DNA from: Torpedo marmorata
Lineage: Eukaryota
Length of the DNA stretch: 64,000 nt
Assembly: GCA_977017645.1 (NCBI GenBank)
Contig: OZ360233.1
Span: 21,390,001-21,454,000, forward strand
Reading direction: 5' to 3'
Positions 1 through 64,000 of this stretch are shown in pieces. The translations under genes were made by a program, and so were the position numbers. Position 1 is the stretch's first letter. Each line of letters opens with the position of its first letter. Under the pieces are notes generated by a model. That model was not told where the DNA came from, searched no databases, and saw only the letters and a list, made by a program, of their open reading frames with translations.

Positions 1-231
1 ACCCTCTCTCCCTTTTTACTTTCCATTTTGCCTCTCATTAAACCATTCTCACCTTTCCGCGGTCTCCTAACTCCACCTCCCCCTCATCAATCAGGCTCCT
101 TTTGTCCGTTATCCGTCACCCCTCCTCGGTTCACCAATCGCTTACTGTCCCCCGTCTCCACCTCTCTATCTACATTGGCTATCTTCCATCTCCGCACATT
201 GATGAAGGATCTCCACCTGAAACGCCGAGTC
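1..231 (+). mobile_element. Penelope-like element 3'/pLTR fragment
   Basis: Pyrimidine-rich tract followed by TTGATGAAGG..CCTGAAACG, similar to the terminus of the Penelope copy at 9695-12200. Confidence 0.6.
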
Positions 232-235
232 GATA

Positions 236-1010
236 AGCAGGAAAATATAGGTGCAAAATGGCAGATGAAATTTAAAGCAGACAGGTGAGAGGTGTTACGT
301 TTTGGACGAACAAACCAGGGTAGATCTTGCACGGTAGACGGAAGGACCCTTCGAAGTCCGGCAGAACAGAGGATCTGGGAATGCATATACATAATTCTTT
401 GAAAATGGCGTTACAAGTGTATGGGGTCAGAAAGAGACCTTTTTGTAGATATAATTTGATAAGTTATTGAATACAGAAGTTGGGATATTATGTTGAAATC
501 GTAGCAAAAAACAGATTTGGTGCATTGTATGCAGTTTTAGACACCTACATGCCGAAATTATGTCAATAAGGTGGAAAGAGTTCAAAGAAATTTGCAAAGA
601 TGGTGCCGGGACTTGAAGAGGTGAGTTACAGGGGAAGGTGGAAACTGTTAGGACTTCATTCCCTGGAACGTCGGAGAATGAGGGGAGAATTTATAGATGT
701 CTACGAAGTTATGAGGGGTAGAGATTGGGTAAATGCAAGCAGGCTTTTTCCGCCGATGTTGGACAAGAATGAGAGGACATTGCTTAACGGTGAAAGGTAA
801 AATGTTTAAATGGAACATGAAAGGGAACTTCTTCAGTCAGAGGGTGGTCAGAGTGAGGACCATGCTGCGAGTGGGATTGGTGGATTCGGCGAGAATGGAG
901 GGTTATGGTCCGGGTTTCGGCTAATGGGACGAGGTTTGGGAAGAGGAAATTGTTATGCGCGTATTAGATGGGCCGGAGGGCCTGTTTCTGTCCCGTGGTG
1001 TTCTATGGTT
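236..1010 (+). mobile_element. CR1 LINE 3' fragment (decayed)
   Basis: KWQMKF, LGLHSLERRRMRGEFI and NFFSQRVV CR1 ORF2 C-terminal motifs in broken frames. Confidence 0.85.
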
Positions 1011-1050
1011 GTCGTTAAACTGCGTAAGTGGGTCAAGGATGGAATTTAAG

Positions 1051-1315
1051 GGGTACCACTGTTGGCATTGTGGTTGGCGCAATGCCTTTACAGCGCCAGC
1101 GATTGGGACCGGGGTTCGAATCCCGCACTGTCTCTAAGGGGTTTGTAAGTTCTCCCTGTGTCTGCGTGGGCTTTCCTCGGGTGTTCCGATTTCCTCCCAC
1201 CGTTCGAAACGTACCTGGGGTGTAGGTTAATTGGGTGTAATTTAGGCGGCACGGACTCGTGGGCCGAAATAGCCTGTTACTGTGCTGTGTGTCTAAATTT
1301 TTTTTTTTTTAATTT
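1051..1315 (+). mobile_element. tRNA-derived V-SINE (HE1-like)
   Basis: Pol III B box GGTTCGAATCCC, V-domain TTCTCCCTGTGTCTGCGTGGG..TTTCCTCCCAC; close to copies at 3244, 19609 and 55336. Confidence 0.85.
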
Positions 1316-1379
1316 AACGCAAACGTGTGCGAGGCTTGACACTTTGGTGGGTTACAGCAAGGATGGACTTGCAAGGTGA

Positions 1380-2170
1380 AAGGTGGGGCCCTAGAGAGTG
1401 TTGTAAAATAAAGGGACATTCATATACAGAAATATCGTTCCATGAATGTGGCAACAGATGAAGAGAGGAGGAAGATGTTTAGCGTGCTTGACATCATCTG
1501 CGAGGGAAATGAATACAAGGAGTAGGGACGTCCTATTGCAACTGTACAAGATGTTGGTGAGACTGCACTTGGACTATTGTACGCAGTTGTCATCGGCCGG
1601 CTATTGTAAAGCTATATTTAAGCTAAAATTAAAGCAGAATAAATTAGCGAGAAAATATCACTGAGACGAATAAGCTTGAATCATATGGAGAAGCTGGAGA
1701 GTTTGGGTCTTCTCTCTCTGGAACGCCGGAGGTTTAGGTGGCCCTAAGAGATGTCTATAAAATTATGATGGGAATAGATAATACAATAGTCAAAGTCATT
1801 TTTCCAAGGCAGAATAATTTTGAGGGCATAGCTTTAATATGAGGAGGAGATATTTTCTTCACATGCAGGGTAGTGGGTGCGTGGAACGAGCTGACAGAGC
1901 AAGAGGTAGAAGCAGGGGCAATTGTAATGTTGAAAAGCTATCGAGACACGTAAATAAGGTATGCACGTGCTGGAAATTACTGGAGGAACTCAGCAGCGAA
2001 GAAATGGACACTCGACGTCTCGGGCCGCAATGCTTAATCAGGAATATCGACAAGTACATGAATAGTAAACGCTTTGAGGCACATGGTTAGAACGCTGGTA
2101 AATAGGACTAGCTTGGTTGACATGGAATATTTTGGACGGAGGGCCTGCTATGATGTTGCAGAATGCCATG
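1380..2170 (+). mobile_element. CR1 LINE 3' fragment (decayed)
   Basis: SRDVLLQLYKMLVRLHLDYC motif and SLERRR-like DNA. Confidence 0.75.
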
Positions 2171-2229
2171 GCTCTGCAGAGAGAAAGAGAAAGAAATACA
2201 TTTCAACAAAATGGCTTCTCGTTATTGTT

Positions 2230-2296
2230 AGGGTAGCTGGATACGGAAATAAGAAAATTACGCTTGGAAAAAGTGGCTGAATTTTGGTGAAAGTTT
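2230..2296 (+). pseudogene. TRAJ-like relic (VAGYGNKKITLGKSG*ILVKV)
   Basis: J-like peptide with FG->LG and a stop; heptamer-like TATTGTT at 2223-2229; no nonamer. Confidence 0.45.
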
Positions 2297-3243
2297 ATTA
2301 AGTCATGAAATCAATCATGATTTATTGTGTAATGATTCCTGGGACGATGAAAAGACGTTCAGTTCGAAGAAGAGGAGAAAGGGTGGAAAGAAGTGAGACT
2401 AAAATTGAGTACGATACAAATGAGAGAGCGGGAAAAGAAAGGCAGAAAATTGAGAAAACAAAGCCATCGCTTTACGGAGAACAAAGTACGGGAGAATTAA
2501 AGAAAGATGAAGCAAAATGTATTTTAATTCATTGTAAATCTGAAATAAAAGCAGAAAAATGCAAGCCAGGCATAAAATATCAGTAAGAAGTCAATTGTGT
2601 ATGCAGCAAGGAAACAAGCCACACAAACACACCGATACAAATTAATACCATATTTTCGTTCAGCCCACATTCTCAAATTCTCCTTGCCCCCGAGTTCTAC
2701 CCCTCACCTAAAAAACCAGCGGAAATATTCAGCGGCCAATTAACCAGCCAACCCGCACGTTTTCGGGGTGTGGGAAGGAACTGGAAATCTGGGAGAAAAC
2801 ACAAACAAAACGTGTAAACTCAACACAGCCAGCGCCAGTGAGAGAGGATTGAACCCGGGTCGACGGATCTGTAAGGCAGCGACACCACCCGTTACGCCAT
2901 TGTGTTGCCTCGGGTCGACAACGTCTCCGAGGGTCCTAAGTGTTTGGAATGCTCTCGCTCACACGGCGGTGAACATAAACCGCAGGAGATACATAGGGTA
3001 ACTAGACGGCGGGGAAGTGGATGGTAAATGAGGAGGCATGTGGCGTGGCGGCAGGCAGGTGGGTGAAGTAGACGAAACTATGGCGGCGCAAGGGGAATAT
3101 GGTTGTTTATCGCGTGCTAGGCAGAGACAACACGGACGGAACCTGCAGAATGTTCCATGGTTTTTTTTTCAGTCCAATTTCTCTGTTCGCTCTGGGAGCC
3201 TCCGTTGTTGGTGTTTTAGTTGGTTCTCAGTTAAATTTTGTTT

Positions 3244-3502
3244 TTTTAATTTAAATTTAGACGTACTGCACGGTAACAGGCCATTTCGACCCACGTGTCC
3301 GTGCCGCCCAATTTACACCCAATTAACCTACACCCCCGGTACGTTTTGAACGGTGGGAGGAAGCCGGGGCCCCCGGGAAAAATCCACGCAGACACGGGTA
3401 GAACGTACAAACTCCTTACAGACAGCGCGGGATTCGAACCCACGTCCCAATCGCTGGTGCGTTAAAGGCTTTGCACTGACCGCTACACCAACCTTGCCGC
3501 CC
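3244..3502 (-). mobile_element. V-SINE (HE1-like)
   Basis: Reverse complement of the 1051-1315 SINE with TTTAAA-type tail. Confidence 0.85.
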
Positions 3503-3646
3503 TCAGTCTGATCTTTGCGACTGCAGTCGTCCTAGAACAGTAGGCAAGTAAATTTTAGGCTGTGATTTTGCAGAGGCTCAACAAGAATTGAAGAGTAATC
3601 AAAGCAAACAAGGTTTTTACCCAGATTTTTATTCGTTTCATCTCGG

Positions 3647-3647
<1 letters not shown>

Positions 3648-3683
<36 letters not shown>

Positions 3684-3880
3684 TCCCTCTCTCTCTCTTT
3701 CTCTCTCTTGCTCTCTTTCTCACTCGCTCTCTCCCTCGCACACTCACCCTCCTATTCTCTCGTTCGCTTTTTCTCGTTCTCTCTCTCTCTTTCGTTTTCT
3801 TTCACTCTCTCATTGTTTCTCTCTCTTGTTCTCTCTTCATCTATATATCTTGATCCCATTTTCGATATCTCTCTCATTAT
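3648..3880. repeat. (CT)n-rich microsatellite
   Basis: Directly visible. Confidence 0.9.
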
Positions 3881-3989
3881 CCCTGTCCCTCTCATTTTTT
3901 CGTCCCAGTTTCATGCATACGCGTACTGATCTTTGCAAACAGTAACAAAATTAGTGAAATTGGCAAGGCGACCCCGAAACCACGGCTCG

Positions 3990-5575
3990 ACGCGAAGGTC
4001 CGTGCATTGCTCAGAGCTCGGAACGCTGTTATCAGGTTAGGAGATAAGGCGACACGAAGAACAGCTCTCCCGGGCAATCAAGATTACAAAGCGGGGATAC
4101 GCACAGCAGATAAACAGACAACTGTGCCACACTGCTGACACGAGGGGCATGTGGCAAAGTATTAAAATTATACCGGACCCCTGAGGCACAGGCAGCAGGT
4201 ATATCCGTAGCTGAGGTGAGGAGGATCCTATCCAGGGTGAAACAACACAAAGCACCAGGACCAGATAACATACCTAGTCGGGTGCTCAGGGACTGTGCGG
4301 ACAGCTTGTTGATGTCCTAATGGACATCTTCAATATCTGACTCCAGCAGTCCATTATCCCCGCAGGGTTCCAGGCAGCCACCATCATCCCGGTGCCCAAG
4401 AAAGCGACAGTAGCTGGAGTAAATGATTACCGTCCAGTGGCACTGACCTCCACGATCATGAAGTACTTTGAACAGCTGATCATGGAGCGCATCAAAGCGA
4501 ACCTACCAGCGACCATGGACCCATTCCAGTTTGCCTATCGGTCAAACCGATCCACAAACGATGAAATAGCCCTGACTCTTCTCACCGTCCTGGCCCACCG
4601 AGAGAACGGTGTCTAACACGCCAGGCAGCGGTTCATTGACTTCAGCTTAGCGTTCAACACAATCATACCTCAGAGGCTGGTGGGCAAACTGCCCTCACTG
4701 GTACTCAGTACCCCTCTCTGCTCTGGACACTGGACTTCTTGATTAAAATACCACAGTCTGTCCGGGTTTGCAGGAACACCTCAAGCCCCGTCACAATGAG
4801 CGCTGGCGCACCTCAGGGCTTTGTGTGCAGCCCGCTACTGTTCAAGGTGCTAACGTACGACTGTACTGCTATGTTCAGCTCCAACAGAATCAACATTTTG
4901 CGGATGAAACAACGGTAGTTGACCTCATCGCCATCAATGATGAGTGGGCTTACAGAGAGGAGATTGAAAGGCTTGTACATTGGTGAAAGAGAAGCAGCGT
5001 GAGTCTCAACGTGAACAAGACAAAGGAAATGATCGTGGACCTCTGCAGGACGAAAGACCAGTCCCCATTACATATCAATGGCTCCGTCGTGAGAGTTGGG
5101 AGCACAAAGCTCCTTGTCGTCCAATTAAAGAACGACCTCTCCTGCACCCACAACACCTCCTCATTAGTCAGGAAAGTGCAGATGAGCCTACACTTCCTGA
5201 GGAGGTCCAGGAGGCCAAGGCTATTGGTCACATAACAACGTTCCACAGGCGCACAATAGAGAGGGTCCAGGCTGGCTGCATCGTAGAGTGGCCTGGTAAC
5301 TATAAAGCATCATATCGGAGGGGAGTACGTAGGGTGATTACAACTGCTGAGAAGATAACTGGAGTCTCCTTTCATTACACGACAATATCTACAGGGAGCA
5401 ATGTTTAAAGGGGCTCAGAGAATAATACGGCCCCTTACCATACAGCCCGCACTACCTTTGTGACAGTACATTCAAAGAGGAGGTACATGGGTATAAAGAC
5501 CAGGACTAAAAGGAGATGAAGCAACTTCTTCCCGCAGGCGGTGATACAATTGAACAAGGCACGAGACCCGTAAAT
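3990..5575 (+). mobile_element. Rex1/Babar LINE RT region (frameshifted); its 3' tail is displaced to ~12980-13143
   Basis: NDYRPVALTSTIMKYFE, DPFQFAYRSNRST, FADETTVV and SLNVNKTKEMIVD motifs. Confidence 0.88.
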
Positions 5576-5622
<47 letters not shown>

Positions 5623-5626
<4 letters not shown>

Positions 5627-6586
5627 ACAAATTCAAACCAGCAACGACAGACGACGCAATGAAAAGGGGTAAAATTGAAGTTTATATTTTTTAAAGACAA
5701 TTAAACATATAATTTCACAACAATTAACCCCACTATAAACGTCTATAAAGACTATTCTTATCGAAAAGGTGTGTGTGTGTGTGTGTGTAAAGCCCAGACC
5801 ATTACAGTCTGTGCCCAACCCTCATGTAAAAATGGAAAGCCTTCTCCAAAAACACCAGGTCAGTGATAAAAATAAGTCAGTCCCAAAATACAGTCCACAA
5901 AATTTCACTCTCTATGTTCAGGGTCAAAATTCAGCACTGTGTGCTGGCAAGAAGGACTTCTTAATGAACGTTGGAGACAGAGACAATGACTGTTTATGCT
6001 TACGAATGCTTGGCTTCCTTTTCTTCTCTGATGACTTTCCCTTCTGGTAGTTTCACAAGGATTGCGACTCCAAATCCGTTTTGGATTGAGGCGTGTACTT
6101 GGATCTCACAGCCTGTCTCGCTGATCTCACGCCTGTTCTTCACAAAAGTTACCTTTAACTCAGGATTTTGATGAATCAACAAGGCCTTGTATTTCTCCCA
6201 TCATTTTCCCCTGGGATGCACAAGCCTGGATTTTGCTGATTCATGAGGCTCGGTACTCTTCTCCCAGCATTTTCCTCTGGGGTGCACAAGCTTGGGTTTT
6301 GCTGGGTTATCCAGCCTTTGCAACTCCAAAACTGCCACTGATTCAGTTTTCCACGACTGAACTTTAAGGCATTCCTGCAGAGGTCTTCACCTGTCTTTTT
6401 TCAAAGGTCCAACCAAGTATATCTTTCACAGTTTGTCTCCCCCTGGTGCCTCTCTCTCGGTAAGTAAAAGAAGTCCTGGACAAGTTAACTCTTTCAGTAC
6501 CAGGTCCCAGTGTGTACTCCAAAAGACTTCATTCATCCTTCCTGCTGACCGTCCGCAGTCCAAATGGTCAGTCATGGTCCATATCA
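5623..6586 (-). repeat. 3' LTR of the Gypsy element
   Basis: Starts TGATATGG directly after the PPT on the - strand, ends GTAACA; matches 8917-9652. Confidence 0.85.
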
Positions 6587-6861
6587 CCTCCCACCCACAA
6601 AGAACATTTTGGTGTGCAAGAACAAAATTTTGGAAATTGAGGTGTTACAATCTAAAAAAACCCACAATGTTCATCCACAAACACAAAATATGAACTGTTT
6701 TCATTTATAACGTTTAGCATCTAGAAAGATAATCAGCAATTACATTAACTTTCCCTTTTATATGTGTTATTACTTAATCATATTCTTGAAAAAATAGACT
6801 CCAATTCAACCAACGTCAATTCTTATTTTTCATTTTACAATGCAAAACCAATGGATTATGG

Positions 6862-7923
6862 TCAGTATACACTGAGTGGTTTTTGAGTTGTAAAGATATA
6901 AACATCAAAGTGTTGTAGAGCCAACAACTCCTTTTCTATGGTTGAATAATTCCTTTGATGATCATTGAACTTCTTCGAGAAGTAGGATACCGGATGGTCA
7001 ATGTACTCTTTGTTCTTCTTCTGTAACAGCACCGCGCCCATAGCTTCATCGCTGGCATCCACGGCTAACGAAAACGACTGTTCTAAATTAGGTGACTTAA
7101 GCACAGGTTGGTGGCATAACATGGCTTTCAATTTGACAAATGCTTCCTGAAAACCTGTCGACCATACAAATTTTTCTCTCTTTCTAAGCAAATGTGTGAG
7201 AGGGAGCGCAAGATCTGCAAAGTTTTTACAGAACTTGCGGTAGTAGCCAATCATTCCCAGGAACCTCCTCAGTATTTTCTTGCCAGTTTGAACAGGGAAC
7301 TCGGAAATAGTCATAACCTTTGCCTCTACTGGCGCCAACTTCCCCTGTCCTACTACATAGCCCATAGAATTAACAGTCCCATGACCCTCTCTGAAACTGG
7401 TTTTATCTGTCTCCTCCTTACCCCTGTCAATAGCCAGCACCTCTGGTAAATGTTCAGTCTCTTTATGCGGCACCTGTTCAAAATATGGCTTAATCATATT
7501 CACATGACAGACCAGTGTGTCTCGTCTGCGATTAGGTGTTTCTATTACATAGGTGACCTCATTAATGTTTGACTTAACTCTAGAGGGTCCTGAAAGTCTA
7601 GCCCTAAGAGGATTTGAATGGATGGGAAACAGAACTAATACGTTCTCACCAGGTTTAAAAGTTCTCATCTTGGCCTTTCGATCATACCAAACCTTCATTC
7701 TCTGTTGAGTGGCCTTTAACGTCTCCTTTGCCATCTCACAAGCCCTATGCAGCCGATCCTTAAATTTGGAAACATAATCTAACAGATTTAAATGCACATC
7801 ACTATTAATCCACTGTTTTTTTAATAATCTTAAAGCACCTCTCACCTCATGTCCGAAAACTAACTCGAATGGACTAATACCAAGTGATTCTTGGACAGCC
7901 TCCCTCGCTGCAAATAGCAACAA
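6862..7923 (-). pseudogene. pol fragment: integrase C-terminus fused to RT thumb/RNase H (RT core deleted)
   Basis: SPFELVFGHEVRG and CHVNMIKPY, then RRFLGMIGYYRKF, LAVDASDEAMGAVLLQ and YFSKKFNDHQRNYSTIEKELLAL. Confidence 0.88.
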
Positions 7924-7947
7924 ATGAACCCCCTCATCCCAATCCTT

Positions 7948-8628
7948 TTACTTCTCACAACAATAGGTTCTAATCATGTTTTTCAAAGTCGAATGGAACC
8001 TTTCCAAGGCCCCTTGTCTTTCTGGATGGTACACAGAGGATACAATCTGTTTAACTCCAAGTCCATCAACCACTTGTTGGAAAACGCCTGACATGAAATT
8101 ACTACCCTGATCTGATTGAATTTCCCTTGGCAAACCTACCAAGGTGAAAGACTTTACCATAGCCTTTACAATTGCTTTTGCTTTAATGTTTCTCAGAGGA
8201 ATGGCCTCTTGAAATCTGGTGGCTGCACACATAATTGTTAACAAATACTCATTCCCCGCTTTGGTTTTGGGCAATGGGTTAACACAGTCCACAATCACTC
8301 TTGATAAAAGCTCACTGACAGCAGGGATAGGTTGCAAGGGTGCCACCGGGGGACCCTGATTAGGTTTACCCACCACCTGACAAGTGTGACAGGACCGGCA
8401 AAAGTTTACAACCTCCCTTCTCAAACTGGGCCAATAAAATCGTTTCGTTATCTTCGTTATAGTTTTCTTCACCTCAAGGTGACCGCCTAAGGGTGTGCTA
8501 TGAGCCAAAGTTATTATTGCATCCCTATATACTTTAGGGATCACAACCTGCTGCACTACTGCCCATTCTTCATTGGCAGGAACATCACATGGTCTCCACT
8601 TTCTCATCAACACCCCATCTTTTTTCAT
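7948..8628 (-). pseudogene. pol fragment: integrase HHCC zinc finger and DDE core
   Basis: AHSTPLGGH..CRSCHTCQ, VIVDCVNPLP, IQSDQGSNF, YHPERQGALERFH. Confidence 0.9.
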
Positions 8629-8916
8629 AATAACCCACTGGCAGCTTTTTAATCTCCTCTTCAGAGAGAACCTTATCCCTCACCTCAGCAAGATCAAGAT
8701 CGTCCTTTTGCCTTGCTATTAGCTCCTGTAGGGATAGTGACAAATCTGTGCCTTTAGGTGTCTTATCAGTGGATAGGTGTAACTCGGGAGATTGCTCAAG
8801 CTTTTACACGTGTTCCTGATTATCACTGACTTGTTCTTTCACCAATTTAATTTCCACTGCCTGCTCTACAGTGACATTTTTCTTAGAAATGGCCCTGGTT
8901 ATGGCACCTGCCTGAT

Positions 8917-9648
8917 AAACCCCAGGTCATTCATAAAAACAAGTCAGTCCCAAAATACAGTCCACACAAATTCACTCTCTATGCTCAGGGTCGAAATTCA
9001 GCTCTGTGTGCTGGCAAGAAGGACTTCTTAATGAACGTTGGAGAGAGAGACAATGACTGTTTATGCTTCCGAATGCTTGGCTTGCATTTCTTCTCTGATG
9101 ACTTTCCCTTATGGTAGTTTCACAAGGATTGCGACTCCAAATCCGTTTTTGGTTGAGGCGTGTACTTGGATCTCACAGCCTGTCTCGCTGATCTCACGCC
9201 TGTTCTTCACAAAAGTTGCCTTCAACTCAGGTTCTTGCTAAAGCCCCAAGGCCTTGTACTTCTCCCATCCTTTTCCCCTGGGATTCACAAGCCTGGATTT
9301 TGCTGATTCATGAGGCTCGGTACTCTTCTCCCAGCATTTTCCTCTGGGATGCAAAAGCTTGGATTTTGTTGGGTTCTATCGCCTTTGCAACTCCAAAACT
9401 GCCACTGATTCAGTTTTCCACGACTGAACTTTAAGGGTTCCTGCAGAGGTCTTCACCGGCCTTTTTTAAAAAGACCAACCAAGTATATATTTCACAGTTT
9501 GTCTCCCCCTGGTGCCTCTCTCTCTGTAAGTACAAGAAGTCCTCGGCAAGTTAACTCTTTCAGTACCAGGTCCCAGTGTGCACTCCAAAATACTTCATTC
9601 ATCCTTCCTGCTGACCGTCCGCAGTCCAAATGATCAGTCATGGTCCAT

Positions 9649-9652
<4 letters not shown>
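8917..9652 (-). repeat. 5' LTR of the Gypsy element (inner end deleted)
   Basis: Direct repeat of 5853-6586; begins TGTTATGG on the - strand. Confidence 0.85.
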
Positions 9653-9694
<42 letters not shown>

Positions 9695-9695
<1 letters not shown>

Positions 9696-12200
9696 AGTAA
9701 GACACGAAAATCTGCAGACACCTTGGTTGAAGTAAACACACAAAGGTAGAGAAACTCAGAAGGTCAAGCAGTGTCCTTTATATAGCAAAGGTAAAAATAC
9801 ATAACCGACGTTTCGGGCTTCAGCTCTTCAGCAAGGTATGGAAAAATGTCGGCAGGCGTCCGAACAAAAGAGTAGGGGGGAGGGGTGGTCGCAAAGGCAG
9901 GAGGTGATAGGTGGAGAAGGGAGGGAGGTGACAGCAGCGATCAAGGGGAGGAGGGATGGCAAGGTGAAGGGACGGGGAAGGGAAGGAGGAGAACTGGAAA
10001 GGGGAAGGGAATGGGGAGGGAGAAGAGGAGAGTAGGTTAGCAGAATCCGGAAAAGTCGATGGTAATGCCATCTGGCTGGAGAGTGCCCAGACGGAAAATT
10101 AGGTATTGTTCCTCCAATTTGCGGGTGGTTTTGGTGGGACAGTACATAAGGCCATGGACACACATGTGAGTGTGGGAGTGTGACACAGAACTGTATTGGT
10201 TGGCTACTGGGAGGTCTCTGTCACTGGTGCGGACGGAGCGAAGGTGCTCAGAGAAGCGATCTCCCAATCAGCGCCCAGACTCTCCGATGTGAGAAGGCCA
10301 CAAAGGGAGCACCGGATGCAGCACATCAGTCCTTCGGATACACAAGTAAAGTGTTGCTTCACTTGAACGGCCTGTTTGGGGCCCAGACCGTGGTGAGGGG
10401 GGAGGTGTGGGCGCAAGTGTGGCACGTCCTGCGACCACAGGGTAAGGTGCCGGGGGGCGATTGTGTGGGAGGGATGAGTGCACGAGGAAGTCACGGAGGG
10501 AGCGGACCTACGGAAGGCAGAGAGGGGAGGAGAGGAGAAGATGTGTCTGTTAGAGGGATCTTGTAGTAATTGCCGGAAATTCCGAAGGATAATGTGTTGG
10601 ATGCGGAGGCTGGTGGGGTAGTAGGTGAGGATAAGGGGGATTCTATGTTTGTTGCGTCTGGGGGCAGAGGGTGCCAGGGCAAATGAGCGGGAAATGGAGG
10701 AGATGCGGGTGAGGACTGAGTTGATGGTGGTGGAGGGGAAGCCACGTTTGTGGAAGAAGGCAGACATTTCGGAAGATCTGAACTGGAAGACCTCATCTTG
10801 GGAACAGATGCGGTGGAGACGGAGAAATTGAGAGAGGCGGATAGAATCCTTGCAGGGGAGAGGATGTGAGGAAGTATCAAGGTAGTTGTGGGAGTTAGTG
10901 GGTTTGTAATATATGTCGGTGGAAAGCTTGTCTCCCGAGATGTAAACAGAGAGATCCAGGAAGGGAAGAGTGTTGTCGGAGATGGACCAGGTGAGTTTGA
11001 GATCGGGGTGGAGGTTGGCCGCGAAGTGGAGGAAGTTGGCAAGCTCATCGCGGGTGCATGAGGCAGCCCCGATGTAGTCATCGATATACCGGAGGAAGGG
11101 GTGAGGGTCTTGCCTGTGTAGGCTTGCAGCATGGATTGCTCCAAAAAGCCCACAAACAGGCAAGCGTAGCTTGGACCCATGCGGGTACCCATGGCTACTC
11201 CTTTGATTTGGAGGAAGTGAGACGAGTTAAAGGAGAAGTTGTTTAAAGTGAGGACAAGTTCTGCCAGGCGGAGGAGGGTGGTGTTAGAGCGTGACTGGTC
11301 GGGTCTCTGGCCCAGAAAGAAGCGAGATTCTTTAAGACCTTCTGTATAAAGCGATTGGACATCCATCGTGCAGATGAGGCGGTCCATTGCGGGAAATCTG
11401 AAGTCGTTGAAGAGATGGAAGGCATGTGAGGTATCGCGGATGTAGGTGGGGAGGGATTGGACCAGGGGAGAAAAGATTGAGTCAAGTTAAGATTAAACTA
11501 TTTCGGTGGGACAAGAGCAAGCAGAAACAATGGGTCTCCACGGATGGTTGCGTTTGTGTCTCTTGGGTAGAAGGTAGAAGGGAGCAGTGCGGGGATGGGA
11601 GACGATGAGGTTGACGACCGGGGGAGGGAGGTAACCAGAGGCGATGACGTTGGATGTGGTGTTGAAGACAGTGGCTTGATGTGCTGTGGTGGGGTCCTGT
11701 GGCAGGGGTAGATCGGAGGAGGTTTCTAAGAGCTGTCGTCTGGCCTCAGCAAGGGAGAGGTCAGTGCGCCAGACCACAACAGCTCCACGCTTATCTGCGG
11801 GTTTGATGGTGACGTTGGGATTGTTGCGAAGAGAGTGGAGGGCAGAGCGGTCGGCGGAAGTAAGATTAGAATACGAGAGGACGTGGTGAAGTTGAGACGG
11901 TTGATGTCTCGGCGGCTGTTGGAAATAAAAAGGTCCAGAGCGGGAAGCTGGCCAGGACGAGGTGTCCAGGATGAAGAAGAAGGCTTAAAGCGGGAGAAGG
12001 GGTCTTGGGTAGGGGGTGGAGAGTCACGGTCATGGAAGTGATCACGGAGGTGGAGGCGATGGAAGAAGAGTTTGGCATCGTGGCTTGCGCGTAACTCGTA
12101 AAGGTGTGGGCGGAGGGGGACGAAGGTAAGGCCTGTGCTGAGGACCGAGCGTTCCGTCTCAGAGAGGGGAAGGTCAGAGGGGAAAGTGAAGACCAAGCAG
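9695..12200 (-). mobile_element. Penelope-like retroelement (RT + GIY-YIG endonuclease), frameshifted
   Basis: MDVQSLYT, QIKGVAMGTRMGPSYACLF, FLRYIDD, TDIYYKPTNSHNYL, CIRCSLCGLL..IGE and RFSEHLRSV motifs. Confidence 0.92.
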
Positions 12201-12208
12201 GGTATGTA

Positions 12209-12270
<62 letters not shown>

Positions 12271-12274
<4 letters not shown>

Positions 12275-12887
12275 TTCTGTTCCGGTGCTTCCATCGTAAG
12301 TAGAAAATACCTTGCCGGGGTCTATCTGTACAGATCAAAAATAAACATACTGTAATCAGCACACCAACCCCCCCCCCCCCCCGTGCGCTAGCGCTCCGGC
12401 CCGGCTCCCCGGCACACGGAGCCGCTCCCTGGGCTGCGGCATATTTGGACACTGTAACTGTCCGAGAGTGTAACACTCGCCAGAGATTTACCTTCACGTT
12501 TACACGAGGCAATCTCCCCGGGACGTGGCGTCTGGGTGAGGGGGAAACAACCGAGTGGAGTGGAGCGGAGAACAACAGAGCGTGCGGACGAACCGTGCGG
12601 AGAACCTCGGGTGTTGGGCAATGGTTGGGGCCGTGCTTCGAGTGCAAGGGACGTGCGCAGATCTGCCCTCGCAGCCGCTAACTCGGCCCGCTCCCGTCTG
12701 CACCCAGCCGGCTCCCCGCCGCCTCCTCCTCGCCCGGCTTTGAAGCCGCTTCCCCGCCGCTCGCTCCCCCATAAATACCGTGCTGGGAACCAGCAACCGG
12801 CACCAGACTGACAAGTGCTGAGCAGCCGAGGGATCGAAGCTGACGCAGAAGTCGCAGAAATGTCCGAGTCGAAGCCGTGTGTGTCCC
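12271..12887. other. GC/CpG-rich insert flanked on both sides by (TA)n; possible non-autonomous DNA element
   Basis: Sharp composition change between TA tracts 12217-12271 and 12888-12933; CATAAATA at 12770-12777. Confidence 0.45.
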
Positions 12888-12900
12888 TATATATATACAC

Positions 12901-12969
<69 letters not shown>

Positions 12970-12979
12970 TGTGTATATA

Positions 12980-13143
12980 CATACACATTATATTGGATTG
13001 CTATGTATATATGTCGTTTGTGCACAGTATAGGGTATAGCGTGCGTCTCTTTGCGTGCACTATGGTGCTGAGATACACTGTTTCATCGGGTTCTATATAT
13101 ATATTTACAATCAGATGACAATAAACTTGAACTTGAACTTGAA
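12980..13143 (+). mobile_element. Rex1/Babar 3' UTR and tail
   Basis: TGTTTCATCGGGTT..AATAAACTTGAACTTGAACTTGA, same as the tail at 17811-17868. Confidence 0.75.
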
Positions 13144-14371
13144 ATTATTCCTCTGATACAAACCGAAGAAGGTAACTGTGTATTACATTCCCTAAAGGCT
13201 TTACAACTAATGAAATGCTTATTTCACATGAAGCCAGTAATGGAACACATGAACAGAATGCAGAAAATACTGAACGCACAAATAAAATGAGAAACATCAT
13301 CAATAATAACACAACTGCATGTCATTCCACAAGTGTTGTCTGACCTGCCAAATATTTTCAACACGTTGTTCTGTTTTTACTTAATATTTGCAGTATCTGC
13401 TACATTCTGCTTTTGTGCCAGCGTTTTCGCACACAAATTCACTCAAACGTTCCACGGCAGTTACATGGTGGATAGATGATAGGTGGGCCACCTACATGAA
13501 TCGCTGCACTTCTCCAAACACTACCTGGGGAGGTAAAACGAGCCTTCTGTTCACATCATCTAAGACAGCCATTCTCAATAATTTTATGGCAATGGAATTT
13601 ATGGCTCAAAGTTTATGGACGTCCTCCCTGTGAAGCTGCCAAGTTTCGGTTTCTTCCGTACTTCTCTGCTACTGTCCACATAAAAACATATAAAACATTT
13701 ATTCTACATGAGATGAAAAAGAAACAAGGTTTTTACTTAAACGTGCTGTGGCCCCCAGGGGAGGCGTCGGGGCCCCGATAAGAATGGCTGAAAAGAGACG
13801 ACGCATCCGGTGATCCGTTCTCAGGACCATAGAACCATAGAACATTGCAGCAGAGAAACAGGCCCTTCGGTCCATTCCAGTCTGTTCCGAACTCTTCATT
13901 CTCTGCTGCCCCCATGAGGCTTCGCAGCTCTTCTTCGCTACTGCACAAGAGAACCCACGTCGTCATTGGCATCTGGACTGGGAAAGGTTGGCCCCCAAAT
14001 TCCTGACTGATAAAGGAAACATATGGCCACTGTAGATCCGTAAACGTGTGACACGTAAAAAAATCCAAAGGAAAGGCCTTCACCAGTTTCTGCCCGTATC
14101 TAATAATCAGTTACCCATCAGGGCTGCACTCTCACGCTGGACTGAGACAACAGCAATGGCGCATTTTTGCATTGTCACTGGGATATTTTATTTCAGGATC
14201 GAGCACGTCGTGCAGATACGGGCGTAAAAGATTAGCCAACTATCAGCAAGAATCCATCCAAACCCCTCAACCTCTTGGAATTTTTTCAACGAAAATCATA
14301 CATAATGTTGGACATCACTGTGAATATTTGAAGCTGGGAGCGATGTTATTGTCAGGCGGCTCAACACGGTG

Positions 14372-14439
14372 TGAGTATAGGAACGGGTGGATGGAAGATA
14401 TATTTTGGCAGCGGATAAAATCCTGCAAGGTCCAGCCCA
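14372..14439 (+). pseudogene. TRAJ: TRAJ pseudogene (SIGTGGWKIYFGSG*)
   Basis: RSS TGTTATTGT-12-CACGGTG (14344-14371); stop and frameshift after FGSG; GTAAGT donor. Confidence 0.82.
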
Positions 14440-14959
14440 GTAAGTGGTTTTAATTGTGCACTCTGCGTCCATGCAAGTTGGAACACGCTCTTTGCTGAGG
14501 TAGTGGGTTCGGGATTGATTGTGGCATTCGATAGACAATTGAAGAAATGTATGCTGAGGATAAATATTTGCAGTCATACCGAATGGGTCAGGGTGTGGAA
14601 TTATAAATTTGCTCGCTGAGTGTCGGCAGAAGAGCGATGGGCCAAATAATCACCTCCTGTGGTGTATTTTTTCCATTATTTTCTCATGCAAAATAAACGG
14701 GGGAGGGGGGTTGCGTGCTATTTGAATACATGCCCAAACCGTCCAGTCACGGTTAAAATTAGAAACCAATAGATCTCACAGATGTGTTTTCTTTCGCAGT
14801 TTAATAAAGAGTCTGTGACCCGAACTCTAATTCCACTCCACAGATGCTGACTGACCTGCTGCGCATTTAGACCTTTTCTGCTTTTATTTCATATTTCTAG
14901 CATTGGTGGTTCTGTTCAATTTTTAACTTCCAGCCGATGGGGCTCATATATCCAAGATG

Positions 14960-16270
14960 CGCATCCTAATTCAATAAAATTCCAAAGCAAATTCTCCTAT
15001 TCTTAAACATTTGTTAGAAATATGGAATAAGACGGATAAGGAAATAGGAGGAAAAGGATTGATTTCTTCAAGGATGCCTTTATATCAAAATGGACTTATT
15101 CCATTTACTATTAACAATCAATTATTTAAAATTTGGTTTCAAAAAGGAATTAAGAAAATAAATGATTGTTTTGAAGCTGGTAAATTTATTACTTTTCAAA
15201 GAATGAAAGATAAATGTAATATATTAGATAATACACTTTTTGCTTATTATCAAATTAGAGCTTTTCTGATTGAGAAATTAGGTTATGCTTTGATTTTACC
15301 AAGACAGAATGAATTAGAATTATTAGTTACTAAAGGAGATGTAAATAAATTTATTTCTCAAATGTATATATTGTTTCAGAGGAAAATTCCTAAAGTAGGA
15401 ATTCATAAATCAAGATTAAAATGGGAATTAGATTTGAATGTAACAATAGATGAAAATCATTGGAAAGAATTATGTAAATTAAGTATGACGAAGATTATTA
15501 ATGTTAGATATAGATTAGTACAATATATTTTTTTTCATCAATTATATTTAACACCTAAAAAACTAAAGAAATTTAATCCGACATTATCAGGTTTATGTTT
15601 TAGATGTAATAAAGAGGTAGGTTCATTTGTACATTCTACATGGTTTTGTCCAAAAGTTTATGATTTTTGGTTGAAAGTTAAAAAAATTTAGATAAAATAT
15701 TTAAAATTACATTTCCAATGGAGCCTATGATATTTTTGTTTGGAGATATTAGAAAATTTAGTATTAAGATGAAATTAAATATGTATCAAATAGAATTTCT
15801 GCAAATTGCTTTAGCTGTTTCAAAGAAATGTATTGCTATTACTTGGAAATCTGATCTTGATTTAGGGTTAGAAGGATGGCATGCAGAACTTCGTTCATGT
15901 ATACCACTTGAAAAAATTACTTAGAACTTAAGGAATAAATATCATTTCTTTTTAAAAAATATGGAGCCCTTATATGAAAGCTGTTGGCTTAAGGATTTGA
16001 AGATCTCTGGAAATTGGATCTACTGGCTACTTAACCTCCATAATAGAATTAGTTTATAGATGTATTTATTAGATTGACATTCTCTTTACCTTATCCTTTT
16101 CTCTTCCTTCTCTTTCTTTTTATTATTTTATTAGATTAGTGGGGTTGGGAGGGTTGGGGAGGGGAGGGAGGGAGGGGGTGAAAATGTATCACAAATATTT
16201 GATAATTTTATATTTTATTTTATGTATTTTGTGATTTAAAATTTTTAAATAAAATAATAAATAAATAAAA
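14960..16270 (+). mobile_element. L1/Tx1-clade LINE 3' fragment
   Basis: ORF 15011-15691 with CFRC..HSTWFCP C-terminal zinc knuckle, G-rich 3' UTR, A-rich tail. Confidence 0.82.
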
Positions 16271-16429
16271 TTCCAAAGCAATGATAAAAGGGTATAAGCA
16301 GGATAAAAAGGATAAATGAATGAAAATGGTGAGGAAAATATAAAGTTAAGAGTATTCATTATTAAACTGCGTACATTCCAAGGGAAAGTCGAGATCTTCA
16401 AATTCTCAGTTCATTTTCATTATGTCTTC

Positions 16430-17868
16430 TGTAAGATGTCCTCACTTAGACTCAACACCCCACTCTGTAACAGGATTATGGACTACGGAAAGACCACAGT
16501 CTTTCCAGGTGCACAGCAGAACGTCGTGCACGGTCATGCTGAGCACTGGAGCACCTCAGAGCTGTGTCCTCAACCCGCTCCTGTTCATACGAATGACCCA
16601 CGACTGCAACGCCAACTCCAACTCCAACAGTGTCATCACGTTTACAGATGATACAACAGTCGTTTGGCCTCCTGAGCAACAACGATGAGTGGCGCAAGAG
16701 AAATGAGGTGGAAAACCTCGCGATATGGTGCGAGAATAACAACCTGAGTCTCAATATGGACAAGACGAAACAGATGATCGTGGACTTCCGGAGGACCAGG
16801 AACGACCAACCTCATCTACACATTAATAACCCGGTAGTGGAGAGAGTAGAGAGCAGCAAGTTCCTCGGAGTCCACTGAACAAGGTACCTATCCTGGACGC
16901 ACATCATCTCCTTACATGTCAGGATGGCGCAACCGCAACTGCACTTCCAACGAAGACTGAGGCGGGCAAGGCTACCGGCCACAATCATGTCAACATTCTA
17001 CAGGAGCTCCATCGAGAGCGTCTTGGCCGGCTACATCACAGTGTGGTACGGTTTCTGATTGTTTTCTGTAGAGAATTGAATCGGAGGTCAATCCACAGGA
17101 CCATAGGAGAGGCAGAGAGTATTACTAGAGTCTCCCTCACCCGCCCACACCTCCCCAGCCCCATCGACGTGATCTACCGGGATCGCTGTTTGAAGAGAGC
17201 TCGCAAGCTCGTTGAGGACAACTACCACCCACACACGGCATCTTTCAGCTGTCTCCGTCGAAAAGAGATAAGGAGTATCAGACACATTACCAACAGGCTG
17301 AGAAACACCTTCTGCCCACGGGGAGTCAGACTGCTGAACGCATAAAAGGACTGCTCACACTAACCCGAGCAGANNNNNNNNNNNNNNNNNNNNNNNNNNN
17401 NNNNNNNNNNNNNNNNNNNNNNNNNNNNNNNNNNNNNNNNNNNNNNNNNNNNNNNNNNNNNNNNNNNNNNNNNNNNNNNNNNNNNNNNNNNNNNNNNNNN
17501 NNNNNNNNNNNNNNNNNNNNNNNNNNNNNNNNNNNNNNNNNNNNNNNNNNNNNNNNNNNNNNNNNNNNNNNNNNNNNNNNNNNNNNNNNNNNNNNNNNNN
17601 NNNNNNNNNNNNNNNNNNNNNNNNNNNNNNNNNNNNNNNNNNNNNNNNNNNNNNNNNNNNNNNNNNNNNNNNNNNNNNNNNNNNNNNNNNNNNNNNNNNN
17701 NNNNNNNNNNNNNNNNNNNNNNNNNNNNNNNCTGCGTTTATATCGCTTTACTGTATGTGTGTTATGTCTGGTTGTGTGTTTGCATGTTTGCACCGAGGAA
17801 TGGAGAACGCTGTTTCATCGGGTTATACTTGTGCCATTGGATTATAAATAAACTTGAACTTGAACTTT
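16430..17868 (+). mobile_element. Rex1/Babar LINE 3' part (spans assembly gap 17374-17731)
   Basis: STGAPQSCVLNPLLF, FTDDTTVV and WCENNNLSLNMDKTK motifs; (ACTTGA)n tail. Confidence 0.88.
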
Positions 17869-17946
17869 AACGTTTTATAATATTCGTTTCCAAGCATTGG
17901 TCGTTTTGCTGCTGCGTGTGTTTTCGTTGTGCTGTTTGTCGCTGTG

Positions 17947-18009
17947 TGGATAGGTGCACAGGTTATAACCTCATCTTTTCAAGCTGAATAAAGGTCTAAA
18001 TCTTGTTAA
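17947..18009 (+). pseudogene. TRAJ: TRAJ pseudogene (DRCTGYNLIFSS*IKV*)
   Basis: RSS TGTTTTCGT-12-CGCTGTG (17919-17946); two stops; FGxG decayed. Confidence 0.68.
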
Positions 18010-18559
18010 AGTGGACCTGAGGGTGCTTGAAAACAAACTGGAATACAGCTGCAAAAACAAATTTTAATCACTTTGTAAAGCATGAGAACTCCGTTATAGC
18101 AGGAAGCGCTGACACAAGCAGTTAGTCGCACCCCAAGAGAGTCATCATTGTGGCTCACATGTTGCATATTTATACAGATAAAGTTCCAGTTTTCCAGAAC
18201 ATTCGAACAGACTTTTCCATATAAGTACATGATTGTTAGAATTCTCTTGGGATTCGTTAATCAGGGTTGTTTCCCTAACCCAATGGTTAATAGTCTTTCA
18301 CGGTCTTTGCCAAATATGGAGTTGTTGTTCTTCTTCATAATCAGCTTTAACCTTTCTGAATTATCAAAACATGCCATGGAATGTTCTCTGCTATATTATT
18401 TTGGTTACCACTTTAAGATTTACATTCTCCATCCAACCCACTAAGTACATACTTGCCAAACGTTCCCGCTTGAATCACGGTTTCAATGCGGCTAATCTTC
18501 CTGGCCTCTCCATAGGGCGAATCGTGGACATCTAGTTATTTTGTTTAGTTGCAGAGCTA

Positions 18560-19080
18560 TGTCGCATTGAGTACAAGAGATGGAACGCCATGTTAAAACT
18601 GTGCAAGACGTAGATACGAACAGTTTTGGAATATTGTGTGCTGTTCCGGTCGCCTAGCGAGAGGAGGGGTCTCATTAAGCTTGAAAGTGTGGAAAACGAT
18701 GCGGGGAGATATTACCAGGACAGAGGGTTTTTAGTTATAAGGAAAGACAGTACGAGGAGAAGCATTTCTCTTTGAGCTCGAGGATTCTTTACAGAGGTTT
18801 GTGAAATCATAAGGGGCATGGATGTTAAATAGTCATTGTGTTGTCCCAGGGTCGAGGATTGTAAAACCAGAAGGCATAGATTTAAAGGGAGAGGGGGAAA
18901 TTAACAGGGAACATGAGGGGCATCTTTATCGCACAGAGTGTGTTGCGTACCTGGATCGAGCTGCCAGAGGAATTGGTAGATGCGGGTACAATTACAACAT
19001 TTAACTGACATTTGGACAGATACAAGAGTAGGAAGAGTTTGAACGGCTGTGGGACACATACAGGCACACGGAACTAACCC
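18560..19080 (+). mobile_element. CR1 3' fragment (decayed)
   Basis: LEYC-like DNA and AGAAGGCATAGATTTAAGG 3' motif. Confidence 0.65.
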
Positions 19081-19608
19081 AGGTAAGCAACTTATTCGGC
19101 CCCTCACTCCATCCTAACACACCTGGAGAACGATGCCTCATACGCCAGTCTGCTGTTCATCGACGACTTGAGCTCGGCGTTTAGTACGATCATTCCCCAG
19201 AGGTTGGTGGCGAAGCAGTCGGCGCTGGCATCCCTCTCTGTATCTAGATTTTGGACTTCCTAACGGAAAGACCACAGTCTGTACTGGTCGGCAGTAGAAC
19301 GTCGAGCACCATTACGCTGAACACGGGAGCTCCGCAGGGCTTTTTGCTCAGCCCGCTCTTGTTCACGCTGCTGACCCACTATTTCAACCCCAGCTCCAGC
19401 TCCAGCTCCAACAGAGTCATCAAGTTTGCAGATGACACGAGAGTAGTTGTCCTCCTCAGCAACAACGATGATTCGCAATACATAGAAGACGTGGAAAATC
19501 TCGTGATATGGTGCGAGAATAACAACCTTAGCCTCAAGATGGGCAAGACGAATGGGATGATCGTGGACTTCAAGTGGACTAGGAACAATCACCGTCCACA
19601 ACACATTA

Positions 19609-19848
19609 GGGCGGAACGGTTGGCGTAGCAGTTAGCGCAACGCCTTTACAGCGCCAGCGATAGGGACCGGACCGGGGTTCGAGTCCCACGCTCTTTGTAA
19701 GGAGTTTGTACCTTCTCCTCGTGTCTGCGTGGGTTTTCTCCGGGGGCTCCGGTTTCCTCCCACTATTCAACACGTACCGGGGGTGTAAGTTAATGGGGTG
19801 TAAATTGGGCGGCACGGACTCGTCTAAATTAAATTAAATTAAATTAAT
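19609..19848 (+). mobile_element. V-SINE (HE1-like) inserted in Rex element
   Basis: A/B boxes, V-domain, (TAAAT)n tail, ATTA on both sides. Confidence 0.88.
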
Positions 19849-19929
19849 AACCCGGTAGTGGAGAGAGTGGAGAGTACAAAGTTCCTCGGAGTCCGCTTAA
19901 CAATTGACCTATCCTGCACACGCAACATC

Positions 19930-22900
19930 AGCAAAAATGACAACAAGGACAGGCAGGTGAAAAGAGAGGGTAATTTGCAGGGCAATAGAAATACAACAAA
20001 ATCGCTGACAGATACTGGTCTAAGTGTGCTTTACTTAAATGCACGGAGTATTAGAAATAAAGTAGATGACCTTGTTGTGCAGCTACAGATTAAAAGTTAT
20101 GAAATTGTGGCCATCACCGAGACATGGTTTAATGATGGATGTGATTGGGAGCTGAATGTCCAAGGGTACACAGTGTATAAGAAGGATAGGCAGGTAGGTA
20201 GAGGGTGTTGGCGTGACCCTGATGGTAAGCAATGATATTAAATCACTAGAAAGGAGGACATAGGGTCAAAGGTGTACGAATCCTTATGGGTTGAGTTTAG
20301 AAATTGTAAGGGTAAAAGGACTCTATTAGCAGTTATATACAGGCCCCCAAACAGCAGCCGGGAAGTGGACTATGAGTTACAGATGGAAATTGGAAAAGCG
20401 TGTCAGAAGGAAAGTGTCAAAATAATTATGGGAGATTTTAACATGAAAGGAGATTGGGAGAGTCAGGAAGGTACTGGACCTCAGGAGAGAGAGTTTGTAG
20501 AATGCCTCAGGGGTGGCTTTTTGGAACAGCTTGTCGATAATCCCACCAGGGGATCGGCGGTTTTGGATTGGGTGATGTGTAATGAACCTGAGGTGATTAG
20601 GGAATTAAAGGTATTGCAGCCCTTAGGAAGTTGTGATCACAATATGATTGAGTTCAGTTTCAAATTTGAAAAGGGAAAGCTGAGATCAGGTGTGTCAATA
20701 TTTCAGTGGAACAAAGGAAATTACAGTGGTATGAGAGAAGAACAGGCCCAGGTTGACTGGAAAAGTAAGCTAGATGGAGGGACGGCAGAGCAAAATTGGA
20801 TGATATTTTTACAAGAAATAAAGAGAGTGCAGGATAAATATATTCCAAGAAAAAAGAAAATTATGAATGGAAAAATGGCACAAATGTGGATTACTAGAGA
20901 GGTTAAGACTAAAATAAAAGCAAAAGGGAGGGCATACAAAGAAGCAAAAAGTAGTGGATAAACAGAGGACTGGGAAACTTTTAAAAACTTAGAGAAAGAG
21001 ACAAAGAAAGTCATTAAGAAAGAAAAGATAAATTATGAAAGGAGGTTGGCAAATAATATACAAAAGGATACTAAGAGCTTTTTCAAATATATAAAGAGTA
21101 CAAGAGAGACAAGTGTAGCGATAGGAACGATTGAAAATGATGCTGGAGGAATTATAACGGGTAACCAAGAGATGGCAGAGGAATTAAATGAGTATTTTGC
21201 GTCAGTCTTCACTGAGGAAGACAATAGGAATATACCTGATATTCAGAGGACGCAGGGAATAGAATTAAGTACAGTTAGGATTACTAGGGAGATAGTGCTT
21301 GGAAAGCTGATTGGACTAAAGATAGACAAGTCTCCCGGACCAGATGAGGTGCACACACGGATTCTGAAGGAGGTGGCTTTGGAAATTGTGGAGGCATTGG
21401 AAATGACTTTTCAGAAATCAATAGACTCCGGCATGATTCCGGAGGATTGGAAGGTCGCAAATGTAGTTCCGCTGTTTATGAAAGGAGGGAGGCATAAAAA
21501 AGGAAATTATAGGCCTATTAGTCTGACATCAGTAGTTGGTAATATTTTGGAGTCGATCCTAAAGGACGAGGTTATGAAATACCTTAAGGTGAATGACATG
21601 ATAGGTCCAAGCCAGCATGGTTTAATGAAGGGACGTTCCTGCCTGACCAACCTATTGGAATTTTTTGAGGAGATCTCAGGTAGGATGGACAAGGGAGAGG
21701 CTGTGGATGTTGTGTATTCCGATTTTCAAAAGGCCTTTGATAAGGTGCCGCATAAGAGGCTGCTGAATAAGATGAGAGCTCATGGAATTACAGGAAAGAT
21801 ATTAGATTGGGTGGAGCATTGGCTGATAGGCAGGAAGCAAAGGATGGGAATAAAGGGATCCTGTTCTGGTGGTTGCGTGTTACTAGAGGTGTTCCACAAG
21901 GCTCGGTGTTGGGGCCGCTTCTTTTTACAATGTATATAGATGATTTAGATTACGGATTGAATGGTTTTGTGGCTACATTTGCGGGTGACACCAAGATAGG
22001 TGGTGGAGTAGAAAGTGTTGAAGAAATCAAAAGGTTGCAGAGAGATCTGGACAGCTTAAGAGAGTGGGCAAATAAATGGCAGATGAGATATAATGTTGAG
22101 AATTGCACGGTTGTACATTTTGGAAGAGGAAATAAACAGGCAGATTTTTATTTGAATGGGGAGAAAATTCAAAATTTGGAAGTGCAAAGGGACTTGGGGG
22201 TCCTCGTGCAGGATAACCTAAAGGTTAACCAATAGGTTGGATCGGCAGTAAAGAAAGCGAATGTTATGTTGCCATTCATTTCAAGAGGAATAGTGTATAA
22301 GAGTAAAGAGGTGTTGATGAGGCTCTATGGGGCACTGGTGAGACCTCATTTTGAGTACTGTGTGCAGTTTTGGGCCTCTTATTTTAGAAGGGATGTAATA
22401 ATGTTGGAGAGAGAACAGAGATGATTTACCAGGATGATTCCTGGAATGCAGGGGCTAACAGATGAGGAATGTTTAGCGGCTCTTGGACTGTATTCTTTGG
22501 AGTACAGAAGATTGAGAGGGGATCTCATAGAAACATTTCGAATACTGAAAGGATTGGACGGAGTAGATGGAAATAAGATGCTTCGCTTGGTGGGTGAATC
22601 CAGGAGAAGAGGGCACAGTCTTAGAATTAGAGAGTACCCATTTAGAACAGAGATGAGGAAGAATTTCATTAACCAGAGAGTCGTGGATTTGTGGAATTCG
22701 TTGCCACATACAGAATCAGAATAAGAATCAGAATCAGAATTTATTGTCATGAACAAGTCATGAAATTCGGTGTTTTGCGGCAGCATCATAGTGCAATTAA
22801 CATTCATATTAACCATCTATAAACCATTACTATAAAAAATTATAAACAATAGTGCACGAAAAGTAAGGCAGTGTCTTTGGTTCATTGATTATTCAGGAAT

Positions 22901-23998
22901 CTGATGGCAGCTGGGAAGAAGCTGTCCTTGTGCCGTTGAGTGCTCGTCTTTAGGCTCCTGTACCTTTTTCCCGATGGAAGCAGAGTGAAGAGCGCATGGC
23001 CTGGGTGGTGTGTGTCTTTGAGGATAGAGGCTGCTTTTTTAAGACACCGCCTCATGTAAATGTCCTCGATGGAGTGATGTCTGGTGCCTGTGATGTCACA
23101 GGCCGAGTTAACAACCTTCTGGAGTTTACTCTTGTCCTGGGAGTTGGCGCCTCCATACCAGGCAGTGATGCAACCAGCCAGAATGCTCTCCACGGTACAC
23201 CTGTAGAAGTTTACGAGAGTCTTCGGTGACATACCGAATCTCCGCAGACACCTCACAAGGTATAGCCGCTAACGAGCCTTCTTTGTGATTGCATCAATGT
23301 GGATGCTCCAGGACAGATCCTCGGAGATGTTGACACCCAGGAATTTGAAGTTCTTGGCCCTCTCCACGACTGAGCCCTCGATGAGGACTGGGTCGTGTTC
23401 CCCTGACTTCCTCCTGAAGTCCACAATCATCTCCTTGGTTTTGCTGACGTTGAGCTCAAGGTTGTTGCCATTGCACCATTCAACAAGCTGATCTATCTCC
23501 CTCCTGTACGCTTCCTCATTGCCGTTTGTGATTCTGCCGACAACTGTGGTGTCATCGGCAAACTTGTAGATGGCATTGGAATTGTGCCTGGCCACACAGT
23601 CATGGGTGTATAACGATTAGAGCAGTGGGCTAAGCACGCATCCTTGGGATGCGCCTGTGTTGATAATCAGGGAGGAGGAGACGTTGTTTCCAATTCGTAC
23701 TGACTGTGATCTTCCGATGAGAAAGTCAAGGATCCAGTTGCAGAGTGGGGTACAGAGGCCTAGAGTTTGTAGCTTCTTGACCAGCACTGAGGGAATAATG
23801 GTATTGAAGTCCGAACTTTGGGGGATTTTAAGGAGGAGCCTGATAGGTATCTGATTGGTCAGGGTATGAAAGGATATGGGGAAAAGGCCAGAAATTGGAA
23901 TTAGATGTGAGAACAGTTTAGCTCAGGGTGGAGTTGCGGAACAGTCTCGATGGGCCGAATGGCCTACTTCTGTTCCTTTATCTTGTGATCTTGTGATC
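19930..23998 (+). mobile_element. CR1 LINE, near-complete ORF2 (APE + RT) with stops and frameshifts
   Basis: YLNARSIRNK, IVAITETW, VIYRPP, MGDFN, NYRPISLTS, DFQKAFDKVPH and GVPQGSVLGP motifs; tail TCTTGTGATCTTGTGATC. Confidence 0.93.
22713..23816 (-). mobile_element. Rex1/Babar LINE inserted antisense in the CR1 3' end
   Basis: YKFADDTTVVG and FYRCTVESILAGCITAWYG motifs; (TTCTGA)n tail at 22713-22740. Confidence 0.9.
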
Positions 23999-24859
23999 TC
24001 TTCACTTGTCAGGAAGGTGCAACAGCGACTGCTCTTCCTGAGAAGACTGAAGCGAACAAGGCTCTCGTCCACCATCATGTCAGCATTCTGCATGAGCTAC
24101 ATTCAGAACGACTTGGCCGGCGACATCACAGTGTGCTATGGTTGCTGTAGAAAATTGGATCGGAGGTCAATCCATAGGACCATAATAGAGGATTCGAAGA
24201 TCACTAGGGTCTCACTCACCCGACCCCCACTACCTGCCACCGCCCCCCCCCCACGCCCCAGCGCGTTGGCTCCAATGTTTTATGTTCCACTGTCACCACC
24301 GATGCTTAGTTTATAGGATTTGTATTTTCTTCCGGCGTGCTTCCCATGGGGTCTCCGGTTTCTACACAATTCCTAAGGACGTGGCACTATCGGTAAATTT
24401 GTCACCGAAACTTTCTGCGGGGGTACAGGTGAATTTGAGGACCTGTAGAGGTTTGATGGGAACGTGGAGAGAAAACAATGGGGTTGGTGTAACGTTGCTA
24501 TACACGGTTGCTTACTGCCAAACCATTGCTTTGTTCCAGGCTGCGGGAGGCTTGCTGGATGGCTGAGATACCAAACTAGTGATTTTATATGGAATAAATG
24601 AGGTATGGTGGACATATGCATGAGGGCAAATGGGAACGAGAAGCGCGGTAGTAACATCAGGATTTCATCCAGGGAACAGGAATGCACGTGATTGGCAGAA
24701 TTACCTCCTTCTGCTTAGTTACAAATTCCTCCGTTTATAACTCTATGTAGATGGAGGTGGTTGATGCTGTCAGTCTCGATTTGTGGACGCTCAATTTCGT
24801 TTAACGCGAATATCATCAACTATGTCTGGAGGGTTTTTGTCAAGCAGTTTACCAACGTG

Positions 24860-24922
24860 TGACTAGCGACAACGATAGGAAACTCACATTCGGCAGTGGG
24901 ACCAAACTGACGGTTCAGCCAA
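24860..24922 (+). CDS. TRAJ: TRAJ segment TSDNDRKLTFGSGTKLTVQP
   Basis: RSS GGTTTTTGT-12-CAACGTG (24832-24859); GTAAGT donor. Confidence 0.9.
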
Positions 24923-25810
24923 GTAAGTAAACGTTGTCAATGGTTGGATTTATCGTTCACTTCCCAAAGACCCATAGAGTCATGTCCCGGTAGAGAAAAG
25001 CAAAAGGTCCTTCGACCGACCACGTCCATGCTGGCCGAGGTACATATCTGAGCTATTCTCGGTTGCCTTATAATTTTTTTTTAAATGTAGACTTTCAGTA
25101 CGGTAACAGGCCCTCCGGCCCACGGGACCATGCCGCCCAATTACGCCCAATCCCGGAATGTATCCCTATAAACATTTCCTACCCATGTACCTGCCTCATT
25201 AGCTGTTGTAATTTTACTAGCTTCCACCATTTCGTCTGGCAGCTCTTTCTATATAACACCACATGGAAAAGGGTGCCCCCGCTGACTCTTTTAAACCTTT
25301 CTCCTCTCACCTTAAAACTATATCCTCTCGTTTTTAGACTCTTCTACTTTTGTACCAAGACTGTGACCATTTTCCGTCCTTATATTATATCCTACTTGCC
25401 CGCATTTTGACTGTGCCCCTCTCTTCCTTGACTGTATAAGTATTTGTCTACATGCATTTTAAGTGGAGTATTTGTATCTGATTCCACAACCTCCTCTGGC
25501 AACAAGTGACAGATAACAACACTCTGTGTGTAAAAATGTTTTAAATTAATTGTGAAGCAATAATGAGATAGCACTTGAATTGTCCATTACCTTAGTTGGG
25601 GAAATTGTGACACTGATAATCGTCAGTCACATTTCATATTCTACGAAAGAGCAATTACACTGTGGGGCCGTATGGGGTGCAAATCGGCAGAGCCTCTATC
25701 AAAATCAATTGCTCAGTCCAACCTTTTGGTGCAGCACAATGCCTTCTGTTAACGCTGTCATAACATCCAATGCACCAAATGGAGGTTTTGCCAGTTTTTT
25801 TCACACCGTC

Positions 25811-25876
25811 TGAATTACGGGGGAGCAGCGGATGCATTAACATTTCGAAAGGGGACGGGAATATCAGCGGAACCGG
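25811..25876 (+). pseudogene. TRAJ: TRAJ pseudogene NYGGAADALTFRKGTGISAEP
   Basis: AGGTTTTGC-12-CACCGTC (terminal GTG lost); FG->FR; donor TTAAGT. Confidence 0.78.
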
Positions 25877-27758
25877 TTAAGTAAAGACAAGGCATTTGAT
25901 TGCATTGATACAACGATCTAAAAATTACTCCTTCTTAGAGGAATGCAAGAAGGGCGCTGACGATCCCATGAAGATGTGAGCTAATATTTTCCCGTTGGTT
26001 TTAGATTCAATGGCAACATTGGGACTTTTAGTGTTAAATCGTACGTTACAACTATAATAACAGCAATACAGCAGTGGGGCTGTATTACGTCAGCAAGATC
26101 AGATCAACTTTTGAATGATAAAAAATGCTACAATGATCATGCGTTTATTGTCATATACACATGCACCTAAATTCTTACTTTCTGCCTCCGAACGGGTATT
26201 TATAAAAAGAAACATGATTGGTGTAACAACGAAAATTCGGGAGTCTAATAGCTGTTGGAAATAAACTGTTCTTGAAACTACAGGTTCTCGTTTTCAGTCC
26301 TGCACTTTCTGCCTTAAGGTAGAAGCGATACGGTTGTAAGGGTCTTTTGTGATGTTGGCTTCCTTCTTGAGGATGGGAGGTCGGGGTCAGATGGCTGTGT
26401 TTCTTGCCTTCTGCGTCCTCTGCGCTCCAGGGCACTTGATTTCCAAGCCAGGCTGTGATACTTTCCACAGTTCACCTGTAGAAGTTTGATTTATGTATAC
26501 GAGGGTAGAACCATCGAACCATAGAACATTTTGCTAGAAAAAAACAAGTTGCCAAACAAAATATGATTACCGTCATCTCATTAGGTGTTTAAGCTGGTGA
26601 GGGAAGCGGTGAAGATACTGTTGTTCTTAGGAGCGATTTGAATGAGGAGAGATACGAGTGTTTGAGGGGAGTTCCAGATTTCAGAGCATTTTGCGAGCCA
26701 GGCATAAGAGTTATTGGGTGCTGCATTATATTGACTGAACCAATAATCGTGCACTGAGAAGTGTGTTGTGACAATATCTCTTCCCCTCGATAATCACGCG
26801 AAATATATTATTTGATTACCACTGTACCGAAAGACGAGACTAAATTTGATCCTTGTGTATCAAGGCGATCGATCTGTGGCGCAATTTGTTCGAATGTTTT
26901 TTTTCATGAGACATTCGGAATTACATGTTACATTCTTACATTCGCCTCATGGATGTTATTGACTGGAGTGACTGAGAAAAGATGTTGAAATCGATTGATG
27001 TCATCCACGCTGTTGAATACAGGTCAAAACACATTAATTGAGTTAAAATGAACTAATGTCAAAGACATCAAGTGCCACCAATCGATGGAGATCAGAATGA
27101 TTGCCAATTTTCTATCATCCGTGCAATAACAAAATTTGAAAAGGAAGCAAGAACATAATTGAGTGACTCCCAACATATTTTAAATCATCCATACCTCGCT
27201 ATTTGCTAAATGTTCCACTACTTACACCTAGTATTAGAAATGATAGATCCCTTTGGATTATATAATAAAGTCTACCACCTCAGTTTTAATCTTATCTGTT
27301 TTATAACTGTTATTCGTATTTGATATGGGCGAACAAACGAAAGTCGTTCACCCTCGTNNNNNNNNNNNNNNNNNNNNNNNNNNNNNNNNNNNNNNNNNNN
27401 NNNNNNNNNNNNNNNNNNNNNNNNNNNNNNNNNNNNNNNNNNNNNNNNNNNNNNNNNNNNNNNNNNNNNNNNNNNNNNNNNNNNNNNNNNNNNNNNNNNN
27501 NNNNNNNNNNNNNNNNNNNNNNNNNNNNNNNNNNNNNNNNNNNNNNNNNNNNNNNNNNNNNNNNNNNNNNNNNNNNNNNNNNNNNNNNNCTAAATGAATT
27601 GTTGTGTGTGTGTTCGTTTGTGTTAGTTTATCTATCTGCATCTGTGTATCGATATGTTCGTGTGGGTGCTGGGTGGTGAGTGAGTGAGAGAGAGGGCGGT
27701 TGCCTGCGTGTCTATGAAAAATAGGCTCGTAGTTTTTGTTCGAGAGTCCCACGCTGTG

Positions 27759-27820
27759 GATCACTTCAGGAGTTACAAAGCTTATCTTTGGGAAAGGGAC
27801 CAAAATGACGGTGAAACCAA
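27759..27820 (+). CDS. TRAJ: TRAJ segment ITSGVTKLIFGKGTKMTVKP
   Basis: RSS AGTTTTTGT-12-CGCTGTG (27731-27758); GTGAGT donor. Confidence 0.92.
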
Positions 27821-28161
27821 GTGAGTAACTCAAACTTTCTTTTCGTTTATCGGGTCTGTGTTGCCTAAAGTACAAGAAGGCTCGAGTCGTATATTTGAGA
27901 ATGGGAATACCTCCATGTGCTTTGCATTCCCTGTAGATTGGCTATTCCTGTGCTGAAATCTTCTCTGTTTAATGCGCTCCCGAGTTACAACTATGTCTGG
28001 TATTTAACATCACACGCTTAAATGAAAGGCCGCTATGTTCGACGAGGATGAGCTGTGAAAATTTCCCCTTCCTCATCCCCAGTGAACTCGACCGATCATG
28101 CAAACACTCGAGACAGAGGTGGAATATGCACGTTTGTTTGTTGTTAGTTGTGTGCACTATA

Positions 28162-28213
28162 AAGAGCAGAGTAAACTCATTTGATGGAGGAACTCGTCTG
28201 ATCGTGACGGCAA
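28162..28213 (+). pseudogene. TRAJ: TRAJ pseudogene (KL/FDGGTRLIVTA, frameshift)
   Basis: Heptamer CACTATA, degenerate nonamer, intact GTAAGT. Confidence 0.7.
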
Positions 28214-29643
28214 GTAAGTCTACTCGCTCCGTCTGTTCTCAGCAGAAACAAAATCCAGACTTGGTTGGTTTGCATTGGATTCGAAAGGTTATCGAGTATC
28301 CCACCAACTGGTAGAGATGTTACCGCGCAGCTCCAGCGACCAGAATTCCACCCTAACTCCGGTGGTGTCCATTGAGTTTGCACGTTCCTCCTGTAACCAC
28401 GTGGGCTTCCTCCGGAAGCTCCAGTTGTTTCCTACATCTTGATTACATGCGAGTTCAGGAGGTCAGTTGGTCACTCTAAAGTGTCACCAGTGTGTTGGCG
28501 AATCTTGGAAGCTGAGGGGCAGTTGATGGTTCTGTGATTCTCATAGGTTACAGAGAAAATTAACGGAACTCGGTGGGCCGAAATTGCCTTTCTCTATGTC
28601 GAAATGGAAAACTAAATATGGCAAATTATCGCCAAGATGGTGTGGAATTTGCTTGCCCTTGACGCAAAGGACCAGATTTAAATTGACATGCCTTGTACAG
28701 TATATATCCCGGAAATATTCAATCACTTCAGTGGAAATGAAACAAGAAAATGATGGGGATATTCGAAAAGTCAAACTGCGTTCGTGTAGAGAAACTGAAT
28801 TAACGTATCTGGTCAGTGACTCGTCATTGGTGGGGGGGGGGGCGCCGGGATGCGTGATGAATGCCCAACAAGCATATATTGACAAGGTTTCCCAATAAGC
28901 CATGTCCTGAATTGAAAGTAGATTTATTCACAATAGCGAGCATTCTTGAGCGTTAATCATACGTATTTTCACAACATAAAATCAATCCCGCGGGGGATAA
29001 TTGTGTGAAGGTTGGCGGTGTGATCCTGCGAAGGTGTCGTAAAGCATTGAAATAAGACAATCTTCAGGTAGAATTAAGGTCATTAACAAGGAGTGTTAAA
29101 ACATATTGTCAGAAGTGTTTGCCCAGACATTGGTGGTCGTGGTGGGAAGTGCAATGTTGTACGGTCCCCTATCGGGAATAACAGAAGAGGTGAAGCAAAA
29201 AAATGTATTTCGAATGTAATTGAATGAGTAGTTCGCCTGCTACAATTTTGTGGTCCCAAATTTGGTTGGATTGGAATCACAGTAAACAACTGGGTTGACC
29301 TTTTTTACCTTGACTAAACGAAGCGCAGTTCTTGTGAGGCACAGTTTTCCATCATAACATGATCATTGTTGGTCAAACTTTCGACATTCTATTACGCTGC
29401 CGTTCCCTGCCTGTAGAATTAGCAGCTCGCCTTATGATAGATGTGCTCTTGGAGTCAGTTTTAATAAAATGGGCCGAACGGCCTCCTCCTGTACCATGAT
29501 ATGTATGTGTGGAATATATGTACTGTATTTCTGAACTATTTCGTCCTAACGTTGCCCTGGAAAAATTTCACTTTGTAGTTAAAGCCTCTTTCACCACAGC
29601 TAATAAGAACGAATGAGTTATTGTATGGGTGATGGCCACTGTG

Positions 29644-29709
29644 TGGGTAATACTGCAAGCAATGGAAAGCTGATATTCGGTCGAGGGACACAGTTGACCG
29701 TAACACCTG
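29644..29709 (+). CDS. TRAJ: TRAJ segment GNTASNGKLIFGRGTQLTVTP
   Basis: RSS AGTTATTGT-12-CACTGTG (29616-29643); GTAAGT. Confidence 0.92.
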
Positions 29710-30792
29710 GTAAGTCCCTCAACATTCATGTCCTTGTGTAGAATTCATGGAAACGGCTTGCGTTTTCTTTTTGAAATAATAAATATAACGGAGTTGTCAA
29801 CTTCCATGTCAATTCTACTGTAGGTAAAATACCTAAATCGTAACTTAATGGATATTCCAGTTACTGGGGTAATTATAATTGTTTTTCTAAGACGTCACCA
29901 ACTTTAGGTGGGACATCATTTGGCCCGTCGGAGTTGTTAAATGGGCGGCATCAGAGTCCTGAAAATCATCCAATTAACCAACACAATGACCTCCAAAAAC
30001 CACGGAAGGGATTGTGACCTAAGCGCTCACTAGGAGCCCGAACAGTCTTAGNNNNNNNNNNNNNNNNNNNNNNNNNNNNNNNNNNNNNNNNNNNNNNNNN
30101 NNNNNNNNNNNNNNNNNNNNNNNNNNNNNNNNNNNNNNNNNNNNNNNNNNNNNNNNNNNNNNNNNNNNNNNNNNNNNNNNNNNNNNNNNNNNNNNNNNNN
30201 NNNNNNNNNNNNNNNNNNNNNNNNNNNNNNNNNNNNNNNNNNNNNNNNNNNNNNNNNNNNNNNNNNNNNNNNNNNNNNNNNNNNNNNNNNNNNNNNNNNN
30301 NNNNTATCCGTCCCTCTCCCTCCCTCTCTCTCAATCTCTCTCTCTCTCTCGCTCTTTGTCCCTCCATGGCTTCACTCCAGTCTCAGGCTCTGCAAATATA
30401 TAGCGGTTGTGCGTACGTTGCTGCTTAAATATAACTCTACCGTTTGGTTCCTCCTGAAGATACACCTTGATATGTTGGTAGATTTATGTACAGTTCCAAA
30501 GTGGTTAATGTGACCTTCCCAGAGGCGAGGATTGATTTGACGAGATCCACAGGCATGGCGTGAAAATGCAATACAAATTTAAACAATTAGCCAAGTTCCA
30601 TTCGTTTACATCGGTACGTGCAACTCCGAGGATAAAAATAGAATTTAGGAAGAAAGTAGATTGAATTTAATTTTACCGTTTTACATGATAGAGCTGCAAA
30701 TATCCTAAAGTTGATAATCAATCAATGACTGAAATGATCACGACTAAACTATACATCACGAAGTTGTATTTGAACTGCTGGTTGCCGCCGTG

Positions 30793-30858
30793 TGAATGTT
30801 GCTCAGGGTTTCAATAAGTAAACATATGGATCAGGCACCAAGTTAACCTTCATACTGA
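30793..30858 (+). pseudogene. TRAJ: TRAJ pseudogene NVAQGFNK*TYGSGTKLTFIL
   Basis: TGTATTTGA-12-CGCCGTG; in-frame stop; no donor. Confidence 0.78.
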
Positions 30859-31862
30859 CTTTGTCACTCAAATCGGCATCTCTCAAGGTATTGTCCTCCT
30901 GTCCCGTTTGTGAGTCTGCTTTCCAAGTTTTCAAACCCACTCGCGTGCAAGGAAGCAATAAGCAGCTGCACTTACATTGAAATAATTGAGTGAACAAAAC
31001 ATGCAAAACACAGGTAGCACCATGGCGCAGCTGGTAGAGTTGCCGGATCAAAGCTCCAGCGACACACGTTCAAGCCTGCCTCGCAATGCTGGCTACGTGA
31101 AGTTTGCACTTTCTCTCCGTAACCCTGTGGGTTTCCCACCTCTTCACGATTTATATGCTGGTGGATTAATTGGCCATTGGAAATTGTCCGCAGTGTACAG
31201 GTGGGATCTGGGGAAAAGTTGGTGGGAATTGGGGAGACTAAAATTGGATTGATGTACAATTGATGCAAGTGGTCGGAACGCATTCGGGGGAATCGAAGAA
31301 ACTGTTACCAATATGTATCTTTCTGTGACTTTATTACGCTAACTACGATTCACAAATATTATGTATTAAAACAACTTCTTGAGCTGCGAACTGCAGGAAC
31401 TTTGAGAAGTCTTAGCCGTCGGCTTACTCTCGCAAAAATAGGGAAAAGGGGAAATATTGAATAAGAATTTGTAAGGGAAAACAGGTAATTCGGACGACTT
31501 TAACAATAGTGTTCCAACGTGTCATTCCACTCTTAAAAAATAAGTATTCTGCAGACTAAAATCAGACGATAGAATCAGTTTTCCTGAAAGCAGCTCGGCC
31601 ACTTAAACATCATGTTCAACATCTCTTCAATTGTGCAACGCCTTCAGGTATGAATTGTGCCGTGTGAACTGAATTGGGAAAATGAATTCAATGTGCAAAC
31701 AAAACCGCTTCGTCTGCGCGGTAGTTTCGTTATCGAGACGGCCACCGTTGCATTAAAACAGACAAAAAAAGGACTGCATTTGAAAAAACAACATGGAGGC
31801 AATCTGTTCTCTGCAGATCAATATAGCTCAAGAGTATTTTTGTACTGCCGGTGAGCACTCTG

Positions 31863-31927
31863 TGAATACCGGTGGTAGTACCCTGAGGGTGATATTTGGA
31901 TCAGAGACTAAGTTATCGTGGCACCCA
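31863..31927 (+). pseudogene. TRAJ: TRAJ pseudogene NTGGSTLRVIFGSETKL (frameshift)
   Basis: TATTTTTGT-12-CACTCTG (31835-31862); 1-nt deletion; donor lost. Confidence 0.8.
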
Positions 31928-33230
31928 GAAATGCTTCAAAACACCATTCTTCAATGCTCTCGTACTTCATAAATAAACAGAAAATGTAAAAATCAAACAC
32001 CCAGCAAATCAGGAGACATCTGTGTAAAGGGAATCTAGATTAACGTTTCACGACGAAACACCGACCTGCTGGGTTCTTCCAGTGTTTTCCCTTTTTATTT
32101 CAGATTTTCAGCATCTGTGATTATTTGTTTGGATTATTTTCATATCTTGCTCTTTTATCCAATTTGTAAACCGCCAAATTCCGATGCAACCTAACAGTGA
32201 TTGCAACCCAAGATTCAAACAGTCAGTGATATTANNNNNNNNNNNNNNNNNNNNNNNNNNNNNNNNNNNNNNNNNNNNNNNNNNNNNNNNNNNNNNNNNN
32301 NNNNNNNNNNNNNNNNNNNNNNNNNNNNNNNNNNNNNNNNNNNNNNNNNNNNNNNNNNNNNNNNNNNNNNNNNNNNNNNNNNNNNNNNNNNNNNNNNNNN
32401 NNNNNNNNNNNNNNNNNNNNNNNNNNNNNNNNNNNNNNNNNNNNNNNNNNNNNNNNNNNNNNNNNNNNNNNNNNNNNNNNNNNNNNAAGGGTACAGAAGA
32501 AATTTACAAGGATGCTGCCTGGATTATAAGGTATGAGCTGGAGGCCGTGGTTGGCCAAGCTTGGGTTGCTTTCTTTGACTTTGGAAGGCTGAGGGGAGAT
32601 CTGCGAGAAGCTGATATAATTGTGAGAGCTATAGACAAGGTGGACAGTCAGAATCTTTATCCCCTTGGTAAATATTTAAATACTCTGGGACATGCATTTT
32701 AGGTGAAGGTGGGTTTTAATGAAATGTTTTAGGTTAAGTTTTTATTGACACAGAAAGTAGCGAGTGCCTGGAACAAGCTTCCCGAATAGTAGTAAACCAG
32801 ATACGACAGGAGCATTTAAAAGGCTTCCCGATGGACACGTGAAGCTTCAGGGAGCAGCGAAGTTTGGATCACCTGGAAGCGGGAGAGATTTAGCCTCATG
32901 TTTGGCGCAATTATTTTGGACCAAACACATTTCATGCGCCTAAATTGTTGCTCATGCCAATATATGGAGCAATTACGCTATGAAATAGAGATTACATAGA
33001 GGGATGAATTAAGTAATCATCAAAGATGTGCCAGGTGAAAGGAACGGATGGATAAGATTTAGGTTCAATGTGGTGGAATTGTTCGTTTTGACGTTGAAAG
33101 CAGTCGCTAAGTGTTGAGCAAATGTAGATCTACATCGAACATGGAACATTCCAACACAACACAGGCCCTTCAGCCCACGGTGCTGTGCCGATTAATCTGT
33201 AAGGTTTTTGTCAGGAAGTTAAACGATGTG

Positions 33231-33290
33231 TGAATGTAGGAGCAACTGCACCTATATTTGGAACGGGGACCAGATTAAATATCGTTCCCA
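33231..33290 (+). CDS. TRAJ: TRAJ segment NVGATAPIFGTGTRLNIVP
   Basis: RSS GGTTTTTGT-12-CGATGTG (33203-33230); GTAAGT. Confidence 0.9.
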
Positions 33291-34625
33291 GTAAGTATTT
33301 GAGTGTATTGATGAACGCAAAAAGTACTTATAGACTGAAGGTAGCCGTCAGGTGATTCTGGAGAAGCTGGTAAAGATTTTTCTTCAGCAATAGTGTTTAA
33401 AGTTGGAAAGGCAATGCTATCCCGACGGGAATTAACGACCATTCATGAGACTGGCTCCAGAGATGACGAGTTTGTCGTCTAAGGAGAGATGGCGGAGACT
33501 CAAACTGTCTTCTTTAGAATTGACAAAAGTGACAATGTCTTTCGTAAACTTACAAATTTGTTAAATGGTTTCGTAAGCTAAATGTACAATGCTTATTATT
33601 ACTGAACCACGACTGGTTTTCGGGCGTGCTGCGAAGTTTAACAAAATGACTGCAAAAGTATTAATCGGCTAGATAATTAACAGATAGTGTTAGTTGCCTT
33701 TGTGCTGCAGAAAACTCAAGAGGGAATAAAATGGCAGCAATCACAATATTGCAGAGATGAGCTCCTGAGGAAAGTCAAGGTTAAAAAAACTGCTGGAAGA
33801 ACTCAGCGGCTGAAGCAGTATCCATAGAATCCAGTCGACGTTCCGGGTAACTGACAGTTTCCTTCCACAGATGCTGCCTGACCCGCTGAATTCCTCCAGC
33901 AGTTTGCTTTCTGCTCTAGATTCAACCATCTGCAGTCTCATGCAGCTCCATAACCTCAAGGTTCTGGTTTAGTACTCCTACTCGTCACAATGAGAGCAGT
34001 TCCTCGAGTATGCTAACATTTGGCCGAGAAGCGTTATTAAGCACAACACTCAGTATGGGGGCTTCAAATTGGGATTCCTTTTTATGCATTCCTGGTACAT
34101 GATTTGTAAATATGAATCCCAGATTTTCATTAAAATCAATAGGGAAGAGCACGAGAGCCAGCTTCTTGTTATATTCTATGAAAATATAGAAATATATTCT
34201 AAATCAGGAATGTAAAACAAAGGAAGTTCTGTTGAACATAATAGCCAACAGAATTGCAGTTGGTAGTGAGAGATGTCCATTCCTGGAAATGAAGGTAGAA
34301 TAGGGCAAGAAAGAGGACAGTCGGCAATGGTCCATATCAAATATAAAAGGGGAGAGCCATTGAGCTGATGGTGTTTCAGGACCTAAAGTTGCTTCAGAAA
34401 ATGCTGACACTTAACTTGAATAGCGTTCACTTTTTGTCTTCCTGCAACTAAAATTATTATTTCTAACAAGGGGCACAATGTTTGAATAGTGTTGTTTGAA
34501 TAGAGCAAATTAGTCATTCCCCTTGTGAATTTTGTGTGAAAGTTTGCCCCTTTATGAAATATCGTTAAGCAATAACTGAGCCTGTGCTGTTGGGGAAGGT
34601 TTTTGTGATGGGGTTAGGTGTTGTG

Positions 34626-34688
34626 TGAATACGGGAGGATCTACTCCATTGACATTTGGAAGTGGGATCCGGTTGAAGATTGAACCAG
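34626..34688 (+). CDS. TRAJ: TRAJ segment NTGGSTPLTFGSGIRLKIEP
   Basis: RSS GGTTTTTGT-12-TGTTGTG (34598-34625); GTAAGT. Confidence 0.88.
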
Positions 34689-35335
34689 GTAAGTTAGATA
34701 ACATATCGATGAACGGAATCGCCAACAACTGTAAATTATACTATGATAGTCTGCAAAGTTTGGTTCAAAAGTAAAATATTTTTAAAACACTTCATCTATG
34801 AAATAACCATTCACCCTCGGCAAGCCATCAAGCGGCATAAACATAAGATGCATTTACGCGTATCCTGTTGAGATAGCTTAAGAATAGGCAAAATGCATGG
34901 GTTTGTCTCAAGACTCTTCAGATAATGAAACATCCTCCCTTGAACTATCATTTGGAAGCGCTTCCATTCAGTTCGTTGAAACTGAACGACTTTCGGTTCC
35001 CGGGTCTGAGTAGCGAGGGATGAACTTGGCAAAAATCATGTACGTTAAGGAGCAGGTTGTATGTTCCGCCGAGCTAAATACGTAATCCAGACAGGAATCA
35101 TTATATTGTAGATAGCGCAGAAAAAATCAGATATTGACAGAGAAACGGGGTTAATGTTAACAGTTTCTCTTTCTACAGATGCTGCCTGGTCTGCTGGGTG
35201 GTTTCGGTATATTCTGGGTTTTTTTATTATTTGGGGTTTTCTGAATCTGTAGTTAGTTTTATTAAATCCAAAGAACAATACTATATATGCTTCAAAAGAG
35301 CTCAAGTTATTTTTGAATTGATGGATGTCACTGTG

Positions 35336-35401
35336 TGAATGCTGGTACATCACTAAATAAACTTGCGTTTGGATCAGGAACGAGGTTAACAGTGATATCT
35401 A
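35336..35401 (+). CDS. TRAJ: TRAJ segment NAGTSLNKLAFGSGTRLTVIS
   Basis: RSS TATTTTTGA-12-CACTGTG (35308-35335); GTAAGT. Confidence 0.9.
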
Positions 35402-35871
35402 GTAAGTGTTTCATATACATATTCCCAAATATTTTTGACAGAACCTCGAATGTGCTGCATCTCTTCAGAAGGAAAAATCATGCATAAAAATAAAAGTAGT
35501 GAACGCCATAGAAACAAGGGCTGACATGTACGCCACAGTATAAGACTCTCCTTGTCCACAGAAATGGTGATGGATCATTCAATTTCGTATTTGTACCAAG
35601 AGAGGTTTAATGAGTAAAACGGGTTAGATCAAATTTATTGATAGAATCGGATTTAACTGACGCTTACCAATCTATGCCAATATCATGTCGATAGGTATTA
35701 TGACATTTATTTTGCATACAAGTTCCGCTGTGTTGACTCTCACAGATATTAAATAGAATCACATAACTGAATCTGTAGAAAGGAGCCAGAAAATGAATGA
35801 AGGTAAAATGAGGAGAGAGAGAGAGAGCAATTGTTGAGGATTGTTCTTTTTTATTGGTTAGCGCCATTGTG

Positions 35872-35938
35872 CGGGATGCCAATGTAGCTTCCAATAAGTT
35901 AACATTTGGTTCAGGAAATTAGTTAAAAGCGACACCCA
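35872..35938 (+). pseudogene. TRAJ: TRAJ pseudogene RDANVASNKLTFGSGN*LKATP
   Basis: Heptamer CATTGTG (35865-35871), poor nonamer, in-frame TAG, GTAAGT. Confidence 0.85.
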
Positions 35939-36566
35939 GTAAGTGCTTCAGATCACAATTCAGATATTATTGGCCTCTTGTCCAATTTGTGGATTCGGCT
36001 TCACACAGTTACTTCAAAGCTCCAGCGAGCCACGTTCGATCCATACCACCATTGTTATCTGTGTACGTTTTGCCCATACTCCCTGCGACTGGGTTTCCCG
36101 AGGGTGACCTGGTTCTGCGGGTTGGTCAATTCATCGGCTTCTGCAAACTGCCGCAGTATTGCTGGAGAACTGGGGTGGAGAGAGTTGAGAGGCATGGAAG
36201 AAAGAATGGCTCACATAGAAATAAGAGGGCGTGCAATGCACAAATGTTTCATTTTAAATAAATAAGCAGGAGACTGAAATTGGTGGTGTGTCTACAAAAC
36301 GAGCATGGACTCAATGGCCGAATGGCTTTTTTCTAGTCGTCATAAAAATGTACGAGCCGTATCTGTGAATTAGTTCCATAGATCACTGGGATTTCATATG
36401 CTCCCATTCAACTAAAATATAAAAAGCTATGTTCACAGTTATATGATTCATCGCACCATAAGCATCTAAGGTTGACTTGCAGTGTTTCGTTACCAAGAAT
36501 CAATGTTGTATTTATCTGAAAGAGAATGAATGCTCAGTGCTTTTTGTAAGGGGGCCAGGCACTGTG

Positions 36567-36628
36567 GAACTATGGAAATACCAACAAGCTAATATTTGGA
36601 AGCGGAACTCTGCTAATTGTGGAACCCA
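36567..36628 (+). CDS. TRAJ: TRAJ segment NYGNTNKLIFGSGTLLIVEP
   Basis: RSS GCTTTTTGT-12-CACTGTG (36539-36566); GTAAGT. Confidence 0.93.
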
Positions 36629-37619
36629 GTAAGTTCTACAATTGCTGTTGTATCTTTAGTCTTTGGCATACAAAAATACAGTTGATAAGTTGATTACCAG
36701 TCAGGCTTTAAAACTGATAAGCTATTCCCTCTATTTATTAGCTTGTACGCAGAAATACGTTCAACACTCTAGTTAAAGGGTGGTTCCGTGTTTATTTCCC
36801 CTTTTCTGAATTTCCTTTGTATCCTGTATTTTCATCTAAAATGTGCGAGCTGGCTACTTTAATCATCCGTTGTACAAGTTGGTGGTAGATGAATTAGGGG
36901 GGGGGGTGGTTTGACGGGGCGATGTGGGGGAGAATGTGATTATTTATTGTCACTTGAACGAGACACAATGAAAAGTGTAGTTTTGCATATGATTCAGTCA
37001 GCGCAAAATAGAGTCTCCACGCTTTGGCGTCATTTTGCATTTATAAGCTTCACGCGAAATCGCATGGTTAAAAACAAAGTAACAAAATTAATCAGGGAAT
37101 TGTCAACCTGGGCTTCTAGCATTTCATCATAACAGGCAAACCAGATTCGTTAATGTGAGCTTCCAGCCATTTCAGGAGCTGATCGATCATCGGCGAGTGG
37201 ATAGGAATCAGGCGCAAACAGTCGTTCCGTAACGTTGGACATAGTCCCGATAAGTGCGGCGCCGTGGCCGCGGTAAATGCCCTGGTTGCGGCACCCACCT
37301 GAGCAGCCGTCGCGCCCTCCCTGGTCGTACGTGCCTCTGCATAAAATTAGAAATGTGAAGGAATGAGACGGGGGATAGCGTTCAGACCCTGGATATTCTT
37401 GGCTGGTAAATTGGATCTCACAGAAAATGTGGAAAATGAAGCAATGCAATTTTACACGGATTTTTATAACAAAATTTGATGAAGTGCAAAGAACAACATG
37501 GGTGGGTGGGGAATATACTTCCCTACACAAAACAACACGAGTCATTTATCTCAAGGACCTCGATAACGCAGCCTTGGAAGATAAAGACAACTCAGAAGGG
37601 CCAGGGGGAAGTTCACGAA

Positions 37620-38080
37620 AAAGAATAGGATGTAGAAAGAGTGCAGCGAAGATTTACTAGGATGCTGCATGGACTCCATGAACTGAGTTACAGGGAAAGG
37701 TTAAAATGTTTAGGACTTTATTCCCTGGAGCGTAGAAGAATGAGGGGACATTTTATAGAGATATTTAAAATTATGAGGGGGTAGACAGAGTAAATGTAGA
37801 TAGGCATTTTCCACTGAGGGTAGGTGAGATGCAAACCAGAGGACATCGTGAAAGGGGAAATGTTTAGGGGGAACATGAGGGGGAACGAGCTGCCAGCTGA
37901 GGTGGTGAATGCGGGCTCGAGTTTGACATTTAAGGAAAGTTTGGATAGCTTCATGGATGGGAGGGCTATGAGGGTAGATGGTCCGGGTGCAGGTCAATGG
38001 GACGAGGCAAAAAAGTGTTCTGCACAGTACAGAAGGCCGAAAGGGCCTGTTTCTGTGCTGTAGTTTTCTATGGTTCTATG
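37620..38080 (+). mobile_element. CR1 3' fragment
   Basis: LGLYSLERRRMRG-encoding DNA; TTCTATGG tail. Confidence 0.8.
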
Positions 38081-38329
38081 GAATTAGACTGTTACTGGGA
38101 CTCGTTGGCTTGAATATAAGGAGAGATTGGATAGGCTGGGAATTTTCTCTCTGGAGAGTAGGTGGTTGGTGGGGGGGGCTGATAGAGCTTTATGAAATGA
38201 TGGGGACATGGATAAGATGAATGGCCACATTCTTTTTCCAAGGAATTTCTATGGAATTAGAACCGAGGTTGGACAACAACCGAGTCAGTGTTCAGTGGCG
38301 AGATTTTTGTCATACGTTCGTGCACTGTG

Positions 38330-38392
38330 TGTCTGGAGGATCAGCAACTGCGCTGATATTTGGAGGCGGCACCAAATTGACCGTGGAATCCA
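38330..38392 (+). CDS. TRAJ: TRAJ segment SGGSATALIFGGGTKLTVES
   Basis: RSS GATTTTTGT-12-CACTGTG (38302-38329); GTAAGT. Confidence 0.93.
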
Positions 38393-51407: not shown

Positions 51408-51647
51408 GTAAGTGTTTTTAGCGCAGTTTCAGTAATTGTTGTTGCCCTGTTCCATTTGCACGAATAGTTCTCTGACTTTCAAATATGTCGTCGAAAATAA
51501 TGAAAGGCGTGAGTTTGAAATACCAAATAAGCTGCAAATGTGGAGTCTTTAACAGTAACTGCAGGAACATATAAACAAATCAAATAGCATATGTGAACAG
51601 ATTAAGTGAGTCAACGTTCAGATCAATTAGATTTCCATTGAATTCTT

Positions 51648-51683
<36 letters not shown>

Positions 51684-52324
51684 CTCCCTTATCTCACTCT
51701 GTCTCTACCGTTCGCTCTTTCCTTATCTCTCTCTCTCAGTGTCTATGACTGTCTGTCGCTGTTTGACTTTCCNNNNNNNNNNNNNNNNNNNNNNNNNNNN
51801 NNNNNNNNNNNNNNNNNNNNNNNNNNNNNNNNNNNNNNNNNNNNNNNNNNNNNNNNNNNNNNNNNNNNNNNNNNNNNNNNNNNNNNNNNNNNNNNNNNNN
51901 NNNNNNNNNNNNNNNNNNNNNNNNNNNNNNNNNNNNNNNNNNNNNNNNNNNNNNNNNNNNNNNNNNNNNNNNNNNNNNNNNNNNNNNNNNNNNNNNNNNN
52001 NNNNNNNNNNNNNNNNNNNNNNNNNNNNNNNNNNNNNNNNNNNNNNNNNNNNNNNNNNNNNAGAGATCACGCTATTCCTGGAGTTTATCTTTAAACAGAG
52101 GCAACATCTAGACTCATCTCGATTAACATCTAGGTGCAGGAGTAGGCCATTCGGCCCTTCGAGCCAGCACCGCCATTCACTGTGATCATGGCTGATCATC
52201 CACTATCAGTACCCCGTTCCTGCCTTCTCCCCATATCCCTTGACTCCACTACAACGAAAATCGGTTGATTCCTGTAAAAAAGAGTTCCGATGCAGAAAGA
52301 TGCAGGTGTCACTCCCAGAATAAT

Positions 52325-52805
52325 AGAAACAGAGACCACCACAGCACATAAATAAACCATTAGGCCCATCTAGTCCATGCTGAACTATTATTCTGCCGAG
52401 TTCCATTGACCTGCACCCGGTCCATAGCCCTCCATACACCTGCCATCCCTGTATCTAACCATTCTTTCTTAAATGTGAACATTGAGCCCGCATTCACCAC
52501 TTCAGATGGCATCACTTTCCACCCTCTCACCACTACCCGTGAAGTTCCCCCGAATGTTCCGTGTAAACATTTAACCTGTCACCCTTAACCTATGTCCTCT
52601 AGTTATTGTCTCACCCAACCTCAGTGGAAAATGCCTGCTTGACTTTACTCTATCAATAACGCTCATAATTTTATATACCTCAATCAAATCTCCCTCATTC
52701 TTGTACACTCCAGAGAATAAAATCATAACCTGTTTTACCTTTCCCTGTAATTCAGTTCCACATGCTCCGTCAAAATCCTTGTCAATCTTCTCTGCACGCT
52801 TTCAA
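52325..52805 (-). mobile_element. CR1 3' fragment
   Basis: Reverse complement of the 37620-38080 type sequence. Confidence 0.78.
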
Positions 52806-52850
52806 TCAAAATACCCTTGTAGTGTTTTTGTACCGGTGATTAGTACTGTG

Positions 52851-52910
52851 TGAATTATGATAACACAGGTCTGACATTCGGCCCAGGAACGAGGTTAACA
52901 GTGAAGCCCA
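52851..52910 (+). CDS. TRAJ: TRAJ segment NYDNTGLTFGPGTRLTVKP
   Basis: RSS TGTTTTTGT-12-TACTGTG (52823-52850); GTAAGT. Confidence 0.93.
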
Positions 52911-54077
52911 GTAAGTTTTTAAAATTCTAATTCATCAACGACCTTCTCTTTCTGCTTCATTTGTGTACCTGGTTATCAGATTTCCAGAGATGTGATATAA
53001 AATCGAGCAATTCGTATTATCCTGATGTATTTTTCAATATGCGGTTTTAATCTGGAATAATAACACGCTCTCATCTCTCTTTTCTCTACATCTTTCCCCT
53101 CTCTCCTCTATCTCCTCTCTCTCTTTCTCTCCCCCTCTATCTCCTTTCTCCCTCTTTCCCTTTCTATCTCCTCTCTCTTACTCTCCACTCTCTTTCTTTC
53201 CTCCCGCCTGCGTTCCTCTCATGCTCACCTCTCTCATTCCTCCTCGCTCTCTCTCTCCCCATCGCTTCTCTCTCCCCTCTCTCTCTCACTCTCTTTCCTC
53301 TCAGCCCCTCTTTTTCTATTTCCCTCTCTCCCTCTTTGTATCCTCTCTTACACTCTACAGTACGCATTTTCGTTCCTCCCCTACANNNNNNNNNNNNNNN
53401 NNNNNNNNNNNNNNNNNNNNNNNNNNNNNNNNNNNNNNNNNNNNNNNNNNNNNNNNNNNNNNNNNNNNNNNNNNNNNNNNNNNNNNNNNNNNNNNNNNNN
53501 NNNNNNNNNNNNNNNACTTTATCTTTAAACAGAAACAAGAATCATTCTCATCTGGATTAATGTCCGGCCATTTGATAATAGGTTCGTCTATGCATTTCAA
53601 CCAAGAGTCTCTCACAGTAATTTAGTCGCGTTCAAATGATACTAAGATAGTTGCAAAAAGAATAAAAAACTCTGCCGAACACGGAGACCATTCTTGTAAA
53701 AGTTTCAACTTGTATTAGATCTGATTATTTAAATGCAGTCCGGTCAGCATACCCGCGGATTTAAGGGCTAACGCATCAGATATTGGAACAATTCACCAAA
53801 ACCACAGCTTGCTTTTGAAAGTGATTGGGTCCTCTGCATTGTTTAAAGAACTCCAATTATTTTTACGTGCGTTCTGTGCAGTAAGATTTCACGAAATGTT
53901 TACAGTCCATTTGACTTATTGGTTTCGAGTGAGTACTTATTATTTTGGAGGGAATTCTATTAAAGGCATATTGATCATGTGAAAATGAGGTAGGAATGAG
54001 AACAATGTCGGTCTAAGATGTCATTTTCCAGATCAAAATAAGCCGGAGGTGTTTTTGTATCGGTGATTCGCATTGTG

Positions 54078-54134
54078 TGAATTATGGTAATGAGATAACA
54101 TTTGGCCCAGGGACGAGGTTAACAGTGACGCCCA
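54078..54134 (+). CDS. TRAJ: TRAJ segment NYGNEITFGPGTRLTVTP
   Basis: RSS TGTTTTTGT-12-CATTGTG (54050-54077); GTAAGT. Confidence 0.93.
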
Positions 54135-54511
54135 GTAAGTATTTCAAGCATACGTTCACCTTCCTTGTTATCTGTCTGTTAAATTGATGGATTCTGTTTC
54201 CCGACTCCAGAACTGTGGTCTAACACTGAGGAAATCGTATGATACAGAAATATAGTAATGGGTTTAACTAAGTGCAAAGGGTCGTTGGAAAATGTTTTAT
54301 TTTGCTAATAGGACAGGGTTGAATCTTTTCTGAGGAATGGAGAGGGGTGTCCGAGTAAGAAAGGAAACGTTCCAAGATGATTCAGTGTCGGGATAAGAGG
54401 GGATTGAAACTCCAGTCAAATGTTATGACTTGCTCTGACTTCCTCGGGGCTGCTGAGGATACGGGCCAACTGAGTAACCGGAAAAGTTTTGTGACAGGGT
54501 TCAACGTTCTG

Positions 54512-54563
54512 TAAATGGCTTGGGATCAGCTCCTCTCATATTCGGAGGTCACCTTCGAACCCA
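54512..54563 (+). pseudogene. TRAJ: TRAJ pseudogene NGLGSAPLIFGG (internal deletion, frameshift)
   Basis: AAGTTTTGT-12-CGTTCTG (54484-54511); GTAAGT. Confidence 0.8.
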
Positions 54564-55335
54564 GTAAGTTGGACAATACCTTTTTATGTTGCTCAACAAC
54601 CAGTTGCACGTCCGTACATTTAGTGTGTGTAGCTTATTGACACATGGTCAGAGGTTACATGTAGTCAGCCATCATATCATTTTCAAAGAAAGTGTGGGCG
54701 TGTAATCAATTATATGTTACTCAGCCACGGCCTTTTTCTGTCCAACTAAACGGCGAATATTCATCACAAATTGTATTCTATTTGTAACTGTGGGAACTGC
54801 CTATTACATTTTTGTAATAATGTCGCAGCTTAATGGAAAAAAAGATATGTTGTTCCAAATCTGGAATAAATACAAGCAGTTACATGGTGGATCCCCCTGA
54901 AATGTTAAAATCCGACAGAACATGTGATGAATCACGTCCAAAGAGAATTAGGTCACAAATACGCGTTTGAGGTTAATCCACCAATACTTGAACATTTACA
55001 ATGCGTCTATCAACTGATCTCTGAAATCGTGTCAGAACTAAATTATACTCCGTGGAAAGGATGTACTTCCTGAAGCTGTTTCATGGCCATTTTTTTAGGA
55101 ATAAATCTTGTTAGACAGTTTATCGTTCTTAAGAAATAAATGTCAGGTCTTCAGTTGTGAGTTCGGCAGAGTGAGTTCAGGAAGTAAATAACCTGACAAA
55201 TAAGCCTAATCTTCAATACTGTGATCGAGGTGGCTATGTTTCTATTGGAAAAAGTGAAAAAAGACATTGTATCGATGACGAGAGGATGGAAAGGTTGGGT
55301 TTAGAAGAAGGAGAGTGGGTTTATTCAAACAGAAG

Positions 55336-55562
55336 GGTGGCACGGTTGGTGTAGCGGGTAGCGCAACGCTGTTACAGCGTCAGCGACCAGGACCGGAACG
55401 GGGTTCGAATCCCGCGCTGTCTGAAAGGAGTTAGTATATTCTCCTCGTGTCTGCGTGGGTTTTCCCCGGGGCACCGGTTTCCTCCCACCGTTCAAAAATC
55501 GTACAGGAGGTGCAGGTTAATGGGGGTAAATTGGGCGGCACGGACTCATGGGTCTAAATTAT
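55336..55562 (+). mobile_element. V-SINE (HE1-like)
   Basis: A/B boxes and V-domain; near-identical to 19609-19848. Confidence 0.88.
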
Positions 55563-56175
55563 AACAAAAAAGATCCTAAAGGACACGCTGAGAGGCGGCG
55601 ATGCTTGAATATAGAGCAAACGCAATATGGCGGAGGTTCTCAGCGGGCCGAGCAACGAGATTTGGAAAAAAGGAATGGGCGACGTCTTGAACGTTTGCAA
55701 TCCGAAACGTCGACCATTCTTTTCTCTTGATCTAGTGAGTTCCTCAGGCAGATTCTTTTTGCTTAAGACCTTAATCGGCCTTGGCAGGGTTGATGTTGAG
55801 GTATTCAAGGTTCAAGATTCCTTTCATTGCCACGAAATAATACCTTAAAGTGTAATAGTGAGAAGAATGTCGAGTAAGGGGAGATAGTTACAAAATAACG
55901 GGCTGGTGACAGATGTGTTAAAGATCAATGAATTTAAAGGCATTGGCGAACTGGGGAGAGAAAGGGAGTTAAGGCCTGGAGCGATCTGCCTTGGTCATGT
56001 TGAATGGTAAAGCAGGATTGAGCGGTCTGGTGGTGTAGACCTATTCGTACTTGCTCTTCTGCTCTTGCATGCTTCAAACCTAACGGGAAGCAATCTGATT
56101 GGGAGTCGAGAAAACAAGGTCAACCTGGTATTGAATATAGTCCCGGGTGTTTTTGTACTGGTCGTTGATACTGTG

Positions 56176-56241
56176 TGAGTTCTGGTGGGGGCGATAGGAA
56201 GATAACGTTCGGACCAGGAACAAGGCTAACCGTGGCTCCCA
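56176..56241 (+). CDS. TRAJ: TRAJ segment SSGGGDRKITFGPGTRLTVAP
   Basis: RSS TGTTTTTGT-12-TACTGTG (56148-56175); GTAAGT. Confidence 0.93.
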
Positions 56242-56663
56242 GTAAGTTATCCCTACCTAATCTCTCAGTAAGCTAAGCCAGAATTGTTCATCTGGGTTCC
56301 AGATTTTCAAAAGAACCTCGAAAATTAGAAAATGCATCACCATTAAAAAAATACTACATGCTGCTGATTAGAAATAAAAACGAAAACGCAGGAAAATTCC
56401 AGCAGGATAGTCAGAGTCGGGGAGAGAGGCGTGGAGTCAACGTTTCATATCAATGACCTGTCTCCCTTTCTCTCCATACATGCCTGTTTGATTGCTATAA
56501 ATGCATTCAAAACTGCAAACTAAGATAATACATGCTCAGACTGAAGCATAAGATGCATATATTTCATCAGAAAGATGGGAGTGCCAGAAGGATATAGAGT
56601 TGAGTCGCTATTCTCCGGACAAAACAGCCTCGGGGTGTTTTTGTACCCGTGAATAGTACTGTG

Positions 56664-56723
56664 TGAATTCTGCTGCTAACGTTCTGATATTTGGACCAGG
56701 ATCTAAATTGACTGTCATACCCA
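56664..56723 (+). CDS. TRAJ: TRAJ segment NSAANVLIFGPGSKLTVIP
   Basis: RSS TGTTTTTGT-12-TACTGTG (56636-56663); GTAAGT. Confidence 0.92.
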
Positions 56724-57235
56724 GTAAGTGTTTCAAACAAAATTTGATCCACGTTCATCTCTTTGCGTTGGTCATTTGTAGAAATGTGAAATAAACAGGG
56801 TCGATTCGCAGTGTCCAGAAATATGTTCAAAGATTTACTTTAATTCGGGTGTACAGGGCATTGGGAATAACTGTGCTATTAAAATATAGGTGAAGCCCTC
56901 CCCATGATTAGAGATAGATATGGCGAATAATTGAAAGGAATATCCCAAGATGGACTGGGCAGGAGGATTACTTGCTATCACTTTGACGGTATCCAGAAGT
57001 GGTGGTGGAGGCTGCTTCAACAGGAATATTCAAAATACACAGAGATTTAAGAAAAATGGGTTATGGGTGTGAAGTAGGAAGGATTAGATTTTTGCGCAGT
57101 AGGTTTACATAGGTCGGAAAAATATCGTGGGCTGAGTGACCTGTAACTATGCTGCAATGTTCTATGTTCTACGGTAACAAGATAACTGATTAACTGTTGA
57201 AGAGAAATGGTTTTGCGGCAGGTTTGAACATTGTG

Positions 57236-57293
57236 TGTGTGGAGACATCCCCCCTCACGTGTGGACGTGAGACCAGCCTCACCGTAGAACCCA
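57236..57293 (+). pseudogene. TRAJ: TRAJ pseudogene CVETSPLTCGRETSLTVEP
   Basis: TGGTTTTGC-12-CATTGTG (57208-57235); FGxG->CGRE; donor GTGGGT. Confidence 0.78.
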
Positions 57294-57984
57294 GTGGGTG
57301 GAAGAAAATGTCGTTGGATTCAGCACCACCAACCACCAGTTGCTCATGTCCAGCTTAGTGCGAGCGATCTGATAAAATATTTTAACATGTGTATTTTCTG
57401 TCGGAGCATCCTCTGGATATGTGGGTGTTGCATATTACTCTGTTTGGCCTTTTGCTCCACACCTTCAAAACATAAAATGAAATAAATAATTGGAGACAAC
57501 ACTCAGCAGGTCGCGCAGCAGCTGGGGAGAGAGGAAGAAAGACATAGGGTCAACGTTTCCGATGAATAACACGTTCGGAACTGGCTAAATAGCATCAGAG
57601 TAATCGGAGATACAGCATAGAAACGCTATGCTTAGGTCTGCCGTTCTAGCGTCGACTGTCAACTATCCATTTCTGTTATCCCTACATTAATCCCATATTT
57701 TATCATATGTTCTATTCCACCCAGCCCGGGATCTCCCACAATGGTCGCTATTTCCAGTGGCTAATTAAACTTTGGATGTGGGTGGGAGGGACGGGAAGAA
57801 TCCAGCGGGAAACCAACGTCGTCGCAGAGATATCGTGCGAGCTCCACACAGACAGCACCCGAGGTCAAGATTGAATCCGGGTCTCTGGCGCTGTGAGGCA
57901 GCGACTCCACCAGCTACGACTCACTACGGTCCTAAAGTTCCAATGAAAGTTTATTGTTCCGGGATGTTAACTCTTGTTTCTTAC

Positions 57985-58435
57985 AACATTACAGCAGAGT
58001 TCAGGCCCTTCGGCCCACTATTATGTGCCGACTTATATAAGCCTACTCAGCAATCTAACCTTCCCTTCCTCCCACCAGTAACCCTCTATATTTCTTGCGT
58101 CCTCGTGCCTGTCTAAGAGTTTATTAATGTCCCTATTGTACCAGCCTCCACTACCATCCTGGCAATGCATTCCAGGCACCCACTCCTCTCTGTGTAAAAG
58201 TAATTGTCCCTGATTTCTCCCATAAACGTTTCTCCCCTCACCCTATGCAGATGTCCTCTAGTATTTGCTACTGTCGCCGCGGGAAAAAAGGATGCTGGCT
58301 GTCCACTCTATCTATGCCTCTCATAATCTTTTCGACCTCTATTAAGTCGCCTCTCATCCGTCTTCGCTCCAAGGAGAAATCCGTACATCTAATAACTTTG
58401 CCTTATAAGACACGTTCTCCAATCCAGGAATCATC
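57985..58435 (-). mobile_element. CR1 3' fragment
   Basis: - strand TTGGAGCGAAGACGGATGAGAGGCGACTTAATAGAGG (LERRRMRGDLIE). Confidence 0.8.
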
Positions 58436-58793
58436 CCGTTTCACCGAAGGCAGAGATTTGCTTTCCCTGAAATAATTTAAGAATTGCAAATGTGGGTTTT
58501 ATTGAAAGGCAACAGATGGGCAAAGATAAACGGTGAATATTGGCAAACCGCCTGGTTGTAGAAAACAATATAGAGGATAACCGAGTGAGTGTTAACTGCA
58601 AACGTTCTGTGACTGGAATAAAACTGTTCAGAAGGATCCGTGAGGGATATGGAAGTTATACAAATGAATTAAGGGATCATGAAACTTTCTGAATCAAATG
58701 CATGGACATTTTACCCCTTAACTCGCAGAGTAAAAGGTCATAACTGCATAGGTTTTGACTGAGTGGGTTTTTGTGGTGGCGAAAGACAATGTG

Positions 58794-58856
58794 TGAACTT
58801 AGGGGGTGCAGGGAAACTGATATTTGGAGATGGAACACGATTAACCATAGAACCCA
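58794..58856 (+). CDS. TRAJ: TRAJ segment NLGGAGKLIFGDGTRLTIEP
   Basis: RSS GGTTTTTGT-12-CAATGTG (58766-58793); GTAAGT. Confidence 0.93.
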
Positions 58857-59109
58857 GTAAGTAGTGCAGCAGGTTGGTGAATATTCAGCAGTACCCATGA
58901 ATGAACATAAATTATGCAATGCTGCAAGACTGAAATTTATTTTTTAAAATGATACCGTCTCTAGGAATTTCAAGCAGCATCTGTGGAAAAGGAAACGGAG
59001 ACAACGTAGATGTTTGGTTTTCCGTTTCTCTTTCCATAACTCAACTTTCCAAATGAATGTTACAGGGAGAGGTAATTAGATGTCCGGTGGCATTCTGCCA
59101 TGTTGGTTT

Positions 59110-59645
59110 AATTAAATATTATTGCGTTCGGTTCTGGTCGCCTCATTATAGGAAGGATACTGATGCTTTGGAGAGGGTGCAGATGAGATTTACCAGGCTG
59201 TTGCCTGGATTGGAGAGCGTGTATTATGAAGCAAGGTTGATAGAACTATGGCTTTTCTCATTCGATCGACGAAGGATGAGAGGTAACTAGAGGTATTTCA
59301 GATCATATGGGGCTTTTTTAGGGTGGAAAGCCAGCGCCTTTTTTCCTGGGCGACAATAGCAAATTCCAAATACCATCTGTTCAGATTGCATGGAGGAGAA
59401 AGCTTAGGGAAGAGGCCAGAGATATGTATTTTTACTCGGAGTGTGGTGGGTGTCTGGAATGCATTTCTGGGATGGTGGTGGACAATAGGGGCATTCAAAA
59501 GATTCTAAAATGGGCATATTGATGCAAGACAAATAGGGGGTTATGGGTGTGACGTAGGCAAAATTAGATTGTTGGGGATAAGGTATACATAGGAGGTCTG
59601 AATGGCCTGTACTGTACTTTGCTATAGTGTTCTATGTTCTATATT
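59110..59645 (+). mobile_element. CR1 3' fragment
   Basis: YCVRFWSPHYRKD..LERVQMRFTRLLPGL. Confidence 0.85.
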
Positions 59646-60169
59646 CCCCCCGAAGGTTGTACGGAGGTTGAGGCAACAACCATGCAGCATTTGGACTAGA
59701 ATCTGGCGGTCTAAAGGGACGTTTAGTCTCTATAAATCCCTCTCTGCGAATTCCTTAAGTTTGAATTGGGACATTTTCTCATCTTGTATCTTCGGGGCAC
59801 TGAGACACCGAGTTTAGTCACAAGGAGCATTAAATAACGTCTCACCTATCATCACATCACAGAGAAAATATGCTCACAATTACTAAAGTATTCATGCATA
59901 AAACGACAACCAGAACAAACGTTGCACCTCATTGTTTCACTGCACTTTCTAATAATACAGCTTAAGCTCTGCATCATTATTTAATATATCATACCGAACG
60001 CTCTTCCAATAATAGGCTTAAACAATATATCATTCAGTGATATATAACAAACGACATTATTCCATCGATAGATATAGATAGAATATCCTATTAATACATC
60101 ATAAATGACATAGGCCTCACAATGTAACTTATATAATATCTCTCATGAAATACAAAACATGTTATTCTT

Positions 60170-61100
60170 AATCTTTATTTTTAAATATTTTTATTTGTTT
60201 CATCAAGTAAATGTTACATAGGTACGTAATAATAAAATAAAGTATTAACAAATTACATATAATAATAAAAATGGTGGTAAGACCTACGTTACATTGAAAA
60301 TAGTTTTTTTTTAAAAACCTGAAAAAAAGCACTATACTAATTATCAATCCCCTCCCTTCAGAGGCTGCTGGCTAAACATAAACAGTCCACTACCTAATAA
60401 TAAAAAAGAAGGTAATCAATGGGTTCAAAAACCAACAATTAATTAATCTTACAAATTTTGAAAATAATTAAGAAAAGAACCCCATAAGGAAACAAAGTTA
60501 CGATTCATTTCAGTAGTGGAACATCTAATTCTTTCCAAAGTCAAACATGCCATCATATCAGACAACCATTGAGTTTGAGTGGGAGGGACAGCATCTTTCC
60601 ATCTCGTTAATATGGCCCTTCTAGCAATAAGGGAAGCAAGAACAAATACATGGGATTGTGACGCAGTCAATATTAGACCCATTGGCCCACTTATTCCAAA
60701 GAAAGCAAGAAAAGGATTTGGAGTCAAATTAATGTTAATAACTAAAGACAAGGTACGGAATACACCTTCCCAAAAATTAGAAAGAGAAGGACATAACCAG
60801 AACATATGATACAATGTACCTTCTTCAGTTATACATTGATCACATTTAGAATAAAAATCAGAATAGAATTTAGCCAATTGGTCTTTGGAATAGTGAACCC
60901 AGTGTACTACTTTAAATTGTAATAATGAATGACTGACACAAAGAGAGGATGAGTGCACTCGCTTCAAAATAGAGTCCCATGCAGTTTCAGAAATTAATTG
61001 TTGAAAATCTTGTTCCCATAGTTTTTTGATTCTGTCCAGGGAACTATCCCTCGAACTTAAAAGTAAATCATAAAGGACTGATAACATCCGTTTATGATCA
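60170..61100 (-). mobile_element. L1/Tx1-clade LINE 3' fragment
   Basis: ORF 60449-61087 with QFKVVH..CDQC..HMFWLCP zinc knuckle; A-rich tail. Confidence 0.85.
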
Positions 61101-61446
61101 GGTTTGAAACTATAATGTTATTCTTAATCAAGTGCAGACACTCTGTCTCCTAAAATAGCCCTAGGAAGTGAATCTCGTTCAGAGTTATTCGCTCTTACTG
61201 AATTACACCAAATCCTCATCTGTCAAATTGAGTTGGGCAGAATGTGCCAAAACTATAACCTGGCAGTGAGATCGGTTCAATTAATAACGCAATTAATGCA
61301 ATCCAGCGCCGTGAATGCAGTCAGCATTCTTTTAAAAAGATGCCAATTAATTTAGCAACACCCTGAATGTGATATTGACAGCGGTTCGGCCTAAAAGCCG
61401 CTCAGTTGCAAAAGACGGGGTTTTTGTTCATTGCATTTTCACTGTG

Positions 61447-61510
61447 GGATATGATGGATCAGATTATCGGCTAATATTCGGAGATGGGGCCAAGCTCACT
61501 GTAATTCCAA
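61447..61510 (+). CDS. TRAJ: TRAJ segment GYDGSDYRLIFGDGAKLTVIP
   Basis: Perfect consensus RSS GGTTTTTGT-12-CACTGTG (61419-61446); GTGAGT. Confidence 0.94.
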
Positions 61511-61527
61511 GTGAGTATGGATCGGTA

Positions 61528-61660
61528 AAAAACAGAAATTCTGGAGAAACTCAGCAGGTCAAACAGTGCATTTTATGTAGCAAAGGTTGAAATACATAAC
61601 CGACGTTTCGGGCTTGAGCCCTTCATCAAAGTATGAGAACATGCGGGCAGGTGTCCGACA
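61528..61660 (-). mobile_element. Penelope-like terminal (pLTR) fragment
   Basis: Close match to 9745-9865. Confidence 0.8.
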
Positions 61661-62518
61661 GTTCGTGTATAAATTAAGTTTAGGCTGGATTAAAATTTTA
61701 AAATGCATCTGTGAATGCTAAGAAACTTCGTCAGAGGCGACTAATAACTGCTGGCATTGGCAAAAGAGCCCATGGAGATTTTCACGCGTTATTGTAACCA
61801 AGCTAATACCGCACGTTGTTTAAATTGGTTGTTTTCTCTGGAACGTCGGAGAATAAGGGGGAAACCTCAGAGAAGTGTATTACATTATGAGAGGCAAAGA
61901 TAGGGTGGATGGTAAGAATCTTTTCCAATGGTTAAAAGTCACATACTTGAGGACATGCAATTAAAATGAAGCGGGGAAGGTAAAGGAGAAGTGCAGGGCT
62001 GTTGTATTTTTATACAGTAAGTGTAACGGTGCCTGGAACGGGATGCCAGGGAAGCAGGTACGATGGGAGAGTTTAACAGGCTTCTGAAGTGACACACGAA
62101 AGTGTACGTGCAGACGTTTAGTTTACTTTGGACATCACGTTTGGAGTAGACATCGTGGGCCGAATGGCTTGTTCCTTTGCTCTACTGCTCCATATTGTAT
62201 GTTCTCATTAAAAACTAGACAATAGCCCACGCTATAATATTCAAAAGCAGTATCCTGAACACAGGGAGTTCGCAAGTCTCTCCCTAATTCAACGTCAGCA
62301 AACTGACTCCAGTCTGAATTGTGCAAGGATATGTTAAGATAGAAAAGGTTACGTTTACGGGCTAGGGCCGTGTCGTTCTTGTAATATGCGGAATTAGTTC
62401 AAATTTAATTGGAAAATATGTCATTAAAATGGCCCCACGGGTCTTTGGTGGAATGGGCAACGAACGTGTTTCTCAGACTGCATCTCCCGGGGTTTCTGGT
62501 ATGGCATGTGCCACCGTG

Positions 62519-62581
62519 TGAGGTATAGCAGTGGCACCAGACTGATGTTTGGAAAGGGGACGAAACTCCTCGTGGAATCAA
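62519..62581 (+). CDS. TRAJ: TRAJ segment RYSSGTRLMFGKGTKLLVES
   Basis: RSS GGTTTCTGG-12-CACCGTG (62491-62518); GTAAGT. Confidence 0.9.
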
Positions 62582-63234
62582 GTAAGTGTGACAAATAAGT
62601 CATTGGGTTACGCACAAAATGGTCACGGCTCAATATGACACAATTCCATCCGTCGAGTCTAGCTCTTTACAGGCTCTTCGGATCACTTATCCATATCGAC
62701 CAAGTTCTCTCCTGGAACTGGTCCCTTTTGTCTGCGTGTGTCCTATATCCCTCTGCATGTTTATTATCCGTCAATCCAATCGTTTTATAAACTTTATAAT
62801 TGTACCCGCATCTCTCACCTCCTCTGGCATTTCGTTCTGTACAGAAACCAACCTCTGCGCAAGAAGAACATTTCCCGGTGCTGTTCCCTGGTGTACATTT
62901 TAGGTGGAACTAGACATAGCAATCTCAATTTCTCTGAGATTTCCGCCTCTCACCGTAACCTCTTATCTGACTATTTACCTGATTCATGCCCCCATGATTT
63001 TATAACCTGTAGAAAGTCAACCCTCAACCTTCTCTGCTCCATGGAGTAAGGTTTCTGATTTTACAACCTCTCATCATAACTTAAGCTGTTCGTTCCCAGT
63101 AATAATCTCATGAATATTTTCTGCATCCTTTCTAACATAATGACATATTTAGTTTCCGATTCAATTTGTGGACCTTTCCTTATCTCTGTGTTGTACACAA
63201 AGGGGAGGGAAATTGGAAGCATATTTACACTGTA

Positions 63235-63290
63235 GTGTGGCAGATACAAGTTGGTATTTGGATAACGGACGAAGCTGCCTGTGATTCCGA
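63235..63290 (+). pseudogene. TRAJ: TRAJ pseudogene CGRYKLVFG*RTKLPVIP
   Basis: Heptamer CACTGTA, no nonamer, in-frame TAA, GTGAGT. Confidence 0.8.
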
Positions 63291-63901
63291 GTGAGTGGGG
63301 AATAGTTCGTATTGGACTTGTTTCATGCTGGAGATATACATATATTGCAAATTTCATCAGAGTTTGAAAATGCAAATTTAGGACGTTATGTAATGTATAG
63401 GTAAATATCATTGAAGTATTGTTAATATAATTGAAAATGTATTGAACCTGCAAAAGATTCCACTCGAAAACAAATATCATCGAAGCCAATACCATCAACG
63501 TTGAAGCATATTGCTTTCGACCATGGTGGAGTAAAAATAAACATAGAGAGGATAAGAAATAGATGCAAGAGTAGACCATTCAGCTTCTCGAGCTTGTTCC
63601 TCAATTGAACTAGACGATTGCTGATACTTCAGCTCAAAACCATTTCCTCTGCTCTCCCCGTATTCCTTCAATGTACAGATATTCATCGATCTCCATTGTG
63701 GGTGAAAGTAGCTCTCCGCTGTACATAGCTACAAATAGCCATCACCCTGAGTGAAGTTATTTCTCCTCAATTCACTTCTAAATGGCCGAGAGCTCATTCA
63801 GAAAATATCCACCCCTTTATTTTAAGGGTCACCAGCCGCCTACTTTGTAGTTTGGTCCCTACTCATTGGCAAGAGTTTTTGTACGTCTATCACACACTGT
63901 G

Positions 63902-63963
63902 GCCGAATGCTGGGGGATACGATCTCATATTTGGATCGGGTACGAAACTTACAGTTCAACCAA
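63902..63963 (+). CDS. TRAJ: TRAJ segment PNAGGYDLIFGSGTKLTVQP
   Basis: RSS AGTTTTTGT-12-CACTGTG (63874-63901); GTAGGT. Confidence 0.92.
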
Positions 63964-64000
63964 GTAGGTTCAAGACGGTTTGTCTGGACTCTTCCAAGGG

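What the first reader, a model, noticed from the sequence alone, without database searches (positions are those of the whole stretch)
14344..63963. Hidden array of about 37 RSS-flanked J segments: a TCR-alpha J cluster, probably from a cartilaginous fish
Seen: repeated nonamer-12-heptamer, FGxG mini-exon and phase-1 donor, all on the + strand, mostly too short for the ORF track. Known: this is the RAG1/2 substrate architecture of TRAJ. Inference: elasmobranch host, and possibly unannotated in this assembly. Some peptides recall human TRAJ (AGGSYGKLIF vs TRAJ52 AGGTSYGKLTF; NARLTF vs TRAJ31 NARLMF). The system is known, but the segment-level repertoire may be new.
Basis: partly seen in the sequence, partly recalled or inferred. 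Interest (0 to 1): 0.8.

Follow-up and report, generated by a model that had tools for sequence, protein, structure and literature searches.

The report
Ray T-cell receptor alpha J array
This window holds the first 36 of about 95 tiny 'joining' gene pieces that lie between the T-cell receptor delta and alpha constant genes of a cartilaginous fish (likely an electric ray); it is the standard vertebrate antigen-receptor layout, with one block copied three times whose copies differ mostly in the part predicted to touch antigen.

Summary
Confirmed and ordinary in kind. The window holds 36 J-like units (12-spacer RSS, FGxG, donor 34 nt after the Phe codon), all on +; 21 of the 32 best-scoring are intact. 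A fixed rule finds 22 on +, 0 on −, and 0–1 in 100 shuffles. The array runs on to about window position 128,180 (58 more J; ~114 kb in all). Upstream lie three D segments with 12/23 RSS, seven J-delta-like units, a single-copy C-delta and a ~3-Mb array of V genes with 23-RSS. Downstream lies a single-copy C-alpha, 65% identical to a Narcine bancroftii TCR-alpha model; NCBI models of Narcine join near-identical J peptides to that C. This is the canonical trdc–(traj)n–trac locus, with the 'TG' V/J microhomology reported for sharks. Published J-alpha counts cover five sharks (63–156); both batoids in that table are NA. Extra: a 14.4-kb J block is triplicated (~97% identical). In its intact Js the CDR3 part has 16 replacement and 1 silent change, against 2 and 4 in FR4, which suggests diversifying selection (post hoc, small numbers). 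Splicing and rearrangement were not shown in this species.

The parts
14344..14439 (+). pseudo J-alpha: good 12-RSS, starts TG, stop after FGSG, 36 nt to the donor (frameshift)
17919..18010 (+). 12-RSS with decayed J remnant, no tetrad or donor (doubtful; end approximate)
24832..24922 (+). intact J-alpha (RSS + J) TSDNDRKLTFGSGTKLTVQP
25783..25876 (+). pseudo J (FRKG, no GT, weak RSS)
27731..27820 (+). intact J-alpha ITSGVTKLIFGKGTKMTVKP; 14 residues match the J of Narcine model P0034
28133..28213 (+). pseudo J (FDGG, decayed RSS)
29616..29709 (+). intact J-alpha GNTASNGKLIFGRGTQLTVTP; 14 residues match the J of Narcine model P0033
30765..30858 (+). pseudo J (stop, no donor)
31835..31927 (+). 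pseudo J (FGSE, no donor; end approximate)
33203..33290 (+). intact J-alpha NVGATAPIFGTGTRLNIVP
33965..34052 (+). weak pseudo J (FGRE, weak RSS)
34598..34688 (+). intact J-alpha NTGGSTPLTFGSGIRLKIEP
35308..35401 (+). intact J-alpha NAGTSLNKLAFGSGTRLTVIS
35844..35938 (+). pseudo J (in-frame stop)
36539..36628 (+). intact J-alpha NYGNTNKLIFGSGTLLIVEP
38302..38392 (+). intact J-alpha SGGSATALIFGGGTKLTVES
39925..40015 (+). pseudo J (donor lost)
40693..40780 (+). intact J-alpha NTGNARLTFGPGTKLIVIP
41687..41777 (+). pseudo J (FARR, donor lost)
42351..42438 (+). open J with altered heptamer end (likely non-recombining)
42742..42829 (+). intact J-alpha DVGYEKLTFGSGTKLTVNP
43287..43374 (+). open J with decayed RSS
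45260..45347 (+). intact J-alpha GSGYNEIIFGSGTKLTVTP
46267..46360 (+). intact J-alpha DAGGSYGKLIFGPGSKLTVTP
48998..49074 (+). short open J with decayed heptamer
51314..51407 (+). intact J-alpha YGSGSGGKLTFGSGTRVIVTP
52823..52910 (+). intact J-alpha NYDNTGLTFGPGTRLTVKP (paralogues beyond the window at 65835, 80269)
53516..64000 (+). copy 1 of a triplicated J block, period ~14.4 kb (runs past the window end to ~65229; further copies at ~67926–79646 and ~82296–93984; 96.6–97.1% identical)
54050..54134 (+). intact J-alpha NYGNEITFGPGTRLTVTP; 17 of 18 residues match the J of Narcine model P0041
56148..56241 (+). intact J-alpha SSGGGDRKITFGPGTRLTVAP
56636..56723 (+). intact J-alpha NSAANVLIFGPGSKLTVIP
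57208..57293 (+). pseudo J (CGRE) in all three copies
58766..58856 (+). intact J-alpha NLGGAGKLIFGDGTRLTIEP
61419..61510 (+). intact J-alpha GYDGSDYRLIFGDGAKLTVIP
62491..62581 (+). intact J-alpha RYSSGTRLMFGKGTKLLVES
63208..63290 (+). pseudo J (stop, decayed RSS)
63874..63963 (+). intact J-alpha PNAGGYDLIFGSGTKLTVQP. Parts outside the window (contig = window + 21,390,000): 58 more J-alpha at C45:21,454,189–21,518,180; C-alpha exons 21,526,438–734, 21,528,495–542, 21,529,742–~849; C-delta exons 21,350,308–622, ~21,351,228–284, 21,352,924–~21,353,033; seven J-delta-like units 21,316,670–21,334,558; D segments at 21,276,776, 21,314,493, 21,316,389; V array 18.1–21.09 Mb
   Evidence: outside parts:

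Best explanation
The window is the 5' part of the J-alpha array of a single T-cell receptor alpha/delta locus, laid out V(n)–D3–J-delta–C-delta–J-alpha(~95)–C-alpha, in a cartilaginous fish that is likely an electric ray or close batoid. In developing T cells RAG1/2 would pair the 23-RSS of an upstream V with the 12-RSS of one J, delete everything between (including D, J-delta and C-delta), and join V to J; the shared 'TG' at V positions 8–9 and J positions 1–2 would bias many joints to be in frame. The phase-1 donor after each J would then be spliced to the C-alpha exon, skipping the unused downstream Js. The long array would allow repeated V-J replacement. The array has grown by segmental duplication; the latest 14.4-kb block exists in three copies whose intact Js likely diverged under selection in the CDR3-coding part. 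Shown: segments, signals, order, copy number, substitution pattern. Inferred: recombination, splicing, editing, selection, host.
For: J units and controls. Downstream C: 65% over 98 aa to a Narcine bancroftii 'T cell receptor alpha chain' model, E 9.8e-34; only 22–29% to delta-type C domains; single copy; three exons with AG/GT ends. Upstream C: Pfam C1-set above cut-off; 40–44% to proteins named TCR delta constant in Hypanus and Leucoraja and to a V-D-J-C chain of the Leucoraja cluster; carries CLxxxFxP, the trdc signature of PMC10322711; single copy. Three 12/23 D segments before J-delta and none between the two C genes. V genes on + at C45 18.1–21.09 Mb; 18 of 20 sampled have a 23-RSS, one a 22 spacer, one is decayed. 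TG microhomology: 20 of 20 sampled V genes (a 21st motif hit was spurious), 47 of 58 intact J-alpha, 0 of 2 intact J-delta; 50 of 58 J-alpha have the RSS in the conserved frame. 9 of 14 Narcine TRAC models begin with a J peptide; the best match is 17 of 18 residues to window J 54078–54134. Size fits sharks: 63–156 J in 59–138 kb (PMC10322711 Suppl. Table 4). Triplicate: CDR3 16 replacement/1 silent vs FR4 2/4, Fisher p=0.008; 13 of 17 changes at codon position 2, p=0.0003; 0 changes in 72 CDR3 positions of three pseudo-J triplets.
Against: No transcript or rearranged read from this species was seen. The C-alpha has CLATHYF, not the published CLxTD(x)F signature (the Narcine model has CLATEYF). 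DAD1, the mammalian neighbour (recalled), is on another contig, C30. C-delta is as close to sharks (39–46%) as to batoids (40–44%), so the batoid call rests on C-alpha and J matches to one species, from a word-limited search that returned no other C-alpha. Several names among the C-delta hits read 'TCR alpha chain-like' or 'Ig heavy chain-like', so automatic names are unreliable. The selection test is post hoc on 17 changes; per-site CDR3 divergence (15 of 197) is not significantly above background (507 of 10,753; p=0.06).
Confidence: 0.96

Rival explanations
1. The array is the J cluster of another antigen-receptor locus (TCR gamma, beta, delta or Ig light chain).
For: 12-RSS/FGxG Js are shared across loci; one window J hits alpha, beta and delta chains about equally in PDB. 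Automatic names of related C domains are mixed.
Against: The Js lie 3' of C-delta, so they cannot splice to it; the only C exon found downstream matches TCR-alpha; no D lies between the two C genes; IgH loci of cartilaginous fish have one J per cluster (PMC6795676, passages).
Confidence: 0.02
2. The locus is real but the triplicated block is an assembly artefact (haplotypes stitched in tandem), so the J count is inflated by about 20–25 and the CDR3 differences are allelic.
For: Tandem near-identical blocks are a known assembly hazard (general knowledge); no reads were available to test it.
Against: Three copies, each pair ~3% apart with indels; C-alpha and C-delta are single copy; copy boundaries differ.
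Confidence: 0.07
3. The CDR3-biased differences among the three copies come from gene conversion with older J paralogues or local mutation hot spots, not from selection.
For: Small counts; several changes are swaps among GGT/GCT/GTT/GAT codons common in other Js; overall CDR3 divergence is only 1.6 times background.
Against: Changes are single bases at codon position 2 (13 of 17) with flanking silent sites unchanged; 2 of the 9 three-allele columns in 11,645 fall in 186 CDR3 positions; pseudo-J CDR3 parts show none.
Confidence: 0.35

Closest known systems
TRAJ arrays of sharks (Chiloscyllium punctatum 84 J/111 kb, Scyliorhinus canicula 66, Ginglymostoma cirratum 63, Stegostoma 73, Hemiscyllium 156; Giorgetti et al. 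2023, PMC10322711 Suppl. Table 4)
   Same: trdc–(traj)n–trac order, 34 nt from FGxG to the donor, RSS in a fixed frame, V T8G9/J T1G2 microhomology, ~100-kb span.
   Different: Likely batoid host (both batoids in that table are NA); 50 J by my 34-nt reading of their pattern, 90 by my profile; 86% in the conserved frame against 92–97%; trac signature has H in place of D; recent block triplication.
Elasmobranch antigen-receptor complex (Flajnik et al. 2025, PMC12227049)
   Same: TCR alpha/delta translocon linked to IgH: C1-set and VH-type exons lie at C45 22.5–29.5 Mb, and two Ig-like V remnants lie near the D region.
   Different: That work mapped C and V gene models (section 6 read); I saw no J-level catalogue there. 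PSMB5, UrIg2 and NAR-TCR were not tested here.
Narcine bancroftii TCR-alpha gene models (XP_069796925–40)
   Same: C-alpha 65% identical; several J peptides recognisably orthologous and joined to C in the models.
   Different: A different species; models are automatic and list about nine Js, not the germline array.
Mammalian TRA/TRD locus
   Same: Nested delta locus, single C-delta and C-alpha, long 12-RSS J array.
   Different: No inverted V was found between C-delta and the first J-alpha (its presence in mammals is recalled); DAD1 is on another contig; TG microhomology is kept here and degraded in mammals (PMC10322711).

Membership tests
TRAJ cluster of TRA/TRD | Order 5'-trdc-(traj)n-trac-3' on one strand | tested here: met
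   C-delta at −39.7 kb, J from 14.3 to 128.2 kb, C-alpha at 136.4 kb, all +
TRAJ cluster of TRA/TRD | 12-spacer RSS before each J; 23-spacer RSS after V | tested here: met
   27 vs 0–4 for other spacers and strands; 18 of 20 sampled V with 23, one with 22, one decayed
TRAJ cluster of TRA/TRD | FGxG with GT donor 34 nt from the Phe codon | tested here: met
   21 of 32 in the window and 37 of 58 downstream fully intact
TRAJ cluster of TRA/TRD | Downstream constant gene is TRAC | tested here: met
   65% to a Narcine TCR-alpha model; 22–29% to delta C domains
TRAJ cluster of TRA/TRD | trac peptide signature CLxTD + F/xF (PMC10322711) | tested here: inconclusive
   CLATHYF here and CLATEYF in Narcine: the D is replaced, the rest kept
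TRAJ cluster of TRA/TRD | Upstream constant gene is TRDC (CLxxxFxP; preceded by 12/23 D and J-delta) | tested here: met
   CLLSEFYP; 41–44% to named Hypanus and Leucoraja TRDC; three D segments
TRAJ cluster of TRA/TRD | No D segments serving the J array | tested here: met
   no paired 12/23 element between the two C genes at the scan threshold
Fish-type (primordial) TRA | V T8G9 / J T1G2 microhomology and fixed RSS frame | tested here: met
   20 of 20 V; 47 of 58 J start with TG; 50 of 58 in frame
TRAJ cluster of TRA/TRD | Rearranged V-J transcripts spliced to C-alpha | tested here: inconclusive
   no RNA holder listed; indirect only: Narcine models join orthologous Js to C-alpha
Ig light chain or IgH minicluster | One J per V-(D)-J-C cluster | tested here: not met
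   about 90 J and no V or C within 114 kb
NAR-TCR cassette (for the inverted V-V-D-J unit upstream) | NAR-like V-D-J followed by a leaderless supporting V-delta | tested here: inconclusive
   order on − is V, Ig-like V, D, decayed J; no homologue found, atlas gives only generic TCR V

The most novel reading that the evidence does not exclude
A first segment-level germline map of a batoid TCR alpha/delta locus, catching J-alpha repertoire growth in the act: a 14.4-kb block triplicated recently, and selection rewrote the CDR3-coding codons of the functional copies while sparing FR4 and the pseudogenes. In a lineage where microhomology makes CDR3-alpha largely germline-encoded, J duplicates would be direct targets of diversifying selection.
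Probability: 0.5. Interest if true: 0.5.

Novelty: new member of a known kind. Interest (0 to 1): 0.3.

Why it matters
The system is textbook, so the finding is not surprising. Its value is as a resource: germline V, D, J and C for a likely ray fill the batoid gap in the one cross-vertebrate J-alpha table I could read, and a germline reference is what the nurse-shark study of TCR-alpha hypermutation lacked (PMC5931798, passages). The triplicated block gives a small natural experiment on how germline CDR3-alpha diversity arises, parallel to the selection signals reported on human TRAJ37 (PMC13396459, passages).

Tried and rejected
Expression: no RNA holder listed. The one run (X1, contigs, RNA only guessed) gave a 182-nt piece inside the C-alpha exon with 7 differences and pieces 3' of the transmembrane exon, and no joints; no conclusion drawn. 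The published J pattern as printed spans 33 nt and gave 0 hits in the window and 2 in 664 kb; read with one more T to span the stated 34 nt it gave 18 in the window, 50 between the C genes and 0 on −. Word-based homologue searches for C-delta and for the inverted V found nothing; PDB searches with both C domains returned only generic Ig C1 hits. A loose regex scan for Ig domains was mostly noise and its output was cut. A V between C-delta and J-alpha was sought by tblastn and by an HMM built from TCR, IgH and IgL V genes of this genome: none; a very divergent V could be missed. DAD1 synteny: not met. Earlier findings of the scan: none. Deiss 2019, Ott 2021 and Criscitiello 2010 are not held, so the comparison with the nurse-shark delta locus was not made from the papers. 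Five literature searches listed no batoid J-alpha catalogue; subscription journals and IMGT were not searched. Considered and rejected: chance motifs, TCR gamma/beta/IgL, and polyploid or haplotig duplication of the whole locus (both C genes are single copy).
Full report
OBSERVATION. The window is G000:C45:21,390,001–21,454,000 of a 6.22-Gb assembly; positions outside 1–64,000 below are window coordinates extended along the contig. A plain count of nonamer–spacer–heptamer matches gave 27 with a 12-nt spacer on + and 0–4 for every other spacer and strand. Because the profile is trained on the data, I also used a fixed rule: 22 hits on +, 0 on −, and 0 in 99 of 100 shuffles, 1 in one. Of the 32 units above the joint threshold, 21 are intact and 11 have a stop, lost donor, variant tetrad or weak RSS. 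The unit at 14344 is frameshifted, and 17919 has no recognisable J. The first 14 kb hold retroelement fragments and no J. Seven N stretches (1,711 nt) are unreadable.

SURROUNDINGS. I read 400 kb upstream and 200 kb downstream. Downstream, 58 more J units (37 intact) run to 128,180, so the array spans ~114 kb with 90 scored units plus about six weaker remnants. At 136,438–136,734 lies an Ig exon, followed by a 48-nt hinge exon (138,495–138,542) and a transmembrane exon (from 139,742), each with AG/GT ends. It is 65% identical over 98 aa to a Narcine bancroftii TCR-alpha model (the only hit among 45 candidates), 22–29% to delta-type C domains, and single copy. Upstream, at −39,692 to −36,967, lie a C1-set exon with the motif CLLSEFYP, a candidate hinge exon and a transmembrane exon. 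The nine relatives I compared are 39–46% identical and include proteins named TCR delta constant in Hypanus sabinus and Leucoraja erinacea; other hits carry misleading automatic names. It is single copy. Before it are seven J-like units (2 intact; −73,330 to −55,442) and three D segments of 13, 13 and 11 nt flanked by 12- and 23-RSS (−113,224, −75,507, −73,611). V-set matches lie on + at C45 18.1–21.09 Mb (only the best 150 of 2,044 candidates genome-wide were scored); of 20 sampled, 18 have a 23-RSS, one a 22 spacer and one is decayed. C1-set and VH-type exons follow at 22.5–29.5 Mb, matching the IgH–TCR alpha/delta linkage of PMC12227049 (section 6 read). DAD1 is on contig C30.

TEST AGAINST PUBLISHED CRITERIA. 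PMC10322711 (passages, sections 6, 7 and 19, and Suppl. Table 4 rows) defines J-alpha arrays by the order trdc–(traj)n–trac, the C signatures, 34 nt from FGxG to the donor, and, in fish, a V T8G9/J T1G2 microhomology with a fixed RSS frame. Order, trdc signature and 34-nt rule are met. The trac signature is met except for D to H (E in Narcine). All 20 sampled V genes have TG at 8–9; 47 of 58 intact J-alpha begin with TG and 50 of 58 have lengths that are multiples of three; neither intact J-delta begins with TG. Their table lists ten cartilaginous fishes: five sharks with 63–156 J in 59–138 kb, one with 0, four NA including both batoids. My 34-nt reading of their pattern gives 50 here.

INDIRECT EVIDENCE FOR SPLICING AND HOST. 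Nine of the 14 Narcine TRAC models start with a J peptide. P0041 matches window J 54078–54134 at 17 of 18 residues; P0033 and P0034 match 29644–29709 and 27759–27820 at 14 positions each. These are automatic models, and I did not see their RNA support. They point to an electric ray or close batoid, a different species from Narcine bancroftii (about 0.8, inference). C-delta does not separate rays from sharks. Direct RNA evidence is lacking.

TRIPLICATED BLOCK. Self-comparison shows a period of ~14.4 kb with three copies (about 53.5–65.2, 67.9–79.6 and 82.3–94.0 kb), pairwise 96.6–97.1% identical. In the seven intact J triplets the part before FGxG has 17 changes, 16 of them replacements and 13 at codon position 2 (p=0.0003 against one third); FR4 has 2 replacements and 4 silent changes (Fisher p=0.008); three pseudo-J triplets have none in 72 positions. 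With three further groups, one of them with a weak RSS and two with only two copies, the figures are 20:2 against 3:5. Against: per-site divergence of the CDR3 part is 15 of 197 against 507 of 10,753 in the background (p=0.06), the test is post hoc, and conversion is not excluded.

MECHANISM. From established V(D)J biology: RAG1/2 joins a 23-RSS V to a 12-RSS J by deletion, removing the delta segments; microhomology biases the joint; the J donor splices to C-alpha; long arrays allow successive rearrangement (PMC5931798, passages). The anatomy is shown; the activity is inferred.

VERDICT. What is new, within the five searches of the held library, is a likely batoid segment catalogue and a recent block triplication with CDR3-biased replacement. 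Three key nurse-shark papers could not be read, and only 13 of the 19 supplementary files of PMC10322711 were reached (one of them unreadable), so a prior description may exist. Other papers used: PMC13433984, PMC13396459 and PMC6795676, passages only. Interest 0.3.

Noticed in passing
G000:C45:21,164,060–21,168,631 (L078), − strand: Inverted cassette: an open V with extra cysteines and a 23-RSS, an Ig-heavy-like V with a weak RSS, a D with 12/23 RSS and a decayed J. It could be a relic NAR-TCR-like or Ig-like unit; no homologue found.
   Followed up: partly
G000:C45:21,044,808–21,045,130 (L066): An open V whose RSS spacer is about 11–12 nt instead of 23 (a deletion relative to its paralogues), so it could not join a 12-RSS D or J normally.
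   Followed up: no
L026:425–736 (window −149,575): Ig-heavy-like V remnant on + upstream of the first D segment; a further decayed V lies near −186,740.
   Followed up: partly
window −113,224 vs −75,507: The first D lies 38 kb from the other two and shares its 23-nt spacer exactly with the second, which suggests a duplication.
   Followed up: no
window −36,967 to 14,344: About 51 kb between C-delta and the first J-alpha, repeat-rich, with no V found on either strand.
   Followed up: partly
window 6862–8679 (−), 10204–11984 (−), 14978–15691 (+): Retroelement fragments judged by eye: Ty3/Gypsy-like RT/integrase, Penelope-like RT and a LINE C-terminal piece; not scanned against a family library.
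   Followed up: no
L081 (C45:24,612,800), L088 (C22:21,804,700), L084 (C79), L087 (C78), L090 (C11): Ig V exons that run straight into D or J sequence without an RSS: germline-joined Ig genes, a known feature of cartilaginous fish.
   Followed up: no
window 108,000–124,400 (L005–L006): Older J duplications (65–80% identical repeats) in the 3' part of the array.
   Followed up: no
L010 (window 157,000–163,300): A long tandem minisatellite about 18 kb downstream of C-alpha gives repetitive open frames of up to 1,388 codons.
   Followed up: no
contigs C54 (25–29 Mb) and C104 (2.80–2.88 Mb): Other V-set arrays that may be the TCR beta and gamma loci; not examined.
   Followed up: no
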